Positions 1-64,000 of a stretch of 64,000 nt of DNA are shown one piece after another. The translations under genes were made by a program, and so were the position numbers. The stretch is from Calditrichota bacterium. Lineage in GTDB: Bacteria > CLD3. Location: positions 5,735-69,734 of the forward strand of contig QQUF01000045.1 in the NCBI GenBank assembly GCA_008501735.1, in the 5' to 3' direction. How positions within the stretch are numbered: the stretch's first letter is position 1; each line of letters begins with the position of its first letter. The notes below the pieces were generated by a model that had not been told where the DNA came from, ran no database searches, and was given only the letters and a program-made list of their open reading frames with translations.

Positions 1-558
1 AATTTCTAGAGCATCTTCATAATGATTTTTCCCAAGTGGCATAATTTGATTTGTTCTACCATTCAGAACTTCTGTAAAACCTTTTGTTTTGAAATTATTG
101 ATGTCATTTTCAGAGAATCTAACTACAGATTCGATAGAAGCCCAAGTTACAACTGATTTAGGTTTTAAAATTTTTGAAGCCAAAATTACAATTCCGCCAC
201 CACGACTGTGTCCTAAAAACCCATAAGGCAAATTTTGAAGTTCCGGCTGTAATTTTCCTGAATTAACAAACTCAACAACTTCTTTTAAATCTAAAATCTC
301 ACGAGAATAAGTATTTGCTTTGAAATTTTCGAGATTCGTAAAATTCTCAAAATCCTCCTCTACTCCATTCAACGAGAAATTAAAACTAACAACATTAAAA
401 CCTTCTTTTCCTAAAGCTTCTGCAACAAAAGGAAACCAACCCCAATTTTTAAAACCTTTGAAACCGTGACAGATAAAAATTATTGGAGCATTCTTTTTCC
501 CTTCAAAGAAATCACCATAAATTTTAAAATTTTCAGAGTTTGTAAATTCAAATTTCAT
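1..558 (-). CDS. alpha/beta-hydrolase fold esterase (3' end truncated by window start)
   Basis: Manual reverse-strand translation from ATG at 556-558 gives MKFEFTNSENFKIYGDFFEGKKNAPIIFICHGFKGFKNWGW... and a GHSRGG nucleophile elbow (GxSxG); runs to window edge without stop. Confidence 0.7.
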   Translation of the reverse strand, partial: MKFEFTNSENFKIYGDFFEGKKNAPIIFICHGFKGFKNWGWFPFVAEALGKEGFNVVSFNFSLNGVEEDFENFTNLENFKANTYSREILDLKEVVEFVNSGKLQPELQNLPYGFLGHSRGGGIVILASKILKPKSVVTWASIESVVRFSENDINNFKTKGFTEVLNGRTNQIMPLGKNHYEDALEI

Positions 559-645
559 TTTTTTACCTAAGATTTTTAATTATTTCAAGACAAGAAAATA
601 TTTGTTAATTTGGCAATCTAAATTTTAACAAAAAGGTAAGAAAAA

Positions 646-861
646 ATGGCATTAAATCCGAAATTATTAGAAGTTTTAGTTTGTCCAGAAACAAAAGCAA
701 AATTGCTTTACGACGAACCTAACAACAAACTTATTTCAACTGATCCAGATTCAAGACGTAGTTATAAAATTGTCGATGACATTCCAATTATGCTTATTGA
801 CGAATCAGAAATAATGGAAAAAGATTCTTGGAAAGACGCTGTTTCAAAGCTTAGAAACTAA
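646..861 (+). CDS. Trm112 family protein (UPF0434)
   Basis: 71 aa; LLEVLVCPETKAKL motif typical of Trm112/YcaR-like small proteins; ATG start. Confidence 0.75.
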   Translation: MALNPKLLEVLVCPETKAKLLYDEPNNKLISTDPDSRRSYKIVDDIPIMLIDESEIMEKDSWKDAVSKLRN

Positions 862-863
862 AA

Positions 864-1670
864 ATGGCTATCCAAAAAATTAAGGCACTTATTTTAAGAA
901 GTGTCAATTTTCACGAGACTAGTCGTATTCTTACTGTTTTTACAGAAGAATACGGCAAAATCACTTTGATTGCAAAAGGAGTCAGAAAGTCTAAAAGTCA
1001 ATTAATTGGAATTTTAGAACCCACCAATATTATCCAAGCAATAATTTATAAAAAGCCAAACCGAGATATTTACACCTTAACTCAAGCAGAACTTTTAACT
1101 TCTCTCACTAAATTAAAGCAGGACTTAAAGAAACTTTATTTAGGATATGCAATTCTTGAGACGATTCTAAAACTCACTGAAACCGAAGATGAATCACCTG
1201 AGCTTTTTAAGCTTGCTGCAAATTCACTTTTCTTCTTGAATAAATCTGGAAACAATAATTGGAATCAACTTTTTTTCTTTTGGTTTGAATTTCTAAAATT
1301 AAGTGGTTATCAAATGAATTTCTTTAATTGTTTTAGATGCGAAAAAGTTTTTGATAATGGTTACAAATGGAGATTCTCAAAATTTGATGGTGGAATTTTG
1401 TGTGATAATCATAACACAAGTGCAAACATTCCAATTATTACAAAAAATGCAATTCTTGCAATTCAGAAAATTAAAACTTCAAAGTTACAATCTGTTACAA
1501 GTTTTGAAATTGCCAACTCAACTGCTTTAGAAGTTACAAAACACATAGAACTTTATTTTCAAGAACATTTTGAGAATTTTGTGGGCTGGAATTCAACAAA
1601 ACAGTTAAGTGAAGTTTTAAGAGAGATGCAGAAGAATCCTGTGAAAGAGAAAATCCAAATTGACAATTAA
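864..1670 (+). CDS. recO: DNA repair protein RecO
   Basis: 268 aa; N-terminal OB-fold-like sequence (ILRSVNFHETSRILTVFTEEYGKITLIAKGVRKSKS) and C-x2-C...C-x2-H/N zinc-finger region (CFRCEKVF...LCDNHN); 2 nt after the trm112 stop. Confidence 0.85.
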   Translation: MAIQKIKALILRSVNFHETSRILTVFTEEYGKITLIAKGVRKSKSQLIGILEPTNIIQAIIYKKPNRDIYTLTQAELLTSLTKLKQDLKKLYLGYAILETILKLTETEDESPELFKLAANSLFFLNKSGNNNWNQLFFFWFEFLKLSGYQMNFFNCFRCEKVFDNGYKWRFSKFDGGILCDNHNTSANIPIITKNAILAIQKIKTSKLQSVTSFEIANSTALEVTKHIELYFQEHFENFVGWNSTKQLSEVLREMQKNPVKEKIQIDN

Positions 1671-1673
1671 ATT

Positions 1674-2180
1674 TTAATTCAAATTAATTTCAAGATTTTC
1701 ATTTTGCTTTGACTTTTCGATTCTAAGATTCCTAAAAAACTCTTTCAAAATCCCTGAACATTTGGCTTCCAAAACACCCTTCTCAATTTCAATTTTATGA
1801 TTGTAAAGATTGCTACTTGCCAAATCTAACTTTCCACCACAAGCTCCTGTTTTGGGGTCGCTTGTTCCAATAACAATTTTCTTAAGGCGAGACAAAACCA
1901 AAGCTCCAAAGCACATTGTACAAGGTTCTAAAGTTACGTACATTGTAGCCTCAGACAAGAATTTGCTATCAAGATTTGCACAAGCAGAGGTTATTGCTAA
2001 AATTTCAGCGTGAGCAGTTGGGTCTTTTAAAGTTTGGACTAAATTGTGGGATTTTGCAATGATGCGATTTTGGTAAACAATCACTGCACCAATTGGAATT
2101 TCTTTTTTTTCGTAGGCTTTTTCAGCTTCAAGGAATGCTGATTCCATAAACTTTTTGTCAGAATAAATTGAAAATTCCAT
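1674..2180 (-). CDS. tadA: tRNA adenosine(34) deaminase TadA
   Basis: 168 aa; CMP/dCMP deaminase zinc motifs HAEILAI and LEPCTMCFGAL. Confidence 0.9.
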   Translation of the reverse strand: MEFSIYSDKKFMESAFLEAEKAYEKKEIPIGAVIVYQNRIIAKSHNLVQTLKDPTAHAEILAITSACANLDSKFLSEATMYVTLEPCTMCFGALVLSRLKKIVIGTSDPKTGACGGKLDLASSNLYNHKIEIEKGVLEAKCSGILKEFFRNLRIEKSKQNENLEINLN

Positions 2181-3818
2181 TTAATTTAATTCTAATTTAG
2201 GTAGGAATATTTTAAAAACTGTTCCTTCGTCAGTTTTAGTTTCTAAATTTATTGAACCTTTATGAGCTTCAACAATTCGCTTTGCAATCGCGGTTCCAAG
2301 CCCTGAACCTTTTGCTTTACCTAAAGTTGTAAAAGGTTCGAACAAAGTATCTCGAATTTCTACAGGAATCCCGTTTCCGTCATCTCGAATTTGAATTTCA
2401 ATATTTTTTGAATGCTCAATTGCTACTAATTCAATGTTACCATTTTTATCTAAAGCTTGAATTGCATTTATGAAAAGATTATTAATTGCCCTTTTGATTT
2501 GATTCCTATCTAAGTTAAAATCTTTTTCGAATCTAATTTCAATACTAACTTTGATTTTCTTTAATAACAAGTCGTGAGTGTTTTCAGTTTTAATATCTTC
2601 AAGGATTTCAGAAATTGAAGTTGGTCGTAAATGTAATTTTTCTTGACCTTTTGCAAAATTTAAAATCTCCATAAGCATTTCATTAGTATCAAAAACTTTG
2701 TCTTTAATTTTGCCGATTTGAGATGTTAGAAATTCGTCTTCACCAATTTTCATATCTATTATACTTGCATAACCGTGAATCACCGCTAATGAATTTTTTA
2801 CATCGTGAATTATCAGACTTGACATTTTACCGATTGTACTCATTTTTTCTGCACTAGCAACTTGAGAATAAAGTGTTGCATTTTGAATTGCCATTGCTGC
2901 ACTCGAACTAAGTAATTTTAAAAATTCCTCATCGTCGTCAGTAAAAGAGCCTTTTATTTTATTCAGAAGTTGAAAAATTCCGATGAGATTATTTTCATTT
3001 CCAATAATTGGGACACAAATCAAATTTCGTGTGTTGTAACCGCTTTCTTTATCAAAACTACTATCAAACTCAGGTTCGTCGTAAGCATTTTTAACATTAT
3101 AAACTTTTTTCTTTAAAGCAGCTTTTCCAGCAATTCCAACTCCAATTGGCAATCGAATTTCTTTAAACTCATCACCGTCAAAGATTTTTGAAACTAAAAT
3201 TTGCTTATTCGCCTCATAAATATAAATTGTCCCTCTTTCTGCTTTTATATTTTCTTTAGCAATGTTTAAAACATAACGTAAAATTTGATTTAGGTCTAAA
3301 GAGGAATTTATTTCTTTGCTAATGTCAAGAATACTCGAGAATCTATTTATCGATTTATTCAGTTTTCGTTGCATTTGAGCAATCATTTCAACTAAATCCT
3401 CGTCTGTTCTTCGAATTCGGCGACTTAGTTTCACTGATAATTTTATTGCTAATCCAGGATTACTTCCAGCAAAATTCAAGAATTTTTTTTCTTCAATTAA
3501 CAAGACTTTTACATCAGTTAATGCAAAAACAGAAGCTGAACGAGGTCGTTTTTCCAAAACTGCCATCTCGCCAACTAACTCACCTTCATTTATTACTTTT
3601 TCGATTGCGATATTTTTAGATTCTGCACGTTTTGAAATTTTAAGTTTTCCCTCAATTAAAAGAAAAAGTACGTTTCCTGTGTCTCCTTCTTCAAATAAAA
3701 CTTCACCTGCTTTATACTCTTTTTCTTTAAAACTAGGTTCTAAAGAGTTGAATTCTTCTTCTGAGAGTTCAGAAAAGATACTTTTTTGGAAAACCTTTTT
3801 GTACTTTGTAAAAAACAT
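2181..3818 (-). CDS. sensor histidine kinase with N-terminal cyclic-nucleotide-binding and GAF domains
   Basis: 545 aa; cNMP-binding-like (GEVLFEEGDTGNVLFLLIEGKLKI ... GELVGEMAVL), GAF-like middle region, HisKA H-box (IIHDVKNSLAVIHGYASI) and HATPase_c N/G1/G2 boxes (NLFINAIQA, DDGNGIP, GSGLGTAI). Directly abuts tadA on the same strand. Confidence 0.85.
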   Translation of the reverse strand: MFFTKYKKVFQKSIFSELSEEEFNSLEPSFKEKEYKAGEVLFEEGDTGNVLFLLIEGKLKISKRAESKNIAIEKVINEGELVGEMAVLEKRPRSASVFALTDVKVLLIEEKKFLNFAGSNPGLAIKLSVKLSRRIRRTDEDLVEMIAQMQRKLNKSINRFSSILDISKEINSSLDLNQILRYVLNIAKENIKAERGTIYIYEANKQILVSKIFDGDEFKEIRLPIGVGIAGKAALKKKVYNVKNAYDEPEFDSSFDKESGYNTRNLICVPIIGNENNLIGIFQLLNKIKGSFTDDDEEFLKLLSSSAAMAIQNATLYSQVASAEKMSTIGKMSSLIIHDVKNSLAVIHGYASIIDMKIGEDEFLTSQIGKIKDKVFDTNEMLMEILNFAKGQEKLHLRPTSISEILEDIKTENTHDLLLKKIKVSIEIRFEKDFNLDRNQIKRAINNLFINAIQALDKNGNIELVAIEHSKNIEIQIRDDGNGIPVEIRDTLFEPFTTLGKAKGSGLGTAIAKRIVEAHKGSINLETKTDEGTVFKIFLPKLELN

Positions 3819-3920
3819 TAAAATCCATTATTATTTTAATTAAGTAAAGTTAAAAACTTTTTTCCAATAATTTTTGTTTTAAATCAAAAGTTAAACTTTT
3901 TCATAAAAAAGAAATTTCAA

Positions 3921-4376
3921 ATGTTAGAAAACCAAAAAGAATTAAAAACAAGTTTCGAGAATCGCCTAAACTCTTCTGAACTTTCAAAAATATTTAATGT
4001 CAAATTAGGTAATTTCGACTTGGATTATGCAGAATTAATTATTGAACATTCGAGTTTAATTTCAAATCCGACAGGCAAAGGCACGATTAATGGCGGAATT
4101 TTAGCAATGCTTTCTGACTCCGCGACTGCTTATGCTTTGGCAACAAACTTTAATGGACAAATGAGCTTTGCAACAATTGACTTGCAAATCCACTACTTAG
4201 CTCGTGCAAAATCAACTGTAACAGCTAAAGCAAAAGTAATTCGTAAAGGCAAAAGAATTAACGTTGCTGAAGTTGAAATCTTTGATATCGAAAACACAAT
4301 GGTTTCAAAAAGTATAGTTACTTTTATTCTCACAAAACCAATGGAATTTACACACGGAATTAAAAAGGAAAAATAA
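3921..4376 (+). CDS. PaaI-family (hotdog fold) thioesterase
   Basis: 151 aa; GGILAMLSDSATAYA motif characteristic of PaaI/YbgC-like hotdog thioesterases. Confidence 0.7.
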   Translation: MLENQKELKTSFENRLNSSELSKIFNVKLGNFDLDYAELIIEHSSLISNPTGKGTINGGILAMLSDSATAYALATNFNGQMSFATIDLQIHYLARAKSTVTAKAKVIRKGKRINVAEVEIFDIENTMVSKSIVTFILTKPMEFTHGIKKEK

Positions 4377-4377
4377 A

Positions 4378-4770
4378 ATGGAATTTTCAAAATCTCCTAC
4401 AAATAATTTTAAAGAAGCAATGACAGAAATTTTGATGTTAATCCCAAACTTTATGGCTTTAATGTACGGACTAATCAAAGATTCAAGAGTTCCTTCAATT
4501 GAAAAGAAAATCTTAGCAGGAACAATTGCTTACGTAATTTTACCTTTGGATTTAATGCCTGATGCAATTCCATTTATTGGGCAAATTGACGATATTTTTC
4601 TTGTTGCAGTAACTTTAAAACGAATTTTGACTTCAGTTCCTGAAAGTATTTTAATGGAATATTGGAACGGCGAAAAAGCACTACTTGGAATCGTCGAATC
4701 AATTATTGAAACTGCAGTAAATTTCTTACCTGAACAGGTTAGAAATGTTCTTCTAAGGAAAATTGATTAA
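4378..4770 (+). CDS. DUF1232 (YkvA-like) membrane protein
   Basis: 130 aa; LDLMPDAIPFIGQIDDIFLVAVTLK motif; starts 2 nt after the preceding stop. Confidence 0.6.
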   Translation: MEFSKSPTNNFKEAMTEILMLIPNFMALMYGLIKDSRVPSIEKKILAGTIAYVILPLDLMPDAIPFIGQIDDIFLVAVTLKRILTSVPESILMEYWNGEKALLGIVESIIETAVNFLPEQVRNVLLRKID

Positions 4771-4837
4771 TACAAAAATTAAAATTTTGAATACTTTTTT
4801 CAGATTCTAAACCCTATCTAAAACTTTGGAGAAACAA

Positions 4838-7240
4838 ATGTTTACAATTACAAAATCAATCTCAAGTGCATTGGTTCTTGGTCTCGTTTTTGCAAATTCT
4901 GCAAAATCACAGACAATCGTTGAATGGTACACTTCAATGGGAAACTTTAAAGGAGAAATGAGAGAAGACATTGTACCAATAACGGCAAATAATTTTATCT
5001 CTCTCGCAAATCAAAATTTTTACGATAATATAATTTTTCATAGAGTAATTGCAGATTTTATGATTCAAGACGGCGATCCTACAGGAACAGGAAGTGGTGG
5101 ACCAGGTTATACAATTCCAGACGAATTTCATCCAGATTTAATTCACGATGGACCAGGAGTGATTTCAATGGCAAATGCTGGACCAAATACTGGAGGTTCA
5201 CAATATTTTATAACAGTAGTTCCGACTCCTTGGCTTGACAATGCTCACGCAATTTTTGGACACATTATCGAAGGAATGGACAATGTTTTTGCGATTAGTG
5301 AAGTTCCGACAAACGCAAATGACAGACCATTAACTGACGTTGTTATTGACAGTATTCGTGTTCTTGGTGTGATTTATCCGCACATTGATTTGGAAGAAAG
5401 TTGGGTTGTTGAAAAAACTGTAAACTCTGACGCTGACGGAATTATTAATCCACTCGAAGAAGTTCAAGTTACTTTTAAAGTAAAAAGTTGGGCTGGTTGG
5501 GCTGATGCCCAAAATGCCGAAGCAACTTTGGAATCTGACGACCCAAGAATCACAATTTTAAGCGGAAATTTACCACTCGGAACTTTAGCAAATGGTGACT
5601 CTACAGACAATTTAACAATGCCTTTAGAATTTTATGTAAACACAAACGAAGCCTTTACAACTACAATTGATTTGAAATTCACCGCAAATGCTAACACAAA
5701 TTACCCTTTTGAAGTCATTTATCCGTTAGAAATTGACATCACTTTGAACCAAGCAGGTTTTCCATTTGTAACAAGTTCACGTTCATCTGCTTTGCTCATT
5801 GACATCGACAACAACGGAACAAACGAAATGGTTTTTGGCGACGATTCAGGAAATATTCACGCTGTTACAGCTGACGGAATAAATGAGTTAAACGGATTTC
5901 CTGTAAATATTGGAGGAGGAATTAGAACTGCACTTGCTGCTGCTGACTTCGATTCCGACGGGAAAATGGAATTAGTCGCAAGTACGATGAATGGAAAATT
6001 AATTGCAGTTGACTACACTGGAACTGTAATTTTTGAACACTCAAGTACAGGTCTTTATTTCGGAAACCCAATGATTGCTGACGTTGACGGAAACGGAACT
6101 AAAGAAATTATCGGAGTAACAAGCACAGGGCATATGAACGTAATTGATTTTGCAGGAAATAATTTTGGAGCATTTCCAGTGCCAATTGGTGGAACTGTTC
6201 TTTCTCCTCCTGCGACTGCTGACATTGACGGAGACGGAAACCACGAAATCATTTTTACCTCAAATGCAAACGGCGGCTCTGTTCACGCAGTTTCAACAAC
6301 AAACGCTCAAGACATTACAGGATTTCCTTACAATGCAAATTCTGTTTCGACAAATGGAGTTACACTTGCAGAGTTAAATTCAACTCCAAATCCTGAAATT
6401 CTGGTTGGTTTGACAAGTGGAGAATTATTAGCAATTGCTTCAAACGGAACTTTACTTTTTTCCAAAACTGCTGACTCAGCTATCAAAACTGGAATCATTG
6501 CATCAGATTTGAATAATGATTTGGGGCTTGAAATCGCTTTTGTGAGCAATAATGGAACTGTTTACATTACTGACTCAAATGGAGGCGACCTTTTCGGATT
6601 TCCTTTCGCCTTGTCAGGAATTACAGAATCTACACCGATTTTGGCAGACTTGAACGGAAACGGAACTTTCGATTTACTTTTCGGAGACAATAACGGGTTC
6701 ATTCACGCAATTGATATGAATGGTGATGCAATTGATAATTTCCCTCTTGAAATTGGCGGAACTTTAAAATACAGTGCTTCCATTGGCAGACTTGACTCTG
6801 ACTCAGATTTTGAAATCACAATGCCAAGCACAGGAAATTTTGCAGTAATTGATTTCAAAAACACAGCTTTTTCAAATTGGTCGGTTTTTAGAGCAAATCC
6901 ACAAAGAACAGGAAATGCTTTGGAGGTTTTCACAAACATTGAAGAAAATGAAAACGTTAACCCGAAATCATTCCAACTCTCTCAAAATTACCCGAATCCT
7001 TTTAACCCAACAACTTCAATAAATTACGAATTAGAAATTACGAATTACGAAAATGTTAAGTTGTTAATTTTTGATACTTTAGGAAAGAAGGTCAAAGAAT
7101 TTAGTTTGACAAGCTCAAAAGGAACTGTTGTTTGGGACGGTAAAAATAATGCAGGAAAATCTGTTGCAAGTGGAGTTTATTTTTATAAAATTGAAGGAAT
7201 TGACTTTGCTTCGGCTAAGAAAATGCTTTTACTAAAATAA
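4838..7240 (+). CDS. secreted cyclophilin-type peptidyl-prolyl isomerase fused to FG-GAP/VCBS-like repeats with T9SS C-terminal sorting domain
   Basis: ORF track starts at 4826 (TTG); first ATG at 4838 gives signal-peptide-like MFTITKSISSALVLGLVFANSA. Cyclophilin motifs FHRVIADFMIQDGDPTGTGSGGPGY and GVISMANAGPNTGGSQYFIT; repeated DxDxDG-type blades (DIDNNGTNEMVFGDD, DFDSDGKMELV, DVDGNGTKEIIGV, DIDGDGNHEIIF, DLNGNGTFDLLFGD); C-terminal NYPNPFNPTTSINYEL...GVYFYKIE T9SS tail. Confidence 0.8.
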   Translation: MFTITKSISSALVLGLVFANSAKSQTIVEWYTSMGNFKGEMREDIVPITANNFISLANQNFYDNIIFHRVIADFMIQDGDPTGTGSGGPGYTIPDEFHPDLIHDGPGVISMANAGPNTGGSQYFITVVPTPWLDNAHAIFGHIIEGMDNVFAISEVPTNANDRPLTDVVIDSIRVLGVIYPHIDLEESWVVEKTVNSDADGIINPLEEVQVTFKVKSWAGWADAQNAEATLESDDPRITILSGNLPLGTLANGDSTDNLTMPLEFYVNTNEAFTTTIDLKFTANANTNYPFEVIYPLEIDITLNQAGFPFVTSSRSSALLIDIDNNGTNEMVFGDDSGNIHAVTADGINELNGFPVNIGGGIRTALAAADFDSDGKMELVASTMNGKLIAVDYTGTVIFEHSSTGLYFGNPMIADVDGNGTKEIIGVTSTGHMNVIDFAGNNFGAFPVPIGGTVLSPPATADIDGDGNHEIIFTSNANGGSVHAVSTTNAQDITGFPYNANSVSTNGVTLAELNSTPNPEILVGLTSGELLAIASNGTLLFSKTADSAIKTGIIASDLNNDLGLEIAFVSNNGTVYITDSNGGDLFGFPFALSGITESTPILADLNGNGTFDLLFGDNNGFIHAIDMNGDAIDNFPLEIGGTLKYSASIGRLDSDSDFEITMPSTGNFAVIDFKNTAFSNWSVFRANPQRTGNALEVFTNIEENENVNPKSFQLSQNYPNPFNPTTSINYELEITNYENVKLLIFDTLGKKVKEFSLTSSKGTVVWDGKNNAGKSVASGVYFYKIEGIDFASAKKMLLLK

Positions 7241-7276
7241 TAGAAAAATATAACAATTTTAAAATTAGGGATTAAG

Positions 7277-8752
7277 ATGAAAAAAACAATTAAGTTTATA
7301 CTTATATCTTCTGCCTTTGGAGCATTTGCTTCTAATTCGTTTGCACAAAAAATTTATTGGACTGATACCAACTCTGATAAAATCCAAAGAGCTGATTTAG
7401 ATGGCTCAAATGTAGAGGATTTAGTTTCAACTGGCTTGATGAGTCCTGAAGGGTTGGCATTAGATTTAAATAGTTCCAAAATGTATTGGGTTGATTTTGG
7501 TACAAATAAAATTCAAAGAGCTAATTTAGATGGCTCGAATGTTGAAGATTTGATTTCAACTGGCCTTGTCGATCCTTTTGATTTAGCATTAGATTTAAAT
7601 AATTCTAAAATGTATTGGGTTGACGCTGGCACGAATAAAATGCAAAGAGCTAATTTAGATGGCTCGAATGTTGAAGATTTGATAACTAGTTTAATATACC
7701 CATATGGAATAACTTTAGATTTAGTAAATTCAAAAGTATATTGGACAGACGCAGCTCAAGCAAGAGTTTATAGAGCTAATTTGGATGGTTCTAATATTGA
7801 AATAATTATTCCAGGTGGCAGTTTCTTAAACCCAAAAGGTATTGCTTTGGATTTAATAAATTCTAAATTGTATTTTACTGATCAAGGTGACCCAAGAGTT
7901 GTTAGGTCTAATTTAGATGGTTCCAATATAGAAGTCATTTTTACAGATACAGAATTAAGCGAAAACTCTCACCCTCAAGAAATTGTTCTAGATATTGCAA
8001 ACTCTAAATTTTATTTTGCTCTTTCTGGAACAGATAAAATTTCTAAAGCAAATTTTGATGGAACCTCATTAGAAGATGTAATCATAGGAATTCCAGCTCC
8101 TCGTAGTTTAGCCTTATCCATAAGTGATAATCCACTTTCTGTTGAACTTTCCTACTTTAATGCACATCAAATTGGAAACTCAATCCAATTAAACTGGGCA
8201 ACAGGTTCTGAAAAAGATAATGCTGGTTTTAATATTTATAGAAAATTTGCTGATAATGATTTTTTTAAAATCTCTTCTTTTAGAACTAACATAAGTTTGA
8301 TAGGTCAAGGTAACACATCTTTCGATACTCAATATAAATTTACTGACTACTCGAATTTTAATAATAGTGAAATTTACACTTACTTAATTGCTGATGTAGA
8401 TGCAAAAGGAGCCGAAACAATACATAAAGAAATATCACAAAGTGTTTTATTTGAACTTAAGACACAAAAAGTCAATAGATTTGCATTAGAACAGAATTAC
8501 CCAAACCCTTTCAACCCGAAAACAACAATTTCTTATCAACTTGAAAAAGATTCAGAAGTAAACCTTAAAATTTACAATGAAAAGGGAAATTTTGTAAAAA
8601 GCTTATCAAATGGCTTCCAAAAACAAGGGTCTTACAAAGTTATTTGGGATGGCACCGACAATAATGGAAATCAAGTTTCAAATGGCACTTATTTTTATAA
8701 ACTTATAACTGAAACTTTCTCTCAATCAAATAAAATGATTTTATTAAAATAA
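7277..8752 (+). CDS. YWTD (LDL-receptor class B-like) beta-propeller protein with T9SS C-terminal sorting domain
   Basis: 491 aa; signal peptide; repeated blades of the form KIYWTD/KMYWVD...KIQRANLDGSNVEDL; conserved pre-CTD module LSVELSYF...SIQLNW...GFNIYRK; T9SS tail NYPNPFNPKTTISYQL...GTYFYKL. Confidence 0.8.
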   Translation: MKKTIKFILISSAFGAFASNSFAQKIYWTDTNSDKIQRADLDGSNVEDLVSTGLMSPEGLALDLNSSKMYWVDFGTNKIQRANLDGSNVEDLISTGLVDPFDLALDLNNSKMYWVDAGTNKMQRANLDGSNVEDLITSLIYPYGITLDLVNSKVYWTDAAQARVYRANLDGSNIEIIIPGGSFLNPKGIALDLINSKLYFTDQGDPRVVRSNLDGSNIEVIFTDTELSENSHPQEIVLDIANSKFYFALSGTDKISKANFDGTSLEDVIIGIPAPRSLALSISDNPLSVELSYFNAHQIGNSIQLNWATGSEKDNAGFNIYRKFADNDFFKISSFRTNISLIGQGNTSFDTQYKFTDYSNFNNSEIYTYLIADVDAKGAETIHKEISQSVLFELKTQKVNRFALEQNYPNPFNPKTTISYQLEKDSEVNLKIYNEKGNFVKSLSNGFQKQGSYKVIWDGTDNNGNQVSNGTYFYKLITETFSQSNKMILLK

Positions 8753-8764
8753 TCCAACAAACCA

Positions 8765-8793
8765 AACCTGAAAGGTATAAAACCTTTCAGGTT
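8765..8793. terminator. bidirectional intrinsic terminator hairpin between convergent genes
   Basis: Perfect inverted repeat aacctgaaaggt / acctttcaggtt (12-bp stem, loop ataaa) between the stops at 8752 (+) and 8800 (-). Confidence 0.5.
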
Positions 8794-8799
8794 TCAATT

Positions 8800-10017
8800 T
8801 TAATTCTTAATAAATTTTTTGCTAATCGAAATGTTTCCAAGTTTGAGTTTCAGGAAATAATTTCCAACAGCTAATCTTGAGATGTCAATTTCTTTGGCTT
8901 CGGCAAATGAAGTTGAAAGTACTTCTTGCCCCAAGATATTGAAGATTTTAATTTCCTCTACTCTACTTGCCACAAATTGATTCATCTTAAATCGAATTAC
9001 ACCACTTGAAGGATTTGGCGAAATTGAAATGCTGTTTGCGATTTCAGTTGCTTCGTCATTTGAGATGTGTTCATTAATCGAAGTTGTCATACAAATTGAA
9101 CTCGAATTTGAAACTCCACAACCTGCAAACGGAGGTCCAATTGTGAAAATCATATCAGGATTTCCACTCAAACATCTTGGAATTACAGGAAAATCTTCTG
9201 TTAAAACGTAATAGTAAATTCCGTTTGGATATTCAGGAGTAACTCCGAACCTTCCGTTACATTCGTCCAAAGAATTCGCCGTTCCGCTTACAAATTCGTA
9301 ATCTTGTGTGTAAGTTCCATCATAATTTCCGTCAGGAGCAGTAATTCCGTCTCCAGGGCGAGTTCCACTTTTAAGTTGATATTGAGAAGTTATTTCTACG
9401 ATTGCACTATTTGCATCGTTTGGGTCATCATAAACATATTTGTAATAAATCGGATAACCGTCTGCGGCATAACCAATTAATGGAGAATGACTTCCTGCTG
9501 TTGCACCAAAATCGGTTCCCAAAGTTGAAGGAAATCCGTGATAATGATATTTTCCATTTGGCTGAACGTGAGCATCGTTAAAATCCAAACCTAAGTTAAC
9601 ATTACTTGAAAGAGCGTTCAAATTCCAATCTGTGTTAAGTTGACCTGTGTTAGGGTTTTCAAAAAATTCTGCTGCAATTGGGTCAAATATCAATCCATTA
9701 GTAGCAATTCCAAATTCCCAAAATGCACAGCCTCCTGTCGTTCCTTCATCAAGAAAAGTCTTAGAAGTTGCCATTGTCGGAAAAGCACACATCGACTTTG
9801 TTAGTTGCTGAGCAGAAATTGCATTGGGGTTTCCGGGGTTTGGAAAAGTTCCTGTTGAGTGATCTGGAAGAGAATTTGAGTAAACAGTTCTAACAGCTCC
9901 GTCAGTTGTAAAACAAACTGCATTTGTGGTTGTATTACTGAAAATTGCATTTGAATCGCATTGAGAATAACCTTGCGAGGCTAACCCAATCAGAATTAAA
10001 AATGAAAGTTTTTTCAT
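8800..10017 (-). CDS. YHYH-domain secreted protein with T9SS C-terminal sorting domain
   Basis: 405 aa; signal peptide MKKLSFLILIGLASQGYSQ; GKYHYHGFP motif (YHYH domain); C-terminal tail ISISPNPSSGVIRFK...GNYFLKLKL resembling a T9SS CTD. Confidence 0.7.
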   Translation of the reverse strand: MKKLSFLILIGLASQGYSQCDSNAIFSNTTTNAVCFTTDGAVRTVYSNSLPDHSTGTFPNPGNPNAISAQQLTKSMCAFPTMATSKTFLDEGTTGGCAFWEFGIATNGLIFDPIAAEFFENPNTGQLNTDWNLNALSSNVNLGLDFNDAHVQPNGKYHYHGFPSTLGTDFGATAGSHSPLIGYAADGYPIYYKYVYDDPNDANSAIVEITSQYQLKSGTRPGDGITAPDGNYDGTYTQDYEFVSGTANSLDECNGRFGVTPEYPNGIYYYVLTEDFPVIPRCLSGNPDMIFTIGPPFAGCGVSNSSSICMTTSINEHISNDEATEIANSISISPNPSSGVIRFKMNQFVASRVEEIKIFNILGQEVLSTSFAEAKEIDISRLAVGNYFLKLKLGNISISKKFIKN

Positions 10018-10493
10018 TTTTCACTCCTAAACTTATGAATAATTTTGGTTCTTTTATCTGTCATTTTATAAGTCAAATCTTCATTCCTTAGATTAAACCT
10101 TATGATATTTGAATAATTTTCATCGTAAGTATTAAAACAAGTATTTTCAATTTTTAGCTCAATGATTTCCTTTACCAAAAGATTAGAATCAAAATTTAGA
10201 ATTAAATAATCGTTTTTTTCAACTATTGCCATATTTTTAAACTCAATTTTCACTTCACTTGCAAAACTAGCAAAATTGTTTTCTAAATATTTTTCAATAC
10301 ACCAAAACAACTCCGAAGAATCTGAACAAGAATCTTTAGTCTTTAGTTCTTCTTTTAAATCAAAAATTTTGAATTTTACTACAAGTTGTAACTTTTCGGC
10401 TTTTTCAGAAAAAGTAAAAAATGCTTTGTGACCAATGTGTGCGAAAGAATTACTCGTTAGAATAAATATTAAAATCGAAATAAATTTGCTCAA
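10014..10493 (-). CDS. hypothetical secreted protein (probable operon partner of the YHYH protein)
   Basis: 159 aa ORF overlapping the downstream gene by 4 nt; hydrophobic N-terminus; start codon appears to be TTG (no in-frame ATG near the 5' end), so the start is uncertain. Confidence 0.45.
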   Translation of the reverse strand: MSKFISILIFILTSNSFAHIGHKAFFTFSEKAEKLQLVVKFKIFDLKEELKTKDSCSDSSELFWCIEKYLENNFASFASEVKIEFKNMAIVEKNDYLILNFDSNLLVKEIIELKIENTCFNTYDENYSNIIRFNLRNEDLTYKMTDKRTKIIHKFRSEK

Positions 10494-10654
10494 TCTTTTA
10501 GCCTAAATTATTGAATTTAAAATTTTTACTTTTTGCACTTTAGTATTTTTATAAAACTTTTACAAGAAAATTTTCAATTGGATGTAATTTCAGTTTTTAA
10601 TTTGTGAAAACATAATTTCTGTTTTATGTTTTTCTACAAATTTTTAAAACAAAG

Positions 10655-13600
10655 ATGTTTATGCCTTACAAAATCATTTCAAAAATTGCATCTGGAACTT
10701 TCGGAACAGTTTACAAAGCTCAAGAATCAACTAAAGGTGAATTCTACGCACTAAAATTAATTCACGAAAATTACAAAACCCCTATAGAACTGAAACGAAT
10801 CAAACGAGGTTTTGAAACTGCACAAAAAGTCTCACACCCAAATTGTGTTAAAATGATTGAATGGTACGAGGAAAAAGACCAAATCGGTTTTGTGATGGAA
10901 TTTGTGGATTCCGTAGGGAACAAAAATCTTTGTTCCCTACAAAATAAAATCTCAAAAATCATTCAAATTTCAAATGGACTTGAAGCACTTCACTCAAGAG
11001 GAATAATTCACAGAGACCTAAAACCTTCAAATATTCTTGAGGATAAAAACGGACAAATTAAAATCACAGACTTTGATTTGGTTAAAACACAAGAGGCTTC
11101 AACAATTACAAATTCAAAATCGTTTTTGGGAACAGTAAAATTCTCTTCCCCCGAACAGTGCAAAGATTCAAGCAAAATTGACCACAGAAGCGACCTTTAC
11201 TCACTCGGAATAATTTTTTATAAACTTCTAACTAACAGATTTCCTTTTGATGGAGATTCCGTAACAAATATTATTCTTGGACATATAAGAACTCCTCTGA
11301 TTTCTCCGACTCAATTTAATCCCGAAATCCCAATTGAGATTGAAAATGTTGTCAAAAAATTATTAGCAAAAAATCGAAATGACAGGTTCAATTCGGCAAA
11401 AGAAGTAGTCGAAAAACTCCACGTATTTTTAGAAACTCCAACCGAAACTCAAATCCAAACTTCAAGTGATTTTCTTCTTTATCCAAGATTTATCGGAAGA
11501 GAAAATGATTTTAAGAAACTTGAAAAATCATTTTCAAAAACTTCGGAAAGAAAACCACAGTTTGTTTTGATTTCAGGCAAATCGGGAAGTGGTAAGACCC
11601 AACTTTGGAAAGAATTTAAAGAAGGATTTTCTGATAGAGAAACACTTTACCTTAACACAAAATGCAAGGAAAATTCCACAAGTCTTGAACCGTTAAGAGA
11701 AGTTTTATTTCAATGTTTAGAGATTTTGGAAGGATTTTCCGACAATGAAAAACTTCCCTATTTTGGGAATTTCTGTAGAGACTTGGAAATTATTTTACCG
11801 CAAATTTCACAACTTAGCTTTTTTGAAAAACTACCTCAAACCGTAAAACTTTCTCAAGAAGATGGAATTTTTAGATTGTTTGAGGCAGTAGTAACCTTGC
11901 TCAAAAATTTGCAGAAAGAAAAGATATTAGTTTTGTTTTTTGACGATTTACAATGGGCAGATTCGCAAACAACTAAATTTTTACACTTTCTACAAAACAA
12001 CTTTAAAAATGAAAAACTTTTGTTTGCAGGAACTTTAAGACCAAATTTTTCTAAATCCGAACTCAAAGAGAATTTTATAGAAAATTGCTCCCAAATAGAA
12101 CTTGAGTCTTTAACTCTTGGGCAAGTAAAAGAAGTGTTGACTTCAATGCTCGGACAAGTTGAACCTGTAGAAACCAATTTTGCACAGTTGATTTTGGAGA
12201 AGACGGAAGGAAATCCACTTTTTATTCAAGAAATTATGTTTCACTTATTGGAGCAGAAGAAAATTTATAAGAAAAAAAATAAGTGGGTTCTTTCTGAAAG
12301 TGAGATTTTGTCCGAAGAATTACCAAAAAGTATTCATTCGACAATTACAAAAAGAATGGAAGTTCTTCCAAAATCGGTTAAGAACATTTTGCAGATTGCT
12401 TCGGTAATTGGTAAAAGTTTTGATTTTGAATTACTCAAAATTCTTTTGCCAAATTTATTGGAAGTCGAAATTCAAAAAGCACTTTTAAAATCTTGTGAAG
12501 AAAATTATTTGACATCATTTTCAGAGAATTATGAATTTTATCACGACTCAATTCGTGAGACTTTAGAGAAACAAATTCAGTCAAAGAATAAAATTAAATT
12601 CCACAAACAAATTGCGAAATATCTCGAAAGAAAGTTTGACGGTGAAAACGAAGATTTGATTTTACAGCTTGCACATCATTTTTACGAAGCAAAATTAAAA
12701 CAAAAAGCAAAGAAGTATTGTTTGTCTGCAAGTAAGGTTGCTGAAAAAAAATACTCAATCTCAAATGCCATTGATTTTTTGACAAAAGCTATTGAATTAG
12801 AAGTAGATAAAGTCAAAATCATTTCTTTGACGATAAAAAAAGCACTTCTTATGAGAACTTTGGGTGTTCCTAACGAACCTTTGAAGATTGCAAAAAAGGC
12901 ACACAAGCTTTCATTAGAATTGAATGATGAGAATTTAATTGTAGATTCTCTTTTAGTAGTAGGCAACGAAGAAATCCAAAACTTTTTGTTTGAAGAAGGT
13001 TTTGCATCTTTAAATGAAGGATTGAAAATTTCTAAGAAGTTAGGAGATGAAACAAGACTTTCAAAAGCCTTGTTTAAGCTAGGTCAATATTACACAATGA
13101 AAGGTGATTTTGAAGAATCAAATTCTTATTGCCAAAAAGCACTAAAGTTAGCGATAAGTAATGGTTTAAAAGAGCTGGAAATGAAAGTCAATTTTAATAT
13201 TGCAGTTAATTTCCAAAATATTTGGGAATTTGAAAAAGCCTTAAAATACTTAGAAAATAGCATAGAACTTTCTAAAGAATTAAAATTTATCTCAGAATCA
13301 ATTTTTTATGAGACTTCTAAAGGAGTAATTTTAAGAAACTTAGGGAAACTCGAAGAATCTTATAACCTTTTTCTAAAAAATCTTACGAAAACCCAAAAAT
13401 ACGGATTTTATGAAGGAATAATTACAGCAACTTTCGGGATTAGCAATTATTTTTTCATAAAAGCCAATTACTCAAAATCAATTCCTTATTTGGAAAAAAG
13501 TATCTCTATTGCCGAAAAAATTAATGACCCAAAAGCCCTTTTGGAAGGCTTCCAAAACTATTCTTCAGTTCAATTTTTAATGGGAAATTTTGAAAAAAGT

Positions 13601-15706
13601 AATGAGTGCTTAAGAAAAGTTTGGATACTTGCAAATACTTCTAATACAAAAAAAGATTTTGCAACTTATTATAAAACAAAAGGCTTAAATCAATTTGCTC
13701 AAAAAGAGTTTGAAGCATCTGCTGAATCATTTTCCAAATCAATTCCTTTTAGAAATAATGACTATTCGGTCGGAGGAGTTTTGTTTCTCAAAGCAAATTC
13801 GCTTTTTGAACTTGGTGATTTGGAAAGTGCACAAAAAGAAAACAAACAAGCAAAAAACTTAGCAGAAAAAGTAAACGACCTTCAAACAATTACCAAATCC
13901 AAAATCCTTTCTCTAAAAATTGATTTTAACTTCGGTTTGCAAAAAAAAGCATTGGAAGGTTTGTTAGAAATTACTGAAACAGAAAAAAATGAGAAATTAC
14001 TTGCAACAGCACTTTTTGAGTTTTGTTCACTTTTTGCAAAAAATCAAAATCTTACTTTGCTCCCCGGCAAAAAAATAAATTTTGAAAGTTACAGAAAAAG
14101 AACACTTGAGCTTTTCCGAAAATTAATCCAAAATGACGAAAGTTTTGAGCTTAAAGAAAAACTAATCATTCTTGAAAACCTCAAAAATGAATCGGGAATC
14201 TTTCATTCAGGTTTCTTAAACTCACTTGTTCCTTTGATGGAACCCGAAACAATTTTGAGCGAATCAGTTGAATACCTAACTACGCAAACACAATCTAATA
14301 ATTGCTTTATTGTCCTTAGAAATAAAATAACAGGAAAATTTGAACCTTGTTTCTTTTCCAAAAATTACGAAGACAAAGAAATTGATTTTAGTCAAACGAT
14401 TTTGGAGGAAGCAATTAGAACCAATCAATCAATTTTGGTAGAAAATGCTTTGGATTCCGAGAAATTCAAAAGTAATGAAAGTATCATTGGTAAAATTTTC
14501 CTTTCTGTAATTTCCGTTCCATTTGGGAAAGATGGTGAAGCAATCGGAGCAATTTATTTAGATAGAACAAATCCTGAAAATGATGTTTACCAAAATTCCG
14601 ACTTAGAAAAGGTAAAAGGAATCGGTAAAGTTTTGTTGCCTGTAATCCAAAAACAAAACGAAAACCTAACTTTAAAAATCAAATCTCAAATTCAAGAATT
14701 AGGAATTTTTATCGGTAACAGCCCAAAAATGCAAAAAGTTTATGAAGAAATTGAAAATGCTGCAAACTACAATTTCCCAGTTTACATTTTTGGAGAAACA
14801 GGAACAGGAAAAGAACTTGTTGCAAATGCTTTACACAAACTTTCACCGCGAAGAAATGAGCCTTTTGTAGCGTTAAACTGTTCGGCAATTCCAAAAGACT
14901 TAGCAGAAAGCGAACTTTTCGGACACAAAAAAGGAGCTTTTACAGGAGCTACTTTTGATAAAAAAGGTGTTTTTGAATTAGCGGAAAATGGAACTCTTTT
15001 GCTCGATGAAGTTGGCGACCTTAGTTTGGACAACCAAGCAAAACTACTTAGAGTCATTCAAGAAAAAAAGCTAAGAGTAATCGGTTCTGAAAAAACCACG
15101 AAGGTAAATGCAAGAATCCTTGTTGCCACTCACAAGAACTTAGAAGAGGAAGTGCAAAAAGGGAATTTCCGTGAAGATTTGTTACACCGATTAGATGTTT
15201 TGAAAATATTAGTTCCACCACTAAGGGAAAGAATTGAAGACATTCCACTTTTGGCGTTTCACATTTTGGAAAAATTCAATTTGGAATCAGGTAAAAAAAA
15301 CAAAGGGCTTTCCAAAGATATTATTAAGGATTTTGAAAATTATAAATGGAAAGGAAATGTCAGAGAGTTAGAAAACAGAATTATCAAAGCCTCAGTCAAA
15401 AAGAAAAAAGATGTGCCTTTGACATTAAAAGATTTTGATTTTCTAAATCCCAAAAAGTCTGAAAAAGTAATTCAAATTACCCCTAACGAATCTCAAAATC
15501 TAAATTCTGAAAACCTAATTAATTTGGTTCACAAATTAGAAGGTGAAACAATTTATGAAAAATTAGCAACTGTCGAAAAAGCAATTATTACCCAAGCATT
15601 GAATGAGTACAACTGGAATAAAACAAAAGTATCCGCGAAGCTTGGAATTAGTAGAATGCAAATCAACAGAATAATTGCACGTTTTAATCTTGTGAAAAAA
15701 AGTTGA
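10655..15706 (+). CDS. giant multidomain regulator: Ser/Thr protein kinase - MalT/LAL-type P-loop NTPase - TPR - GAF - sigma-54 activator AAA+ - Fis-type HTH
   Basis: 1683 aa. Kinase motifs: ASGTFGTVYKA, YALKLI, HRDLKPSNIL, ITDFDL (DFG-like), SSPEQ (APE-like). Walker A GKSGSGKTQLW and Walker B LVLFFDDLQWAD (LAL-type). TPR-like central region. GAF-like (IGKIFLSVISVPF...GAIYLDR). Sigma-54 activator: GETGTGKELVANALH, ESELFGHKKGAFTGA (GAFTGA loop), LLDEVGDL, FREDLLHRLDV. C-terminal HTH KVSAKLGISRMQINRII. True start may be the second ATG at 10661 (MPYKII, matching the paralog). Confidence 0.85.
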   Translation: MFMPYKIISKIASGTFGTVYKAQESTKGEFYALKLIHENYKTPIELKRIKRGFETAQKVSHPNCVKMIEWYEEKDQIGFVMEFVDSVGNKNLCSLQNKISKIIQISNGLEALHSRGIIHRDLKPSNILEDKNGQIKITDFDLVKTQEASTITNSKSFLGTVKFSSPEQCKDSSKIDHRSDLYSLGIIFYKLLTNRFPFDGDSVTNIILGHIRTPLISPTQFNPEIPIEIENVVKKLLAKNRNDRFNSAKEVVEKLHVFLETPTETQIQTSSDFLLYPRFIGRENDFKKLEKSFSKTSERKPQFVLISGKSGSGKTQLWKEFKEGFSDRETLYLNTKCKENSTSLEPLREVLFQCLEILEGFSDNEKLPYFGNFCRDLEIILPQISQLSFFEKLPQTVKLSQEDGIFRLFEAVVTLLKNLQKEKILVLFFDDLQWADSQTTKFLHFLQNNFKNEKLLFAGTLRPNFSKSELKENFIENCSQIELESLTLGQVKEVLTSMLGQVEPVETNFAQLILEKTEGNPLFIQEIMFHLLEQKKIYKKKNKWVLSESEILSEELPKSIHSTITKRMEVLPKSVKNILQIASVIGKSFDFELLKILLPNLLEVEIQKALLKSCEENYLTSFSENYEFYHDSIRETLEKQIQSKNKIKFHKQIAKYLERKFDGENEDLILQLAHHFYEAKLKQKAKKYCLSASKVAEKKYSISNAIDFLTKAIELEVDKVKIISLTIKKALLMRTLGVPNEPLKIAKKAHKLSLELNDENLIVDSLLVVGNEEIQNFLFEEGFASLNEGLKISKKLGDETRLSKALFKLGQYYTMKGDFEESNSYCQKALKLAISNGLKELEMKVNFNIAVNFQNIWEFEKALKYLENSIELSKELKFISESIFYETSKGVILRNLGKLEESYNLFLKNLTKTQKYGFYEGIITATFGISNYFFIKANYSKSIPYLEKSISIAEKINDPKALLEGFQNYSSVQFLMGNFEKSNECLRKVWILANTSNTKKDFATYYKTKGLNQFAQKEFEASAESFSKSIPFRNNDYSVGGVLFLKANSLFELGDLESAQKENKQAKNLAEKVNDLQTITKSKILSLKIDFNFGLQKKALEGLLEITETEKNEKLLATALFEFCSLFAKNQNLTLLPGKKINFESYRKRTLELFRKLIQNDESFELKEKLIILENLKNESGIFHSGFLNSLVPLMEPETILSESVEYLTTQTQSNNCFIVLRNKITGKFEPCFFSKNYEDKEIDFSQTILEEAIRTNQSILVENALDSEKFKSNESIIGKIFLSVISVPFGKDGEAIGAIYLDRTNPENDVYQNSDLEKVKGIGKVLLPVIQKQNENLTLKIKSQIQELGIFIGNSPKMQKVYEEIENAANYNFPVYIFGETGTGKELVANALHKLSPRRNEPFVALNCSAIPKDLAESELFGHKKGAFTGATFDKKGVFELAENGTLLLDEVGDLSLDNQAKLLRVIQEKKLRVIGSEKTTKVNARILVATHKNLEEEVQKGNFREDLLHRLDVLKILVPPLRERIEDIPLLAFHILEKFNLESGKKNKGLSKDIIKDFENYKWKGNVRELENRIIKASVKKKKDVPLTLKDFDFLNPKKSEKVIQITPNESQNLNSENLINLVHKLEGETIYEKLATVEKAIITQALNEYNWNKTKVSAKLGISRMQINRIIARFNLVKKS
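10913..10940. repeat. perfect hairpin (10-bp stem, loop aaaatctt) embedded in the kinase-domain coding sequence
   Basis: gtagggaaca-aaaatctt-tgttccctac read directly from sequence; encodes VGNKNLCSL. Same position and same loop as the hairpin at 20074-20101 in the paralog, but a different stem sequence. Confidence 0.6.
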
Positions 15707-16570
15707 GTTTTAAACTTAACTTTTCTGGACTTTAAAACCTTTTTTATAATTCTTCGCCAAGTGAGCTTGATAAAAAGACTTTTAGAATGAATCGATAATC
15801 GAAAACTCGGACATTTTTCTATCATTCTAACTGATGTTACGCAAAAGAAAATAAGAACTCGGTAAAAGCTAAATTTTCTGATAAAATTTGACGTTGCTTT
15901 AACCACCCCATTTTTTCCTTTTCAGAAACTAAAGTTTCAAACGAAAAAATTCCTCTCCTTCAAAAGGGTAGAAAAAAACAAGTTGTGCTTTATACAACCG
16001 AAAACTCTCCTCCTTTACAAGGAGGAGACAGAAAACAAATTCAAGCGAAGCGTTAGAATTTTTTTCAGAGGTGGATTAAACACAAGTCAAAATAAAAAAA
16101 TCAAACTTTTCCTAATTTGCGTAACATCAGATTCTAAACTAACGTGAGTTTGAGAAAAAACTGAACTTTATCTAGCTCCTAACGCTCTTCGTAAGGGTTT
16201 TCTTTATGGAAGCCAAGATAAATATCTTTGAGAAAGGGCAACCACAAGGGTTTGCCCATACAATCTTTGTAAGAGCTTTTTTTCAAAAAATTATTTCTCG
16301 AACTCATCTTTATTCCCTCTTCAAAGTGTAACAGATTGTTCCACTTATAATTCCCATCTCATACTTTCTAACTTTTATTCTGCATTTAAACCCTACGACT
16401 AAAGACTGTAACAATTTGTTATAGCGACCGAAACACCTGTTTTTTCAATAACTTACAAACAGGAAAATCAAAAATGTAACAATTAGTTCCAAGTTCTTAG
16501 TTTAGCATCAATCTATTTTATTTGTTCTAAATATTTATTTATTAACAAATTATACTTTCAAATTCCCTTT

Positions 16571-16586
16571 TGGCATTGAGTTTGGA
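16571..16586 (+). promoter_or_regulatory. weak sigma-54-like promoter candidate (TGGCA-N6-TTGGA) upstream of the 16640 cargo gene
   Basis: tggcattgagtttgga matches the -24 TGGCA element and part of the -12 element (TTGG instead of TTGC), about 55 nt upstream of the ATG. Near-match only. Confidence 0.2.
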
Positions 16587-16639
16587 ACTAACAATTTTGT
16601 CAAACAACAAATTCATTACAAACCAAAGGAAACAAGACA

Positions 16640-18109
16640 ATGAAAAAACTTACAACTTCACTTATCACACTTAGCTTAGGGTTAACTTTAGCCTCAAATT
16701 CTTTCGCAATTAAAATGTATTGGAGTGATACTATAGATCATAAAATTCAACGAGCAAATTTAGATGGCTCAAGTGTAGAAGATTTAGTTTCAATTCCAGG
16801 TAATAGCGATATTTATGGAATAGCATTAGATATTAATAATTCAAAAATGTACTGGGCTGATTATGGAGAAGATAAAATCCAACGAGCGAACTTAGATGGT
16901 TCGAATGTAGAAGATTTGATAACAGTATTTGACTCTATATTTAACTTTGATCCTTTGGGAATTGCATTAGACTTAACAAATTCCAAAATATATTGGGTTA
17001 ATAATGGTGATAAGATAATGCGAGCAAATTTAGATGGCTCAAATGCGGAAGACATTGTCACCGGACTTAGTAGCGGAGTTGTAGATATAAATTTAGATAT
17101 TATAAATTCAAAAATTTATTGGAATGATGGTGGAACAGGTAAGATCCAAAAAGCAAATTTAGATGGCTCGAATGTGGAAGATGTCGTAACAGGAATAAAT
17201 TCTACTTATTTTATGGCTTTAGACCCAATAAATTCTAAAATATATTGGACAGGTTTTGATGCACACAAAATTGAACGAGCTAATTTAGATGGCTCAAATG
17301 TGGAAGATGTCGTAACAGGTTTAGATGAGCCGTTTGATATAACTCTTGATATTGCAAATTCCAAAATATATTGGACAGAAGCTGACAATAACAAAATCCA
17401 ACGTTGCAATTTTGACGGAACTAATGTTGAGGACCTTGTTACAGGATTATCGGAACCCGGTGCAATTGTTCTTGGTGTTCCTGACATTGCACTTTCAGTA
17501 GAACTTGCTTCTTTCTCCGCTCGCCAAATAGAAAACTCAATCCAACTCAATTGGTCAACAGCTTCCGAAACTGAAAACGAAGGTTTCAACATTTACAGAA
17601 AAATAAGTGGAAGTGAATTTGTCCAAATCGCTTCTTACAAAAGCCACAGAGAACTCAGAGGGCAAGGAAACACTTCTGTTGAGACAAATTACACTTTCAC
17701 TGACAATTCAAAATTACAAAACAATGAATTTTATACTTACGTAATTTCTGATGTTGAAACAAACGGACTTGAAACAAAGCACGAAGAAAATTCTCAAAGC
17801 GTCTTTTTTGAAATAAAAACTCAAGCTGTAAAAAGATTTGAGTTAGCTCAAAATTTCCCTAATCCTTTTAACCCAAGCACAACAATTTCTTACCAACTTG
17901 CCAAAGACACAAGAGTAAGTCTCAAGATTTACAACGAAAAAGGTGAATTTGTAAAAGAACTCACAAACGGCTTTCAGCACGAAGGTTCACACAATGCAGC
18001 TTGGGACGGAACAGATGAAAATGGAAAATCAGTTTCAAGCGGAACTTACTTCTACAAACTCCAAGCAGGAACTTTCACACAAACTAACAAAATGATTTTG
18101 TTGAAATAA
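16640..18109 (+). CDS. YWTD beta-propeller protein with T9SS C-terminal sorting domain (paralog)
   Basis: 489 aa; signal peptide MKKLTTSLITLSLGLTLASNSFA; repeated KMYWSD/KIYWVN...RANLDGSNVEDV blades; LSVELASFSARQIENSIQLNWSTASETENEGFNIYRK module; T9SS tail NFPNPFNPSTTISYQL...GTYFYKLQ. Confidence 0.8.
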   Translation: MKKLTTSLITLSLGLTLASNSFAIKMYWSDTIDHKIQRANLDGSSVEDLVSIPGNSDIYGIALDINNSKMYWADYGEDKIQRANLDGSNVEDLITVFDSIFNFDPLGIALDLTNSKIYWVNNGDKIMRANLDGSNAEDIVTGLSSGVVDINLDIINSKIYWNDGGTGKIQKANLDGSNVEDVVTGINSTYFMALDPINSKIYWTGFDAHKIERANLDGSNVEDVVTGLDEPFDITLDIANSKIYWTEADNNKIQRCNFDGTNVEDLVTGLSEPGAIVLGVPDIALSVELASFSARQIENSIQLNWSTASETENEGFNIYRKISGSEFVQIASYKSHRELRGQGNTSVETNYTFTDNSKLQNNEFYTYVISDVETNGLETKHEENSQSVFFEIKTQAVKRFELAQNFPNPFNPSTTISYQLAKDTRVSLKIYNEKGEFVKELTNGFQHEGSHNAAWDGTDENGKSVSSGTYFYKLQAGTFTQTNKMILLK

Positions 18110-18132
18110 ATTTGCTCTCTCCTCTTGTGAAG

Positions 18133-18151
18133 GCCTCATTCAAAATGAGGC
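18133..18151 (+). terminator. possible intrinsic terminator hairpin after the 16640 gene
   Basis: gcctcat-tcaaa-atgaggc inverted repeat just after the stop codon; trailing T-run is weak. Confidence 0.35.
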
Positions 18152-18192
18152 TTGCACTTTAATTAAAGATTTAAAATTTAGGAAACAAGGCA

Positions 18193-19665
18193 ATGAAAAA
18201 ACTTACAACAACACTCTTAACACTTAGTTTAGGCTTAACCTTAGCTTCAACTTCTTTCGCAGATAAAATGTATTGGACGGATTATGGAACAAAAAAAATC
18301 CAACGTTCTGACTTAGATGGTTCAAATATCGAAGACCTTGTTACAACAGGGTTAGGTTTTCCTTTTGGAATGACCTTAGATTTAACTAATTCCAAAATGT
18401 ATTGGGCGGATGGTTCGACAAATAAAATCCAACGTTCTGACTTAGATGGTTCAAATATCGAAGACCTTGTTACAACAGGGTTGAGTTTTCCTGTAGGAAT
18501 CACCTTAGATTTGACTAATTCCAAAATTTATTGGTCAAACTACGGTGACTTAAATATTCAAAGGTCTAATTTAGATGGCACAAATGTGGAAGAAGTAGTT
18601 ACAAATCTGGATACTCCTCTTGGAATTGATTTAGATTTAACAAATTCCAAAATTTATTGGGTTGACACAGGAACGAATAGAATCCAAAGAGCAAACTTAG
18701 ACGGTTCAAGTGTAGAAAATTTAGTTACATCAGGGGTAGATAATTGCAGATTTATTAAGTTAGATATAGCTAGCTCAAAAATGTATTGGACTGATACTTC
18801 AGCAGATAAAATCCAAAGAGCTAATTTAGACGGTTCTAATGTGGAAGATTTAGTTACTACAGGATTAAGTTCCCCTGTAGGTTTAGCTTTAGATATTCCA
18901 AATTCGAAAATGTATTGGACTGATACTTCAGCAGATAAAATCCAAAGAGCAAACTTAGACGGTTCTAATGTGGAAGATTTAGTTACTACAGGACTAAGTT
19001 CTCCTTCTGCAATCGCACTTAATCTTACAGACGCACCACTTTCGGTAGAATTAAATTCTTTCTCTGCTCGTCAATTTGAAAATTCAATCCAACTTAATTG
19101 GTCAACAGCTTCCGAAACTGAAAACGAAGGTTTCAACATTTACAGAAAAACAAGTGGAAGTGAATTTGTCCAAATCGCTTCTTACAAAAGCCACAGAGAA
19201 CTCAAAGGACAAGGAAACACAACATTTGAGACAGGTTACACTTTCACTGACAATTCAAAATTACAAAACAGTGAATTTTACACTTACGTAATTTCTGATG
19301 TTGAAACAAACGGAGTTGAAACCAAGCACCAAGAAAATTCTCAAAGCATAAAATTTGTTTTTGATGAAGAAATTTCACAAACAAAACTTGACTACATTTT
19401 AGCTCAAAATTTCCCTAATCCTTTTAATCCAAGCACAACAATTAATTTTCAAGTTGCGAAAACCCAAGATGTTAGACTTGCAGTTTATAATTTAAACGGA
19501 AAACTTGTGAAGGAACTTGTCAACGAACCGAAAGCCAAAGGCTCACACAATGCAGTTTGGGACGGAACAGATGAAACCGGAAAATCTGTCTCAAGTGGAA
19601 CTTATTTCTACAAAATCTCGGCAGGCACTTTCACACAAACTAACAAAATGATTTTATTAAAATAA
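18193..19665 (+). CDS. YWTD beta-propeller protein with T9SS C-terminal sorting domain (paralog with near-identical internal blade repeats)
   Basis: 490 aa; same architecture as 16640..18109; 5' region including the ribosome-binding context and signal peptide is homologous to the preceding gene. Confidence 0.8.
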   Translation: MKKLTTTLLTLSLGLTLASTSFADKMYWTDYGTKKIQRSDLDGSNIEDLVTTGLGFPFGMTLDLTNSKMYWADGSTNKIQRSDLDGSNIEDLVTTGLSFPVGITLDLTNSKIYWSNYGDLNIQRSNLDGTNVEEVVTNLDTPLGIDLDLTNSKIYWVDTGTNRIQRANLDGSSVENLVTSGVDNCRFIKLDIASSKMYWTDTSADKIQRANLDGSNVEDLVTTGLSSPVGLALDIPNSKMYWTDTSADKIQRANLDGSNVEDLVTTGLSSPSAIALNLTDAPLSVELNSFSARQFENSIQLNWSTASETENEGFNIYRKTSGSEFVQIASYKSHRELKGQGNTTFETGYTFTDNSKLQNSEFYTYVISDVETNGVETKHQENSQSIKFVFDEEISQTKLDYILAQNFPNPFNPSTTINFQVAKTQDVRLAVYNLNGKLVKELVNEPKAKGSHNAVWDGTDETGKSVSSGTYFYKISAGTFTQTNKMILLK

Positions 19666-19685
19666 ATTTGCTCTCTTACTAGAAT

Positions 19686-19720
19686 AGCCTGACAATTAAA
19701 ATTGTCGGGCTTTTTTGTTT
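19686..19720 (+). terminator. intrinsic terminator (hairpin plus T-run) after the 18193 gene
   Basis: agcctgacaatt-aaa-attgtcgggc stem (one G-U wobble) followed by ttttttgttttg. Confidence 0.6.
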
Positions 19721-19776
19721 TGTGAAATCTAGATTTCTGTTTTAAGTTTTCTAACCCAATTAAACAGAGATACAGA

Positions 19777-22700
19777 ATGCCTTACAAAATCATACGTAAA
19801 ATCGCCTCAGGAACTTTCGGCACAGTTTACAAAGTCCAGGAAACAACTAACAGTGAATTCTACGCCTTAAAATTAATCCACGAAAATTACAAAAGCCCTA
19901 AAGAACTGAAAAGAATCAAACGTGGTTTTGAGTCAGCTCAAATAGTATCACACCCAAATTGTGTAAAAATGATTGAATGGTATGAGGAAAAAGACCAAAT
20001 TGGTTTTGTGATGGAATTTGTAGATTCCGTAGAGACGCAAAATCTCGCGTATAGTGAAAAGAATAATTCCCTTGTAGAGACGCAAAATCTTGCGTCTCTA
20101 CAAAATAAAATTTCAAAAATAATTCAAATTGCAAATGGGCTTGAAGCACTTCACTCAACAGGAATCATTCACAGAGATTTGAAACCTGCAAACATTCTTG
20201 AAACCAAAGATGGTCAAATTAAAATCACTGATTTTGATTTAGTGAAACTTGACGATTCCTCCACTCTCACAGCTTCGGGAGCTTTCCTTGGAACTGCAAA
20301 ATATTCTTCTCCTGAACAATGCCAAAACTCTGCTAAAATTGATTTCCGTTCTGACCTTTACTCACTTGGAGTTCTTTTCTACCAATTAGTTTGTGGCAGA
20401 GTTCCTTTTGAAGGAGATTCATTGGCAGAAATTGCACTTGGTCACATTCGTACTCCACTAATTTCTCCAAAACAATTTGTTCCTGATTTACCAGAAGTTT
20501 TGAATACAGTAATTGCCAAACTCCTAAAAAAAAATCCAAAAGATAGATTTCAATCTGCTCAAGAAGTCTCAAAGATTTTAGATACTTTTTTGAAAGAAGG
20601 AAAAGTTGAAAACTTGGAAACTTTCGGTGATTTTCTTTTAACTCCGGGTTTCGTTGGACGAGGAAAAGAATTTTCAGAGTTGAGCAAAATCTTTTCAGAA
20701 ACAACTAACAAGCTGAAAACAATTCTAATTAGTGGTGAACAAGGAGTTGGAAAAACAAAATTGTGGAAAGAATTCAGACTTGGTTTACCAAAAAACTCAA
20801 CTTTAGTGTTTGAGACAAAGTGCAGACAAAATGGAAACACTTTTGAACCACTTCAAACAATTCTTGCAAAAGCATTAGAACAAATCGAGAAACTTTCTGG
20901 CAAAGAACAAGCTGAAAAAATTGGACGATTTGGAAAAGACCTTTGTAAGATTTTTCCACAACTTGAACAAAAATTTTTTTTTAAACATTTACTGGAAATT
21001 CCAGCTCTTGAGGGTATTGAATCAGAGCTTAGACTTTTTGAAGCATTTACAAATTTCCTAAATAATATTCAAAAAGAAAAACAGACTTTAGTTTTCTTTT
21101 TCGACGACTTACAATGGATTGATGAACTTAGTCTAAAGTTTCTTGGTTATTTAACAAGGAGTTTATCTAATAATTCAATTTTAGTTTTGGGAACTATTAG
21201 AAAAGAACAAATTGAAAATGTATTAGAAGAAATTGATGATTCTAAGATTCTCACTCTCGAAAATTTTGAATTAGAAGAAGTCCGTGAATTTCTCACAAAA
21301 ATGTTTGGCAAAGCTGACCCTGTAAACACAAGATTTTGTGAAGAAATTTTGAAACGCACAGGTGGAAATGTTTTGTTTGTTCAAGAGCTAATTTTTCACT
21401 TGTTAGAAACAAAGGAATTGAATAAAAGTGAGGGTGATTGGGATTTAGGTGAAGAATCTTTCACAAAACTAAAACTACCAAAATCAATTCAAAGTGTTGT
21501 TGGTGAACGTCTAAATTTCTTACCTAAAAATTTACTAAAGTTACTCGAAGTTGGTGCACTTCTCGGAAAGTTTTTTACAACGAAAGTAGTGGCAGAAGTC
21601 CTTTCTTTAGAAGAAAATGAAGTTGAAAGTAAATTAGCAAACTCGACTTTTGAAGGTATTTTAGAAAAATCGGAAAGTAATATTTTTGAATTCGTAAACG
21701 ACTCTTTTAGAGAAAGCCTTTCAAATTCGCTAAAACCAAATACCAAAAAGTCAATTCACAGAAAGATAGCAGTTTACTTAGAGAAGCGTTTTAATGAATT
21801 TGAAATTTTGGAAGAACTTGCTAATCATTACTTTGAAGCTGGTGTGAAGAAAAAAACTTTTAATTACTGTTTGAAAGCTGGAGTTTCTTTAAAAGAGGTT
21901 TATGACTATGCGAAAGCAGAAACATTTATTTCAAATGCAATTACTGCAATTGAAGCGAGAAATATTTCCGAAAGAATAAATATTTCTAACCTAAAGGCTG
22001 AATGCTTAGAAAAGTTGGGTGATTTTGAACAAGCCGAAAAAATTTATTCCCATAATTTAAAATTGGCATTTGATTCAAATTCTGAAAATGAAATAATAGC
22101 TGATATTTATTTTGCTTTGGGTAGAATTAATTCTGAATTATTTAATATTGAAAATACTCAAAAATATTTTAAACTATCTTTAAACCTTTACATCAAATTA
22201 AGAGATTTTAAATTTATAATTTTAATTCATAAAGAATTGTCTCGTTCATTTATTTATCAAAATAAATTTTCTGAAGCCCAAAAATATTTAGATTTAGCAT
22301 TAGAAGTTGCTGAAAGTAATAAAATTTATGATGAAGTGATTAGTTGTTATACTTACCAATGTACTATTCTTGGAAGTGTCGGAAAATTCGATGAGGTTTT
22401 GATTTATGCAAAAAAGATTAATGATTTTGAAGAAAAGCAAGGAAGTTCAAGGAAAGATTTTACGGGTTTAATTTTTCTCGGTTGGGTTTATAAAAACTTA
22501 ACAAATTTTGTAAAAGCATCTTTTTATTTTGAAAAAGCTGTTAAAAATTTAGAGAAGAACAGTTATTCTGATACATATTTAAGAGCGTTAAACGGTGTTA
22601 GCCTTTGTAATTTTGAATTAGGAAATTTTGAAAAAGCAATTGAATTCTCTTTGAAAACTATCAGACAAGCAATCCTAATTAAAGATTTTAGACAAGTAGG

Positions 22701-24834
22701 AAATTCTTACAACGACATTGCATTATTTTATACAACCTACGGAAACTTTGATGAAGCCTCTAAAATGCTTGACAAAAGCATTGAAGTATCAAGAAAAATT
22801 AATGATGAATTTCAAATTGCAAATTCATTTTATCTTTTGGGAGAGATTGAATTTTTTAAAAGCAATTTTTTAGAAGCGATTTCAAATTATGAAGAATCTG
22901 TTAAAATTTATAGTAAAATTGAAATGGAGTTCAAAGCTCCAATTTTATTATACAATCTTTCTAAGTCAAATTATAAACTCAGAAACTACCCAAAAGCATT
23001 AGAAAATATATCTAAAAGCCAAGAACTTGCCCAAAAATTTGAAAATGAGAATGTAATTTTCAATTGTCAAATTTTGAAAAATAAAATTGATTTTATGTTG
23101 GGAAATAAAGAGCAAGCAATTCAAAATATTTACTCTTTTATTCAATCTGAAAATGATGAAAGAAAATCAGCAATTTTAAGAATTTCATTCTGTAATCTTT
23201 TTGCAAAAGACCGAAGTTTGGGAATTTTGATTTCAGAGGATTTTGATTTTCAAGAATTTCTTTTAGAAACAAAAAGTTTAACTGAAAAGGTTCTGAAAGA
23301 GAAGTTTAATTATGAAATTTCTAAGGACTTAGAAGAACTGAAACTTCTTGAAAAACCTTCTATTAGCTTGGATTTAGATTTAATTTCCTCGTTTGTGAAA
23401 TGGATTGAACCTTCAAATCTTTTTAGCGAACTTTTAGAATTTTTGAAAAAACAAACAAATGCAACTTCGGCAATTCTTATTTTACAGAATCCAATTACCA
23501 AAAAATTTGAAATTGCAAGTTCAACGAATGAAATTTCAAATGAGGATTTAGATTTTAGCAAAGGTATTTTTGAAGAATCAATAAAAAATCATAAACCAAT
23601 TCTAATTGAGAATGCTTTAGAGAATCCAAATTTTAGTTCAAACCAAAGTGTTGTCGGTAAGATTTTCCTTTCGGTTTTAGTTGTCCCAGTAAGTCTAAAT
23701 AAAAAAGTTATTGGAGCAATTTACGTTGAACGCTCAAAATTGGAATTAGAAAAATTTAGAATCCCTGATTTGCAACAAGTCGAAAGAATTGCAAAACTTA
23801 TTTCACCGATTTTGCAAAAACAAAACGAAAACAAAGTTCTTAAAACTGAATCAGAAGTTAAAAAATTAGGAATCTTCATTGGTAACAGCCTAAAAATGCA
23901 AAAATTATATCAGCAAATCCAAAATGCTGCGACAGTTGATTACACAACTTACATTTACGGCGAAACCGGAACAGGGAAAGAATTAGTTGCAACTGCTCTG
24001 CACAAATTAAGTCTAAGAAAAGACAAACCTTTTGTAGTAATTAATTGCTCGGCAATTCCGAAAGATTTAGCTGAAAGTGAACTTTTCGGACATTCAAAAG
24101 GTGCGTTTAGTGGAGCAATTTCTGATAAAACAGGAAAATTTGAACTTGCAAACGAAGGAACACTTTTCCTTGATGAAGTCGCAGAATTATCTTTGGAAAT
24201 TCAAGCAAAACTGCTCCGAGCAATTCAACAAAAGGAAATTTGGCGAGTCGGTGGAAACAAAGGAATAAAAGTAAACATAAAAATCATTGTTGCAACTCAC
24301 AAAAATCTTAGCGAGGAAGTTCAGAAAGGTAATTTCCGTGAAGACCTTTTTCACAGATTAGATGTTTTGAAAATCGAAGTTCCTCCTTTGAGGGAAAGGT
24401 TAGAAGACATTCCACTTTTAGCAAATTCAATTTTAGAAAAAGTCAGTAAGGAGTTGAACAAAAAATTCTTGGGTTTCTCACAAAGTGGAATTAAATCTCT
24501 TTTTGAACAAAGATGGAAGGGGAATGTCAGAGAATTAGAAAATGTGATTACAAAATCAGTAATAAATCTTCAAATTGAAAAGTCATTAAGCGAAAATGAT
24601 TTATTCCCAAATCAAATTACCAAACGAAATTCAGATGAACCTTTAGAAGTAATCCTTAATGGAAAATCTTTTGATGAGAAATTAGAAAACTTGGGTAAAA
24701 AAATCTTGTTAACAAACTTAGAGTCCACAAATTGGAACAAACGGCAATCGGCAAGAGAATTAGGAATTAGTAGAAATAGGCTCAAACGTTTGATTTCTAA
24801 GTATGAGCTTGTTGAACCACATTCTTCACTTTAG
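19777..24834 (+). CDS. giant multidomain regulator, paralog 2: Ser/Thr kinase - LAL-type NTPase - TPR - GAF - sigma-54 activator - HTH
   Basis: 1685 aa; kinase motifs (ASGTFGTVYKV, HRDLKPANIL, ITDFDL, SSPEQ); Walker A GEQGVGKTKLW and Walker B LVFFFDDLQWID; TPR-like region; GAF-like (VGKIFLSVLVVPV...GAIYVER); sigma-54 activator (GETGTGKELVATALH, ESELFGHSKGAFSGA, FLDEVAEL, FREDLFHRLDV); C-terminal HTH (RQSARELGISRNRLKRLI). Confidence 0.85.
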   Translation: MPYKIIRKIASGTFGTVYKVQETTNSEFYALKLIHENYKSPKELKRIKRGFESAQIVSHPNCVKMIEWYEEKDQIGFVMEFVDSVETQNLAYSEKNNSLVETQNLASLQNKISKIIQIANGLEALHSTGIIHRDLKPANILETKDGQIKITDFDLVKLDDSSTLTASGAFLGTAKYSSPEQCQNSAKIDFRSDLYSLGVLFYQLVCGRVPFEGDSLAEIALGHIRTPLISPKQFVPDLPEVLNTVIAKLLKKNPKDRFQSAQEVSKILDTFLKEGKVENLETFGDFLLTPGFVGRGKEFSELSKIFSETTNKLKTILISGEQGVGKTKLWKEFRLGLPKNSTLVFETKCRQNGNTFEPLQTILAKALEQIEKLSGKEQAEKIGRFGKDLCKIFPQLEQKFFFKHLLEIPALEGIESELRLFEAFTNFLNNIQKEKQTLVFFFDDLQWIDELSLKFLGYLTRSLSNNSILVLGTIRKEQIENVLEEIDDSKILTLENFELEEVREFLTKMFGKADPVNTRFCEEILKRTGGNVLFVQELIFHLLETKELNKSEGDWDLGEESFTKLKLPKSIQSVVGERLNFLPKNLLKLLEVGALLGKFFTTKVVAEVLSLEENEVESKLANSTFEGILEKSESNIFEFVNDSFRESLSNSLKPNTKKSIHRKIAVYLEKRFNEFEILEELANHYFEAGVKKKTFNYCLKAGVSLKEVYDYAKAETFISNAITAIEARNISERINISNLKAECLEKLGDFEQAEKIYSHNLKLAFDSNSENEIIADIYFALGRINSELFNIENTQKYFKLSLNLYIKLRDFKFIILIHKELSRSFIYQNKFSEAQKYLDLALEVAESNKIYDEVISCYTYQCTILGSVGKFDEVLIYAKKINDFEEKQGSSRKDFTGLIFLGWVYKNLTNFVKASFYFEKAVKNLEKNSYSDTYLRALNGVSLCNFELGNFEKAIEFSLKTIRQAILIKDFRQVGNSYNDIALFYTTYGNFDEASKMLDKSIEVSRKINDEFQIANSFYLLGEIEFFKSNFLEAISNYEESVKIYSKIEMEFKAPILLYNLSKSNYKLRNYPKALENISKSQELAQKFENENVIFNCQILKNKIDFMLGNKEQAIQNIYSFIQSENDERKSAILRISFCNLFAKDRSLGILISEDFDFQEFLLETKSLTEKVLKEKFNYEISKDLEELKLLEKPSISLDLDLISSFVKWIEPSNLFSELLEFLKKQTNATSAILILQNPITKKFEIASSTNEISNEDLDFSKGIFEESIKNHKPILIENALENPNFSSNQSVVGKIFLSVLVVPVSLNKKVIGAIYVERSKLELEKFRIPDLQQVERIAKLISPILQKQNENKVLKTESEVKKLGIFIGNSLKMQKLYQQIQNAATVDYTTYIYGETGTGKELVATALHKLSLRKDKPFVVINCSAIPKDLAESELFGHSKGAFSGAISDKTGKFELANEGTLFLDEVAELSLEIQAKLLRAIQQKEIWRVGGNKGIKVNIKIIVATHKNLSEEVQKGNFREDLFHRLDVLKIEVPPLRERLEDIPLLANSILEKVSKELNKKFLGFSQSGIKSLFEQRWKGNVRELENVITKSVINLQIEKSLSENDLFPNQITKRNSDEPLEVILNGKSFDEKLENLGKKILLTNLESTNWNKRQSARELGISRNRLKRLISKYELVEPHSSL
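20074..20101. repeat. perfect hairpin (10-bp stem, loop aaaatctt) embedded in the kinase-domain coding sequence, preceded by a partial direct copy at 20029-20050
   Basis: gtagagacgc-aaaatctt-gcgtctctac read directly; a 22-nt near-copy gtagagacgcaaaatctcgcgt lies 45 nt upstream; together they encode an insertion (VETQNLAYSEKNNSLVETQNLASL) relative to paralog 1. Confidence 0.6.
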
Positions 24835-24900
24835 TAAAGCATTACAGCAAAAGGATCTAATACGAACCACCATAAATTCAATAATTTAAATTATTTATAA

Positions 24901-24960
24901 AAAAGGGTCTAGAGTGAACCCAATGATTTTAAAATCATTGGGTTCACTCTAGACCCTTTT
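24901..24960. terminator. 60-bp perfect palindrome (probable bidirectional terminator or protein-binding site) downstream of regulator paralog 2
   Basis: aaaagggtctagagtgaacccaatgatttt immediately followed by its exact reverse complement aaaatcattgggttcactctagaccctttt; flanked by an A-run on the 5' side and T-run on the 3' side. Confidence 0.55.
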
Positions 24961-25137
24961 TTTGTTTAAAGGAACAATGGGCTTGAATCAAATTATTGAT
25001 TTTACACAACTTATACAACCTTTGGAAAATTTGGCACAGAATTAGTAACTACTTTGAGGTAATTAATTACATAGCCTTTCGTCTCGTAGTTTTATTGCTA
25101 CGAGGCGATTTATTAATTAAAACTAAGGAACTAAAAA

Positions 25138-26613
25138 ATGCACAAATTTACAAAAGCCTTCATTTCTTTAAGTTTACCACTTTGCTTTATCGCAAACGTC
25201 AATGCACAGAAAATTTATTGGTCCGACCAACCAAATTTGAAAAGAGCAGATCTAGATGGCTCAAATGTAGAAGACATTACTCCAGCAATTTTTAACGGTC
25301 CAAGAGCCGTTACAGTTAATAAAACAGAATCAAAGATTTATTGGGTTGACCAAAACGGATTTAATTATCGCAAATCTGATTTAGACGGTACAAATTTGGA
25401 AACTTTGTTCAATACAACAGGTGGTGCAGGAACTGCAATGGCAATTGATGAAACAAACTCAAATATTTATCACGGAAATGTTAGTTTTGTAGGTGGCTTT
25501 AACCCATTTATTGAAAAAAGAAATTTAGATGGTTCGAACAACTCTACAATTATTAGTTCTTTATCTGGTAGTGTCAAAGATATTGCATTAGATGTTAATA
25601 ACTCTTTAATTTATTTTACAGTTTCAAATACAATCCAAACAGTAAACTTTGATGGCTCTAACCAACAAACTATTGTTACAGCAACAAGTAATATTCAAGA
25701 CATTACTTTAGATTTGACGAATAATAAACTTTACTACACAGACCAAAACACTGGTTTAAATACTGGAAAAGTAGTAAGAACAGACTTAGATGGTTCAAAT
25801 CCAACAGACATTCTTACAGCCTTATCTAATCCTGAAGATATTCATTTAGATGTAACAAATTCTCAAATCTATTGGGGAGACGGTGGAGAAGATAAAATTT
25901 TTAGATGCAATTTTGACGGAACAGGAACTGAGACAATTGTCACTGGAGTCAGTATTTCTATTGCTGATTTCTCATTAGTCTCAGCAGATGCACCACTTTC
26001 TGTAGAATTAAATTATTTCACAGCTCGTCAAATTGAAAACTCAATTCAGCTTTCCTGGGCAACGGCTTCTGAAACTGAAAATGAAGGTTTTAATGTTTAT
26101 AGAAAATTAGGAAATGAGGATTTTGTAAAAATCGCTTCTCACAAATCTCACACTGAACTTAAAGGGCAAGGGAACACTTCTTTAGAAACTTTTTACACCT
26201 TTAATGACAACTCAAAATTACAAAATGGCGAATTTTACACTTACCTAATTTCAGACGTTGAAACAAATGGAATTGAAACTAAGCACGAAGAATCTGCTCA
26301 AAGTGTTCTTTTTGAAGTCCAATCACAGGAAGTCAGAAAATTCGAGTTAAAACAAAACTATCCTAATCCTTTTAATCCAAGTACAACAATTTCTTACAAT
26401 CTTGCAAAAGATTCAAAAGTAAGTCTCAAGATTTACAATGAAATAGGTGAATTTGTCAAAGAACTCACAAATGGTTTTCGTTACGAAGGTTCACACAATG
26501 TAATTTGGGACGGAACTAACAACAATGGAAAATCTGTTTCAAGTGGAACTTACTTCTACAAAATTTCAGCAGGAACTTTCACACAAACTAACAAAATGAT
26601 TCTACTCAAATAA
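25138..26613 (+). CDS. divergent YWTD-like beta-propeller protein with T9SS C-terminal sorting domain
   Basis: 491 aa; signal peptide; degenerate blades (KIYWSD, KIYWVD, LIYFT, KLYYTD, QIYWGD with DLDGSN/DLDGTN); LSVELNYFTARQIENSIQLSW module; T9SS tail. The C-terminal ~375 nt is identical to the next gene. Confidence 0.75.
   Translation: MHKFTKAFISLSLPLCFIANVNAQKIYWSDQPNLKRADLDGSNVEDITPAIFNGPRAVTVNKTESKIYWVDQNGFNYRKSDLDGTNLETLFNTTGGAGTAMAIDETNSNIYHGNVSFVGGFNPFIEKRNLDGSNNSTIISSLSGSVKDIALDVNNSLIYFTVSNTIQTVNFDGSNQQTIVTATSNIQDITLDLTNNKLYYTDQNTGLNTGKVVRTDLDGSNPTDILTALSNPEDIHLDVTNSQIYWGDGGEDKIFRCNFDGTGTETIVTGVSISIADFSLVSADAPLSVELNYFTARQIENSIQLSWATASETENEGFNVYRKLGNEDFVKIASHKSHTELKGQGNTSLETFYTFNDNSKLQNGEFYTYLISDVETNGIETKHEESAQSVLFEVQSQEVRKFELKQNYPNPFNPSTTISYNLAKDSKVSLKIYNEIGEFVKELTNGFRYEGSHNVIWDGTNNNGKSVSSGTYFYKISAGTFTQTNKMILLK
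26083..26457 (+). repeat. ~375-bp tract identical to 28413..28787 (copy A)
   Basis: Direct by-eye nucleotide comparison: gaaggttttaatgtttatagaaaattagg ... gaaataggtgaatttgt is identical in both adjacent genes, whereas flanking sequence differs at multiple sites. Confidence 0.8.
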
Positions 26614-26694
26614 ATTATCAGATTTAAAGTTGGAAATTGGAAAAGAAGCGATATTGGAAAATTTAAATTCTAAACAACAATAGGAATTAACAAA

Positions 26695-28944
26695 ATGAAA
26701 AATTTAGCTAAATCCATTTTAACCATAGTAATTAGCTTTAATTTCTTTTCGAATAGTTTCGCAGAGTATGAGAAAAAAATTGTTTCTAATGACTTGGTAG
26801 CAGATGATTTTTTAGGTCAAGATGTTGACATTAGTGGAGATTACGCAATTGTTGGAGCTCCAAATGATGACGATGGATTTCTAAGTTCGGGTTCAGCTTA
26901 CATTTTTAAAAGGTCTGGAACTGCTTGGGTCCAACAAGCAAAACTAACGGCAAGTGATGCTGCACAAGGTGTTAATTTCGGAAAGGCTGTTGCTATTAGT
27001 GGAGATTATGCCGTTGTTGGTTCTAATTCGTCTTTTATTGCAGGTTCTGCAAATGTTTTTGTCAGGACTGGAAATTCTTGGACTGAGCAAGCTAAGATTT
27101 CGGGCTTAGACCCAACGGCTAATAATGAATTTGGCTCATTTGTTGAAATTGATGGAGATTACATAATTGTTGGAGCTCCAAGAGCTGAACACGGTGGAAT
27201 TCAAAATACAGGTGCAGTTTACATATTTCATAGAAGTGGGACAAGTTGGAATCAGCAGAACAAACTTGTAGGCTCTGGTTCAGGTTCTAATGATGGTTTT
27301 GGGTATTCAGTTTCAATAAGTGGAGATAAAGCTATAGTTGGAGCAAACGGCACAAATAATGCTGGAATAGCTTACATTTTTGAAAGAAATGGTTCATCTT
27401 GGACTCAACAAACTGCATTAATTCCGAATGATACTCATTCAAATGCTTTCTTTGGACAAGGAGTTGGGATTTATGAAAATTATGCTGTAATTGGTGCTCC
27501 ATTTCATAATGGAACAGAATCAGCTTCAGGTTCCGCTTATGTATATAAATTTTCAGGTGGTTTTTGGACTCAAGAGGCTCAACTTTTTGCAAGTGATATT
27601 GGTGCAAATGAATTTTTTGGTTGGTCGGTAGATATAAACGGAACTGACTTGTTTATTAGTTGTTTAAATGAAAATGATGGAAGTTTTTCTCAAATTGGTT
27701 CTGCTTATCATTTCGCAGAAGAAGGAAACAACTGGGTCCAACAGGCAAAATTCAAAGCAGATGATGGAGCTTCAGGAGATAATTTTGGATTCCAAATCGC
27801 AGCCTCTTCAAGTTTTGCAATTGTTGGAGCTTATCAAAATGATGGAGTTGCAACTGATGGAGGAGCAGCATACATTTATTCAATAAACCCATTCGGGAAT
27901 GGTGATGTAACAAAAGCAATCTCTGGAGATGTTGATGTGAGTTTTGACGAAGGTTCTGGTGATAACACAACTCCAAATGAGGACACAGGAATAGACATTT
28001 CTTTTACTGGTGTCTCGAATTCTGCAAGTGTTCAATGTGAATCTTTTCCAGAAGCCCCAACAGGAACAAATGGAATTTCAGGAACGGTACAAGAAGTTCG
28101 TTGGGTAATTACAAATTCGGGATTGAATTTTGCAAATGCTGAAATTAAAATTGATATGACAACACTTCCTATTGAAATGAATAATCCTAATACAGCAATA
28201 ATTTATCATCGTTCAACTCCTGGAAGTGGAACCTTTTCAGCACTTGCAACAACCGTTGATGGAAATAATCTTGTCGCAAACACGCCAAGTTTTAGTGAAT
28301 TTGCAATTGGTGGCGGAGATTCTCCTCTTGCAGTGGAATTAAGTTCTTTTTCTGCTCGTCAAATTGGAAGTTCGATTCAACTTAATTGGTCAACAGCTTC
28401 TGAAACTGAAAACGAAGGTTTTAATGTTTATAGAAAATTAGGAAATGAGGATTTTGTAAAAATCGCTTCTCACAAATCTCACACTGAACTTAAAGGGCAA
28501 GGGAACACTTCTTTAGAAACTTTTTACACCTTTAATGACAACTCAAAATTACAAAATGGCGAATTTTACACTTACCTAATTTCAGACGTTGAAACAAATG
28601 GAATTGAAACTAAGCACGAAGAATCTGCTCAAAGTGTTCTTTTTGAAGTCCAATCACAGGAAGTCAGAAAATTCGAGTTAAAACAAAACTATCCTAATCC
28701 TTTTAATCCAAGTACAACAATTTCTTACAATCTTGCAAAAGATTCAAAAGTAAGTCTCAAGATTTACAATGAAATAGGTGAATTTGTAAAAGAACTCACA
28801 AATGGATTCCGTTACGAAGGTTCACACAATGTAATTTGGGACGGAACTAACAACAACGGAAAATCTGTTTCAAGTGGAATTTACTTCTACAAAATTTCAG
28901 CAGGAACTTTTACACAAACGAATAAAATGATTTTGCTGAAGTAG
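26695..28944 (+). CDS. FG-GAP repeat (integrin-alpha-like) beta-propeller protein with T9SS C-terminal sorting domain
   Basis: 749 aa; signal peptide; repeated FG...GAP units (FLGQDVDISGDYAIVGAPNDDDG...SGSAYIF, FGKAVAISGDYAVVGS, FGSFVEIDGDYIIVGAPRAEHGG, FGYSVSISGDKAIVGA); LAVELSSFSARQIGSSIQLNW module; T9SS tail; starts 81 nt after the preceding gene with no terminator between. Confidence 0.8.
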   Translation: MKNLAKSILTIVISFNFFSNSFAEYEKKIVSNDLVADDFLGQDVDISGDYAIVGAPNDDDGFLSSGSAYIFKRSGTAWVQQAKLTASDAAQGVNFGKAVAISGDYAVVGSNSSFIAGSANVFVRTGNSWTEQAKISGLDPTANNEFGSFVEIDGDYIIVGAPRAEHGGIQNTGAVYIFHRSGTSWNQQNKLVGSGSGSNDGFGYSVSISGDKAIVGANGTNNAGIAYIFERNGSSWTQQTALIPNDTHSNAFFGQGVGIYENYAVIGAPFHNGTESASGSAYVYKFSGGFWTQEAQLFASDIGANEFFGWSVDINGTDLFISCLNENDGSFSQIGSAYHFAEEGNNWVQQAKFKADDGASGDNFGFQIAASSSFAIVGAYQNDGVATDGGAAYIYSINPFGNGDVTKAISGDVDVSFDEGSGDNTTPNEDTGIDISFTGVSNSASVQCESFPEAPTGTNGISGTVQEVRWVITNSGLNFANAEIKIDMTTLPIEMNNPNTAIIYHRSTPGSGTFSALATTVDGNNLVANTPSFSEFAIGGGDSPLAVELSSFSARQIGSSIQLNWSTASETENEGFNVYRKLGNEDFVKIASHKSHTELKGQGNTSLETFYTFNDNSKLQNGEFYTYLISDVETNGIETKHEESAQSVLFEVQSQEVRKFELKQNYPNPFNPSTTISYNLAKDSKVSLKIYNEIGEFVKELTNGFRYEGSHNVIWDGTNNNGKSVSSGIYFYKISAGTFTQTNKMILLK
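28413..28787 (+). repeat. ~375-bp tract identical to 26083..26457 (copy B)
   Basis: See copy A; identity ends abruptly on both sides. Confidence 0.8.
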
Positions 28945-28970
28945 CTAAACTCTCTCTTACAAACATAAGA

Positions 28971-29003
28971 AGCCTGACAATTAAATTTGTTAGGCTTTTT
29001 TTA
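28971..29003. terminator. bidirectional intrinsic terminator between convergent genes
   Basis: agcctgacaa-ttaaat-ttgttaggct hairpin followed by ttttttt; homologous to the terminator at 19686-19720; overlaps the 3' end of the minus-strand DinB-like gene. Confidence 0.55.
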
Positions 29004-29493
29004 TTGCAGTAATCTTCGCGAGATGATGGTCATCGTGTTCAGCAATGAAGAAACACAAATCAACAACTGTCATCAACTTTTTTAGTCTTGGGTGAAATAC
29101 GGAAGTAAAAACTTTTTCTGTTGACAAATTTTCAAGTCTCATTACTAATTCACCCCTTTCTTTTCTAAAATCAACCAAAATTTCTTTTAAGTCTTTTCCG
29201 TTGTGATTAGAATTTTCGGTTTTTAGATTTTGTAAATCCGCAGCTCGTAAAGTTTCTATTTTGTTTTCGAAATCATCTAATCTTCCAAGCCAAAGTTCTT
29301 CCAAATCTAATAAGTGTCCAACATTTTCTTGAATTGACCAAGAGGCTTCATCAATTTTAGTGGTACAAATACTTGGAGAAAGGTTTCTAGTTCTTTCTTC
29401 TAATCTTAAAGGAGTTCCTCTCAGCCTTTCGAGTAGATTTGGGAAAAGCCAAATTGGAGTTTCCAAAGCAAATTTTCTATCAAACCACTTCAT
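28990..29493 (-). CDS. DinB/YfiT-like (DinB_2) family metal-dependent protein
   Basis: 167 aa; four-helix-bundle-like sequence with histidine-rich C-terminal motif (FFIAEHDDHHLAKI) typical of the DinB_2 superfamily. Confidence 0.6.
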   Translation of the reverse strand: MKWFDRKFALETPIWLFPNLLERLRGTPLRLEERTRNLSPSICTTKIDEASWSIQENVGHLLDLEELWLGRLDDFENKIETLRAADLQNLKTENSNHNGKDLKEILVDFRKERGELVMRLENLSTEKVFTSVFHPRLKKLMTVVDLCFFIAEHDDHHLAKITAIKKA

Positions 29494-29588
29494 TTAAATT
29501 CTTCATATTATTTAAAATTTGAAATGAGTTCAGCCTTTAGGTTGTTTTTTACACAATCAGCCTAAGAACTTACCATTAATTTCTTATT

Positions 29589-32500
29589 CTATTTTTCTAA
29601 CTCAATTTCTTTTATTAAACTTGGTGCAGTCAGTGAATCAGTGTTTGCAGTAACTACGTAAAAGACTTTATTTCCAAGGTTAAAAGCGTTTTGATCTGAG
29701 AAATTCAAATTTTGAGTTGTTCCAATTTGAGAAGAAGTTCCAATACTAAATTTTGGATTTCCTGCATTTTTATAAATTTTGTAAAAATTAGCACCAACAA
29801 TTGAATTCCAACTTAACTGAACATTGTTTCCAACCAAGTTTAAAGAAACTTGAGGAGGTATCAACTCACTACTTGTAATTGAAATGTCATCAAAAGCAAA
29901 ACCGTCTGTTGCAATTGTATGATTGTCTCTGTGTTGAAATCTAACATAAAATGGATGTGAAATTGTCATTCCGTTTGAATTTGCAACTTGACTTAAATTC
30001 ACTGCAAATTGATTCCAACCGCTAAAACTTTGAGGTAGAAGTTGAAAAGCTAATACATAATTTTCACCGTCATCACTTATAAAAATTCCATCTTCTGAAT
30101 TGTCTTCATCGGCAAAATCTTTCCACCAAAATGAAAGCATCAAATTTGAATTATTTTCAGGGTTTATTTCAATTGTTGCAGAGTTTGTACTTGTATTTTG
30201 ATCAACACTTGAATCCATAGTTAAATGGTAATTTCCACTATGAGTTGGCAGCCCTAATGAATTTGTAACTTGAACTTGACCGAAGGAACTACTTGATTCA
30301 AATTTCCACCATTCTCCGAGAGGCTGATTTTCAAATCCTTCCGAAAAAGGTAAAGTTGTGGAATAGTCAACTGGTACCACTAAAATTTGATTTGAATAAC
30401 TCGAACTTCCAATAGAATTTACAGCTTTCACTCTGTAAATATAACTAACACCTTCAACCAAATTGAAATCTGTAAAACTCCACTCATTTTCATTTGTTGT
30501 TCCAACTTCTGTAAAAGTTGACCAAATATTATCAATTTTTCTTTCAATAATAAAATGAGTTTCATTATAAGAATTTTCTGTCCAATTTAGCTTGACTTTC
30601 AAGGACTTTGAATTATCTGATATTAAATTTGTCGGAGCTTGAGGAACGCCTTCCAAAGTTGTTGCACTCAAAGTATTTGTGTAATGAGAATTACCTATAG
30701 AATTATAAGCTGTAACTCTGTAAAAGTATTCTGTTTTTTCTTCCAAATTTGTGTCAATGAAAGTCTCAATGTTTGCATCAACTGTGTCAACGACAGAAAA
30801 ACCCGAATTTTGATTATTTGACCTTTCAATGATAAATCCTAATTCATCATTTGACTGGTCAATCCAAAAATTGTAAATCTCACTTGTAGAGGTCGCTAAT
30901 AAAAATAAATTTGTCGGAGCTTGAGAAGAAGTTCCTGCATTTGAGTCAACAACCAAATTTACAGGAATATTAATAATTGGGTCTACAGGGTCATTTGAGG
31001 CAAATTCTAAAGTAGTGTTGTAAATTCCATTTGTTAAATTTGTTGCGTCTAAACTCAAAGTCAAAAGTTCCTGACTAATTCCTGTAACTAACCCATTTTG
31101 TGGAGAAATACTTGCCCAAGTTGGTGAATTTGTAAATGTTGTATTATAAGAAAGAATCGAACCCAAAATTCCACTAACAACATTTATACTTTTATTTACA
31201 AAGCCATTTGGAGCTAAAGAAAGCGTAACATTATTTGTCAAAATAATACCTGAAGGATTTGAGAAACTCTCCAAATTCGATTCCCAAAGCCCTCTACCAA
31301 AAGTCGCTGCTCTGATTTTCCCTGAAGGATAATGAAGTTCGATTTCTTCAACTACAACATTTGGTAAACCATTACTAAAGTCCTGCCAATTTCCTCCACC
31401 TGTTGTTGAAAAGAAAATTCCTAAATCAGTGCCAATATAAACTTGATTTGGAAAAAGTGGGTCAATTGCAATACAATTTACAGGCATATCGGGAAGATTC
31501 CCTGAAACATTTGTCCAGTTCAAACCGCCGTCAGTTGATTTAAATACTTTCTCGCCACTCGAACTCGTGAAACCCGAATGAGTTACCCAAACTGTGTGTT
31601 CGTCATTTGGGTGAACTGCGATGTAAGTGATTGAATTACTTGGCAAATTCCCACCAATGTCAATCCAAGAATTTCCACCGTTTGTAGTTTTAAAAATATT
31701 ACTTCCGTTTGCAGTATAAATCACATTTTGGTTTGAGTTTGCAAGCACAAGTGAAGTCAAATTTCCTGCTCCCAAATCATCACTTATCGGGAACCAATTT
31801 GCACCTTGGTCAGTACTTTTGTAAACTTTAATTGTGGTTCTGTAAAGTTCATTAGTGTTGTAAGGATTTATCACGAAAGGAGTTACCCAAGCACCATTTT
31901 CATTTACTCCATTGTTAATTCCAGAATTATTTACTCCAGCATTTGTTGATTTTAAAAATGAACCGTTTTGGTAACTTGTGTAAATGATATTCGGGTTTGT
32001 TGGGTCAACAGCACATTCCATTCCATCACCACCAGAGACTTTTGTCCAAACTCCATTGTCTATTTTTGAAGTTCCATTGTCTTGAGCTCCTGTGAGGACA
32101 AACTCTGGGGTCATTTGTGAAACTCCAAGTGTGTAAAATTGTCTAATTCCCAAATTCCCACTAATATTTTCGTAAGAAGCTCCACTGTTTGTTGACTTGT
32201 AAATTCCACCATCATTTCCGATTAAAACTGTGTTTCCGTCATAAAAAACAACCGTGTGATTGTCAACGTGCATCGAACTTGAAAGATTTGTTACTTGATT
32301 GTTGATTGACCAAGTTGAACCACCATTAACAGAACGATAATTCCCGACTACTCCAACAATTACGTTGTTTTCATCAGTTGGCGAAACTCCGAGATGTAAA
32401 TCATACCAAGCCTGATTTCCGCTTGTTACTGAAGAATCAGCCAAAGTCCAAGTCGCTCCATTAGTTACACTTTTAAAAAGCGTTGCATCATCTGAATTTG

Positions 32501-33488
32501 TAAACAATGAAAAAACTGTTGAAGGGTTTGTAGCTCCTGTTACGTCAACTGCAATTCTATCGTAATCAATGTTATTGAATCCACTAAAAGTTGAATTCCA
32601 AGTTTCACCGTTGTCAGTAGATTTATAAATTCCATTGCTTTGTCTTGCTGCATACCAAGTTGTAGTATTGTTTGGGTCAAATTCAATGTCTTTGAAAGTT
32701 CCTGATTCTTTGGTTATCCAAGTTGCCGCAGCATCAGTTGATTTTAGAATTCCTTCTCCTGTAACAGCAAAAATTGTATTAGAATTCGTTGGGTCAAAAA
32801 TCAATTCATAAATTTTTGCATAATTCTGGATATTGTAACTTAAACCAGTTGTGTTCCAAGTTTGTCCGCCGTCAATTGATTTTAAAACTCCAATACTAAT
32901 TGTAGCTCCGTGGTCTCTGTCTCCTGTTGCGATGTACATAATATTTGTATCATTCGGGTCAATCAAAATCCAAGAAATTCCAAGTGTTGGCAACTCATCA
33001 GTCATTGGTTCCCAATTTTGTCCGTTATCAACTGTCTTCCAAAGTCCGCCTGCAGGAGTTCCAGCCCAAATAATGTTTGAATTGTTTGGGTCAACAGCAA
33101 TGCAATCAACTCTTCCGCTTCCCTGACCGCTTCCACTTGGATAAAGAACAATTTGCTCTGGTCCCATTTCTGTCCAATTTGCAGTATTGATTTGATTTGT
33201 TCCTTTTCCATTTCCAAAATTTAATTTCTTTTGTTGCCAAGCATTCCACAAAGCAGTTGGATTTGGGAAATCTCCATTCGGTTCTATTCTGTCTTGCCAA
33301 AAATGTTCCCAACGTTTGAAAGGCTTCCAACCTTCTCCTTTTCCGGGAATTTTTCCTTCCCAATGTTGGGTAAAGGCTTCTTGAATTTCGTAAAAATTGG
33401 CGTTTCTATCCAAATCTTTCATCCAAGGTTGTGCAAATAATTGAGTAATAAAAATTAGACTTAAGGAAATTGTTAAAAGAAATTGCAT
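29589..33488 (-). CDS. secreted BNR/Asp-box repeat beta-propeller protein with FN3 domains (tandem paralog 1 of 3)
   Basis: 1299 aa; signal peptide MQFLLTISLSLIFITQLFAQ; many Asp-box repeats (SIDGGQTWN, STDNGETWN, SVNGGSTW, STDQGANW, TTNGGNSW, STDGGLNW); FN3-like segments (e.g. EYFYRVTAYNSIGNS, SYIYRVKAVNSIGSS); no T9SS tail recognisable. Confidence 0.8.
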   Translation of the reverse strand: MQFLLTISLSLIFITQLFAQPWMKDLDRNANFYEIQEAFTQHWEGKIPGKGEGWKPFKRWEHFWQDRIEPNGDFPNPTALWNAWQQKKLNFGNGKGTNQINTANWTEMGPEQIVLYPSGSGQGSGRVDCIAVDPNNSNIIWAGTPAGGLWKTVDNGQNWEPMTDELPTLGISWILIDPNDTNIMYIATGDRDHGATISIGVLKSIDGGQTWNTTGLSYNIQNYAKIYELIFDPTNSNTIFAVTGEGILKSTDAAATWITKESGTFKDIEFDPNNTTTWYAARQSNGIYKSTDNGETWNSTFSGFNNIDYDRIAVDVTGATNPSTVFSLFTNSDDATLFKSVTNGATWTLADSSVTSGNQAWYDLHLGVSPTDENNVIVGVVGNYRSVNGGSTWSINNQVTNLSSSMHVDNHTVVFYDGNTVLIGNDGGIYKSTNSGASYENISGNLGIRQFYTLGVSQMTPEFVLTGAQDNGTSKIDNGVWTKVSGGDGMECAVDPTNPNIIYTSYQNGSFLKSTNAGVNNSGINNGVNENGAWVTPFVINPYNTNELYRTTIKVYKSTDQGANWFPISDDLGAGNLTSLVLANSNQNVIYTANGSNIFKTTNGGNSWIDIGGNLPSNSITYIAVHPNDEHTVWVTHSGFTSSSGEKVFKSTDGGLNWTNVSGNLPDMPVNCIAIDPLFPNQVYIGTDLGIFFSTTGGGNWQDFSNGLPNVVVEEIELHYPSGKIRAATFGRGLWESNLESFSNPSGIILTNNVTLSLAPNGFVNKSINVVSGILGSILSYNTTFTNSPTWASISPQNGLVTGISQELLTLSLDATNLTNGIYNTTLEFASNDPVDPIINIPVNLVVDSNAGTSSQAPTNLFLLATSTSEIYNFWIDQSNDELGFIIERSNNQNSGFSVVDTVDANIETFIDTNLEEKTEYFYRVTAYNSIGNSHYTNTLSATTLEGVPQAPTNLISDNSKSLKVKLNWTENSYNETHFIIERKIDNIWSTFTEVGTTNENEWSFTDFNLVEGVSYIYRVKAVNSIGSSSYSNQILVVPVDYSTTLPFSEGFENQPLGEWWKFESSSSFGQVQVTNSLGLPTHSGNYHLTMDSSVDQNTSTNSATIEINPENNSNLMLSFWWKDFADEDNSEDGIFISDDGENYVLAFQLLPQSFSGWNQFAVNLSQVANSNGMTISHPFYVRFQHRDNHTIATDGFAFDDISITSSELIPPQVSLNLVGNNVQLSWNSIVGANFYKIYKNAGNPKFSIGTSSQIGTTQNLNFSDQNAFNLGNKVFYVVTANTDSLTAPSLIKEIELEK

Positions 33489-33518
33489 TTTGAATTCTTT
33501 TTAAGTTTAGAGTGAATT

Positions 33519-36500
33519 TTACTTCTGAATTTCTAATTTCTCAGAAGTACTAATTGGTACAGAAGTTGAATCTGTGTTAGCAGTAACAATGTAAAATATT
33601 TTGTTTTCAGAACTAAAAGCATTTTGGTCTGTAAAATTCAAAGTTGATGTAATTCCCAAGAGATTTGAATTGTTCACGCTAAAGTTTGGGTTTCCGATAC
33701 TCTTGTAGATTTTATAAAAATTTGCACCAAGAACGGAATTCCAATTTAATTGAATGTCATTTCCAACCAAGTTTAAAGTTACTTGTGGAGACAACAATTC
33801 ACTACTTGTAATCGAAATGTCATCAAATGCAATTCCATCTCCATCAGAAATTGGAAAGTTGTCTCTTTGCTGAAATCTAACAAAAAATGGATGCGAAATA
33901 GTCATTCCAACAGAATTAGCAACTTGGCTCAAATCTACTGTAAACTCTGTCCAACCAGAGTAACTTTCCGGAAGCAATTGCAAAGCTAAAACATAATTTT
34001 CACCGTCATTACTAATAAAAATTCCATCTTCTATGTTATTCTCATCACCAAAATCTTTCCACCAAAACGAAAGAATTAAATTAGAATTATTTTCAGGATT
34101 AATCTCAACTGTTGCAGAATTAGTACTAACTTTTAAATTTTCACTTATATCCATTGTCAAATGATAATTTCCACTGTGAGTCGGTAAACCTAAGGTATTT
34201 GTTACTTGAATTTGCCCGAAAGTACTGCTTGTTTCAAATTTCCACCATTCACCCAAAGGAGAATTTTCAAATCCTTCATTAATCGGTAATGTAGTTGTGT
34301 TATCAATTGGAACAACCGTAATTTGATTTGAATAAACTGAACTACCAATGGAATTTATAGCCTTGACACGATAAATGTAAGAAACTCCCTCAACCAAATT
34401 ATTATCTGAAAATGTCAATTTATTTGCCTCAACACTTCCAATTTCCGTAAAACTTGACCAAATATTATCAACTTTCCTCTCAATCACAAAATTGGTTTCA
34501 TTATCCGAATTATCTGTCCAACTTAACTTTACTTGCAAAGAGTTAGGAGTATCACCAATCAAATTAGTTGGAGCTTGCGGAACGTCGTCCAAAGTAGTTG
34601 CCGAAAGAGTATTTGTGTAATGCGAGTTTCCTGTTGCATTGTAAGCCGTAACTCTATAAAAATATTTCGTAGCTACTTCTAAATTAGTATCTACAAAAGT
34701 TGTAATATTTGCATCAACAGAATCTACAACTGTAAAGCCTGAGTTTTCATTTTTAGAACGCTCAATAATAAAACCTAATTCGTCATTCGATTGGTCAGCC
34801 CAAAAAGTATAAATATCACTTGTAGATGTTGCCAATAGGAATAAATTTGTTGGAGGATTTGGAGAATTTCCAGCATTTGGGTCAACAGTTAAATTTACAG
34901 GAATATTGATAACAGGATTTGTTTGGTCACTTGTTGTAAGTTCAAGAGTCGTGTTATAATTTCCATTTGTTAAATTCGTTGCATCTAAACTCAATGTTAG
35001 AATTTCATTCGTTATCCCGACCAATAAACCGTTTTGTGGAGAAATTGATGCCCAAGTAGGTGAATTAATTAAAGTTGAATTATAAGAAAGAGCCGCTCCT
35101 AAAGTCCCATTAATTAGACTTATATTTTTGTTCGCAAAACCATTTGGTTGCAAAGAAAGTGTAACATCATTTGTCAAAATTATTCCTGCTGAATTTGAGA
35201 AACTCTCCAAATTTGATTCCCAAAGTCCTCTTCCATAAGTTGCAGCTCTAATTTTTCCTGAAGGATAATGAATTTCAATTTCGTTGACTACAACATTTGG
35301 CAAACCGTTACTAAAATCCTGCCAATTTCCTCCGCCTGTTGTTGAAAGAAAAATTCCTAAGTCTGTTCCGATATAAACTTGGTTTGGGAAAACTGGGTCA
35401 ACAGCAATACAATTTACAGGCATATCAGGAAGATTCCCAGATATATTTGTCCAACTTAAACCTCCGTTAGTAGTTTTAAAAACTTTTTCTCCACTTGAAC
35501 TTGTAAAGCCAGACATCGTTACCCAAACTATATTTTCGTCAGTTGGGTGAACTGCGATATAAGTAATTGAATGAAGTGGTAAATTAGAACTTATATCAGT
35601 CCAAGAATTTCCACCATCTAAAGTTTTTAAAATAGTATGAAAATTCGCTGTATAAATTACATCTTGATTTGAGTTTGCAAGTGCAAGTGAAGTCAATCTT
35701 CCTATCCCAAAATTATCACTAATCGGAAACCAATTTGCTCCTTGGTCAGTACTTTTATAAACTCTATTTGTAGTCCTAAAAAGTTCGTTAGTGTTATAAG
35801 GATTAATTATAAATGGAGTTACCCAAGGACTATCTTCATTGATTCCATTATTAATAGCAACGTGAGTAGTACCTGCATCTGTAGATTTTTTAAAATATCC
35901 AAGTTGGAAGCTAAAATAAATTATGTTTGGGTCAGTTGGGTCAACAGCACATTCCATTCCGTCAGCACCAGAAATATTTGTCCAAACTCCATTTTCCACT
36001 TTTGCATTTCCATTGTCTTGAGCTCCTGCAAGAACCATTTCGGGTGTCATTTTTGAAACACCAATTCTATAAAGTTGCCTAATTGCAATATCTCCATTAA
36101 TGTTCTCATAAGAGACTCCAGCATTTACTGATTTGTAAACTCCTCCATCACTTCCAATCAGAACCGTAGAACTATCAACCCAAACAACTGTGTGATTGTC
36201 AACGTGAACATTACTTTGGAAATTATTTATTAGCTGATTGTTTAAAGTCCAGGTCGAACCACCGTCAACAGAACGAAAATTTTCTATTACACCAACTAAT
36301 ACAATGTTTTCATCAGTCGGAGAAACTCCAAGATGCAAATCGTACCAAGCTTGAGAACTACTTGTTACAGCAGAATCTACAAGAGTCCAAGTTGTTCCGT
36401 TAGAAACACTTTTGAACAAAGTCATATCATCTGGGTTTGCGAACAAAGAATAAACTATAGAAGGGTTTGTAGCTCCTGTTACGTCAACTGCAATTCTACC

Positions 36501-37427
36501 ATAATTAACTCCATTGAATCCGCTAAAAACTAAATTCCAAGTTTCACCATTATCAGTAGATTTGTAAATTCCACTACCTTGTTTTGCTGCGTACCAAGTT
36601 GTAGTATTGTTTGGGTCAAATTCAATGTCTTTGAAAGTTCCTGATTCTTTAGTTGTCCAAGTTGCCGCAGCATCAGTTGATTTTAGAATTCCACCACTTG
36701 TAACAGCAAAAATTGTATTAGAGTTTGTAGGGTCAAAAACTAATTCATAAATTTTTTTATAATTCTGAATATTATAACTTAAACCAGTTGTGTTCCAAGT
36801 ATTTCCTCCATCAATTGACTTCAAAACTCCAATTCCAATTGTTGCTCCGTGGTCTCTGTCACCAGTTCCTATGTACATAATATTTGTGTCATTCGGGTCA
36901 ATCAAAATCCAAGAAATTCCAAGTGTCGGGAAATCGTCAGTCATTGTAGTCCAATTTTGCCCATTATTAGTTGTTTTCCAAAGCCCACCAGAAGGAGTTC
37001 CAACCCAAATCGTATTGTAATCATTTGGGTCAACTGCGATACAATCAACTCTTCCAGCTCCGTGGCTATCACCATTTGGATAAAAAACATTTCCCAAAGG
37101 TCCCATTTCTGTCCAATTTGCAGTGTTGATTTGATTTGTTCCTTTTCCATTTCCAAAATTTAATTTCTTTTGTTGCCAAGCATTCCACAAAACTGTTGGA
37201 TTCGGGAAATCTCCATTTGGCTCAATTCTATCTCGCCAATAATGTTCCCAACGTTTAAACGGTTTCCAACCTTGTCCTTTTCCTGGAGTTTTTCCTTCCC
37301 AATGCTTATTGAACGCTTCTTGAATTTCATAAAAATTAGCATTTCTATCTAAATCTTTCATCCAAGGTTGAGCAAAAAGATTTACCGAAAAAAGTAAGCT
37401 AAGCAAAAGTGATAAAATTATTTTCAT
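33519..37427 (-). CDS. secreted BNR/Asp-box repeat beta-propeller protein with FN3 domains (tandem paralog 2 of 3)
   Basis: 1302 aa; colinear with paralogs 1 and 3; long nucleotide tracts identical to paralog 3. Confidence 0.8.
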   Translation of the reverse strand: MKIILSLLLSLLFSVNLFAQPWMKDLDRNANFYEIQEAFNKHWEGKTPGKGQGWKPFKRWEHYWRDRIEPNGDFPNPTVLWNAWQQKKLNFGNGKGTNQINTANWTEMGPLGNVFYPNGDSHGAGRVDCIAVDPNDYNTIWVGTPSGGLWKTTNNGQNWTTMTDDFPTLGISWILIDPNDTNIMYIGTGDRDHGATIGIGVLKSIDGGNTWNTTGLSYNIQNYKKIYELVFDPTNSNTIFAVTSGGILKSTDAAATWTTKESGTFKDIEFDPNNTTTWYAAKQGSGIYKSTDNGETWNLVFSGFNGVNYGRIAVDVTGATNPSIVYSLFANPDDMTLFKSVSNGTTWTLVDSAVTSSSQAWYDLHLGVSPTDENIVLVGVIENFRSVDGGSTWTLNNQLINNFQSNVHVDNHTVVWVDSSTVLIGSDGGVYKSVNAGVSYENINGDIAIRQLYRIGVSKMTPEMVLAGAQDNGNAKVENGVWTNISGADGMECAVDPTDPNIIYFSFQLGYFKKSTDAGTTHVAINNGINEDSPWVTPFIINPYNTNELFRTTNRVYKSTDQGANWFPISDNFGIGRLTSLALANSNQDVIYTANFHTILKTLDGGNSWTDISSNLPLHSITYIAVHPTDENIVWVTMSGFTSSSGEKVFKTTNGGLSWTNISGNLPDMPVNCIAVDPVFPNQVYIGTDLGIFLSTTGGGNWQDFSNGLPNVVVNEIEIHYPSGKIRAATYGRGLWESNLESFSNSAGIILTNDVTLSLQPNGFANKNISLINGTLGAALSYNSTLINSPTWASISPQNGLLVGITNEILTLSLDATNLTNGNYNTTLELTTSDQTNPVINIPVNLTVDPNAGNSPNPPTNLFLLATSTSDIYTFWADQSNDELGFIIERSKNENSGFTVVDSVDANITTFVDTNLEVATKYFYRVTAYNATGNSHYTNTLSATTLDDVPQAPTNLIGDTPNSLQVKLSWTDNSDNETNFVIERKVDNIWSSFTEIGSVEANKLTFSDNNLVEGVSYIYRVKAINSIGSSVYSNQITVVPIDNTTTLPINEGFENSPLGEWWKFETSSTFGQIQVTNTLGLPTHSGNYHLTMDISENLKVSTNSATVEINPENNSNLILSFWWKDFGDENNIEDGIFISNDGENYVLALQLLPESYSGWTEFTVDLSQVANSVGMTISHPFFVRFQQRDNFPISDGDGIAFDDISITSSELLSPQVTLNLVGNDIQLNWNSVLGANFYKIYKSIGNPNFSVNNSNLLGITSTLNFTDQNAFSSENKIFYIVTANTDSTSVPISTSEKLEIQK

Positions 37428-37468
37428 TTTTAAGTTATTTGAGTTTTGAGTTTGATTTTTTGAACTAA

Positions 37469-40400
37469 TTATTTTTGTATCTCCAATTTTTTAGAAATAC
37501 TAATTGGAGCGGTAAGTGAATCCGTGTTTGCTGTAACAATGTAGAAAATTTTATTACCAAGGCTAAATGGATTTGAATCTGAGTAATTCAAATTTTGTGT
37601 TACTCCGACTAAATTTGAAGTACTTGGACTAAAGTTTGGGTTTCCGATACTCTTGTAGATTTTATAAAAATTTGCACCAAGAACTAAATCCCAATTAAGC
37701 TGAATGTCATTTCCAACCAAGTTTAAAGTTACTTGTGGTGGTAACAATTCACTACTTGTAATCGAAATGTCATCAAATGCAAATCCTTCACTGTCAGAAA
37801 TTGGAAAGTTGTCTCTTTGCTGAAATCTAACAAAAAATGGGTGCGAAATAGTCATTCCAACAGAATTAGCGACTTGGCTCAAATCTACTGTAAACTCTGT
37901 CCAATCAGAGTAATTTTCCGGAAGCAATTGCAAAGCTAAAACATAATTTTCACCATCATTACTAATAAAAATTCCATCTTCTATGTTATTCTCATCACCA
38001 AAATCTTTCCACCAAAATGAAAGAATTAAATTTGAATTATTTTCAGGATTAATCTCAAGAGTCGCTGAATTAGTACTATATTTTAAATTCTGACTGACTG
38101 ACATTGTTAAATGGTAGTTTCCACTGTGAGTCGGTAACCCTAAAGTATTTGTTACCAAAATTTGACCATAAGGACTATCTGAATGAAATTTCCACCATTC
38201 ACCCAAAGGAGAATTTTCAAATCCTTCGTTAATCGGTAATGTAGTTGTGTTATCAATCGGAACAACCGTAACTTGATTTGAATAAGCTGAACTTCCAATA
38301 GAATTTATAGCCTTGACACGATAAGTATAAGGAACTCCTTCAACTAAATTATTATCTGAAAACGTCAATTTGTTTGCCTCAACACTTCCAATTTCCGTAA
38401 AACTTGACCAAACATTATCAGTTTTTCTTTCAATTATAAAATTTGTCTCATTATCCGAATTATCTATCCAACTTAACTTTACTTGCAAAGAGTTAGGAGT
38501 ATCACCAATCAAATTAGTTGGAGCTTGCGGAACGTCGTCCAAAGTAGTTGCCGAAAGAGTATTTGTGTAATGTGAATTTCCTGTTGCATTGTAAGCCGTA
38601 ACTCTATAAAAATATTTTGTAGCTGCTTCTAAATTAGTATCTACAAAAGTTGTAATATTTGCATCAACAGAATCTACAAATGTAAAGCCTGAGTTTTCAT
38701 TTTTAGAACGCTCAATAATAAAACCTAATTCGTCATTCGATTGGTCAGCCCAAAAAGTATAAATATCACTTGTAGATGTTGCCAATAGGAATAAATTTGT
38801 TGGAGGATTTGGAGAATTTCCAGCATTTGGGTCAATAGTTAAATTTACAGGAATATTGATAACAGGGTTTGCTTGGTCATTTGTTGTAAGTTCAAGAGTC
38901 GTGTTATAATTTCCATTTGTTAAATTCGTTGCATCTAAACTCAATGTTAAAATTTCATTCGTTATCCCGACCAATAAACCGTTTTGTGGAGAAATTGATG
39001 CCCAAGAAGGAGAGTTTATTAAAGTTGAATTATAGGAAAGAACTGAGCCTAAAGTCCCATTAATTAAATTTATACTTTTGTTCACAAAGCCATTTGGTTG
39101 TAAAGAAAGCGTAACATCATTTGTCAAAGTTATTCCTACCGGGCTTGAGGAACTTTGCAAATAAGATTCCCAAAGTCCTCTACCATAAGTTGCAGCTCTA
39201 ATTTTTCCTGAAGGATAGTGAATTTCAATTTCTTCAACTACAACATTTGGTAAACCATTACTAAAATCCTGCCAATTTCCTCCTCCTGTTGTTGAAAGAA
39301 AAATCCCTAAGTCTGTTCCGATATAAACTTGGTTTGGCAAAAGTGGGTCAACAGCAATACAATTTACAGGCATATCAGGAAGATTCCCTGTAACATTAGT
39401 CCAACTTAGCCCTCCGTTAGTAGTTTTAAAAACTTTTTCTCCACTTGAACTTGTAAACCCAGACATCGTTACCCAAACTATATTTTCATCAGTTGGATGA
39501 ATTGCAATATAAGTAATTGAATTTGTTGGTAAATTAGCACTTACATTAGCCCAAGAATTTCCACCATCTGTTGTTTTTAAAATATTGTAAATATTTGATG
39601 TATAAATTACATCTTGATTTGAGTTTGCAAGTGCAAGTGAAGTCAATCTTCCTATCCCAAAATTATCACTAATCGGAAACCAATTTGCTCCTTGGTCAGT
39701 ACTTTTAAAGACCATATTTGTAGCTCTATAAAGTTCATTTGGGTTATTCGGGTTAATTAAAAATGGTGTTACCCAAGCTCCATCTTGGTTGATTCCATCG
39801 TTTACTGCAAAAAGGTTTGAACCACCGGATATAGATTTCAAAAAATAACCTAATTGAAAACTCACATAAACTATGTTAGAATTTGTCGGGTCAACTGCAC
39901 ATTCCATTCCGTCACCGCCAGAAATACTCGTCCAAACTCCGTTATCAACTTTTGCAGTACCGTTATCTTGTGCACCGCCTAAAATGAATTCAGGGTCAGT
40001 TTTTGAAACACCAAGTCTATAAAATTGTCGAATTCCCAAATCTCCACTAATATTTTCGTAAGTGCTACCACCATTTGTTGACTTGTAAACGCCACCATCA
40101 TTTCCAAGAAGAACAGTATTTCCATCTTCAAAAACACTTGTGTGATAATCTGAGTGCATAAATGTAGAAGTTGGAAAATTTGTTACTTGCTCATTTGTAA
40201 CCCAATTAATACCGCCATCTATGGAACGATAATTTCCAACTACTCCAACGATTACATTATTCTCATCTGTCGGAGAAACACACAAATGTAAATCGTACCA
40301 AGCTTGAGCACTACTTGTTACAGCAGAATCTACAAGAGTCCAAGTTGTTCCGTTAGAAACACTTTTGAACAAAGTCATATCATCTGGGTTTTCGAATAAA

Positions 40401-41377
40401 GAATAAACTGTAGAAGGATTAGTAGCTCCCGAAACATCAACTGCAATTCTACCGTAGTTTACTCCATTGAATCCGCTAAAAGTTGAATTCCAAGTTTCAC
40501 CATTATCAGTAGATTTGTAGATTCCACTACCTTGTTTTGCTGCATACCAAATTGTTGTGTTGTTGGGGTCAAACTCAATGTCCTTAAAAGTTCCTGTTTC
40601 CTTTGTTGTCCAAGTTGCTGCAGCATCAGTGGATTTCAAAATTCCACCACTTGTAACAGCAAAAATTGTATTAGAGTTTGTAGGGTCAAAAATTAATTCA
40701 TAAATTTTTTTATAATTCTGAATATTATAACTTAAACCAGTTGTGTTCCAAGTATTTCCTCCATCAATTGACTTCAAAACTCCAATTCCAATTGTTGCTC
40801 CGTGGTCTCTGTCTCCTGTTGCGATGTACATAATATTTGTGTCATTCGGGTCAATCAAAATCCAAGAAATTCCAAGTGTCGGAAAATCGTCAGTCATTGG
40901 AATCCAATTTTGCCCATTGTTTGTAGTTTTCCAAAGCCCACCTGAAGGAGTTCCAATCCAAATTGTATTTGAATCATTTGGGTCAACTGCGATGCAATCT
41001 ACTCTTCCATTGTTTGGAGCATCTCCATTTGGATAAGCAACGAGAACTTCAGGACCAATAACTGTCCAGTTTGCAGTGTTGATTTGATTTGTTCCTTTTC
41101 CACCAAAAATTGCTTTCTTTTGTTGCCAAGCATTCCACAAAACTGTTGGATTCGGGAAATCTCCATTTGGCTCAATTCTATCTCGCCAAAAATGTTCCCA
41201 ACGTTTAAACGGTTTCCAACCTTGTCCTTTCCCTGGAGTTTTTCCTTCCCAATAATTATTGAAAGATTCTTGAATTTCGTAAAAATTAGCGTTTCTGTCT
41301 AAACCTTCCATCCAAGGTTGTGCAGAAAGGCAATTTGCGAATACAATTAAAATAAAAGCCGTAATAAAATTTTTCAT
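37469..41377 (-). CDS. secreted BNR/Asp-box repeat beta-propeller protein with FN3 domains (tandem paralog 3 of 3)
   Basis: 1302 aa; same architecture; 45 nt downstream of the methyltransferase gene on the same strand. Confidence 0.8.
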   Translation of the reverse strand: MKNFITAFILIVFANCLSAQPWMEGLDRNANFYEIQESFNNYWEGKTPGKGQGWKPFKRWEHFWRDRIEPNGDFPNPTVLWNAWQQKKAIFGGKGTNQINTANWTVIGPEVLVAYPNGDAPNNGRVDCIAVDPNDSNTIWIGTPSGGLWKTTNNGQNWIPMTDDFPTLGISWILIDPNDTNIMYIATGDRDHGATIGIGVLKSIDGGNTWNTTGLSYNIQNYKKIYELIFDPTNSNTIFAVTSGGILKSTDAAATWTTKETGTFKDIEFDPNNTTIWYAAKQGSGIYKSTDNGETWNSTFSGFNGVNYGRIAVDVSGATNPSTVYSLFENPDDMTLFKSVSNGTTWTLVDSAVTSSAQAWYDLHLCVSPTDENNVIVGVVGNYRSIDGGINWVTNEQVTNFPTSTFMHSDYHTSVFEDGNTVLLGNDGGVYKSTNGGSTYENISGDLGIRQFYRLGVSKTDPEFILGGAQDNGTAKVDNGVWTSISGGDGMECAVDPTNSNIVYVSFQLGYFLKSISGGSNLFAVNDGINQDGAWVTPFLINPNNPNELYRATNMVFKSTDQGANWFPISDNFGIGRLTSLALANSNQDVIYTSNIYNILKTTDGGNSWANVSANLPTNSITYIAIHPTDENIVWVTMSGFTSSSGEKVFKTTNGGLSWTNVTGNLPDMPVNCIAVDPLLPNQVYIGTDLGIFLSTTGGGNWQDFSNGLPNVVVEEIEIHYPSGKIRAATYGRGLWESYLQSSSSPVGITLTNDVTLSLQPNGFVNKSINLINGTLGSVLSYNSTLINSPSWASISPQNGLLVGITNEILTLSLDATNLTNGNYNTTLELTTNDQANPVINIPVNLTIDPNAGNSPNPPTNLFLLATSTSDIYTFWADQSNDELGFIIERSKNENSGFTFVDSVDANITTFVDTNLEAATKYFYRVTAYNATGNSHYTNTLSATTLDDVPQAPTNLIGDTPNSLQVKLSWIDNSDNETNFIIERKTDNVWSSFTEIGSVEANKLTFSDNNLVEGVPYTYRVKAINSIGSSAYSNQVTVVPIDNTTTLPINEGFENSPLGEWWKFHSDSPYGQILVTNTLGLPTHSGNYHLTMSVSQNLKYSTNSATLEINPENNSNLILSFWWKDFGDENNIEDGIFISNDGENYVLALQLLPENYSDWTEFTVDLSQVANSVGMTISHPFFVRFQQRDNFPISDSEGFAFDDISITSSELLPPQVTLNLVGNDIQLNWDLVLGANFYKIYKSIGNPNFSPSTSNLVGVTQNLNYSDSNPFSLGNKIFYIVTANTDSLTAPISISKKLEIQK

Positions 41378-41422
41378 TTGAATTTCTTTTGATTGAGTTT
41401 TGTTTGGAAAACTAAATTAAAA

Positions 41423-42031
41423 TCAAACTTTTAACTTAGCAAGAATAAAAAATTCTCTGTCCTTTCGCCTCTCAACAAAATGTTTGTTATTTTCTAATTT
41501 TAAAATTTCGAAATCTTTTTCAAATCTTTCCAAATACTCTTCTTTGCTTCCGCCAAAAGGAGGTCCTTCTTCCGTCAGTGGAAAACTCATCAAAGCCCCA
41601 ATGAAAGTTCCGTTTGGTTTCAGATTTTTACTTGCAGTTTTTATATAACTTTCTCTTTCAGTTGGGTGAATTGCACAAAAGCAAGTGTGTTCAACCCAAA
41701 AGTCAAATTTGTTTTCAAAAGTATAATTTGTAACATCTCCACAAACCAAATTGATTTTTAAATCCAACTCTTCTGCTCTTTCCTGAACGATTTCCAAAGC
41801 CTTTTCAGAGACATCAAGAATTGTTACTCCAAAACCTTTTTGAGCTAAGAAAATTGCGTCATTACCTCTTCCTGCTCCGGGAACAATTGCAGTTTGATTT
41901 TTTCCATCAAAATTTTCAAAGTATTTTACAAAGATTGGTGAAGGCTCACCTAAATCCCAAGGAAAATCGTTTTGTAAGTAGTGGTCGTTCCATTTTTTTG
42001 CAGTCATTTTGAATTCCTTTTGTAAATTCAT
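41423..42031 (-). CDS. SAM-dependent methyltransferase, thiopurine S-methyltransferase (TPMT)-like
   Basis: 202 aa; N-terminal W-rich motif (KKWNDHYLQNDFPWDLGEPSP) and SAM-binding glycine-rich motif (AIVPGAGRGNDAIFLAQKGFGVTILDVS). Alternative start at the second ATG (MTAKKW, 42007). Confidence 0.6.
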   Translation of the reverse strand: MNLQKEFKMTAKKWNDHYLQNDFPWDLGEPSPIFVKYFENFDGKNQTAIVPGAGRGNDAIFLAQKGFGVTILDVSEKALEIVQERAEELDLKINLVCGDVTNYTFENKFDFWVEHTCFCAIHPTERESYIKTASKNLKPNGTFIGALMSFPLTEEGPPFGGSKEEYLERFEKDFEILKLENNKHFVERRKDREFFILAKLKV

Positions 42032-42052
42032 TAAAATTAAAATTAGGAAAAA

Positions 42053-43132
42053 TTGATGGCTGAAAATATTCGTTTTTTAACCCAACACAAAAGAAAAAAT
42101 CCAAAACAAATTCTTTCAGAATTATCTGAGTTTACAAAATCTGATGCCAAACTCGATGTTTATGGAACAGGAGATTTAATTTCCAATTTTGAGAAAAAGA
42201 TTGCTGAACTACTGGGTAAAGAATCCGCAGTTTTTATGCCAAGTGGAACAATGGCACAACAAATCGCACTCAGAATTTACTCCGATTGGAAAAATATTTC
42301 CACTGTTGCCTTTCACCCTTTGTCTCACCTTGAAGTTCACGAACAAAATGCCTACTCAAAACTTCACAACTTAGATTCAGTTTTAGTGGGTGAAAGTAAC
42401 CGAAAGTGGAAAATTGAAGACTTTCAAAAAATCGAAACTGAAATTTCAACTCTGCTTGTAGAGCTTCCACAAAGAGAAATCGGCGGACAACTTCCGACTT
42501 GGGAAGAATTAACTAAAATTTTTAGTTGGGCAAAAGAAAAAGAAATTGCTCTGCACCTTGACGGAGCAAGACTTTGGGAATGCAAACCATTTTACCAAAA
42601 ATCTTACGCAGAAATTTGCGAGCCGTTTGACAGTGTTTACGTTTCGTTTTACAAAATCTTAGGTGGAATTGCAGGAGCAATTTTGGCTGGTTCTGAGGAG
42701 TTGATAAAAGAAGCGAAAATTTGGCAAAGAAGGCACGGAGGAAATTTAATTTCACTCTACCCTTACGTCCTTTCGTCCCAAAAAGGACTTGAAGAGCATT
42801 TACCACAAATTGATTCTTACGTTTCAAAAGCTCAAGAAATAGCGAAAACTTTAAGTAAATTTCCAGAATTAGAACTAATTCCAAATTCGCCACAAACAAA
42901 TATGTTTCACCTTTACTTAAATTTTCCAAAAGAAAAATTAGAATTGGCTTCAAAAAAGATTATCGAAGAAGATAAAATTCAAATTTCAGGTTATTTTAGA
43001 GAGATTTCAAAAGATGAAAAATCAATGTTTGAATTTACAGTTGGGAGTTCAACTTTGAATTTTGAAAAAGATGAAATTGAAAGTATTTTTAGAAAATTAA
43101 TCGAAATTGCAAAAACTGATAGCCTGAACTAA
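42053..43132 (+). CDS. ltaE: low-specificity L-threonine aldolase (PLP-dependent, beta-eliminating lyase family)
   Basis: 359 aa; motifs DVYGTGDLISNFEKKIAELLGKESAVFMPSGTMAQQIALRIY and HLDGARLWE typical of threonine aldolases. Confidence 0.75.
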   Translation: MMAENIRFLTQHKRKNPKQILSELSEFTKSDAKLDVYGTGDLISNFEKKIAELLGKESAVFMPSGTMAQQIALRIYSDWKNISTVAFHPLSHLEVHEQNAYSKLHNLDSVLVGESNRKWKIEDFQKIETEISTLLVELPQREIGGQLPTWEELTKIFSWAKEKEIALHLDGARLWECKPFYQKSYAEICEPFDSVYVSFYKILGGIAGAILAGSEELIKEAKIWQRRHGGNLISLYPYVLSSQKGLEEHLPQIDSYVSKAQEIAKTLSKFPELELIPNSPQTNMFHLYLNFPKEKLELASKKIIEEDKIQISGYFREISKDEKSMFEFTVGSSTLNFEKDEIESIFRKLIEIAKTDSLN

Positions 43133-43166
43133 AAGTCAGACAATCAGAAAATTATGAGGTAAAAAA

Positions 43167-43367
43167 ATGGCAAGAGTAAAGCCTGAAGAAATTATTGAGG
43201 ATTTAAGTTCATTTTTCAAAAGAGCAATGCAAGAAGCAGTGAAAGACACTTTCCCAAATCAAGAAATCGATTCTGATGCACTTTTCAGAAATTTTAAAAG
43301 ACAAGTCAGAAGGCGTTCAGGAAGTTGGCAAAATGTTTCAGACAGGGCTGTTCAAAGTGATTATTAA
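43167..43367 (+). CDS. small hypothetical protein (66 aa)
   Basis: ORF with upstream aggt ribosome-binding-like sequence in an otherwise empty intergenic gap; no recognisable motif. Confidence 0.25.
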   Translation: MARVKPEEIIEDLSSFFKRAMQEAVKDTFPNQEIDSDALFRNFKRQVRRRSGSWQNVSDRAVQSDY

Positions 43368-43482
43368 AAATTAAAATGGAGAATAATTATGAGAATTTTT
43401 TTGTTAGTATTGAATTACCACCCGTTAAGCAAAAAACAACTTTAGAATTAATTTCAATTGAATAAACCAAACTCTAAAATTT

Positions 43483-45081
43483 TTAGTTCGTTCTTAGAAT
43501 TGGAGGTTTTTCATTTAGTTGGTCTAATAATGGTTTATCTCGCTCATAAATATCATTTCTAAAATTCACATTTCCGTTAGAATCAACCCAAGCTGTCCAA
43601 TACAAAAGGTGAACATTTGGCTGTTCTTTTAGTTGCACAGTTTGTGTTTTTCTGGTTTCCACAACTTTGTTAATACTTTCACGATTCCAATTAACTTCAT
43701 CGTTTAAAAAATATTCCGCTAATACTAATGATTCTTGAACTCGAATACAACCTGAGCTAAAAGCTCTTTCATTCTTTGAGAATAATTCTTTTGAAGGAGT
43801 GTCGTGCAAGTAAACGTGAAATTGGTTAGGAAACATAAATTTTACTGCTCCAAGAGCATTTTCAGGTCCTGGAGGTTGACGGTAAGTGTAACCTTTTACG
43901 GCTTTACTATTCCAATCAATTTCAGAAATTTTTATCTGATTGCCTTGATTGTCAAGAACTGATAATTTTTTCTTTTCGAGATAAGAAACATCTTTTTTCA
44001 CTGCGGGCAAAACATCAGCATTTAAAATTCCAGGAGGAACAGTCCAAGTTGGATTTAGAACTAAATACTGCATTTTGGAGCTAAAAACAGGAGTTTTACG
44101 AAACGGCTTTCCGACAATTATTTTATGCGTCCTTATTAACTTTCCATCTTTTATAACTTCTAACTCGAAATTGGCAATGTTTACTTTTAAATAATAATTT
44201 CCAAATTCTTGTTGAAGCCAACGCCAACGTTCCAAATTAGCTTCGATTTGATTAATGCGTTGTTCGAGCGAAATATTTAATGTTGCAATAGTTTTTTTAC
44301 CAATATTTCCATCATCTTCTAACCCATTTCTTTTTTGGAAAAGCTGAATTGCTTTGAAAAGATTCTCGTCATAAAAACTTGGATTTTCGGTAGTCTTGTC
44401 TTTTAAATCTCCGAGAATGAAAAGTCTTTCTCTAATAATTGAAAGGCGTTCGTCGTTTCCATTTTCTTTAATAGTTTCTCCAATTGGAATGTTTGCCCAA
44501 CTCTCATTGGTTTTCTCACGGTAAATTTTGAGTGTTTTCTTAAGGTTTTTATAAATTTCGTGTTTAGGCATTGTTGCTTGGATTGCATTTTTAATATCTC
44601 CTGATTCAATTGCATTTTCCAAAATTTCAAGAGGATTTCCTTCTCGTCTTACAACGTGCCATTCTGCATCAATTGTTTGCGGATTTACTTTTCCCGAAAA
44701 TAAATGTGAAGTGTAAAGCAGAAATGCGTCCGTCAAAAGAATGTCTAATTCAGCCTTTTGAAACTCTGTTTTGGTCGAATTTGTCAAAAACTGTTGCAAT
44801 TTTTCAAAATGATAATCTCTTGGGTTAAGACCTTCTTGGTCAGCTTCTTTAATTGCTGTTAATAATTCAGATGAAGTCTTGGAATTCCAAGCTAATTTGA
44901 AAAATCGTTTCTGATAGAACAGTGAAACAGATTTTGAGCAGTGAATTTGTTCATTCAAAGCACTAAAAGAAACATTTGAGCTGTTTTCAATTTTTAACCT
45001 GACGATTTCATTGCCATTTAAAATTAAAGGAAGAATTAAGATTGAAAACGAAAATGAAAGTATTAAAAAGTATTTATTCAT
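43483..45081 (-). CDS. murein L,D-transpeptidase (YcbB/LdtD-like) with peptidoglycan-binding domain
   Basis: 532 aa; signal peptide; PG-binding-like region (LFQKRNGLEDDGNIGKKT); YkuD catalytic region with HDTP...SSGCIRV motif. Confidence 0.8.
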   Translation of the reverse strand: MNKYFLILSFSFSILILPLILNGNEIVRLKIENSSNVSFSALNEQIHCSKSVSLFYQKRFFKLAWNSKTSSELLTAIKEADQEGLNPRDYHFEKLQQFLTNSTKTEFQKAELDILLTDAFLLYTSHLFSGKVNPQTIDAEWHVVRREGNPLEILENAIESGDIKNAIQATMPKHEIYKNLKKTLKIYREKTNESWANIPIGETIKENGNDERLSIIRERLFILGDLKDKTTENPSFYDENLFKAIQLFQKRNGLEDDGNIGKKTIATLNISLEQRINQIEANLERWRWLQQEFGNYYLKVNIANFELEVIKDGKLIRTHKIIVGKPFRKTPVFSSKMQYLVLNPTWTVPPGILNADVLPAVKKDVSYLEKKKLSVLDNQGNQIKISEIDWNSKAVKGYTYRQPPGPENALGAVKFMFPNQFHVYLHDTPSKELFSKNERAFSSGCIRVQESLVLAEYFLNDEVNWNRESINKVVETRKTQTVQLKEQPNVHLLYWTAWVDSNGNVNFRNDIYERDKPLLDQLNEKPPILRTN

Positions 45082-45760
45082 TGTTTTTTATCAATTTTGA
45101 ATTTTTAAAATATTTGGCTTCAGGGTAATAAATAAAAAGACAAGACTTGTTCTTTAATAAATTTATTACTTCTTTGTGTTTACTCATTGAAATTGCAGGA
45201 CAACCATAACTTCTTCCTAATCTACCATATTTTTTTATAAAATTTTTGTTAACATATTTTGCTCCGTGCATAACAATGCTTCTTTCTCTTGCATTATCAT
45301 TAATTCCTTCTTCCATACCATCTAAATAAAGTGAAAGACCGTGTTTTCCGTAATAAGTTTTACCTGTAACATAAAAACCGAGGCTACTTTTCTTAGATTG
45401 AAGAACATTAGAAAAATTGGTAGCAAACTCATTTCCTGTATTTCTTCCGTGAGAGACAAGAAGATGATGCAATATTTTTTTCTTTTTCAAGTCAATTACC
45501 CACATTCGCTTCTTATTTGAAGACAGACTAAAATCTATTATTGTTAATAAATTTTTGCCTCCTAACAATCCCATTCCTTTGAGTTTAGAATAACCAATCA
45601 TTCCTTTTTCAAAAACCTCAAATTTGGGCTTTTGACTATCAGTTTCAAGACTATTGAAAAGTATTAAGGTTGAGTTTTCCTCATTTTCAATATTTTTGAA
45701 TGAAAACATTAATGAAACTGAGAATAATAAAAATAAATACTGAAAAATTTTTAGTGGCAT
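45074..45760 (-). CDS. L,D-transpeptidase catalytic-domain family protein (YkuD_2-like)
   Basis: 228 aa; signal peptide; VMHGAKYV...GRLGRSYGCPAIS (His/Cys catalytic pair context); overlaps the downstream L,D-transpeptidase gene by 8 nt. Confidence 0.6.
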   Translation of the reverse strand: MPLKIFQYLFLLFSVSLMFSFKNIENEENSTLILFNSLETDSQKPKFEVFEKGMIGYSKLKGMGLLGGKNLLTIIDFSLSSNKKRMWVIDLKKKKILHHLLVSHGRNTGNEFATNFSNVLQSKKSSLGFYVTGKTYYGKHGLSLYLDGMEEGINDNARERSIVMHGAKYVNKNFIKKYGRLGRSYGCPAISMSKHKEVINLLKNKSCLFIYYPEAKYFKNSKLIKNNE

Positions 45761-45843
45761 TGTAATTTTAAAACCTAAAACTTATATGAAAGAATAAAAT
45801 AAAGAACAATTTTCCAAAGTGAACAACATTAATTATGATTGAA

Positions 45844-46338
45844 CTAATTTGCAAAGAGTAATTCACTCATTGCGTAGTAAACTGCCATAAAAGCGGAAAA
45901 GATGCAACTACTCAAGAAACGTCTTTCATTTGAAACTTTGTTTTGAATAAGGTAATTGCCGATAATTGAAATTGGAATTGAGCCAACAAATGAATCCCAA
46001 CCAATTCCCCAAAGTGACGAATTGATTCCTCCAAAGTCTAACGAAATTACTTTTAGGAAAAATAAATGCCTCGTTACCCAAAGTGGATTAAAGTAAGCAG
46101 AGGCAAGTAAAGCTCTGTTCATCAAAGCTTTAAAACTCTTATCAGTTTCTGGAATTTTGTAATTTATCCAATTGAAGAAATTCGGGATTTCAAATGCGTA
46201 AACAGTTCCGCCAATCAAAATCATTCCGAGAAGTCGTGTGAGTAAAAATTCACCTGTCAGAAGACTTGCAACAGAATCACCAATTCCGTAAATCAAAAGT
46301 CCTGTGATGATGTTTTGCTTTGTGTATTCGAGTTTCAA
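45844..46338 (-). CDS. hypothetical integral membrane protein
   Basis: 164 aa, several hydrophobic segments; apparent TTG start, so the start is uncertain. Confidence 0.4.
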   Translation of the reverse strand: MKLEYTKQNIITGLLIYGIGDSVASLLTGEFLLTRLLGMILIGGTVYAFEIPNFFNWINYKIPETDKSFKALMNRALLASAYFNPLWVTRHLFFLKVISLDFGGINSSLWGIGWDSFVGSIPISIIGNYLIQNKVSNERRFLSSCIFSAFMAVYYAMSELLFAN

Positions 46339-46509
46339 ATTCCAACCAATCTTAGTTTTAATTTTAATTGAACAAAAAAGTAAAAGATAAATTTTAGTAA
46401 CTCAATCATAAAATCCGACTATTCGTTTACCTTTTGGCTAAAAAGAAAAATTACTTATCTTTAGCCCTCCAAAAAAGAACTCTAAATTAGCTTAACCGAA
46501 AGAATCCTC

Positions 46510-49254
46510 TTGTTACAAAATCATCCTTATTCTGACTTTATTCACAAAGTCGCAAAACCTGCTCGTTACCTTGGTGGCGAATACAACTCTGTTGTGAAAG
46601 ATTTCAACTCTGTTGACGTTACAATGTGTTTGGCGTTTCCTGACCTTTACGACATCGGAATGAGCCATCTCGGAACAAAAATCCTTTACAATATTCTTTG
46701 TAAAAATGAAAAAATTCTTGTTGAAAGAGCTTTCACTCCTTGGCTTGACCTTGAAAAAGAACTTCGTGAAAGAGATTTGCCTCTGCTCTCTTTGGAAACT
46801 CATAAAAGATTTATTGATTTTGATGTTGTTGGATTTTCATTACAGTACGAACTGACCTTCACAAACATTTTAACAATGCTTGACCTTTCAGGAATTCCAT
46901 TTAGAAGCAAAGACAGAAATTTAGATTTTCCACTTTTGATTGCTGGTGGACCAAGTGCAACTCACCCAGAAGCAATTGCAGATTTTATTGATGTTTTTCT
47001 TCTCGGCGATGCAGAAGAAAAACTACCCGAATTGCTTTTGAAGTACGCTGAACTCAAAGAAGCTAATTTAAACAAAACTGAAATTTTAGTCGAACTTTCA
47101 AAAATCGGCGGGCTTTACATTCCAGCTCTTTACGAAACTGAAATCTCTGATTTTGGATTTGAAATTGTAACGAATCCTAAATTTGAAGGCGTTCCCGAGA
47201 AGCCACAAAGAGTAATTCTTGAAGACATTAACAGATTTCCATTTCCAGATGACAGTCCAGTTGCAGCAGCAGAAGCGATTTTTGACAGAATGAGTGTTGA
47301 AATTGCAAGAGGTTGTACAGAAGGTTGTAGATTTTGTCAAGCAGGAATGATTTACAGACCTGTTCGCGAAAGAGACCCAAATCAAATTGTTGACACTTTA
47401 GTTTCAGCAATCAAAAAAGGCGGTTACGACGAAGCAAGTTTGACTACTCTTTCAACTGCTGATTACTCGTGCATTTCGCCTTTAATCAAAAAAGTTAATG
47501 AGAAGTTACGTCCAGAAAAAGTTTCACTTTCAGTTGCAAGTTTACGTGCTTACGGATTAACAGAAGATGTTTTAGATGAAATTTCTTCTGTAAAAAATTC
47601 AGGTTTGACTTTCGCACCAGAAGCAGGAACGCAAAGAATGCGAGATGTAATTAATAAAAATATTTCAGAAGCAGACATTCTCAAAACTGCTGAAAATGTT
47701 TTCTCACGTGGTTGGCAAAGAGTCAAACTTTATTTTATGATTGGACTTCCAACAGAGGAAAAAGAAGACATTGCAGGAATCGCAAAAATGGGAATTCAAA
47801 TGCGAGACATTGCTTACAAATACCACAAAAAAGGTAGAGTGAACATTAATGTTTCGACTTCTTCTCACGTTCCAAAACCTCACACTCCTTTCCAGTGGTG
47901 TGCAATGGATTCGATTGAAACTATTGTTGAAAAGCAGAGATTTTTGAAAGACCTTTGCCGTTACAACAAACTCGACTTCAAATACCACAACCCTAAGACT
48001 TCTTATTTAGAGTGCATTGTTGGACGTGGTGACAGAAGAATTTCCGAAGTAATTGAAAAGGCTTGGGAAAAAGGTGCAAGATTTGACGGTTGGGATTCAG
48101 AATTAAAATTTGATGCTTGGCTCGAAGCACTTGAAGAAGTCGGTTTGGATTACGATATTTTTCTTGGAACAATTCCAGTTGACACTCAACTTCCTTGGGA
48201 CCATTTGGATATGCAACTTGAAGAAAAATTCCTCAAAACTGAATACAAAAGATCAATGAAAGACAAACTTTCGCCTCCTTGCGGAAAACCAGTTGGAGCT
48301 CAAGTTCACCACACAAATCTTGAAGATGCAGAAAATGACAACAAAATTCTTGTTTGTTACCACTGCGGAGTTACTTGCGATATGGATTTTATGCGACAAG
48401 AACGAAAAGATTTTCTAACAGAAATGGGTTCTTTCACGAAAGAAGATTTGAAGCCAAGTTTTGAAAAAACTGCTTTTAAATCTGCACAAGAAAGATACAA
48501 TTCTGGACTTGCTCCTCACGATTTCAAACAAGGTGAACCTGTGAAATACCGTCTTGGATTTGCGAAAAAAGGTGTTTTTGCAATGCAAGGTCATTTGGAT
48601 TTGATTCGTACTATTCCACGAATTTTCAAACGGGCAGAAATTGAACTTTTCTACTCAGAAGGTTTTAGTCCGAAACCACAAATGAGTTTTAGTTCAGCTC
48701 TGAGTCTTGGCGTTGAAGGTTTGCAAGAATTTATGGATATTTCTTTGCTTCACGAAATTCCTGTTGATGAGTTTTTTAGGAAACTTTCAGCAGTTGCTCC
48801 AGAAGGTTTTGAATTACTTTCTGTAACTCGTGTGCCAAAAGGTGAAAAAGGTATTTCAAAAGTAATTAAAGTTCTTGATTATATTTTAAGAGTTGATAAT
48901 TCAATTGAAAAAGATTTGTTTCAAGAGAAAATTAATAATTTCTTAGACTTAGAAACTTTGGATATCGAAATTGAAAGAAAAGGCAAAGTCAAAAAAGTTG
49001 ACGCTCGAAAAGTTGTTCGTGAAATCGAAATTCTAAATGAAAATGAAATCCCAAGCGATTTGATTCTTGGGCAGAAGGGTGGATTTTTTGTAAAAATTAG
49101 CATTAATAACATCGAATCAAGAGCTAAACCTTACGAAATTATCGAAGCAATTTTGGGTGAAGAGATTAACTACGAACCAACAAAAATGGCAAGAATTGGA
49201 AATTGGACTTTAGTTGACGGAAATTTACAGCCGATTTCTGAAGTTGTAAATTAA
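46510..49254 (+). CDS. radical SAM protein fused to a C-terminal DUF2344-like domain (TIGR03960/TIGR03936-like)
   Basis: 914 aa; radical SAM CxxxCxxC motif CTEGCRFCQAG; N-terminal B12-binding-like region; long C-terminal extension. Start codon appears to be TTG at 46510 (in-frame stop at 46483). Confidence 0.75.
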   Translation: MLQNHPYSDFIHKVAKPARYLGGEYNSVVKDFNSVDVTMCLAFPDLYDIGMSHLGTKILYNILCKNEKILVERAFTPWLDLEKELRERDLPLLSLETHKRFIDFDVVGFSLQYELTFTNILTMLDLSGIPFRSKDRNLDFPLLIAGGPSATHPEAIADFIDVFLLGDAEEKLPELLLKYAELKEANLNKTEILVELSKIGGLYIPALYETEISDFGFEIVTNPKFEGVPEKPQRVILEDINRFPFPDDSPVAAAEAIFDRMSVEIARGCTEGCRFCQAGMIYRPVRERDPNQIVDTLVSAIKKGGYDEASLTTLSTADYSCISPLIKKVNEKLRPEKVSLSVASLRAYGLTEDVLDEISSVKNSGLTFAPEAGTQRMRDVINKNISEADILKTAENVFSRGWQRVKLYFMIGLPTEEKEDIAGIAKMGIQMRDIAYKYHKKGRVNINVSTSSHVPKPHTPFQWCAMDSIETIVEKQRFLKDLCRYNKLDFKYHNPKTSYLECIVGRGDRRISEVIEKAWEKGARFDGWDSELKFDAWLEALEEVGLDYDIFLGTIPVDTQLPWDHLDMQLEEKFLKTEYKRSMKDKLSPPCGKPVGAQVHHTNLEDAENDNKILVCYHCGVTCDMDFMRQERKDFLTEMGSFTKEDLKPSFEKTAFKSAQERYNSGLAPHDFKQGEPVKYRLGFAKKGVFAMQGHLDLIRTIPRIFKRAEIELFYSEGFSPKPQMSFSSALSLGVEGLQEFMDISLLHEIPVDEFFRKLSAVAPEGFELLSVTRVPKGEKGISKVIKVLDYILRVDNSIEKDLFQEKINNFLDLETLDIEIERKGKVKKVDARKVVREIEILNENEIPSDLILGQKGGFFVKISINNIESRAKPYEIIEAILGEEINYEPTKMARIGNWTLVDGNLQPISEVVN

Positions 49255-49333
49255 AGCATTTGTAAAATTATAGATTTTGCAAAACCAATTTGCTATTTTT
49301 GTAAAATTTTAACCCCACACGGAGGATTTTAAA

Positions 49334-50278
49334 ATGAAGTTGTTACAACTTTTAATCGTTAGTTTAATTTTTGTCATCGGCTGTGGAAGCAATCCAGTTG
49401 AAGAAGCACTCAAAGAAATCAACGAAGGAAAACCTAACAAAGCAATTCGGATTTTGAGCAAAGCGGAAAATCCAACCCCAGAAATGAAAGACGTTCTTGC
49501 AAGAGCACGTTTACTTCAAGGTAAGATTGTTGTAGAAAAAACTCGTAAACCAGAAGTTGGTGAACGTGCAATGGAAGCTGCTGAAAAGGATTTGGAAGGC
49601 GTTACAATTTCTGCTGAGACAAAAAAAGTAAAAGAAGAATTTTTTATGGCAATGGCAGATGCTTTTAATAAACTCAAAGTTTATGACAAAGCATTCGAGT
49701 ATTACGATGAGCTTTTAAGTTTTGCACCAAATAATGCAGAAGCCAAAAAACAACTTGATGATTTAAGTAGTTCAAGAGGAAATTATTACCTTGAAAAAGC
49801 ACAAAATGCTTTCGACGATAAAGATGATGCTTTAAAATACGAAGCATTAAAAAACTTTCGTTTAGCTGAAAAGTACTTACCAAATGCAGTAGATTACGAT
49901 GATTTTTATCAAAAAATCTACAAAACTACAAGAAATATGTTCAGTTTTGACGACTACTCAATCAGAATCAATGACATTAAACAAGACAAAGAGTTGACAG
50001 GTGTTTTGATTGACATTCTTAACAACACAGAATCTGAAATGAATGTCAATGTTGACAATTTTAGTTTAGTTCTGAAAGATGGAAAAACTATTAAATACGA
50101 CGCAAAAAGTGCAGAAGACGGACTTAAGAAATTTGAATCCAAAAAACTCGCTTCATTTAAAAGCACAGGTGGAGTTGTTTTCTTTCAAGGCGGAAAAGAT
50201 ACCATCAAACCTTCTGACTTAGAAAAAATAACTTACACTGACGGCGATATCGAAATCGAAAAACACTTTGCTTTCTAA
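49334..50278 (+). CDS. hypothetical lipoprotein
   Basis: 314 aa; lipobox-like FVIGCGS after a hydrophobic signal sequence; ggagga ribosome-binding site 8 nt upstream. Confidence 0.5.
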   Translation: MKLLQLLIVSLIFVIGCGSNPVEEALKEINEGKPNKAIRILSKAENPTPEMKDVLARARLLQGKIVVEKTRKPEVGERAMEAAEKDLEGVTISAETKKVKEEFFMAMADAFNKLKVYDKAFEYYDELLSFAPNNAEAKKQLDDLSSSRGNYYLEKAQNAFDDKDDALKYEALKNFRLAEKYLPNAVDYDDFYQKIYKTTRNMFSFDDYSIRINDIKQDKELTGVLIDILNNTESEMNVNVDNFSLVLKDGKTIKYDAKSAEDGLKKFESKKLASFKSTGGVVFFQGGKDTIKPSDLEKITYTDGDIEIEKHFAF

Positions 50279-50311
50279 ACCTTAGTTCTTAATTTTCAAT
50301 AAAATTTTTAA

Positions 50312-50347
50312 AACTTCCATTTAGAAATTAAATGGAAGTTTTCTTTT
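50312..50347 (+). terminator. intrinsic terminator after the lipoprotein gene
   Basis: aacttccattta-gaaat-taaatggaagtt perfect hairpin followed by ttcttttat. Confidence 0.5.
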
Positions 50348-50398
50348 ATCATTTTGTTTCTATAAATCAATTTTTAATAATTCTCTGAAAGTTTTTTT

Positions 50399-50848
50399 AT
50401 GTCTAAAGCAAACAAAGAAGCATTGCAAATTCTCAAAAAATACCTTAAGAAAAATAATATGCGTTACACTCCAGAACGTGAAATTATTTTGAACGAGGTT
50501 CTTGCAATAAAATCTCACATCGAAGCAGATTCACTTTTTGCAAAACTTCACAACAAAGGAGTTAGAGTTTCACGTGCTACTGTTTACAGAACTTTGGATT
50601 TACTTATCAAATGCGGTTTGGCAGAAAAAAATTCTTTTGGACAAAACCACGCTCACTACGAACCAATTTTCGGTCAAGACCACCACGACCATTTAATCTG
50701 TAATTTTTGTGAAAAAGTTATTGAATTTCACAACGAGGAAATTGAAAGAATACAAAACCAAATTTGTAAAAATTTTGATTTTAAACCATTAAGCCATACA
50801 CATCAAATCTTTGGGGTTTGTTCCGATTGTCAAAAGGAAGACAACTAA
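50399..50848 (+). CDS. fur: Fur-family metal-responsive transcriptional regulator
   Basis: 149 aa; winged-helix region (RATVYRTLDLLIKCGL); metal-site motifs HYEPIFGQDHHDHLICNFC and C-x2-C at the C-terminus (VCSDCQ). Confidence 0.8.
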   Translation: MSKANKEALQILKKYLKKNNMRYTPEREIILNEVLAIKSHIEADSLFAKLHNKGVRVSRATVYRTLDLLIKCGLAEKNSFGQNHAHYEPIFGQDHHDHLICNFCEKVIEFHNEEIERIQNQICKNFDFKPLSHTHQIFGVCSDCQKEDN

Positions 50849-50852
50849 TTCA

Positions 50853-51530
50853 ATGAAACCAGTTTTACTTATCGCAGCCAAAAACCCTCTTCCAGGAAAT
50901 GTTAAAACAAGGTTGACTCCAGATATTTCACACAAACAAGCATCTGAACTCTACACCTGTTTTTTGCAAGATTTGGTGGAAAGAGTTTTTTCACTCACTG
51001 AGTTTGAAACTTACATTTCTTTTAGCCAGAATTCTGAAACAGATTTGGAAGATTTGAAAAAGTTACTTCCTTATCCAAATTTGAAATTCCAAATTCAAGA
51101 AGGAAGCGATTTGGGTGAAAAGCTCAAAAATTCCTTTGATTACTTTTTCAGTTTAGGTTATAACAGAATTGTAATTGTTGGAAGCGACCACCCAGATTTA
51201 CCTTTAAATATTTTACATAAGGCTTTTGAAAACCTGCAAAAAAGTAATGCAGTTATCGGACCTGCAAATGATGGAGGTTATTACTTAATTGGTTTGAGCA
51301 AACCTGAAACCGATGTTTTTGAAAATATTGATTGGAGTACGGCAGTTGTTTTTTCGCAAACAATTGAGAAATTTGCTGATTTAAAACTTAGCCACGATGT
51401 TTTAAGAGTTTGGTCAGATGTTGACGATTACGAAGCTTTACTTAAATTTTGGGACAAACTCCCAAAAGGCGTTTGTCCGAGAACAGAAGACTTTTTAGAA
51501 AACCTATTTAAGAATGTTCAAAAAGTTTAA
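50853..51530 (+). CDS. DUF2064-family glycosyltransferase-like protein (TIGR04282-like)
   Basis: ORF track gives 50811; start at ATG 50853 (MKPVLLIAAKNPLPGNVKTRL) chosen because it follows the fur stop; motifs IVIVGSDHPDLP and GPANDGGYYLIGL. Confidence 0.55.
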   Translation: MKPVLLIAAKNPLPGNVKTRLTPDISHKQASELYTCFLQDLVERVFSLTEFETYISFSQNSETDLEDLKKLLPYPNLKFQIQEGSDLGEKLKNSFDYFFSLGYNRIVIVGSDHPDLPLNILHKAFENLQKSNAVIGPANDGGYYLIGLSKPETDVFENIDWSTAVVFSQTIEKFADLKLSHDVLRVWSDVDDYEALLKFWDKLPKGVCPRTEDFLENLFKNVQKV

Positions 51531-52683
51531 AGTTATTGAATTAGCAAGTGTTCTCGCAGGACCTTCTGTAGGAATGTTTTTCGCTGAACTTGGAGCAACA
51601 GTCCTTAAGGTTGAAAACCCTAAAACTAATGGTGATGTTACTCGAAGTTGGAAACTAAAATCCGAATCAAAAGAGAATGATGTTACAGCTTATTTTTCAA
51701 GTGTAAATTGGGGAAAAAAATCGATTGGAATTGATTTTTCTAAAAAAGAAGGTCAGGAGATTATTTATGATTTAGTGAAAGATGCTGACCTAGTTATTTC
51801 GAGTTTCAAGCCAAAAGATGATGTAAAATTTAACCTCGATTACTCTACTCTTTCAAAAATAAATCCAAAATTAATTTATGCCCAAATCACTGGATTTGGA
51901 CTTGATTCGGACAAAACAGGTTACGACGCAATTGTTCAAGCTGCAACAGGTTTTATGTTTATGAATGGTGAGAAAGGTTCGATTCCAACCAAAATGCCAG
52001 TTGCTTTAATGGACGTTTTGTCTTCTCACCAACTCAAAGAAGCGGTTCTTTTGGCAATAATTCAAAGAATGCAAACGGGAAAAGGTTCATTTGTAACAAC
52101 TTCGCTTTATAACACTGGACTTGCATCGCTTGTAAACCAAGCAACGAACTGGTTAGTTGGTAAAAAAGTCCCACAAAGAATCGGTTCTGAACACCCGAAC
52201 ATTGTTCCTTACGGAAGTATTTTTATCACAAAAGACAAAAAAGAAATTGTCCTTGCAATTGGGAATGACAGACAATTCCAAGCCATTTGTAAAATCTTGG
52301 GAAACAGTAATTTAGCCTTTGAAGAAAAGTTCAAACATAATTTTAACAGAGTCCAAAATAGAAAAGAAACTCAAAATGAATTGGCTAAACTAATTTCCAA
52401 TTTTGAAAGGGATTTCTTGATTAATGAATTAGATAAAAATCAAATTCCTGCAAGTGGTATTTTTGATTTAAAAGAAGTTTTTGAGCAAGAACTTTCGCAA
52501 AAAATGATTTTAAAATCTGATGAAATTTTAGGTGTAAGAAGTGTTGCTTTTGACGGAATTGAAAAAGTCCGGGAAATTGCTAAACCTCCTCACTTTAACG
52601 AACACTCAAAAGAAATTTTAGAGGAAGTTTTAAACTACCCTAAGGAGAAAATTTCCGAATTAGAAAAGTTAAAAATTATTTAA
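51514..52683 (+). CDS. CoA-transferase family III (CaiB/BaiF) protein
   Basis: 389 aa; N-terminal KVIELASVLAGPSVGMFFAELGATVLKVENP typical of family III CoA-transferases. Confidence 0.8.
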   Translation: MFKKFKVIELASVLAGPSVGMFFAELGATVLKVENPKTNGDVTRSWKLKSESKENDVTAYFSSVNWGKKSIGIDFSKKEGQEIIYDLVKDADLVISSFKPKDDVKFNLDYSTLSKINPKLIYAQITGFGLDSDKTGYDAIVQAATGFMFMNGEKGSIPTKMPVALMDVLSSHQLKEAVLLAIIQRMQTGKGSFVTTSLYNTGLASLVNQATNWLVGKKVPQRIGSEHPNIVPYGSIFITKDKKEIVLAIGNDRQFQAICKILGNSNLAFEEKFKHNFNRVQNRKETQNELAKLISNFERDFLINELDKNQIPASGIFDLKEVFEQELSQKMILKSDEILGVRSVAFDGIEKVREIAKPPHFNEHSKEILEEVLNYPKEKISELEKLKII

Positions 52684-52685
52684 AA

Positions 52686-54818
52686 CTAAAAGTCAAACTT
52701 GCCTTGATTTGGGTCAATTTTCTTTAAGTTAAATTTAATTTTACCAACAATATCTTTTTCATCAAGTTTTTCATTGTTCTTAGTTTTTGGTTTTTCTTCA
52801 AGTGCTTTCTTAGGCTCTTGAGTTACCGTTTTGGGTTCAGAAGTTGCTTGAATTTTCTTTTGGGTTTCGGCTGAATTGCTTTCATTTTCCTCTTTTGCCT
52901 GTTCTAATTCAGCAGTTTGCGAATTATTTAGGATTCTAAATTTTATGATATTTTTTGTCGCAATTCTAACACCTTTTGCTCCAACTCCTTTTATTAAAAA
53001 GTCATCTGCTAAGAAGTCATTGAATAAAACTTTCATTCCTTTTGTCTTTTCATACTCTGCTCTAAAAGCAAAATTCTCTTTCCAATTGAATTGCTCTAAT
53101 TTGTTCGATTTTGAATCAAATAAATTGTATTCTTTTTCTAAAATGAATTTTGAGATTTGAAATCTTTTGATGTAACAATAATTTGATTTTTTATCTCTAT
53201 AAATTAGATTAAAAGTAATTTCTTTGCTCACAACGTCGAAGTAAAGTAAGCCTTTTCCAACAAAAAGTTTGTCAGGAACATTGATAACTTTATAAATTCC
53301 GTCTTTGAAAATCATTAAAATCTTATGGTAAGGAGAAGTTTCAATAAACTTATCGCTTTTAACACTTGAACCAATAAAACCACTTGCTTTGTCATAGCCA
53401 AGTTTTGTGTTTTTAATAGCAACTTCTTTCAAAGTAATTTCCTCGAAACTCGAAATCTTAGTTTTACGGGAATAATTTTTGCCAAATTTGTCAAGAATTG
53501 CTTGGACGTAATTAATTGAATAAGTGATAATATTTTTGAGATTCGCTTTAATTTCGCGAATCTTTTTGTTGATTTCCTTTACTTCTTTACGATTTTTTTC
53601 AATGTCATAACGCGAGATTCTTTTGATTTGAATTTGCAATAATTTTTCAACGTCGTCCAAATTAACGTCTCTTTGGAGTAACTCACGAAAATTATTCACA
53701 CCGTCTAAAACTGCTTTCTGAGTTGCTTCGTAAGTTTTACACTCTTCAATATCTTTGTAAATTCTGTTTTCAATAAAAATTTGTTCTAAGGTTTTAAAAT
53801 GAAGCTTTTCTTGATTTTTGTCCAAATCAATTTGAAGTTCTTTTCTAAGATTTTCGACTAAAAGCTCGGTACATCTTTGCAGAACATCGTTAATATTTCT
53901 AAAAATCGGCTTTCCATTTTCAATGACAATCAAGTTTACGCTTGTAGAAATTTCGCAATCGGTAAAAGCATAAAGTGCTTTAATTGCATCTTGAGCGTCA
54001 TAACCTTTTGACAAAGTAATTTCGATTTCAACATTTTCAGAAGTAAAATCATTTATCGAATTGATTTTGATTTTATTCTTTTTCGCTGCATTTTCGATTG
54101 AAGTGATTAAACTATCGGTTGTTGTTCCGTAAGGAATTTCCTTAATCACGAGAACTTTGTTTGCACTTTGTTCAATGATTGCACGAATTTTTACTTTTCC
54201 GTTTCCTTTTTCATATTCACTAACATCAATTAAACCACCTTGTAAAAAATCAGGAAAAATCTCAAATTCTTCTTCTTTTAAAAATTTGATTTGAGCTTCA
54301 AGAACTTCGTTGAAATTATGTGGAAGGACTTTTGTTGACATTCCAACAGCAATTCCTTCTGTTCCTGCAAGAAGTAAGTAAGGGATTTTGCAAGGAAAAA
54401 CTAAAGGCTCAAGATTCCTTCCATCGTAACTGTCCAAAAATTCTGTTATTTCTTTGCTGTAAAGAACTTCTTTTGCCAAAGGAGTCAAACGGCACTCAAT
54501 GTAACGAGCCGCAGAAGCTGAATCTCCTGTAAAAATATTCCCAAAGTTTCCTTGTTTTTCGATAAAATAATCTTTGTTAGCGATGTTTACCAAAGCGGAA
54601 TAAATTGAAGCATCTCCGTGAGGGTGATATTTCATTGTGTTTCCAACAACGTTTGCAACTTTATGAAATTTACCGTCGTCCATTTCATTCAAAGAGTGCA
54701 TAATTCTTCTTTGAACGGGCTTTAAACCATCTTCAATTTGTGTTATTGCTCTGTCTTTAATTACGTAAGAAGCGTACTCGATGAAATTTTGATTCATCAA
54801 GGGTTTTAGGTATTTCAT
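52686..54818 (-). CDS. parC: type IIA DNA topoisomerase subunit A (ParC/GyrA-like; short C-terminal domain suggests topoisomerase IV)
   Basis: 710 aa; GLKPVQRRIMHSL, KYHPHGDASIYSALVNIA and active-site tyrosine context AARYIECRL; no gyrB/parE neighbour in the window. Confidence 0.65.
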   Translation of the reverse strand: MKYLKPLMNQNFIEYASYVIKDRAITQIEDGLKPVQRRIMHSLNEMDDGKFHKVANVVGNTMKYHPHGDASIYSALVNIANKDYFIEKQGNFGNIFTGDSASAARYIECRLTPLAKEVLYSKEITEFLDSYDGRNLEPLVFPCKIPYLLLAGTEGIAVGMSTKVLPHNFNEVLEAQIKFLKEEEFEIFPDFLQGGLIDVSEYEKGNGKVKIRAIIEQSANKVLVIKEIPYGTTTDSLITSIENAAKKNKIKINSINDFTSENVEIEITLSKGYDAQDAIKALYAFTDCEISTSVNLIVIENGKPIFRNINDVLQRCTELLVENLRKELQIDLDKNQEKLHFKTLEQIFIENRIYKDIEECKTYEATQKAVLDGVNNFRELLQRDVNLDDVEKLLQIQIKRISRYDIEKNRKEVKEINKKIREIKANLKNIITYSINYVQAILDKFGKNYSRKTKISSFEEITLKEVAIKNTKLGYDKASGFIGSSVKSDKFIETSPYHKILMIFKDGIYKVINVPDKLFVGKGLLYFDVVSKEITFNLIYRDKKSNYCYIKRFQISKFILEKEYNLFDSKSNKLEQFNWKENFAFRAEYEKTKGMKVLFNDFLADDFLIKGVGAKGVRIATKNIIKFRILNNSQTAELEQAKEENESNSAETQKKIQATSEPKTVTQEPKKALEEKPKTKNNEKLDEKDIVGKIKFNLKKIDPNQGKFDF

Positions 54819-54940
54819 AAAGTTAAACCGTAAGTTGAAAAGGTTGATTTGGGAGTAATAAAATAAGGTCTAAAAATAAGAAAAGTGGGTTGGCTTACAA
54901 ATCATTTTATTTAAAGAATTAATAATTTTGGTATAAAAAA

Positions 54941-54963
54941 AGCCTAACAAAATTTGTTAGGCT
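54941..54963 (-). terminator. intrinsic terminator for the minus-strand coiled-coil gene
   Basis: agcctaaca-aaatt-tgttaggct hairpin; on the minus strand it is followed by a U-run. Confidence 0.45.
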
Positions 54964-54970
54964 TGAATTT

Positions 54971-55999
54971 TTATTCTTCTTCAATTTCTTTGATTTTGGC
55001 TTTTAAATCCTTGACATCTTTAAAGACTTCTTCGATTTTTTCTTCCTTCTCACCGATGTAATTTTCGATTTTTGAGATGTAAGCATTATCGCTACCCTCA
55101 TAATTCTCAATTAATTCATCAAGGTAATCGATTTCATTTTCAAGTTTATCAAGTTCTTCTTCTTTTTTGCCAAGCATAAATTTGATTTTAGGCAATTTGT
55201 CTTGTAATCTTTTAGAATCATCTTCAAGCAAACTTCTGATTCTTCCGCGTGAAGTTGCAAAACTACCGTCTTTAATTCTTCCAATTGCCACATCGCCAGC
55301 TTTTTGAAGAATTTCGTGAACATCTTTATATTGTTTTCTTGTAAGAATTGAATTTTTGATTTCAGTTCTTACTTCTCTTATCATTTTTATTGCATCGTGT
55401 GGATTTTCTTCTGTCGCAATTGCTAAAATTTTATTTGCTTCTTCTGAAAGGTGATTAAAAGCAGTTTCGCCTATTTTTTCTCTTCTCGTCTCGTGGTCAT
55501 CTTTAGCTTTCTTCCAAGCGTTCCAACATTTTTTACGTTCAGTTCTAAGAAGGTAATCGCTTATTTTTTTTAGCTTGTTCAAACTTTTGATTAAAATATT
55601 GTTAGCTTTATCGAATTCACTTTGAGTATTAGCATCAGAACCTAACTCAACTGCTTTTTCGATTTGCTCCATTATTTCAGCAGCAATTTTTTCAGATTCA
55701 CCTCTTTTAGATTCCCATTCTTTATCTTGTTTTTTCCGAACATCATCACAAAGATGTTTAAATGTTCTCCACAAAACTTTTCGGTCATCTGGAAGTAACT
55801 CTAAAGTTTTAAACAACTTAGTTATTTCTTTTGCGTGAGTGAAAAAAAGTTTATAATCTCTTTTTCCGTCATCTCCAAAATGACTGTATTCTAAGTTATA
55901 AATTTCATCTCTGATTTGTTTATTATTTTGGTCGGCAATAACAATTTTATTGTCATTTTCGTTTTCGTTATTTGCGACATTTTCTGGTTGAGAATCCAT
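54971..55999 (-). CDS. hypothetical acidic coiled-coil protein
   Basis: 342 aa, no signal peptide, very E/K/D-rich with heptad-like periodicity; no recognisable catalytic motif. Confidence 0.45.
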   Translation of the reverse strand: MDSQPENVANNENENDNKIVIADQNNKQIRDEIYNLEYSHFGDDGKRDYKLFFTHAKEITKLFKTLELLPDDRKVLWRTFKHLCDDVRKKQDKEWESKRGESEKIAAEIMEQIEKAVELGSDANTQSEFDKANNILIKSLNKLKKISDYLLRTERKKCWNAWKKAKDDHETRREKIGETAFNHLSEEANKILAIATEENPHDAIKMIREVRTEIKNSILTRKQYKDVHEILQKAGDVAIGRIKDGSFATSRGRIRSLLEDDSKRLQDKLPKIKFMLGKKEEELDKLENEIDYLDELIENYEGSDNAYISKIENYIGEKEEKIEEVFKDVKDLKAKIKEIEEE

Positions 56000-56159
56000 A
56001 CAAATTGCTCCTGTGTTTGATAAATATTAACAAGAAGCTACCTGACTAATTTTGATAGTCAGCAACTTACATTATTTTAAAGCCTTTGAATTTACTAAAT
56101 AATCTCTTTAATCAAAATACAATAAATAAAATTTTATTAACGATTTTGTAAACAAAAAA

Positions 56160-56181
56160 AGCAAGACAAAATGCCTTGCTT
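56160..56181 (-). terminator. probable intrinsic terminator downstream of pspA
   Basis: agcaag/cttgct stem; on the minus strand followed by a U-run. Confidence 0.35.
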
Positions 56182-56204
56182 TTTTATTTTTCAAATAACT
56201 TTTC

Positions 56205-56882
56205 TTACTTATTCATACTTGCCTTTAAAGCAGCTAACTCGTCATCAACTACACTTGAAGTTTCAAGAGCTTCAAACTCCTTTTCAAGGTTTGAATCTGA
56301 GCTACTTTCACCTGCAATTTCCGCAGCTGCATCAGCTTGAGCTTCTTTGTCTTCGATTTTTCTTTCAAATCTATCGAAGCCACCGAAAGCATCGCCACCA
56401 ATTCCACTAACTGAAGCTGAGATTTCCTCTTTCGCTTTTGCCGCTCTAAAACGTGCAATTAGAGTATCACGTTTGATTTTTGCATCGTCTAACTTTTTCT
56501 TTAACTCGCGAAGTTGTTCTCTAAGCTGAGTTGCTGTGGTTTTAGCTTGCTCGTAACTTGGAAGTAGATCATCAGCAGCTCTTTGGTAATTATTCTTCTT
56601 TTCAAGTGCTGCTTTTGCCAAATCGTCTCGGCTATTTTGGATTGCCAAAACAGCTTTTTGTTGCCACTCTTCTGCTAAGGTCAAATTTTGTTTGTATTGT
56701 CTTTCTAATCTTTTCTCATTTGCAACAGCAACCCCGACAGAATTTGTCGCTTTGCTAATTGCTTCTTCCATTTCAATGACCATTTGTTTAATCATTTTTT
56801 CTGGATCTTCGGCTTGGTCAACTAAATTATTAATGTTTGCTTTAACTACATCTGAAATTCTATTAAAAATGCTACGTGCCAT
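56205..56882 (-). CDS. pspA: PspA/IM30 family protein (phage shock protein A-like)
   Basis: 225 aa; N-terminus MARSIFNRISDVVKANINNLVDQAEDPEKMIKQMVIEMEEA is the canonical PspA/Vipp1 start; coiled-coil throughout. Confidence 0.8.
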   Translation of the reverse strand: MARSIFNRISDVVKANINNLVDQAEDPEKMIKQMVIEMEEAISKATNSVGVAVANEKRLERQYKQNLTLAEEWQQKAVLAIQNSRDDLAKAALEKKNNYQRAADDLLPSYEQAKTTATQLREQLRELKKKLDDAKIKRDTLIARFRAAKAKEEISASVSGIGGDAFGGFDRFERKIEDKEAQADAAAEIAGESSSDSNLEKEFEALETSSVVDDELAALKASMNK

Positions 56883-56950
56883 TTTATTTATCCTTTTTTT
56901 AGGTTTCCGTTAATTGAAGTTATTTCTCTTTACGAAAAAATTTTGAAAAG

Positions 56951-57424
56951 TTACGAAAAACTTGCGTGAATTACCAAAGCAATTGTGATGTAAAAAGATG
57001 CTTCGAGTAAACCAACTGCTATATTTTTATCTTCAACAATTTCTTTATCAATTGAAAATGCCATTGTTTTATTCAAAATGAATCTTCCTAACGAAAGAGC
57101 AATTAGCCCAATGATAAAATAAGAAACTGTCAAAATCATATCTTTTATAAAAATTGCTGCGAGACTTTTATCCTCAGCATAAAAGTAACTATCTCCAGAA
57201 ACAGTTGCGTGAATGATTATTCCAAGTGCAATGTAAAAACCAGCTTGTGTAACTCCTACTGCAACATTATCATTTTCTGAAAGTTCGTGTTTTAAGTCGT
57301 AAGGAGTGATGAAGTCAAATACTTTACCTCCAATTATGAGAATCAAAATTCCCATTACAAAGTAAATCACTGAATGAAGTATTCCATTTAGTAATTCAGG
57401 AAAGTTTGTTATTAATTCGCTCAT
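56951..57424 (-). CDS. DUF350-like membrane protein (duplicated two-helix module)
   Basis: 157 aa; two related hydrophobic repeats (NVAVGVTQAGFYIALGIIIHATVSG and NIAVGLLEASFYITIALVIHASFS). Confidence 0.55.
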   Translation of the reverse strand: MSELITNFPELLNGILHSVIYFVMGILILIIGGKVFDFITPYDLKHELSENDNVAVGVTQAGFYIALGIIIHATVSGDSYFYAEDKSLAAIFIKDMILTVSYFIIGLIALSLGRFILNKTMAFSIDKEIVEDKNIAVGLLEASFYITIALVIHASFS

Positions 57425-57433
57425 CTTTTGCTC

Positions 57434-57952
57434 CTATGAACCTGGTAAAATTTCAATTTCAAAATCTTTTACTGACTTACCAATCGAAACTGTCAATGAA
57501 CCGCCTGCTTTTTCAATTGAAAGCATTTCGCCATCTTTTGCTTCAAAATCCCAATATTCTGTGCGAAATTGTGATTTTTTCCCACTTTCAATTGTTCTTG
57601 TAACATTTGCCATTCCGTGTTCAGTTTGATTGAAACTTTTTCCAGAATGAGAGAAAGTTGAACTAATCGGCTCGTTTACGGGAATTATAATTTCTTCCCA
57701 AATTACTAATTCTAAACTATCATCTTCGACAACAGACAAAAATTTTTGATTTTCTTCTAAATCTTTAAACCCATAACTGTACCATTTAAAATCACCATCT
57801 TCATAAATGAAAGTCGCCGAGACAACATAATCTTCTCCGTAATAAGTCAAAATATCTCCGCAACGAATGTTGAAAAAATTACGTTTTTCGATATCCGATT
57901 TACTTTCTTCAACTGGAAAAAGTGATTTTTTTAATTTACTAAAAAAGCTCAT
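57434..57952 (-). CDS. hypothetical protein, possibly DUF4178-like (PspA-associated)
   Basis: 172 aa; no catalytic motif; assignment by size and position between DUF350 and ftsH only. Confidence 0.4.
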   Translation of the reverse strand: MSFFSKLKKSLFPVEESKSDIEKRNFFNIRCGDILTYYGEDYVVSATFIYEDGDFKWYSYGFKDLEENQKFLSVVEDDSLELVIWEEIIIPVNEPISSTFSHSGKSFNQTEHGMANVTRTIESGKKSQFRTEYWDFEAKDGEMLSIEKAGGSLTVSIGKSVKDFEIEILPGS

Positions 57953-59887
57953 TTAACTTGCCTTTGCATCTTTTACTTCTTTTGGTTCTTCGCTGAAAGT
58001 ATCAACTTTATTTGGATTTGGTCCTAAAATTTCAACTAAAGTATCTCTTTCAATAATTTCCTCTTTAAGCAACTTTTGAGCTAATTCTTCAAGTTTGTCT
58101 TTGTGTGTGTAAAGGACTTGTTTCGCTCTTTCGTAAGATTCGGTTATGATTTTTAAAATTTCTTCATCAATAATTTGTGAAGTCTTTTCACTGTAATCTC
58201 TTGAAGCTGCTCCGTAACCGAGAAAATTATTTTGCTGTGATTCAGTCAATGAAATGTTTTCCAATTTCTTGCTCATTCCATAAACTTTAACAATGCTTTT
58301 GGCAATGTCAGTCGCTTTATTCAAATCGTCAGAAGCACCTGTTGAAATTGATTCAAAAATTATGTCTTCTGCTGCTCTTCCACCTAACAAAGCACAAATT
58401 CTGTCCAAAAGTTCTTCTTTTGAAAGCAAATATCTGTCTTCCAATGGCATTTGAATTGTGTAGCCTAAAGCTCCCATTCCTCTTGGAATTATTGAAACTT
58501 TGTGAACAGGGTCAGAAAATGGTAAAAAATATCCAACCAAAGCGTGTCCAGTTTCGTGGTAAGCGACAATCTTTCTTTCTCGTGGATTTATCAATTTATT
58601 TTTCTTTTCAAGTCCTGCAATTACTCTTTCAATTGCATTTTGAAAGTCAATCATTTCAACTATTTCTTTGTCGTACCTTGCAGCAAGTAAAGATGCTTCG
58701 TTACAAATATTTGCAATTTCTGCTCCTGCAAAACCCGGAGTTTGTGCAGCTAAAGTTTTTGTATCAATACTGTCGTCTAAAGGCATATTACCTGTGTGAA
58801 CTTCAAAAATTTTGATTCTTCCTTGCAAATCAGGTCTGTCAAGCCCAACTTGTCTATCAAATCTTCCAGGTCTCAGAAGTGCTGGGTCAAGAACGTCAGG
58901 TCGATTTGTCGCACCGATTAACAAAACAGTTTTGTCAGTGTTAAATCCGTCCATTTCAACTAAAAGTTGGTTCAAAGTATTTTCACGTTCGTCATTTCCA
59001 CCTTGCATAGAAGCTCTTGAACGGCTTCTTCCAATTGCATCAATTTCGTCAATAAAAACAATACAAGGCGATTTCTCTTTTGCCGTGTTGAACAAATCAC
59101 GAACTCTTGAAGCTCCAACTCCAACAAACATTTCAACAAAATCCGAACCGCTCAAGCTAAAGAATGGAACTCCAGCTTCTCCTGCAAGTGCTTTTGCGAG
59201 TAAAGTTTTACCTGTTCCAGGAGGTCCGACAAGCAAAAAACCTTTTGGAATCTTTCCGCCGAGTTTCTGAAATTTTTTGGGATTTCTAAGAAATTCTACA
59301 ACTTCTGTAACTTCTTCAATTACTTCGTCAATTCCTGCAACATCCTTAAAAGTTACTTTTAAGTTATCGTTTTCATTGTAAAGTTTTGCTTTTGATTTCC
59401 CGACACTCAAAATTCCGCCTGATGAGCCACCTCCCATTTTCTTGAAAAAGAAACTCCACAAAACGACAATTAAAATTAAAGAGAAAATCCAAGAAAAATT
59501 ATTTTCAAACCAATTATTGTTAATTACTCTTTTGTACTCAACATTTTGTTTGTCAAGTTCTTCAACAAGAGTTGGGTCGTTTATCAAAACAACTTTAAAT
59601 TTTCGGCTTGGGTTTATTCTTTCTTCTTGAGCCATAAAGTTAAAAGGAGAAGGATTAGCATCTTGAAATTGAGGAGTTTCTTCACCAAATTCAGCTTTTC
59701 TGACTCCAATTATTACATCTTGAATAAATTTAACTTCTTGGACTCTTCCTTCTTTTAATTCGGCTTTAAATTGGTTGTAAGATAATTCGGGAACTCTCTC
59801 TTGTGGGAAAAATAGTAAGGGTAAAAGGACAAAAATCGCAGCAAAAATTGCAACATTAATCCAAAGGTAAGATTTTTTTTTATTCAT
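57953..59887 (-). CDS. ftsH: ATP-dependent zinc metalloprotease FtsH
   Basis: 644 aa; N-terminal TM; AAA Walker A GPPGTGKTLLAKALAGEAGVPFF, Walker B VFIDEIDA; zinc motif HETGHAL. Confidence 0.9.
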   Translation of the reverse strand: MNKKKSYLWINVAIFAAIFVLLPLLFFPQERVPELSYNQFKAELKEGRVQEVKFIQDVIIGVRKAEFGEETPQFQDANPSPFNFMAQEERINPSRKFKVVLINDPTLVEELDKQNVEYKRVINNNWFENNFSWIFSLILIVVLWSFFFKKMGGGSSGGILSVGKSKAKLYNENDNLKVTFKDVAGIDEVIEEVTEVVEFLRNPKKFQKLGGKIPKGFLLVGPPGTGKTLLAKALAGEAGVPFFSLSGSDFVEMFVGVGASRVRDLFNTAKEKSPCIVFIDEIDAIGRSRSRASMQGGNDERENTLNQLLVEMDGFNTDKTVLLIGATNRPDVLDPALLRPGRFDRQVGLDRPDLQGRIKIFEVHTGNMPLDDSIDTKTLAAQTPGFAGAEIANICNEASLLAARYDKEIVEMIDFQNAIERVIAGLEKKNKLINPRERKIVAYHETGHALVGYFLPFSDPVHKVSIIPRGMGALGYTIQMPLEDRYLLSKEELLDRICALLGGRAAEDIIFESISTGASDDLNKATDIAKSIVKVYGMSKKLENISLTESQQNNFLGYGAASRDYSEKTSQIIDEEILKIITESYERAKQVLYTHKDKLEELAQKLLKEEIIERDTLVEILGPNPNKVDTFSEEPKEVKDAKAS

Positions 59888-60004
59888 TTATTTATACTTA
59901 TTGTTAGTCAAAAATTAGATTCACCAAATTAACACTATCCAAAATGATTCTCAAGTAAAATCAAAGTTGAGTTTTACAAAGATTAGTTTTAATAGTTTCA
60001 AATT

Positions 60005-63000
60005 TTAGAACTTTCCCTTTTTCAATTTGATTTTGTGTTTTTGAATTAAGGTGTAAAGTTTCTTTCGGTCAATCCCCAGAGATTCTGCAGTTTTACTTTT
60101 GTTCAAACCATTTTTCTTGAGTTCAAAGATTATCACTTCTTTTTCAAAAACAGCCAATTTTCCTGTAAGGTTCAAGCCATTTTCCAAATCAGCTACAACG
60201 TTTGCGACTTTCTTTTCAAGCGGAATTTTATTCAATTCGCGATTTATATTAGAATTATCTGAAATTATGTTGAACTTCTGAGACAGGTTTTTAATGTGCA
60301 AGGAATTGACAAACGAGTTATTTTCGACTTTCATTACAATTTTTGCAATCGTGTTTTCAAGCTCACGAACATTACCTTTCCAATTTACTTTTTGCAAAAC
60401 TTCTCTTGCTTCGTTTGTAAATCCCAAAATCTTTTTATTAGCCTTGTTCGCAAATTTACGCAACAGAAATTCTGCCAAAATAGGAATGTCCTCTACTCTT
60501 TCTTTCAAACTTGGAACGCGAATGTAAATTACATTTATTCTATGAAACAAATCTTCTCTGAACCTTCCTTTCCGAACTTCCTCTTCCAAATCTTTATGAG
60601 TTGCAACGACCAAACGAGAATTGATTTTAATCGCTTCTTCACCTCCAACTCGCCAAATTTCTTGATTTTGGATTACTCTCAATAATTTAGCCTGAATTTC
60701 TAAAGACAATTCTGCAACTTCATCTAAGAAAATTGTTCCGTTTTGCGAAAGTTCAAACTTGCCTTTTTTCAGAGAACTTGCACCTGTAAACGAACCTTTT
60801 TCGTGTCCAAAAAGTTCACTCTCTGCTAAGTTTGGTGGAATCGAAGCACAATTTATTACAACAAAATTATGCTTCGCTCTCTCGCTAATATTGTGTAAAG
60901 ACTCAGCAACCAACTCTTTTCCTGTCCCACTTTGTCCGTGAATGTAAACAGTAAAATCGACTTCTGCCGCTTCTTCAATTTCTTTGTAAAGATTTAGCAT
61001 TGCTTTGCTGTTTCCAACAAATTTTTCAAAGTGCCTACTACTGACAGATGAAATTTTTTCTACATCTTTGATTTTTTCTAAAACCAGTAAAATCAATTCA
61101 AAAACAAATTCAAATTTTTGCAAATCAACTTTTGAGAAAGATTTTGTTGAATTTTCATTTTTCCAATTACATAAAATTTGACTACACTTTTTCTCTGAAT
61201 CAAAAATTGGCATTAAAATTAAGTTTTCTTTAAAAATCGTTTTTTCGTTACGAATTGAATTTTGTAAATCTTCTTTTTCGACTCCAAAATTTGGATTCTG
61301 AAATCCTTCATTTTCAACAAGTATTTCACAAAAATCCGAACCTGTTTCATTTTTCAAGAACGCTAAAAGTTCGTTTAATGAAGTATGAGGGTTTAATAGT
61401 TCAATAAAATTTCTTAAAAGGTTTTTAACGTTAATCGATAAATTTTCAGAAGCGTTAAAATCATCATTTTGAAAAACCTCTAATTTTTTCTTAACAAAAA
61501 AGTCAAACTCTTTGCTCAAAATTTCTTGAAAAAGATTTTCAGCTTTAGTTTTGTAATCAAGAATTTCCAGTTTTGTTGCAATCTCAAAACCATTTTCAAA
61601 GGAACTTTTTAACAATTGGTAAAGTTCAAAACAAAAGTTTGCAAAGTATTTTTTATTAGTGCTAATTGCTGCTAAAGATTTTAATTCGCCAATTGCTTCC
61701 TCTTCGTTTCCTTGCAAATAACTTAGCCTTTGCTCCAAAATTCTCGCTTCGTTTAACTCGTCAAGAAAAGTGTAAACTTCGCAAATCTCTCTGGTCTTTT
61801 GGGTTTCATAATTCATTCCAAGCAAATTATTTTCGTCCAAATTAATTGCAATCATTTTCAAATTTGATTGAACAAACTGCCTCAAGAAACCTAATTCGCT
61901 AAAAAGAAATTTCGCTTTTTCAAAATTCGCCAAAGCATCAACTTTTTCTTCTCCTTCGAGTTGGAGAATTCCTAAATCGAAAATCGAAGTTGCAAGGAAC
62001 TGATAATTATTGACCTGCGTAGATTTTTCAATTGCCGTTTCTACGTAGCCTCTTGCTCTTTCTAAATTATTTGCTTGGAAATTTATTTGAAAAAGATTGT
62101 CCAAAGTCTCGAAGTAAGTTCTTTCATCTTTTATCTCAACTCCCAAGAAAGCCTTTTCAAAGTAACTTTCTGCTTCTTCAAATTTTCCTTTTGAAAAATT
62201 TATTTTCCCTAAAAAATTCAGCGGAATTGAACTTGGTTGAAATTCATTCAGACAATTCAAAAAGTATTCTTCAGCTCTCTGAAAGTTATGAATTAGAAAA
62301 TTCGTTTTGCCCAAAAGAAACAAAGAAGTAGCAATTGAATACCCGTCATTGACACTTTCCGAAACTTCCAAGCACTTTTCAAAAGCGTAAACTGCTTCCG
62401 AATATTTTTTCTGTTTCAAGTAAACCAAGCCAATATTTTTATAAAGTTCAAATTCGCTTTCTGAATTTCTAAGTTTTTTCGCAAATTTGAAAGCAAGTTC
62501 AAGAACTTTTTCCGCACGAAAATAGTCTTGGACTTTAAAGTAAACCTCAAATTCTAGCATAAAAATTTTAATCAAAAATTCTTCAGGAAGCCTTTTAGCC
62601 TGTCCTAAAATCTGCAAAACTTTAAAAATCGAAAATTCTTCAGAAGCAATTTCAACAGCATTTGAGTAAAACTCAAATGCCTTTTCATAATTTTTTGACT
62701 TATGGTAAAATCTTGCAATTTTGAGAATTTCTTCAAAATTTTCAGGGCTTTGCGATTCACTTACAAAAGCAATTTGCTCGCTTAATTCTATGATTTCTTC
62801 GTCTGCGAAAGATTTGTAAAAAATATTTTGGTAAAACTGCTGAACGAAAAAATATTTTCCTGTTTCAAGGTCAAAGTCAACGATTCCTAATTTTCTTGTT
62901 TCTTCAAGTTCGATAATAATTTCATCAATTTTCATATTCGTAAGTTCAGATAGAACAGAAACTTCAAATTTTTCATTAAAGATTGATGCAAGTTGTAAAA

Positions 63001-64000
63001 CCGTTTGAGCAGTAATATTTATGTTTGATATTTTTTCAAAAAAGATTTCTTCCAAAGACTCAAAATCCTTTGCTTCTGGATTTGCAAAACGAATTGTTTC
63101 ACTTTCTGAAATTTTGATTTTTTCCGTTTCATAAAAATGCTTAAAAACTTCTATCGAGTTGGAAATATTACCTTTAGAGATTGAGAATATTTTTGATTGG
63201 ACATTTTTGTTAATACTTAACGCAATTTTATCAATCATCGAGGAAAGAAAATCTTCACTCTGAATTTTATCCAAAGACGGAAAAAAAAGGACTTCAATTT
63301 TTTCAAGGTCAAAACCTCTTCTAAAAGAATTTTCATCAGAAGCGAAGTTCAAAACAATTTTCAAGTTATTTTGGCTAAAGAACTCTGCAAATTCTAAAAA
63401 TAAATCTGAAGTTTTTTTATTAGTTAACTGAAATTCTTCGCAGTAAATCAGCAAATTCTCATTCGTCATTCCACAAAATTCTTCGATAAAATTGAAAATC
63501 GATTCTTTAAAATTTAAAATATTTTGGTTAATCGGATTTTGTGCAAGAAAATCTTGAATTGTCGGAATTTTCAAAATTTCAGGCGAAATAAATTTCAGAG
63601 TTGTAAGGTATTTTCCAATCAAATCTTTTTGTTGTTTTTTACCGAAATCGCCAATTTTTGAAAACATTTGGAAAATTATAGATTCAAATGGTTCAAAGTC
63701 ATAAGAATTTTCTGAGCATTTAGTTTCAAAAATTAAATGCTCCTTTTGCAGAAGCTCAAATTTGCAATTTTCCCAAAACTTAGACTTGCCAACTCCTTCG
63801 TCCCCTTTAATTAAAAGAACAGTTTTTTCACTTTCCATAAATTCCTCAAAGTTTAACTGCTCCGAAAATCTGTCAATGAACTTTGGGAAATTCAATTTGG
63901 AATTAAATTTGAACTGTGTTTCATTTTGAGATACTTTTTCCAAGTCTTCAATTAATTCAAAAATACACTGGTACCTATCTTTTGGATTTTTCTCCAAAAG
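60005..64000 (-). CDS. giant multidomain regulator, paralog 3 (N-terminal kinase region runs off the window): LAL-type NTPase - TPR - GAF-like - sigma-54 activator - HTH
   Basis: The ORF track start at 63997 is a TTG; the reading frame stays open to the window edge and begins ...LEKNPKDRYQ, aligning with the kinase C-lobe end (KNPKDRFQ) of paralog 2. Walker A GDEGVGKSKFW; TPR-like region; sigma-54 activator (GQSGTGKELVAESLH, ESELFGHEKGSFTGA, FLDEVAEL, FREDLFHRINV); C-terminal HTH (KSKTAESLGIDRKKLYTLI). Confidence 0.8.
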   Translation of the reverse strand, partial: LLEKNPKDRYQCIFELIEDLEKVSQNETQFKFNSKLNFPKFIDRFSEQLNFEEFMESEKTVLLIKGDEGVGKSKFWENCKFELLQKEHLIFETKCSENSYDFEPFESIIFQMFSKIGDFGKKQQKDLIGKYLTTLKFISPEILKIPTIQDFLAQNPINQNILNFKESIFNFIEEFCGMTNENLLIYCEEFQLTNKKTSDLFLEFAEFFSQNNLKIVLNFASDENSFRRGFDLEKIEVLFFPSLDKIQSEDFLSSMIDKIALSINKNVQSKIFSISKGNISNSIEVFKHFYETEKIKISESETIRFANPEAKDFESLEEIFFEKISNINITAQTVLQLASIFNEKFEVSVLSELTNMKIDEIIIELEETRKLGIVDFDLETGKYFFVQQFYQNIFYKSFADEEIIELSEQIAFVSESQSPENFEEILKIARFYHKSKNYEKAFEFYSNAVEIASEEFSIFKVLQILGQAKRLPEEFLIKIFMLEFEVYFKVQDYFRAEKVLELAFKFAKKLRNSESEFELYKNIGLVYLKQKKYSEAVYAFEKCLEVSESVNDGYSIATSLFLLGKTNFLIHNFQRAEEYFLNCLNEFQPSSIPLNFLGKINFSKGKFEEAESYFEKAFLGVEIKDERTYFETLDNLFQINFQANNLERARGYVETAIEKSTQVNNYQFLATSIFDLGILQLEGEEKVDALANFEKAKFLFSELGFLRQFVQSNLKMIAINLDENNLLGMNYETQKTREICEVYTFLDELNEARILEQRLSYLQGNEEEAIGELKSLAAISTNKKYFANFCFELYQLLKSSFENGFEIATKLEILDYKTKAENLFQEILSKEFDFFVKKKLEVFQNDDFNASENLSINVKNLLRNFIELLNPHTSLNELLAFLKNETGSDFCEILVENEGFQNPNFGVEKEDLQNSIRNEKTIFKENLILMPIFDSEKKCSQILCNWKNENSTKSFSKVDLQKFEFVFELILLVLEKIKDVEKISSVSSRHFEKFVGNSKAMLNLYKEIEEAAEVDFTVYIHGQSGTGKELVAESLHNISERAKHNFVVINCASIPPNLAESELFGHEKGSFTGASSLKKGKFELSQNGTIFLDEVAELSLEIQAKLLRVIQNQEIWRVGGEEAIKINSRLVVATHKDLEEEVRKGRFREDLFHRINVIYIRVPSLKERVEDIPILAEFLLRKFANKANKKILGFTNEAREVLQKVNWKGNVRELENTIAKIVMKVENNSFVNSLHIKNLSQKFNIISDNSNINRELNKIPLEKKVANVVADLENGLNLTGKLAVFEKEVIIFELKKNGLNKSKTAESLGIDRKKLYTLIQKHKIKLKKGKF

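Follow-up and report, generated by a model that had tools for sequence, protein, structure and literature searches.

In a MAG of an uncultured Calditrichota bacterium, giant regulators each adjoin a private downstream sigma-54 promoter that probably drives the expression of secreted LDL-receptor-like propeller proteins, and the arrangement of genes and motifs supports a dedicated circuit joining the giant sigma-54 regulators to propeller cargo. The 64-kb stretch of DNA that we analyzed, referred to here as the window, contains four YWTD-propeller T9SS cargo paralogs, two complete giant regulators, and one regulator cut by the window end. We judge it reasonably probable that the region consists of tandem self-contained units in which a regulator is followed by a terminator or 3' region, two or three palindromic enhancers, a sigma-54 (-24/-12) promoter, and one to three secreted cargo genes. 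An earlier note on this DNA had proposed a dedicated control circuit for the propellers but had cast it as a cassette in which cargo precedes regulator; the linkage is real, with adjacency at about eight further loci and a conserved promoter, but the polarity is reversed, as the sigma-54 promoters lie 3' of regulators and 5' of the next cargo. Read from the sequence, the apparent order of cargo then regulator is a by-product of tandem regulator-to-cargo units.

The giant regulators are as follows.

10655..15706, + strand: reg1, with a Hanks-type Ser/Thr kinase, STAND NTPase (AAA_16), TPR, GAF, sigma-54 AAA+ (GAFTGA), and Fis-type HTH
19777..24834, + strand: reg2, with the same six modules as reg1 and a GAFSGA loop; 43% identical to reg1
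60005..64000, - strand: reg3, a third giant paralog, about 30% identical to reg1, with its N terminus beyond the window end

Pfam models place Pkinase, AAA_16 (STAND), TPR, GAF, Sigma54_activat, and HTH_8 domains in a single chain in both reg1 and reg2; the true start of reg1 is probably the ATG at 10661 (MPYKII, matching reg2). The kinase and STAND motifs of the giant regulators are intact (HRDLKPxN, SPE, the Lys in ALK, and the STAND Walker A), as are those of the enhancer-binding protein (EBP) module (GETGTGKE, GAFTGA/GAFSGA, DE, and RER), but a DFD in place of DFG leaves the activity of the kinase uncertain. The nearest solved AAA+ modules are those of LuxO, NifA, and NtrC1. The assignment of reg1 and reg2 as paralogous sigma-54 activators, made previously, was correct but incomplete, as the kinase, STAND, TPR, and GAF modules and the third paralog had been missed. 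Downstream of reg3 the next gene is ftsH, and no sigma-54 motif was found there.

The propellers and other cargo genes, together with the genes that separate propA from reg1, are as follows.

4826..7240, + strand: T9SS cargo with a cyclophilin PPIase, an FG-GAP propeller, and a CTD
7277..8752, + strand: propA, with a YWTD six-bladed propeller, a beta-sandwich, and a T9SS CTD
8764..8794, no strand assigned: terminator-like bidirectional hairpin between propA and the convergent YHYH-CTD gene
8800-10017, - strand: YHYH-CTD gene, between propA and reg1
10014-10493, - strand: DUF6702 gene, between propA and reg1
16640..18109, + strand: propB, YWTD propeller T9SS cargo, predicted first gene of the reg1-controlled unit
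18193..19665, + strand: propC, tandem propB paralog (67.5% amino acid identity), second gene of that unit
25138..26613, + strand: propD, fourth YWTD propeller T9SS cargo
26695..28944, + strand: T9SS cargo with seven FG-GAP_2 repeats

All five open reading frames on which the earlier note was built are present, and its three propellers, propA, propB, and propC, are indeed paralogous (52 to 68% amino acid identity), with Ldl_recept_b (YWTD) repeats and a T9SS type A CTD; propD and the adjacent FG-GAP cargo were absent from its inventory. The most divergent propeller is propD, with 41 to 43% identity in the propeller domain. TIGR04183 scored above cutoff on propB, propD, and the FG-GAP cargo, the only three proteins scored. 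The cargo proteins combine a signal peptide, a six-bladed LDL-receptor-type YWTD propeller, a beta-sandwich stalk, and a T9SS type A C-terminal domain. In an AF2 model of propB (pLDDT of 81.5), the best compact Foldseek matches were the metazoan six-bladed propellers of LRP4, ApoER2, LRP6, LDLR, and nidogen, on which the modeled cargo superposes at an rmsd of 1.7 to 2.1 Å over about 265 residues with 22 to 30% identity; unlike the metazoan proteins, the cargo lacks EGF modules and has a Sec signal peptide, the stalk, and the T9SS CTD. The propA gene stands alone, with neither a regulator nor a sigma-54 promoter before it. It is probably cotranscribed with the cyclophilin cargo gene, from which it is separated by a gap of 37 nt, and a regex scan found no sigma-54 motif upstream of that gene.

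The elements of the reg1 unit are as follows.

10602..10626, + strand: reg1 promoter/operator block, TTGTGAAA-N6-TTTCTGTTTTA; conserved
16150..16312, + strand: conserved noncoding block of about 160 nt, 80% identical to positions 4631-4795 of locus L095
16323..16491, + strand: candidate reg1 enhancer (UAS), three TGTAACA-N3-TGTTnCA palindromes; repeat family D1
16570..16585, + strand: sigma-54-type promoter of propB-propC, TTGGCAT-TGAGT-TTGG, with the -24 GG and the -13 G
19686..19711, + strand: intrinsic terminator, an 11-bp stem and T-run, closing the propB-propC unit ahead of reg2

The candidate enhancer palindromes start at 16327, 16407, and 16475 (spacings of 80 and 68 bp) and lie 95 to 245 bp upstream of the -24 element. 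The pattern TGTAACA-N4-GTT occurs four times in the entire window, against 0.25 expected, and three of these sites fall inside 165 bp behind reg1. The promoter sequence TTGGCATTGAGTTTG lies 3' of reg1 and its palindromes, 55 nt ahead of the propB ATG. In the reg1 ortholog locus of another MAG (L096; 59% amino acid identity between the regulators), two palindromes sharing the TGTAACA/TGTTAC half-sites come behind the regulator, and two propeller genes come next; the gap is otherwise about 50 to 60% identical to that behind reg1, apart from the 16-nt promoter core TTTGGCATTGAGTTTG, which is identical and sits inside a 19-nt fully conserved stretch. The element at 16571-16586, listed previously as a near match to the sigma-54 consensus, is very probably a real promoter, given the identical 16 nt in the ortholog and the three enhancer-like palindromes before it; there is no need to suppose that the targets of reg1 lie elsewhere. 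The earlier note had each cassette end in a terminator; terminator-like hairpins follow propA, propC, and reg2, but none was found directly 3' of reg1.

The elements of the reg2 unit are as follows.

19720..19744, + strand: reg2 promoter/operator block, sharing its motif with the reg1 block
24899..24962, no strand assigned: reg2 terminator, a perfect palindrome (arms of 33 nt) with a left A-run and a right T-run
25031..25046, + strand: sigma-54-type promoter of propD and the FG-GAP cargo, TTGGCAC-AGAAT-TAGT

Between the reg2 terminator, which contains a hairpin at 24907-24954, and propD lies TTGGCACAGAATTAG, 92 nt ahead of the propD ATG, and a leader hairpin at 25079-25108 separates this sigma-54-type promoter from the gene. 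No terminator was found between propD and the FG-GAP cargo gene, whose C-terminal 627 nt match the corresponding part of propD at 94.6% identity. Behind reg2 there is no convincing enhancer repeat, the sole candidates being the arms of the 33-nt palindrome; a third copy of the arm at 24849-24868 is 75% identical, so the palindrome could also be a reg2 binding site.

This layout recurs behind four more family members, where both the palindromes and the targets differ. In L095, three or four copies of TTAGTC-N5-GACTAA precede TTGGCACAGAGGTTG and a propeller; in L086, three copies of GTTTCCTTATnnGGAAAC precede the canonical TTGGCACTCGTTTTGC, a perfect TGGCAC-N5-TTGC, and a T9SS cargo of 2019 amino acids; in L082, two copies of TGTAACA-N4-TGTTACG precede TTGGCACAATGATTG and an open reading frame of 78 amino acids; and in L085, TGGTAAAACACCA repeats precede TTGGCACAAAGTTAG and about 150 nt without an open reading frame, ending in a terminator. 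The locus syntenic with L085, L081, has TGGCGATTCGCCA repeats and only a variant promoter, CGGCACGAAAATAGC, which falls outside the regex. The gaps of L085 and L081 resemble LuxO-Qrr sRNA circuits: besides enhancer palindromes and a sigma-54-like promoter, they contain about 150 nt that lack an open reading frame and end in a terminator. This likeness lies outside the window and rests on two closely related sequences; no Rfam family was matched within the window. Scanning of 390 kb (both strands; window and loci) with the pattern TGGCA[CT]N5T[TA]G gave 12 matches, 6 of them on the same strand within the 3.75 kb that immediately follows giant regulators, and loci that had not been used to define the pattern contributed 4 matches against 0.08 expected (P = 1.4e-6). 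No adjacent sigma-54 site was found at L084 or at the distant members L003, L006, and L037. Beyond the two window units, regulators and propellers are neighbors at about eight loci, drawn from at least three assemblies. A second contig of this MAG supplies two of them and other annotated MAG contigs four; the others are L095 and L096. Gene order was read from GenBank accessions, which are sequential along contigs and were calibrated in the window; a regulator followed by one to three propellers was found at further loci of at least two other assemblies, with KAA3597650-655, KAA3604631-633, and KAA3605227-229 placed by accession order and KAA3600047-048 by strand reasoning.

A cassette of cargo and following regulator, duplicated as a whole, with the regulator acting back upstream or cotranscribed with its cargo, would account for the same-strand series propB-propC-reg2 and for L094, where two propellers without an upstream regulator precede the reg2 ortholog. 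We consider it very unlikely. Contrary to the direct succession of propA and reg1 on which it drew, two opposite-strand genes and a terminator part them; in the window and in L094 alike, the reg2-type regulator is set off from the propeller before it by a terminator and the conserved regulator promoter. The TTGTGAAA-N6-TTTCTGTTTTA block was found only before reg1, reg2, and the L094 ortholog, and we take it to mark the regulators' own promoter. Upstream of propA and of the L087 and L094 propellers there is neither a sigma-54 motif nor a repeat, and no regulator either, and all six sigma-54-like promoters in the scan are 3' of a regulator. The postulated parallel divergence of cargo and regulators is not supported by the trees, as reg1 and reg2 belong to separate old subclades, each with nearer relatives in other MAGs, and the propeller tree is star-like and incongruent with the regulator tree; duplication of the unit as a whole gains no support from them. 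Comparison across relatives bears out the adjacency but not codivergence, and some propellers stand alone.

That the adjacency merely reflects expanded families in a paralog-rich, recombination-prone region, with other activators serving the promoters and the giants having distant targets or acting mainly as kinases, is also unlikely, albeit the least so of the alternatives. T9SS cargo paralogs crowd this region and show clear gene conversion (the nearly identical C-terminal modules of propD and its neighbor), many family members have no adjacent target, and these genomes encode many other EBPs, including three in a row in L084. Against this, the order of regulator then propeller recurs across assemblies, the layout recurs behind relatives with nonpropeller targets, and the enhancer-like palindromes differ between paralogs, with half-sites kept between reg1 orthologs, as would follow from recognition of its own sites by each adjacent HTH. 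It is very improbable, to the same degree as the duplicated cassette, that the TGGCA-type motifs and palindromes are terminator or 3'-untranslated elements or sites for another factor, with cargo expressed from ordinary promoters. Of the six promoters, five have a noncanonical -12 element (TTGG, TAGT, TTGT, TAGA, and TTGT versus TTGC), and the gaps hold other conserved elements (the 160-nt block, the 33-nt-arm palindrome, and an IR pair), but in each of the five gaps that precede a protein-coding gene, TGGCAY-N5-T(T/A)G sits 55 to 92 nt ahead of the start codon, L086 provides a perfect promoter, and the motif always lies behind a protein with an intact sigma-54 contact loop.

We suggest that, in the regulator-to-cargo units, each regulator would be expressed from its own conserved housekeeping-type promoter and would sense a cytoplasmic signal through its TPR/STAND part, as do MalT and PknK, and possibly also through its GAF domain. 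Sensing would lead to nucleotide-dependent oligomerization, to which the kinase may contribute an autophosphorylation or cross-phosphorylation check; STAND proteins are activated through inducer-dependent multimerization (PMC4381067). The AAA+ ring would assemble on enhancer sites directly 3' of the regulator's own gene and then remodel the sigma-54 holoenzyme at the adjoining promoter, and the cargo would be exported via Sec and the T9SS and displayed on the cell surface as a ligand-binding propeller. The differences in palindromes among paralogs would give parallel circuits without cross talk.

The C-terminal third of the giant regulators has the domain order of NifA/FhlA-type EBPs (GAF, AAA+, and HTH), with the Walker A/B motifs, GAFTGA loop, R-finger, and Fis-type HTH intact, and in both cases a target promoter with upstream palindromic sites adjoins the regulator gene. 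Unlike these EBPs, which serve metabolic operons, the giant regulators carry about 1,200 additional N-terminal residues (kinase, STAND NTPase, and TPR) and have secreted surface proteins as predicted targets; their scores against the equivalog models for NifA and NorR fall far short of the cutoffs (344 versus 529 and 341 versus 476, respectively). The fusion of a Ser/Thr kinase, an AAA_16 STAND module, and a TPR/MalT-like sensor is shared with PknK of M. tuberculosis and MalT-type STAND proteins, but the giant regulators join STAND to a second oligomerizing ATPase, the EBP AAA+ ring. To our knowledge, a sigma-54 AAA+ module is absent from both PknK and MalT, the latter of which works with sigma-70 and has a LuxR-type HTH. 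The STAND-TPR core is also common to TOMM kinase/cyclase fusions (TIGR03903), which residues 279-713 of a giant regulator match with a score below the equivalog cutoff, and to GGDEF-AAA_16-TPR proteins; the output of the TOMM fusion is a cyclase, whereas that of the giant regulators is a sigma-54 activator. A GGDEF-AAA_16-TPR protein is encoded near the regulator in L082.

The putative sigma-54 promoters of the cargo cluster lie behind the giant kinase-STAND-sigma-54 regulators reg1 and reg2 and before the next propeller gene, and the arrangement that we favor is one in which each regulator would act through such a promoter on the secreted cargo that follows it. Every ORF named in the earlier note was present where that note had placed it, and its inventory of three YWTD-propeller genes (propA, propB, and propC) stands, except that a fourth, propD, had been missed.

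Cargo genes, regulators, and predicted control elements of the cluster (window positions)
4826-7240: cyclophilin-FG-GAP T9SS cargo gene, directly before propA
7277-8752: propA, LDL-receptor class B (YWTD) repeats and T9SS C-terminal domain (Pfam)
8800-10017: YHYH T9SS cargo gene, on the strand opposite to propA
10655-15706, plus strand: reg1, giant regulator
16327, 16407, and 16475: three copies of the 17-bp palindrome TGTAACA-N3-TGTTnCA, upstream of TTGGCATTGAGTTTGG
16570-16571, plus strand: TTGGCATTGAGTTTGG, sigma-54-like site behind reg1 and before propB
16640-18109: propB, LDL-receptor class B (YWTD) repeats and T9SS C-terminal domain (Pfam)
18193-19665: propC, LDL-receptor class B (YWTD) repeats and T9SS C-terminal domain (Pfam)
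19777-24834, plus strand: reg2, giant regulator
25031-25032, plus strand: TTGGCACAGAATTAGT, sigma-54-like site behind reg2 and before propD
25138-26613: propD, same make-up as propA to propC (Pfam)
26695-28944: FG-GAP_2 T9SS cargo gene with seven repeats, directly after propD

A scan of the window for TGGCAC-N5-TTGC with two mismatches allowed is uninformative by itself, since it returned 40 matches against 32 expected; of these, the two that precede a cargo gene in a same-strand gap both sit behind the two regulators. The site before propB can be written TTGGCAT-N5-TTGG, and the palindromes of the reg1-propB gap are placed 95 to 245 bp upstream of its -24/-12 element. With an expectation of 0.25 for the complete window, the pattern TGTAACA-N4-GTT occurs four times, a count reached in none of 100 shuffles. 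A classical enhancer-dependent promoter has its enhancer sites upstream of the -24/-12 element and beside the gene for the sigma-54 activator, and activators that adjoin their own target promoters are textbook cases. As judged from sequence, the candidate upstream activator sites and the -24/-12 site of reg1 are conserved in its ortholog at the related locus L096. A promoter-like site is likewise found 3' of reg2, without clear upstream activator sites; a search for reg2 enhancers returned AT-rich palindromes and terminator arms only, none of which could be assigned. The -12 element is noncanonical in both cases. Among the six putative sigma-54 promoters at 16570-16571 and 25031-25032 in the window and at L082 12136, L085 13237, L086 5861, and L095 5103, it reads TTG(G/T) or TAG(T/A) in five, with the canonical TTGC in L086 only, and this may reflect a lineage-specific preference in Calditrichota.

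The reg1-propB gap holds two other elements. Between the stop codon of the regulator and the candidate enhancers lies a noncoding block (16150-16312) of some 160 nt, which is 80% identical to L095 4631-4795 from a second metagenome-assembled genome (MAG); its fold z-score is -2.5, and the two-sequence consensus fold contains five compensatory pairs. A small ORF in this block was ruled out, as no reading frame survives the indels (1, 3, and 4 nt) that distinguish it from L095, and an Rfam search of the whole window at the gathering threshold gave no matches. A perfect 15-nt inverted repeat (CTGATGTTACGCAAA at 15831-15845 and TTTGCGTAACATCAG at 16116-16130) encloses 270 nt of the gap. It includes GTTACG, the half-site seen in the reg1-type enhancer, and is absent from the orthologous L096 gap of 260 bp; the pair might represent a MITE-like insertion.

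For six other family members, the flanking DNA could be read as well, and the layout recurs behind several of them. In L096 (GCA_030429225.1), the reg1 ortholog (59% identity) is followed 260 bp downstream by two propeller genes, and the gap carries palindromes with the half-sites of the reg1 gap (TTGTTAC-N6-GTAACAA and CGTTACA-N4-TGTAACA) as well as TTTGGCATTGAGTTTG, of which 16 nt are identical to the window within a fully conserved stretch of 19 nt, the remaining gap being only about 50 to 60% identical. L095, from the same MAG, encodes a regulator 45% identical to reg2, followed by three perfect copies and one degenerate copy of TTAGTC-N5-GACTAA, then TTGGCACAGAGGTTG, an ORF for a 48-amino-acid membrane peptide, and a propeller gene whose product is 68% identical to propC; the peptide (5159-5305), situated between the sigma-54-like promoter and the propeller gene, has one hydrophobic helix. 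In L086, three copies of GTTTCCTTATnnGGAAAC precede the canonical TTGGCACTCGTTTTGC and a 2,019-amino-acid T9SS cargo, and in L082, two copies of TGTAACA-N4-TGTTACG precede TTGGCACAATGATTG and a 78-amino-acid ORF (12213-12449), the sole target after that sigma-54-like promoter, whose product has a signal-peptide-like N terminus. The syntenic pair L085 and L081 carries the repeats TGGTAAAACACCA and TGGCGATTCGCCA, respectively, together with a sigma-54-like site that fits the regular expression TGGCA[CT]N5T[TA]G in L085 and is present in L081 only as the variant CGGCACGAAAATAGC. In the regions behind the two regulators (L085 13064-13422, regulator P0013; L081 15064-15458, regulator P0014), the palindromes and the sigma-54-like promoter are followed by a stretch of about 150 nt without an ORF that ends in a rho-independent terminator; conserved blocks and one covarying hairpin are present, and the stretch is a candidate sigma-54-dependent small RNA under the control of a giant regulator.

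That expression has 12 matches on both strands of the 390 kb formed by the window and the loci, and 6 of the 12 fall inside 3.75 kb directly behind giant regulators. In the loci outside the definition of the pattern, four matches were obtained against 0.08 expected (P = 1.4e-6). No sigma-54-like site was seen behind the regulator of L084 or behind the third giant paralog, reg3, where the 118-nt gap to the downstream ftsH lacks the motif, and an adjacent motif was also absent from the distant full-length members L003, L006, and L037. These three were the few distant full-length relatives among 80 loci returned by a scan of genome contigs with the regulator alignment, seeded with the sigma-54 AAA+ motifs; nearly all of the 80 were generic enhancer-binding proteins (EBPs), and no Calditrichota locus was among them. 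When metagenomes were scanned with propB, six distant relatives of the propeller came up, and a giant regulator adjoined none of the six.

The earlier note had read the cluster in the opposite sense, as a cassette of propeller cargo followed by a regulator that would control it, each regulator ending in a terminator. The idea of a dedicated regulator-propeller circuit survives; its polarity does not, because the sigma-54-like sites lie behind the regulators and before the next cargo. PropA is not directly followed by reg1, being separated from it by a bidirectional terminator (8764-8794) and two genes on the minus strand. PropC does precede reg2, but the two do not form a unit: a good intrinsic terminator (19686-19711) on the 3' side of propC is followed by the 25-nt motif TTGTGAAA-N6-TTTCTGTTTTA, which within the window occurs only before reg1 (10602-10626) and reg2 (19720-19744) and among the 95 loci compared only before the reg2 ortholog of L094 (11506-11530), again after a terminator. 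Thus, each regulator gene appears to be transcribed on its own, from a promoter/operator that the regulators have in common and that may belong to the FCB type (-33 TTTG, -7 TAnnTTTG). Conservation extends over some 40 nt around the motif and is far stronger there than in the regulator proteins themselves, which are 43% identical. As for the terminal terminators, reg2 ends in one with a 20-bp stem, but none was detected directly behind reg1. The region behind reg2 (24849-24962) also holds a perfect palindrome with 33-nt arms and, 52 nt upstream, a third copy of the arm that is 75% identical; unusually large for a terminator, the palindrome might double as a reg2 binding site.

Gene order elsewhere bears on the same choice. 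For the unread contigs encoding the homologous regulators P0002, P0003, and P0005, it was inferred from sequential GenBank protein accessions, a procedure calibrated in the window, where the KAA3597 series runs 867 (propA), 870 (reg1), 871 and 872 (propB and propC), 873 (reg2), and 874 (propD). A 19.7-kb contig of the same MAG gives the series regulator (KAA3597650), propeller (651), unassigned gene (652), propeller (653), regulator (654), and propeller (655), and both a contig of another MAG (regulator KAA3604631) and a 9-kb contig (regulator KAA3605227) place two propellers after the regulator. P0002 (KAA3600048), which is reg1-like, adjoins a propeller that lacks its C terminus at the contig start; the propeller gene is therefore on the minus strand and, if the regulator shares that strand, downstream of it. 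On these contigs, regulator-propeller linkage is therefore conserved, with regulator first as the recurring order. Cargo-then-regulator order without an upstream regulator was matched by L094 only, where two stand-alone propeller genes precede the reg2 ortholog and the contig breaks off on the downstream side. Stand-alone propeller genes, namely, propA and the L087 and L094 copies, lie behind ordinary-looking AT-rich leaders, and on one contig a regulator fragment is at least seven genes from any propeller gene. Duplication of the whole unit with parallel divergence, also proposed previously, finds no counterpart in the trees: the neighbor-joining tree of propeller domains is star-like and shows no congruence with that of the regulators. 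Reg1 clusters with P0002, from another MAG (55% identity), and reg2 with P0005, encoded on a different contig of the same MAG, and with P0003, from a different MAG, so the reg1/reg2 split is old and not the product of a recent local duplication.

Recent exchange is suggested within the cargo genes, between 25957-26613 (propD) and 28288-28944 (FG-GAP_2 cargo). The last 627 nt of propD are 94.6% identical in DNA (92% in protein) to the adjacent FG-GAP gene, and the N-terminal domains are unrelated, as if the neighboring genes had recently undergone gene conversion or traded modules; by this sequence comparison, a module of C-terminal beta-sandwich stalk and T9SS C-terminal domain (CTD) is being homogenized among cargo genes.

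Reg1 (KAA3597870, DWQ06_12280) and reg2 (KAA3597873, DWQ06_12295), both on a 359-kb contig of an uncultured Calditrichota (Calditrichaeota) MAG, share an identical order of Pfam modules: Hanks-type Ser/Thr kinase, AAA_16 STAND NTPase, TPR, GAF, sigma-54 AAA+, and Fis-type HTH. Sigma54_activat scores 235 bits in each, the EBP motifs GETGTGKE, LLLDEV/LFLDEV, and RERxED are found, and the sigma-54 contact loop is GAFTGA at residue 1427 of reg1 and GAFSGA at residue 1442 of reg2, with G, F, G, and A of the loop invariant across 12 family members. For the two regulators, HTH_8 scores 36.8 and 26.1 bits (cutoff, 22), AAA_16 scores 89 and 96 bits (cutoff, 32.6), and Pkinase scores 171 and 168 bits; TPR_12 exceeds its cutoff, and TPR_MalT matches fall below theirs. 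The STAND P-loops GKSGSGKT and GEQGVGKT were identified. In the kinase domain, the ALK lysine, HRDLKPxN, and SPE are kept, and DFG is replaced by DFD, invariantly in the family, so that kinase activity is uncertain. The NifA equivalog TIGR01817 (cutoff, 528.85) was not reached (344.5 and 341.1 bits), and none of the curated NCBIfam equivalogs fits the whole protein. The nearest solved structures are the AAA+ domains of LuxO, NifA, and NtrC1 and the kinase domains of StkP and PknB. Database homologs with this architecture number more than 2,000 matches, in Calditrichota, Gemmatimonadota, Acidobacteriota, Cloacimonadota, and Myxococcota, and the literature searched contained no description or study of a kinase-STAND-EBP fusion. 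The longest reg1 ORF begins MFMPYK (10655-10663); comparison with reg2 (MPYKII) and L094 (MPFKII) suggests that the true start is the ATG at 10661.

The four propeller paralogs are 48 to 68% identical in amino acid sequence, and their consensus has six regular repeats. Ldl_recept_b (cutoff, 21) scores 44.8 bits in propD and 103 to 146 bits in the other three. PF18962 scores 28 to 33 bits in all four, and among the three cargos scanned with TIGR04183 (cutoff, 23), propB, propD, and the FG-GAP cargo score 33.5, 28.4, and 31.4, respectively. The cargo N termini, MKK..hydrophobic..A(S/N)xxFA, were read by eye as putative Sec signal peptides. An AlphaFold2 model of propB (pLDDT, 81.5) consists of a disordered putative signal peptide (residues 1 to 23), a six-bladed propeller (25 to 278), a beta-sandwich (287 to 390), and a CTD sandwich (414 to 487). 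Metazoan YWTD propellers predominate among its Foldseek matches in the PDB, with LRP4, ApoER2, LRP6-E1, LDLR, and nidogen as the best compact ones (rmsd, 1.7 to 2.1 Å over about 265 residues, 22 to 30% identity). As the matched propellers are ligand-binding modules, the cargo is most likely a surface-displayed binding protein. An enzymatic propeller, to which Pfam matches for Vgb_lyase, SGL, and arylesterase might have pointed, was ruled out, the matches being weak (cutoffs are exceeded by just Vgb_lyase in propC and SGL in both propA and propC) and the fold search favoring ligand-binding YWTD propellers. No T9SS machinery (PorK/L/M/N, SprA, or PorU/V) was found in the window, no rpoN was found among the window ORFs scanned, and a literature search for a link between sigma-54 and T9SS gave nothing relevant.

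STAND proteins such as MalT and PknK are switched on by inducer- and nucleotide-dependent multimerization (PMC4381067). We suggest that the TPR/STAND part of the giant regulator would likewise read an intracellular signal, with GAF perhaps contributing, that the AAA+ ring would then assemble on the palindromes that follow the gene of the regulator itself and open the sigma-54 promoter complex, and that the cargo would be exported via Sec and T9SS; the kinase is a candidate autophosphorylation checkpoint or point of cross-talk. The features on which this proposal draws are read from the DNA: the architectures and intact motifs, the predicted promoter/enhancer layout, its conservation in the reg1 ortholog and recurrence in paralogs, the terminators, the predicted separate regulator promoters, and the conserved gene order. 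Enhancer-dependent local regulation is of an already known kind; new here are the proposed regulator, an unstudied kinase-STAND-EBP fusion, and the proposed output, LDL-receptor-like propellers secreted by the T9SS. More tentatively, and with some doubt, the giants could represent a widespread one-protein signaling class in which a eukaryote-like kinase and a STAND module gate a sigma-54 AAA+ motor, multiplied in Calditrichota into orthogonal circuits, each paralog with private targets and with a private palindrome immediately 3' of its gene. If so, the private targets would be LDL-receptor-like surface propellers or, in relatives, a giant T9SS protein, a small membrane peptide, or a small RNA, and the whole would amount to a modular system for condition-specific remodeling of the cell surface. 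The proposed circuit of this locus would also connect sigma-54 control to T9SS cargo outside Bacteroidota, and bacterial LDL-receptor-type propellers, as putative regulated surface proteins, could provide a starting point for a ligand search. For an uncultured phylum, the locus and its relatives are unusual in that the sequence reveals the regulator, its predicted binding sites, the promoter, and the target, with conservation from genome to genome, and this puts reconstruction and testing of the circuit in a heterologous host within reach.

Other genes of the window touch on these themes. Reg3 (60005-64000, minus strand), a giant STAND-TPR-sigma-54 paralog, shares about 30% identity with reg1, and its N terminus lies past the window end. 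A cNMP-binding-GAF-histidine kinase (2181-3818, minus strand) is encoded upstream, a few kilobases from the cargo cluster. Three tandem paralogs of about 1,300 amino acids with Sortilin/Vps10-type propeller repeats, fn3, and MAM occupy 29589-41377 on the minus strand; this string is preceded by a gene for a TPMT-like methyltransferase (41423-42031), upstream of which lies TGGCAT-N5-CTGC (42227-42241, minus strand).

What the first reader, a model, noticed from the sequence alone, without database searches (positions are those of the whole stretch)
7277..28944. Family of T9SS cargo genes sharing a conserved ~190-aa C-terminal module on different passenger propellers
Five genes (7277, 16640, 18193, 25138, 26695) end with the same module: a beta-sandwich-like segment (LSVEL-SF-A-Q...SIQLNW-T-SE-N-GFN-YRK ... 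FYTY-I-DV) followed by the T9SS tail (NYPNPFNP...GTYFYK). Their N-terminal passengers are different propeller types (YWTD versus FG-GAP). Stop-codon-proximal flanks are also shared (aaataaatttgctctct after 18109 and 19665), so duplication included the 3' ends. This looks like modular exchange of passenger domains on a common export and anchoring module.
Basis: seen in the sequence. Interest (0 to 1): 0.5.

Follow-up and report, generated by a model that had tools for sequence, protein, structure and literature searches.

The report
Shared FN3-plus-T9SS tail on cargo genes
Five secreted-protein genes in a Calditrichota genome end in the same two-domain tail, a fibronectin-III-like spacer followed by a type IX secretion signal; neighbouring genes keep this tail alike by gene conversion, which is a tidy but ordinary example of how such cargo proteins are built.

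Summary
Five + strand genes (7277, 16640, 18193, 25138, 26695) share a C-terminal cassette of 205-208 aa. Four carry six-bladed YWTD propellers and one carries an FG-GAP_2 propeller.

The cassette is more than the generic tail. It has a 119-122 aa pre-CTD segment that matches no Pfam or NCBIfam model, followed by an 86-aa type A T9SS CTD. Two other CTD-bearing genes in the window lack the pre-CTD segment.

The FN3 domain is widespread: 1,120 representative clusters at E<=1e-10, on many passenger types. It is also independent of T9SS. In other phyla it ends the protein or precedes a transmembrane, arginine-rich tail.

Locally, four of the genes are whole-gene paralogs. The near-identity between g25138 and g26695 (374 nt identical) and between g16640 and g18193 (90-98% over about 270 nt) is gene conversion between tandem neighbours, not a fresh passenger swap.

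The architecture parallels the known IgSF-linker-CTD tandem of RgpB. This is a new member of a known kind, of modest interest.

The parts
7277..8752 (+). g7277, a 491-aa cargo gene. It has a Sec signal peptide (MKKTIKFILISSAFGAFASNSFA), a six-bladed YWTD propeller, an FN3-like domain (DNA 8135-8491) and a type A CTD (8492-8752). It lies 36 nt downstream of g4826 and is followed by a hairpin.
16640..18109 (+). g16640, a 489-aa cargo gene with signal peptide, six YWTD blades, an FN3-like domain (17492-17848) and a CTD (17849-18109). It is the first gene of pair A.
18193..19665 (+). g18193, a 490-aa cargo gene with signal peptide, six YWTD blades, an FN3-like domain plus a 3-aa longer linker (19039-19404) and a CTD of a second subtype (19405-19665). 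It is the second gene of pair A.
25138..26613 (+). g25138, a 491-aa cargo gene with signal peptide, a diverged YWTD propeller, an FN3-like domain (25996-26352) and a CTD (26353-26613). It is the first gene of pair B.
26695..28944 (+). g26695, a 749-aa cargo gene with signal peptide, a seven-repeat FG-GAP_2 propeller, an unassigned middle region of about 140 aa, an FN3-like domain (28327-28683) and a CTD (28684-28944). It is the second gene of pair B.
26083..26456 (+). Gene-conversion tract, copy in g25138. These 374 nt are 100% identical to 28414-28787. The tract spans the distal FN3-like domain, the linker and the first half of the CTD.
   Evidence: alignment columns 154-527; 34 differences in 624 aligned nt, clustered at the ends; permutation p~0
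28414..28787 (+). Gene-conversion tract, copy in g26695.
17513..17782 (+). Second conversion tract, copy in g16640. It is 90-98% identical to 19060-19329 in g18193. Identity falls to 53-63% in the linker and the first half of the CTD.
   Evidence: sliding windows; longest identical run 55 nt, permutation p~0.001
19060..19329 (+). Second conversion tract, copy in g18193.
4826..7240 (+). Comparator gene encoding cyclophilin + FG-GAP_3 propeller + type A CTD, without the FN3-like domain. It shows that the generic tail alone does not account for the shared module.
10655..15706 (+). Regulator A (1683 aa) with Pkinase + AAA_16 + TPR + Sigma54_activat + HTH_8, directly upstream of pair A.
   Evidence: paralogy with regulator B (D13, D15, D16)
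19777..24834 (+). Regulator B (1685 aa) with the same architecture plus a detectable GAF domain, directly upstream of pair B. It is followed by a strong bidirectional terminator at 24907-24954.
16571..16586 (+). Weak sigma-54-like -24/-12 site TGGCATTGAGTTTGGA, ending 54 nt upstream of the g16640 ATG. This is a lead only.
   Evidence: 2 mismatches; window-wide 35 sites against 22.5 expected
25032..25047 (+). Weak sigma-54-like site TGGCACAGAATTAGTA, ending 91 nt upstream of the g25138 ATG and downstream of the regulator's terminator. This is a lead only.
19686..19711 (+). Intrinsic terminator after pair A. It is homologous to the hairpin after pair B (28971-29015, 80% over 45 nt).
   Evidence: (D19)

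Best explanation
The five genes encode Sec-exported surface or secreted proteins of a Calditrichota bacterium, built to the standard plan of type A T9SS cargo. Each has a signal peptide, a beta-propeller passenger (six-bladed YWTD in four genes, seven-repeat FG-GAP_2 in one), a divergent FN3 domain, a flexible linker of about 15-20 aa, and an 86-aa CTD of the FlgD-Ig / Por_Secre_tail type.

Shown: the domain composition, the fold, the homologies and the mosaic DNA identity pattern.

Inferred by analogy with RgpB IgSF-linker-CTD: the CTD is the outer-membrane export signal and is removed in or near the linker. That would leave the FN3 domain as the C-terminal, surface-proximal stalk that spaces the propeller from the attachment point.

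The FN3 domain is an old, independent domain that usually sits last in a protein. In lineages that use the NPFNP-type CTD it has been joined to that CTD, and the pair travels on many passengers.

In this genome the family grew by whole-gene duplication and by duplication of a three-gene unit (a Ser/Thr-kinase/sigma-54 activator plus two cargo genes). The 3' cassettes of tandem neighbours are being homogenised by gene conversion. That is why g26695, with an unrelated passenger, carries a tail almost identical to g25138's.
For: Domain calls:
- YWTD and FG-GAP_2 passengers, and the CTD above the curated cut-offs of PF13860 (42-53 bits against 27), PF18962 (28-33 against 27) and TIGR04183 (28-39 against 23).
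- Signal peptides read directly from the sequence.

The pre-CTD segment is an FN3 domain:
- The AF2 model built on a 42-sequence alignment has pLDDT 90.6. It shows two beta-sandwiches joined by a low-confidence linker, residues about 111-130.
- hhalign against Pfam-verified fn3 domains of window genes 29589-41377 gives 96%, E 2.7e-9.

The CTD half matches FlgD, PorU and PorZ chains in the PDB.

Breadth of the FN3-like family:
- 15,354 representative clusters at E<=1e-3 and 1,120 at E<=1e-10.
- In 132 of the top 150 hits an NPF motif lies in the last 110 residues; the median distance from the end of the domain to the C-terminus is 100 aa.
- 46 Pfam families were matched among 77 carrier proteins, CTD models included.

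Independence from T9SS: in other phyla the domain ends the protein or precedes a TM + Arg-rich tail.

Gene conversion:
- The mosaic identity pattern.
- Purifying selection, dN/dS 0.02-0.35.
- Diverged FG-GAP_2 + module paralogs.
- Module and CTD trees mix the passenger types.

Source: a Calditrichota MAG in which NCBI names all five proteins 'T9SS C-terminal target domain-containing protein'.

The IgSF-linker-CTD precedent and the spacer interpretation come from PMC4804311.
Against: - No T9SS machinery gene (SprA/Sov, PorK-N, PorU, PorV) lies in the window, and I could not examine the rest of the genome. I found no paper in the library that mentions both Caldithrix/Calditrichaeota and T9SS. 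Actual T9SS export is therefore inferred from the CTD alone.
- Cleavage, lipid or LPS attachment and a stalk role for the FN3 domain are untested.
- In many other phyla the FN3-like domain is the very end of the protein with no anchor. This fits a plain structural or adhesive domain as well as it fits a stalk.
- The relative orientation of the two domains in the model is uncertain (pTM 0.59).
- The contig comes from a MAG, so a repeat-induced assembly error at the 374-nt identical tract cannot be formally excluded.
Confidence: 0.8

Rival explanations
1. The shared region is only the generic T9SS tail, with no additional conserved domain.
For: All five tails do match generic CTD models.
Against: The CTD-bearing genes 4826-7240 and 8800-10017(-) share nothing upstream of the CTD. 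The 119-aa upstream segment forms its own HMM family and folds as a separate FN3-like sandwich. It also occurs without any CTD in other phyla.
Confidence: 0.02
2. A recent domain-shuffling event fused an FG-GAP_2 passenger onto the 3' half of a YWTD gene, or swapped the passengers, to create g26695.
For: The passengers are unrelated (15% identity), while the modules are 93% and the CTDs 99% identical and include 374 identical nt. The genes are adjacent.
Against: - Upstream of the identical tract, homology continues at only 75-88% for about 90 nt before it stops at the domain boundary. Downstream it falls to 88-97%. This is the pattern of a conversion tract inside an already homologous cassette.
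- FG-GAP_2 proteins with the same middle region and a diverged module exist: P0046, P0004, P0006, P0005 and P0008.
- The terminator after g26695 is homologous to that of its positional counterpart g18193, not to g25138's flank.
Confidence: 0.12
3. The similarity among the tails reflects only whole-gene tandem duplication plus strong purifying selection. No recombination between cassettes is involved.
For: Four of the genes are whole-gene paralogs of 489-491 aa. dN/dS is low.
Against: - Selection does not remove synonymous differences, yet 374 nt are identical between g25138 and g26695, whose other pairwise dS values in the family are 0.6-2.4.
- Nearest-neighbour relationships switch along the cassette. 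g16640 is closest to g18193 in the FN3 part but closest to g25138/g26695 in the CTD.
- The passenger of g26695 is not homologous to the others.
Confidence: 0.05
4. The identical tract, and perhaps g26695's tail as a whole, is an assembly artefact of a short-read MAG caused by a collapsed or mis-joined repeat.
For: The source is a metagenome-assembled genome. Long exact repeats are a known place for mis-joins.
Against: - Both copies have their own diverged flanks on each side of the tract, inside the reading frame.
- Both ORFs are intact.
- The downstream terminator of g26695 matches the positional homolog in the duplicated unit (D19).
- The contig is 359 kb.
- A second, less complete conversion tract between g16640 and g18193 shows the same behaviour.
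Confidence: 0.04

Closest known systems
IgSF-linker-CTD tandem of Porphyromonas gingivalis gingipain RgpB (also Kgp and PPAD), PMC4804311
   Same: Both have a functional passenger followed by an Ig-like beta-sandwich 'spacer', a flexible unstructured linker and a seven-strand beta-sandwich CTD. The model here likewise shows two sandwiches with a low-confidence linker and no fixed orientation (pTM 0.59).
   Different: The spacer here is an FN3-type domain of a separate sequence family, with a 13-residue insertion relative to the fn3 domains compared by hhalign. The CTD is the 'NPFNP' FlgD-Ig subtype. The organism is a Calditrichota bacterium, not a Bacteroidota one. No cleavage or A-LPS data exist.
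Type A T9SS sorting domain (TIGR04183 / PF18962 Por_Secre_tail; PF13860 FlgD_ig)
   Different: None for the CTD itself. The upstream 119 aa are outside these models.
Fibronectin type III domain (PF00041 and relatives)
   Different: No match to any Pfam or NCBIfam model, even at E<=10. The segment has a characteristic N-terminal 'LPVEL.SF.A' strand, an 'SE..N.GF' motif and a 13-aa insertion. It shows a strong positional preference for the end of the protein or a position just before a sorting signal.
'Choice-of-anchor' domains (an NCBIfam naming concept for domains found next to alternative C-terminal sorting signals; from my own knowledge, with the term seen as an annotation label)
   Same: The FN3-like domain sits immediately before different C-terminal endings in different lineages. 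These are a T9SS CTD (KSB1, Bacteroidota, Cloacimonadota, Calditrichota), a TM + Arg-rich tail (Anaerolineales), or nothing.
   Different: It matches none of the NCBIfam models, named choice-of-anchor families included. Most non-T9SS copies have no recognisable anchor at all.

Membership tests
T9SS type A cargo | C-terminal sorting domain matching TIGR04183 / PF18962 above the curated cut-off | tested here: met
   TIGR04183 scores 28.4-39.1 bits (cut-off 23). PF18962 scores 28.3-33.2 bits (cut-off 27). PF13860 scores 41.8-53.3 bits (cut-off 27). This holds for all five genes.
T9SS type A cargo | N-terminal Sec signal peptide for export to the periplasm | tested here: met
   The sequence reads M-K/H-K/N, then a hydrophobic core, then 'SNSFA', 'STSFA' or 'ANVNA' before the mature start. 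No signal-peptide predictor was available, so this rests on reading the sequence.
T9SS type A cargo | T9SS machinery (SprA/Sov, PorK/L/M/N, PorU, PorV) encoded in the same genome | not testable with these tools
   None lies in the 64-kb window. The rest of the MAG could not be fetched (one search found no record). Two literature searches on Calditrichaeota/Caldithrix plus T9SS found nothing.
T9SS type A cargo | CTD removed by PorU, with the mature protein attached to the surface or released | not testable with these tools
   Needs proteomics. Inferred only from RgpB (PMC4804311).
Fibronectin type III superfamily (for the pre-CTD segment) | Seven-strand beta-sandwich superposable on FN3 structures | tested here: met
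Fibronectin type III superfamily (for the pre-CTD segment) | Detectable sequence-profile relationship to fn3 | tested here: met
   hhalign of A5 against A6 (fn3 domains with a Pfam PF00041 hit) gives probability 96.2%, E 2.7e-9 over 73 columns. The module HMM weakly hits the same three fn3-bearing ORFs.
Pfam PF00041 fn3 (the curated family itself) | Score above the Pfam gathering threshold | tested here: not met
   No Pfam hit at E<=10 for the window modules or for six of seven distant members. The remaining hits are unrelated and below threshold. It belongs to the superfamily but not to this model.
YWTD / LDL-receptor class B beta-propeller (passenger of four genes) | Six tandem repeats of about 43 aa matching PF00058 | tested here: met
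   PF00058 E 1.8e-11 to 3.2e-43. There are six 126-132-nt repeats per gene in g16640 and g18193 (D8). g25138 is diverged, with no single repeat passing on its own.
FG-GAP_2 beta-propeller (passenger of g26695) | Seven repeats matching PF14312 | tested here: met
   PF14312 E 6e-90, 7 stretches.
Sigma-54-dependent operon (pairs A and B under the adjacent activators) | -24 GG / -12 GC promoter upstream of the operon | tested here: inconclusive
   One site lies upstream of each pair (16571-16586 and 25032-25047). Both have TGGCA(C/T) at -24 but imperfect -12 elements (TTGGA, TAGTA). Window-wide, 35 sites with up to 2 mismatches were found against 22.5 expected.

The most novel reading that the evidence does not exclude
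The pre-CTD segment may represent a very large FN3 subfamily, not yet modelled in Pfam or NCBIfam, that is specialised for the last position before a cell-envelope sorting signal. It would be coupled to the T9SS CTD in Calditrichota, KSB1, Bacteroidota and Cloacimonadota, and to a so far unclassified 'PNAVGL..FGA-TM-RRRR' tail in Anaerolineales. It stands alone at the C-terminus in Thermodesulfobacteriota, Planctomycetota/Brocadia, Poribacteria and Sumerlaeia. On this reading it has a conserved role of its own in surface attachment or in handing cargo to the sorting machinery, rather than being a passive spacer.
Probability: 0.2. Interest if true: 0.5.

Novelty: new member of a known kind. Interest (0 to 1): 0.3.

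Why it matters
The biology is mostly as expected. T9SS cargo is known to be modular, and an Ig-like spacer before the CTD is a textbook feature of the gingipains.

Three things are useful here.

1. A concrete, very abundant FN3-like domain with a strict end-of-protein preference is missing from Pfam-A and NCBIfam. It has over 1,000 representative clusters at E<=1e-10. A model for it would improve annotation of thousands of proteins now labelled only 'T9SS C-terminal target domain-containing protein'.

2. This is a clear case of gene conversion homogenising the export cassette between adjacent genes with unrelated passengers. Similarity in the tails of T9SS cargo therefore cannot be used naively to infer orthology or recent domain shuffling.

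3. Each two-gene cargo operon is paired with a giant Ser/Thr-kinase/STAND/TPR/GAF/sigma-54 activator. This suggests signal-dependent expression of surface propeller proteins in Calditrichota and could be tested.

Tried and rejected
- The search for homologous proteins with the 120-aa module of g16640 returned nothing. This is a limit of the word index, because the exhaustive HMMER search found thousands of hits.
- The single-sequence AF2 model was useless, pLDDT 35.6. The alignment-based model replaced it.
- PDB sequence search with the module profile gave only a marginal 'Fn3-like protein' hit, 3mpc, E 0.037. The fold and profile-profile comparisons were needed instead.
The window-only alignment A1 was used instead. 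It found only distant relatives (<=41% identity over near-full-length matches), so the source species is not among the GTDB representatives or JGI contigs searched.
- The look-up of encoding contigs found no record for g26695 or P0003. I could therefore not test conservation of the regulator-cargo linkage or the presence of T9SS machinery.
- The afdb50 fold library was unavailable.
- Rfam and tRNA scans of the window found nothing.
- The 930-bp ORF-poor spacer at 15707-16639 shows no remnant of a cargo gene by blastn or tblastx against the window.
- The sigma-70 promoter scan was uninformative, 42 found against 43.9 expected.
- One placement in the NJ module tree, g7277 with P0003, conflicts with the pairwise identities. 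I do not rely on it. I use only the sister pairs that identity values corroborate.
- The relatives P0003-P0008 and P0046 carry NCBI accessions from the same submission block. I cannot say whether they belong to the same MAG or a sibling MAG, so I treat them as 'diverged copies', not as orthologs.

Full report
OBSERVATION

The region holds five intact + strand ORFs at the stated coordinates: 7277-8752, 16640-18109, 18193-19665, 25138-26613 and 26695-28944. A protein alignment of their last 215 residues shows continuous homology from 'PL(S/A)VEL' to the C-terminal 'KM(I/V)LLK'. The ungapped DNA repeat finder independently recovers five in-register copies of the 3' block, starting near 8125/17482/19029/25986/28317 and ending about 11 nt after each stop codon (D2-D6, D11).

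The block measures 205-208 aa rather than about 190. It consists of 119-122 aa before the 'QN(Y/F)PNPFNP' motif and 86 aa from that motif to the end. The flank 'ATTTGCTCTCT' after 18109 and 19665 is present as reported. The terminators after 19665 and 28944 are also homologous (D19).

IS IT MORE THAN THE GENERIC TAIL?

Yes. Pfam and NCBIfam place the T9SS type A sorting domain (PF18962, PF13860, TIGR04183, all above curated cut-offs) only on the last 80 residues or so of each protein. Two further CTD-bearing genes in the window align with the five genes over the CTD only. These are 4826-7240 (cyclophilin + FG-GAP_3 propeller) and 8800-10017(-) (YHYH protein).

The upstream 119-aa segment has no Pfam or NCBIfam match even at E<=10. 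An HMM built from it finds exactly the five ORFs in a six-frame translation of the window, at E 1e-42 to 1e-46.

WHAT THE PRE-CTD SEGMENT IS

A single-sequence AlphaFold run failed, with pLDDT 35.6. With a 42-sequence alignment of module plus CTD (A3) the model reached pLDDT 90.6. It shows two beta-sandwiches separated by a lower-confidence linker at residues about 111-130. The pTM of 0.59 means the relative orientation is not fixed.

A profile-profile comparison settles the relationship. The module alignment (A5) was compared with the fn3 domains of the three large paralogs at 29589-41377(-). One of these was scanned and has a Pfam PF00041 hit. The comparison gives 96% probability and E 2.7e-9. 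In that alignment the B-strand Trp and the F-strand 'Y.Y' line up, and the module carries a 13-residue insertion. The segment is therefore a divergent FN3 domain that current curated models miss.

HOW WIDESPREAD IT IS, AND WHAT IT TRAVELS WITH

An exhaustive HMMER search with the five-sequence module profile found 15,354 representative clusters at E<=1e-3 and 1,120 at E<=1e-10. The weaker tail of this list includes multi-repeat FN3 proteins.

Among the top 150 hits, 134 have a single copy of the domain. The median distance from the end of the domain to the C-terminus is 100 aa, and 132 have an NPF motif in the last 110 residues. In 77 full-length representatives, 46 different Pfam families were matched, CTD models included. 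The passenger families include FG-GAP types, Laminin_G_3, LTD, Glug, YWTD, Kelch, endonuclease I, MAM, P_proprotein, CARDB and lectins. The FN3-CTD pair is thus a promiscuous C-terminal cassette.

The FN3 part is not tied to T9SS, however. In species-representative genomes and JGI metagenome contigs it is followed by an NPFNP-type or classical CTD in KSB1, Bacteroidota, Cloacimonadota, Salinivenus and Hymenobacter. In Thermodesulfobacteriota, Planctomycetota/Brocadia, Caldilineae, Poribacteria and Sumerlaeia it is the very end of the protein, with tails of 9-31 aa. In Anaerolineales it precedes a 40-48 aa tail with a hydrophobic helix and an Arg-rich end.

The tally over all fetched loci is 116 C-terminal, 19 TM + basic tail and 16 NPFNP-type CTD. 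This tally is biased by the search pattern used. Distant members likewise match no Pfam or NCBIfam model.

LOCAL EVOLUTION

The four YWTD genes are whole-gene paralogs. They share length (489-491 aa), signal-peptide style, six blades, an FN3 domain and a CTD. Their passengers are 39-61% identical.

The surrounding layout is a duplicated three-gene unit: regulator 10655-15706 + g16640 + g18193, and regulator 19777-24834 + g25138 + g26695. The regulators are paralogous (D13, D15, D16) and the terminators after the second cargo gene are homologous (D19).

Identity along the cassette is mosaic:
- g16640 and g18193 are 90-98% identical over alignment nt 31-300 (the FN3 part) but only 53-63% identical in the linker and the first half of the CTD. 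There g18193 carries a second CTD subtype, shared with P0006 and P0007.
- g25138 and g26695 are 98-100% identical over nt 91-570, including 374 consecutive identical nt at 26083-26456 and 28414-28787. Their passengers are unrelated, at 15% identity.

Permutation of the difference positions gives p~0 for the g25138/g26695 pair and p~0.001 for the g16640/g18193 pair. The cassette is under purifying selection, with dN/dS 0.02-0.35, but selection cannot explain the missing synonymous differences.

Upstream of the identical tract, g25138 and g26695 remain homologous at 75-88% down to the domain boundary. Diverged FG-GAP_2 + middle region + FN3 + CTD proteins also exist, for example P0046 with a passenger 50% identical over 534 aa and a module only 38% identical. 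The simplest reading is that g26695's family already had this cassette, and that tandem neighbours are being homogenised by gene conversion. A recent passenger swap is possible but less likely.

Module similarity also crosses passenger types elsewhere. P0006 (FG-GAP) and P0007 (YWTD) have modules 76% identical and unrelated passengers. At the family level, therefore, exchange or conversion of cassettes among different passengers is real. The relatives carry NCBI accessions from the same submission as the window's proteins, so I cannot say whether they are paralogs in the same MAG or copies in a sibling MAG.

SOURCE AND CONTEXT

Exact-sequence look-up identifies the window as part of a 359-kb contig of a Calditrichota MAG. 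The five proteins are KAA3597867, KAA3597871, KAA3597872, KAA3597874 and KAA3597875, all named 'T9SS C-terminal target domain-containing protein'.

Each cargo pair is preceded by a protein of about 1,685 aa that combines Pkinase, AAA_16 (STAND), TPR, GAF (detected in one), a sigma-54 interaction domain and HTH_8. A strong bidirectional terminator at 24907-24954 separates regulator B from g25138. Terminators follow g18193 and g26695.

One weak sigma-54-like site lies upstream of the first gene of each pair, at 16571-16586 and 25032-25047. Both have imperfect -12 elements, and such sites are only modestly enriched in the window. I treat the regulatory link as a lead.

MECHANISM

Shown:
- domain composition and order;
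- the fold of the cassette;
- its distribution across genomes;
- the conversion tracts.

Inferred from established T9SS biology and from the RgpB IgSF-CTD study (PMC4804311):
- Sec export takes the proteins to the periplasm.
- The T9SS recognises the CTD.
- The CTD is removed in or near the flexible linker.
- The FN3 domain is left as the C-terminal, surface-proximal spacer below the propeller.

That the organism has a T9SS could not be tested here. No machinery gene is in the window, the rest of the genome could not be fetched, and the literature searches found nothing.

COMPARISON AND VERDICT

The architecture matches the known 'passenger, Ig-like spacer, linker, CTD' plan. The CTD is a bona fide TIGR04183/PF18962 member. 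The spacer belongs to the FN3 superfamily but to no curated family.

It needs three corrections:
- there are two separable domains;
- most of the local similarity comes from whole-gene paralogy;
- the similarity across passengers comes from gene conversion rather than a fresh domain swap.

This is a new member of a known kind. Interest is modest (0.3). The main value lies in an annotation gap for a very abundant end-of-protein FN3 subfamily and in a clean example of concerted evolution of an export cassette.

Noticed in passing
window 10655-15706 (+), 19777-24834 (+), 60005-63997 (-): Three giant regulators combine (in the two complete ones) an N-terminal Ser/Thr kinase, an AAA_16/STAND NTPase, TPR repeats, GAF, a sigma-54 interaction domain and a Fis-type HTH. 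Two of them each sit directly upstream of a two-gene cargo operon, as part of a duplicated three-gene unit. The third runs off the window end and shows no kinase domain in the part visible.
   Followed up: partly
window 29589-33488, 33519-37427, 37469-41377 (all -): Three tandem paralogs of about 1,300 aa have a signal peptide, Sortilin-Vps10/BNR-like repeats and two genuine fn3 domains, but no T9SS CTD. They served as the fn3 reference for the hhalign test.
   Followed up: partly
loci L008, L016, L017, L023, L024, L026, L030, L097, L099, L106 (Anaerolineales and related contigs); tails listed: In these Chloroflexota contigs the same FN3-like domain is followed by a conserved 40-48 aa tail: 'P(N/T)AVGL..FGA', a hydrophobic helix and then RRRR. 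It looks like a C-terminal sorting signal. It scores below threshold against PEP-CTERM (9.9 bits against a cut-off of 16), so it is unclassified here.
   Followed up: partly
window 18741-18998 and 18282-18539 (inside g18193): Blades 5 and 6 of the YWTD propeller share a 30-aa identical stretch (105 of 129 nt identical in the 129-nt windows compared). Blades 1 and 2 are 113 of 129 nt identical. Recent intragenic blade duplication or conversion therefore accompanies the intergenic conversion.
   Followed up: partly
window 24899-24962: A 64-nt self-complementary stretch (blastn) contains a 20-bp-stem hairpin (24907-24954) flanked by T and A runs. It acts as a bidirectional terminator-like element between regulator B and g25138. 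A second hairpin at 25079-25108 lies in the presumed 5' leader of g25138.
   Followed up: no
window 15707-16639: A 930-bp spacer between regulator A and g16640 has no convincing ORF, no Rfam hit and no similarity to the cargo genes or to the much shorter equivalent spacer (303 bp) in unit B.
   Followed up: partly
proteins P0006 (KAA3604313) and P0159 (KAA3604314), on one 22.7-kb Calditrichota contig: Consecutive accession numbers indicate another adjacent pair of an FG-GAP cargo and a YWTD cargo, both with the FN3-CTD cassette. The YWTD/FG-GAP pairing seen at 25138-28944 therefore recurs elsewhere.
   Followed up: no
window 8800-10017 (-) and 10014-10493 (-): A YHYH-domain protein with a classical (non-NPFNP) type A CTD overlaps by 4 nt with a DUF6702 protein. 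Two CTD subtypes thus coexist in one genome neighbourhood.
   Followed up: no
window 7277, 16640, 18193, 26695 (first 25 codons): The signal peptides of the YWTD genes and of the FG-GAP_2 gene g26695 all end in 'S(N/T)SFA'. Homology among g7277, g16640 and g18193 starts 13 nt upstream of the ATG (D12). The 5' ends may therefore also be shared or converted.
   Followed up: no

What the first reader, a model, noticed from the sequence alone, without database searches (positions are those of the whole stretch)
10655..24834. Giant regulators fusing a Ser/Thr kinase, a MalT/LAL-type STAND NTPase, TPR, GAF and a sigma-54 activator with HTH
Two ~1685-aa paralogs (10655..15706, 19777..24834) and a third at 60005..64000 combine in one polypeptide a Hanks-type kinase, a LAL/MalT-type P-loop NTPase (Walker B hhhhDDLQW), TPR repeats, a GAF domain, a complete sigma-54 enhancer-binding AAA+ module with GAFTGA-type loop (GAFTGA, GAFSGA, GSFTGA) and a Fis-type HTH. 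The N-terminal two thirds resemble PknK/MalT-like signalling STAND proteins; the C-terminal third is an NtrC-like activator lacking a receiver domain. That would make a one-component activator whose usual phosphorylation input is replaced by a kinase/STAND/GAF integrator. I do not recognise this as a characterised regulator class. The kinase-NTPase-TPR layout also loosely recalls STAND immune sensors, but the sigma-54 and HTH modules argue for transcriptional control.
Basis: partly seen in the sequence, partly recalled or inferred. Interest (0 to 1): 0.85.

Follow-up and report, generated by a model that had tools for sequence, protein, structure and literature searches.

The report
Kinase–STAND–GAF sigma-54 activator family
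Three very large cytoplasmic regulators in this Calditrichaeota genome each fuse a protein kinase, a MalT-like molecular switch, a long repeat sensor and a GAF domain to a complete sigma-54 transcription activator; they belong to a widespread family I found no study of, and they probably switch on the secreted-protein genes next to them.

Summary
ORFs 10655-15706 (1683 aa) and 19777-24834 (1685 aa) are intact. A third copy (60005-64000, minus strand) runs off the window. Each encodes a Hanks kinase, a MalT-clade STAND NTPase, a ~27-helix TPR solenoid, a GAF domain, a sigma-54 AAA+ module and a Fis-type HTH. Pfam, AlphaFold models (pLDDT 87-89), Foldseek and hhalign all support this.

It is not an assembly artefact. 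At least 107 protein clusters share the architecture, from Calditrichaeota, Cloacimonetes, Gemmatimonadetes, Thermoanaerobaculia and complete 5.5-6.3 Mb genomes. Catalytic residues of all three nucleotide-binding modules are nearly invariant. The TPR and HTH regions diverge most between paralogs.

Downstream of these genes, here and in three related loci, lie -24/-12-type elements (TGGCAY-N5-TTG). One window site is preceded by three 17-bp palindromes, whose type and spacing recur in a homologous locus. The adjacent genes mostly encode type IX secretion cargo.

Best reading: one-component enhancer-binding proteins whose receiver domain is replaced by a kinase/STAND/TPR/GAF input module. The activation mechanism is inferred. 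I found no literature on this architecture. It is a new variant of a known kind, of moderate interest.

The parts
10655..15706 (+). Regulator 1 (p1, 1683 aa; NCBI locus tag DWQ06_12280): kinase-STAND-TPR-GAF-sigma54 AAA+-HTH
   Evidence: Intact ORF. Domain order from Pfam. 100% match to a Calditrichaeota MAG protein. The start is probably ATG 10661.
10667..11413 (+). p1 Hanks-type Ser/Thr kinase domain (res 5-253)
   Evidence: Pkinase 171 bits. Nearest solved structures are StkP, Stk1 and PknB. K34, D121, N126, D139 and T152 are conserved across the family. The alpha-C Glu is replaced by Gly and DFG by DFD.
11486..12544 (+). p1 STAND NTPase (NOD plus helical and winged-helix parts, res ~278-630)
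   Evidence: AAA_16 89 bits. Walker A is invariant in 104/104 sequences and Walker B is [DE]D. AlphaFold pLDDT 89. Foldseek top hit is PH0952 STAND-TPR 6mfv.
12545..14179 (+). p1 TPR-like solenoid of ~27 helices (res ~631-1175), presumed sensor
   Evidence: AlphaFold secondary structure. TPR Pfam hits. It is the least conserved region between paralogs, at 18-22% identity.
14207..14569 (+). p1 GAF domain (res ~1185-1305)
   Evidence: Pfam GAF 22.5 bits. hhalign against a bona fide GAF gives probability 98%, E 1.5e-13. The model has alpha/beta topology.
14594..14698 (+). 35-residue linker helix between GAF and AAA+ (res 1314-1348)
   Evidence: AlphaFold model, helix 315-349 of the segment.
14711..15415 (+). 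p1 sigma-54 interaction AAA+ domain plus lid (res 1353-1587) with GAFTGA loop
   Evidence: Sigma54_activat 236 bits. Foldseek matches NtrC1, LuxO, ZraR, FleQ and NifA at rmsd 1.4-2.5 A. Walker A, G-F-GA and DE are invariant in 104/104.
15563..15670 (+). p1 Fis-type HTH (res 1637-1672)
   Evidence: HTH_8 36.8 bits against a cutoff of 22.
16327..16491 (+). Three 17-bp palindromic sites TGTAACA-N3-TGTTCCA (16327-16343, 16407-16423, 16475-16491); candidate enhancer (UAS)
   Evidence: The same motif type occurs at nearly the same distance from the -24 element in homologous locus L013 (-95 there, -96 here).
16571..16585 (+). Candidate -24/-12 element TGGCAT-N5-TTGG, 69 nt before ATG 16640
   Evidence: The -12 GC is not canonical.
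16640..19665 (+). Two T9SS-cargo beta-propeller genes (LDL-receptor class B repeats plus Por_Secre_tail); presumed targets of p1
   Evidence: The regulatory link is inferred from position.
19777..24834 (+). Regulator 2 (p2, 1685 aa; DWQ06_12295), same architecture: kinase 3-262, AAA_16 292-470, GAF 1213-1346, Sigma54_activat 1368-1534, HTH_8 1636-1676
25032..25046 (+). Candidate -24/-12 element TGGCAC-N5-TTAGT, 106 nt before ATG 25138 (weak -12)
   Evidence: It shares TTGGCAY-N5-TWGKAAC with the 16571 site.
25138..28944 (+). T9SS-cargo genes (LDL-B propeller; FG-GAP); presumed targets of p2
   Evidence: The link is inferred from position.
60005..64000 (-). Regulator 3 (p3), truncated by the window end inside the kinase C-lobe; STAND, TPR, sigma54 AAA+ (GSFTGA), HTH

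Best explanation
These are cytoplasmic, one-component sigma-54 enhancer-binding proteins (bEBPs). The usual N-terminal receiver is replaced by a ~1,330-residue input module made of a PknB-like Hanks kinase, a MalT-clade STAND NTPase, a ~530-residue TPR solenoid and a GAF domain.

Shown:
- The six-domain architecture and its folds.
- Near-invariance of the catalytic residues of the kinase, the STAND P-loop and the AAA+/GAFTGA module across about 100 homologs.
- No transmembrane segment.
- Paralogs diverge most in the TPR and HTH regions.
- Sigma-54-type -24/-12 elements, and at one window site palindromic upstream sites, lie directly downstream of the regulator genes and in front of co-directional genes that mostly encode T9SS-secreted proteins.

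Inferred:
- Each regulator binds palindromes through its HTH and activates the adjacent sigma-54 promoter.
- In the resting state the ADP-bound STAND is closed by its TPR sensor, as in PH0952 and MalT. The GAF domain plus the long linker helix hold the AAA+ domains in a non-hexameric state, as in NorR, NifA, NtrC1 and DctD.
- A ligand or protein bound by the TPR or GAF domain drives ADP/ATP exchange and STAND oligomerisation. This brings the AAA+ modules together so that the hexamer forms and remodels sigma-54 RNA polymerase.
- The kinase is an RD kinase with a conserved S/T-x-T activation loop. It autophosphorylates, or phosphorylates the regulator in trans within the oligomer, to tune or lock the state.
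For: Architecture and folds.

Family breadth and non-artefact status. 107 of the 120 best clusters carry both Pkinase and Sigma54_activat. Named sources are Calditrichaeota, Cloacimonetes, Gemmatimonadetes and Thermoanaerobaculia, and several members come from 5.5-6.3 Mb complete contigs.

Residue conservation: K34 98/98; HRD-Asp 100/101; DFG-Asp 101/101; activation-loop T152 81/101; STAND GxxGxGK[ST] 104/104; AAA+ Walker A, the G-F-GA positions of the GAFTGA loop (G1427, F1429, A1432; G1431 103/104) and DE 104/104.

Paralog divergence: kinase 72%, AAA+ 64%, TPR 18-22%, HTH 34%. No hydrophobic segment.

Cis elements:
- Window 16571 TGGCAT-N5-TTGG and 25032 TGGCAC-N5-TTAGT.
- Three palindromes at 16327, 16407 and 16475.
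- L005: two perfect TGGCAC-N5-TTGC sites between the regulator and a T9SS C25 peptidase gene.
- L003: TGGCAC/T-N5-TTGA before both downstream transcription units, one of them T9SS cargo.
- L013: TGGCAC-N5-TTGT preceded by TGTAACAAAATTGTTACG at -95. The window's proximal site is at -96.

Enrichment: 6 of the 12 TGGCAY-N5-TTG matches in 558,108 scanned positions fall in the 2,925 nt of regulator-downstream intergenic DNA. About 0.03 would be expected by chance.
Against: - No experiment exists for any family member, so the activation mechanism rests entirely on analogy.
- The two window promoter candidates lack the canonical GC at -12. With up to 2 mismatches, the canonical pattern is not enriched in the window as a whole (40 found, 32 expected).
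- The relaxed pattern and the palindrome pattern were defined after seeing the sites.
- Gene neighbourhood is not conserved across the family. L001/L015, L002, L014 and L017 have no such promoter or target. L016 has only a 1-mismatch site 377 nt upstream of the next gene.
- T9SS cargo genes are frequent in such genomes, so adjacency could be partly chance.
- rpoN was not seen, because only 64 kb was available.
- In p1 and p2 the kinase lacks the alpha-C glutamate and has DFD for DFG, so catalysis is uncertain in this clade.
- STAND oligomer stoichiometry need not match an AAA+ hexamer.
Confidence: 0.6

Rival explanations
1. Dual-output signalling protein. The STAND/TPR switch controls two independent outputs: phosphorylation of other proteins by the kinase (as PknK does with VirS) and sigma-54 activation. 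The kinase does not regulate the EBP moiety.
For: Kinase-STAND-TPR proteins without any sigma-54 part are the closest relatives of the N-terminal two thirds. These include P0102, P0104-P0107 and P0115, and P0022 is named PknK by NCBI. In STAND proteins the N-terminal domain is typically the effector. Kinase catalytic residues are conserved.
Against: The fusion order and full length are conserved in at least 107 clusters across phyla, which argues for functional coupling. No conserved partner or substrate gene such as an FHA protein or a phosphatase is nearby.
Confidence: 0.2
2. In the Calditrichaeota/Cloacimonetes clade, which includes the window copies, the kinase domain is catalytically impaired. 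It then serves as a nucleotide-binding regulatory or dimerisation module, and regulation is purely allosteric.
For: The alpha-C Glu is replaced by Gly or Ser, and DFG by DFD, throughout this clade (18 sequences). The Thermoanaerobaculia clade has a degenerate G-loop and HLD.
Against: The beta3 Lys, HRD Asp, catalytic-loop Asn, DFG Asp and activation-loop Thr are retained. The kinase is the most conserved domain between p1 and p2, at 72% identity.
Confidence: 0.15
3. A STAND immune sensor (Avs/NLR-like anti-phage system) that uses transcription as its effector.
For: The kinase-NTPase-TPR layout loosely recalls defence STANDs. PADLOC kinase models (PD-T4-6, mad6, MkoA) match the kinase domain.
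Against: PADLOC matches are domain-level only: a generic kinase and the RtcR/PspF-type AAA+. None of the 25 best-scoring PADLOC matches covers the STAND or sensor region. Neighbours are housekeeping or secreted-protein genes, not defence islands. The Foldseek best hit is the MalT-clade signalling STAND PH0952.
Confidence: 0.03
4. Artefact: a frameshift, read-through or assembly chimera joining a kinase/STAND gene to an EBP gene.
For: None found.
Against: There are three copies in one window, and homologs of the same length come from independent assemblies including complete genomes. Base composition is uniform.
Confidence: 0.01

Closest known systems
GAF-containing bacterial enhancer-binding proteins (NifA, NorR, FhlA)
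   Same: The C-terminal ~500 residues have the same GAF - linker - sigma-54 AAA+ (GAFTGA) - Fis-type HTH order. The best NCBIfam hits are NifA (344 bits) and NorR (341-349 bits). The AAA+ fold matches solved EBPs.
   Different: Scores are below the equivalog cutoffs (528 and 476). About 1,180 extra N-terminal residues (kinase, STAND, TPR) precede the GAF domain. No nif or nor genes are nearby.
MalT-clade STAND NTPases with TPR sensors (PH0952, MalT, LAL regulators)
   Same: P-loop NOD with a hhhhDD Walker B, helical and winged-helix parts, then a TPR solenoid. The Foldseek top hit is 6mfv, PH0952. There is a weak TPR_MalT Pfam hit.
   Different: The output is not a LuxR-type HTH. It is a second, AAA+-type oligomeric ATPase that acts on sigma-54. 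A kinase is fused at the N-terminus.
PknK-type Ser/Thr kinases (kinase-AAA_16-TPR; M. tuberculosis PknK)
   Same: The N-terminal two thirds have the same domain order. NCBI names the truncated homolog P0022 'PknK'.
   Different: PknK ends after the repeat region and acts on a separate transcription factor (from my own knowledge, not tested here). In these proteins the transcription activator is part of the same polypeptide.
HstK-type hybrid kinases (Ser/Thr kinase-AAA_16-GAF-HisKA-HATPase) of cyanobacteria
   Same: As I recall it, the same kinase-STAND-GAF input is joined to a different output. This comes from memory and was not tested here.
   Different: No HisKA or HATPase_c in these proteins. 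The output is sigma-54 activation.
FHA-domain EBPs of Myxococcus xanthus, regulated in trans by Ser/Thr kinases
   Same: Both link Hanks-kinase signalling to sigma-54 activators. This rests on established knowledge (Jelsbak et al. 2005), recalled and not tested here.
   Different: There the kinase is a separate protein read by an FHA domain. Here the kinase is fused in cis and no FHA domain is present.

Membership tests
Bacterial enhancer-binding proteins (sigma-54 activators) | Sigma-54 interaction AAA+ domain with Walker A/B | tested here: met
   PF00158 scores 229-236 bits against a cutoff of 20.2. GETGTGKE and LDE are invariant in 104/104. Fold matches NtrC1, LuxO and ZraR.
Bacterial enhancer-binding proteins (sigma-54 activators) | GAFTGA (L1) loop that contacts sigma-54 | tested here: met
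   GAFTGA, GAFSGA and GSFTGA in p1, p2 and p3. G1427, F1429 and A1432 are invariant in the family; G1431 is 103/104.
Bacterial enhancer-binding proteins (sigma-54 activators) | C-terminal Fis-type HTH | tested here: met
   PF02954 scores 36.8, 26.1 and 23.7 bits against a cutoff of 22.
Bacterial enhancer-binding proteins (sigma-54 activators) | Acts on a -24/-12 promoter from upstream binding sites | tested here: inconclusive
   Window candidates are imperfect at -12. Related loci have perfect or near-perfect sites, and the palindrome type and spacing are conserved. No binding or transcription data exist.
Bacterial enhancer-binding proteins (sigma-54 activators) | rpoN present in the genome | not testable with these tools
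   Only 64 kb of a 359-kb contig was available, and no RpoN gene lies in the window.
NifA / NorR equivalogs | Score above the curated NCBIfam cutoff | tested here: not met
   NifA scores 334-345 bits against 528.85. NorR scores 331-349 bits against 476.
STAND NTPases, MalT clade | P-loop NOD with Walker A and hhhh[DE]D Walker B | tested here: met
   AAA_16 scores 89-96 bits in p1 and p2. Walker A is invariant in 104/104 and Walker B is conserved. p3 deviates with CEEFQL.
STAND NTPases, MalT clade | NOD-helical-winged helix followed by a repeat sensor; fold similarity to a solved member | tested here: met
   AlphaFold pLDDT 89, pTM 0.75. Foldseek top hit is 6mfv PH0952, E 4.8e-15 over 728 columns.
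LAL (large ATP-binding LuxR) regulators | C-terminal LuxR/GerE-type HTH | tested here: not met
   No GerE hit. The C-terminus is Sigma54_activat plus HTH_8.
Active Hanks-type Ser/Thr kinases | Beta3 Lys, HRD Asp, catalytic Asn, DFG Asp | tested here: met
   K34, D121, N126 and D139 are present and at least 98% conserved.
Active Hanks-type Ser/Thr kinases | Alpha-C Glu and the canonical DFG glycine | tested here: not met
   p1 and p2 have Gly at the alpha-C Glu position and DFD. This is clade-wide in Calditrichaeota and Cloacimonetes.
PknK-type kinases | Kinase + AAA_16 + TPR with no further output domain; orthology to M. tuberculosis PknK | not tested
   Only the architecture-level resemblance and NCBI's name for P0022 are available. 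No direct comparison with Rv3080c was made, and extra GAF, AAA+ and HTH domains are present here.
Anti-phage STAND systems (Avs and similar) | Match of the STAND/sensor region to a defence model; defence-type effector | tested here: not met
   The 25 best-scoring PADLOC matches of each protein are confined to the kinase and the AAA+/HTH parts; 12-13 weaker matches per protein were not listed.

The most novel reading that the evidence does not exclude
These proteins are a widespread, unstudied class of sigma-54 activators with three nucleotide-dependent switches in one chain: a Hanks kinase, a STAND NTPase and an AAA+ domain. In this reading, ligand-gated STAND oligomerisation, rather than two-component phosphorylation, nucleates the AAA+ hexamer. 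The fused kinase sets or locks the state. In FCB-group bacteria the family controls expression of type IX-secreted surface proteins.
Probability: 0.3. Interest if true: 0.7.

Novelty: new variant of a known kind. Interest (0 to 1): 0.55.

Why it matters
bEBPs are the textbook case of activators gated by a small N-terminal sensor such as a receiver, GAF, PAS, V4R or CARF domain. Here the gate is a whole PknK/MalT-type signalling machine.

This offers a natural system for asking how one oligomerising ATPase (STAND) controls another (AAA+). It also gives a cis-fused counterpart of the kinase-to-EBP cross-talk known in myxobacteria.

The family occurs in several poorly studied phyla: Calditrichota, Cloacimonadota, Gemmatimonadota and Acidobacteriota. 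It is expanded to at least six copies in this MAG, so it is probably a major regulatory device there. A link to T9SS cargo would add to what is known about how secreted surface proteins are regulated in FCB-group bacteria.

Tried and rejected
- Literature. Eight full-text searches and targeted reads found no description of the architecture. The myxobacterial kinome paper (Perez et al. 2008) could not be opened, so prior mention there is not excluded.
- Genome context of the closest homologs. P0002, P0003 and P0005 could not be fetched.
- GTDB scan. The scan with clade-specific kinase peptides returned only 10 loci, and the window's own MAG was not among them.
- Organism names. Cluster look-up gave no names for the members from complete genomes.
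- Canonical sigma-54 pattern. Allowing 2 mismatches, it is not enriched in the window as a whole. The hit at 42227(-) lies antisense inside a lyase gene and was rejected.
- Regulator 2 and regulator 3. No convincing UAS was found for regulator 2, and no -24/-12 element downstream of regulator 3.
- Rfam. No RNA family was found in the window.
- Sequence-only PDB search with the GAF region found nothing, so hhalign was used instead.
- Whole-model Foldseek of the C-terminal model was dominated by the AAA+ domain and could not report on the GAF domain.
- The defence-system reading was rejected.
Full report
**Observation.** The window contains two intact ORFs exactly as reported: 10655..15706 (1683 aa) and 19777..24834 (1685 aa), both on the plus strand. 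A third copy lies on the minus strand from 60005. It stays in frame to the last base of the window and begins in the kinase C-lobe, so it is cut by the window edge. Pfam places the same domains in the same order in p1 and p2: Pkinase, AAA_16, TPR, GAF, Sigma54_activat with AAA_lid_14, and HTH_8. p3 shows the part that lies in the window. The window comes from a Calditrichaeota MAG. p1 and p2 are identical to NCBI proteins DWQ06_12280 and DWQ06_12295 on a 359-kb contig.

**Anatomy.** Two AlphaFold models built with family alignments are confident.
- Residues 1-1190 give pLDDT 89 and pTM 0.75. The model shows a kinase, a P-loop NOD, helical and winged-helix parts, and about 27 helices of TPR-like solenoid from ~631 to ~1175.
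- Residues 1000-1683 give pLDDT 87. The model shows the end of the solenoid, an alpha/beta domain at 1185-1305, a 35-residue helix at 1314-1348, the AAA+ domain and the HTH.

Foldseek against the PDB puts the STAND-TPR protein PH0952 (6mfv, MalT clade) first for the N-terminal model, at E 4.8e-15 over 728 columns. PknB and Stk1 kinase domains follow. For the C-terminal model it returns NtrC1, LuxO, ZraR, FleQ and NifA AAA+ domains at 1.4-2.5 A. The Pfam GAF call was borderline at 22.5 bits. An hhalign of the family profile against a bona fide GAF, from window gene 2181..3818, gives probability 98% and E 1.5e-13. No segment is hydrophobic enough to span a membrane.

**A real family, not an artefact.** A search of 5.8 billion proteins returned 2,877 hits. 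Of the best 120 clusters, 107 carry both Pkinase and Sigma54_activat and are about 1,500-1,800 aa long. Named sources are Calditrichaeota, Cloacimonetes, Gemmatimonadetes, Thermoanaerobaculia and a 'Desulfuromonas sp. SDB' MAG, and several members sit on complete 5.5-6.3 Mb contigs. This MAG alone has at least six copies: P0001, P0004, P0005, the partial P0019 and P0020, and p3. Automatic names are generic, for example 'sigma 54-interacting transcriptional regulator', 'protein kinase' and 'Nif-specific regulatory protein'.

**What selection preserves.** I aligned 103 full-length homologs plus p3.
- Kinase: beta3 Lys 98/98, HRD Asp 100/101, catalytic Asn 99, DFG Asp 101/101, and an activation-loop Thr (T152) 81/101. 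T152 sits in an S/T-x-T motif at the positions of PknB T171/T173.
- STAND: GxxGxGK[ST] 104/104 and the [DE]D Walker B.
- AAA+: Walker A, the G-F-GA positions of the GAFTGA loop (G1427, F1429, A1432; G1431 103/104) and DE, all 104/104.

All three nucleotide-binding modules are therefore maintained. Clades differ in the kinase. The Calditrichaeota/Cloacimonetes clade, including p1 and p2, has Gly or Ser instead of the alpha-C Glu and DFD instead of DFG. Gemmatimonadetes members are canonical. Thermoanaerobaculia members have a degenerate G-loop and HLD.

Between p1 and p2, identity is 72% in the kinase and 64% in the AAA+ domain. It falls to 18-22% in the TPR solenoid and 34% in the HTH region. 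This is the pattern expected for paralogs that sense different signals and bind different DNA sites.

**Surroundings and cis elements.** Both complete regulators are followed by co-directional genes for secreted proteins with type IX secretion C-terminal domains. These are LDL-receptor class B beta-propellers at 16640, 18193 and 25138, and an FG-GAP protein at 26695.

Between p1 and its neighbour lie three 17-bp palindromes, TGTAACA-N3-TGTTCCA, at 16327, 16407 and 16475. A -24/-12-like element, TTGGCAT-N5-TTGG, lies at 16571, 69 nt before the ATG. After p2 a TTGGCAC-N5-TTAGT element lies 106 nt before ATG 25138. Both window sites lack the canonical GC at -12, and on their own they are weak evidence.

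Related loci strengthen them.
- L005 (homolog P0021): two perfect TGGCAC-N5-TTGC sites lie between the regulator and a T9SS C25 peptidase gene.
- L003 (P0008): TGGCAC/T-N5-TTGA sites precede both downstream transcription units, one of which encodes T9SS cargo.
- L013 (P0006): TGGCAC-N5-TTGT precedes a small exported protein. It is itself preceded by TGTAACAAAATTGTTACG at -95, compared with -96 for the window's proximal palindrome.

Across the window and all loci, TGGCAY-N5-TTG occurs 12 times in 558,108 positions. Six of those fall in the 2,925 nt of regulator-downstream intergenic DNA, where about 0.03 would be expected. That pattern was relaxed after seeing the sites. With the strict canonical pattern, 2 of the 4 perfect matches still fall there. 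Other family loci show no such arrangement (L001/L015, L002, L014, L017), or only a 1-mismatch site (L016). Local targets are therefore frequent but not universal.

**How it most likely works.** Identity as a sigma-54 activator is well supported. I infer that each protein binds palindromes through its HTH and activates the adjacent promoter.

For gating I rely on analogy.
- MalT-clade STANDs such as PH0952 and MalT are ADP-bound and auto-inhibited by their arm and TPR sensor. They oligomerise after inducer binding and nucleotide exchange.
- GAF domains of NorR and NifA, and the linker helices of NtrC1 and DctD, hold AAA+ domains in inactive states.

The simplest synthesis has three steps. A signal is read by the TPR solenoid, the GAF domain or both. 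This opens the STAND and oligomerises it. The AAA+ modules are thereby brought together into the active ring. The kinase is an RD kinase with a conserved activation-loop Thr, and it would phosphorylate itself or a neighbouring chain to tune this process. None of these steps has been tested.

**Rivals.**
- The kinase is an independent second output, as in PknK.
- The kinase is catalytically impaired in this clade and acts allosterically.
- An immune-sensor reading is unlikely. The PADLOC matches listed (the 25 best of 37-38 per protein) cover only the kinase and AAA+ domains, and the neighbours are not defence genes.
- An artefact is excluded.

**Comparison and novelty.** The proteins meet the sequence and fold features that define bEBPs and MalT-clade STANDs; action on a -24/-12 promoter remains inconclusive and rpoN could not be checked. 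They fail the NifA and NorR equivalog thresholds, the LAL criterion (no LuxR HTH) and, in this clade, two canonical kinase features.

The nearest concepts are:
- NifA/NorR, for the C-terminal third;
- PknK and PH0952/MalT, for the N-terminal two thirds;
- HstK-type hybrid kinases, which as I recall have the same input with a histidine-kinase output;
- myxobacterial FHA-EBPs, where the kinase acts in trans.

The last two come from memory and were not tested. Eight literature searches found no paper on the fusion, although the myxobacterial kinome paper could not be read.

I rate the finding a new variant of a known kind. Interest is moderate (0.55). Each module is familiar and the family is already in databases. 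Set against that, a STAND-gated, kinase-bearing sigma-54 activator has not, as far as I could find, been characterised, and it is mechanistically unusual.

Noticed in passing
window 60005-64000 (-) and 56205-59887 (-): The third regulator is followed on the same strand by ftsH, DUF4178, DUF350 and a PspA/IM30 gene. PspA is the classic sigma-54/PspF target in E. coli. No -24/-12 element was seen in the 117-nt gap before ftsH.
   Followed up: partly
window 29589-41377 (-): Three tandem paralogous genes of ~1300 aa each, with sortilin/Vps10-like and fibronectin type III domains.
   Followed up: partly
window 15831-15845 and 16116-16130: A perfect 15-nt inverted repeat pair 270 nt apart, inside the 933-nt intergenic region after regulator 1. 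It is unique in the window. It may be the ends of a small inserted element; this is unexplained.
   Followed up: partly
window 24899-24962: A perfect 64-nt palindrome (32+32, no loop) flanked by A- and T-runs, just after regulator 2. It looks like a strong bidirectional terminator.
   Followed up: no
window 10601-10632 and 19719-19750: Both regulator genes are preceded by TTTG-N20-TA(TG/AA)TTTT about 22-27 nt before the ATG. This resembles the Bacteroidetes -33/-7 promoter consensus (recalled from memory). The whole upstream stretch is conserved between the two paralogs, which suggests a tandem duplication of regulator-plus-cargo cassettes.
   Followed up: no
window 2181-3818 (-): A protein with cNMP-binding, GAF and HATPase_c domains but no detected HisKA domain.
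   Followed up: no
L013 13902-16998 (-): The neighbour of homolog P0006 is a GGDEF-AAA_16-TPR protein, so the same STAND-TPR switch is joined to a diguanylate cyclase output in this lineage. P0092 combines GGDEF with the full kinase-STAND-sigma54 set.
   Followed up: no
L014 11059-14512 (+): Homolog P0009 is followed directly by two further sigma-54 activators: one of 707 aa with faint TPR hits (no kinase or AAA_16 hit listed), and one of 433 aa with AAA+ and HTH only.
   Followed up: no
L005 6290-6304 (+); L007 2794-2808 (+): A perfect TGGCAC-N5-TTGC lies inside the L005 regulator gene, near codon 1084 and upstream of the GAF domain. This is possibly an internal promoter for a short GAF-AAA+-HTH form. 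Another perfect site lies 38 nt before a Lentisphaeria kinase gene.
   Followed up: no
L005 8270-8650 (+): An apparent short ORF with a strong RBS lies directly after the first perfect sigma-54 promoter. By eye, reading from the ATG at about 8311, it looked like a small PqqD-like peptide-binding protein. My translation call was out of frame by one base, so this is unverified.
   Followed up: partly
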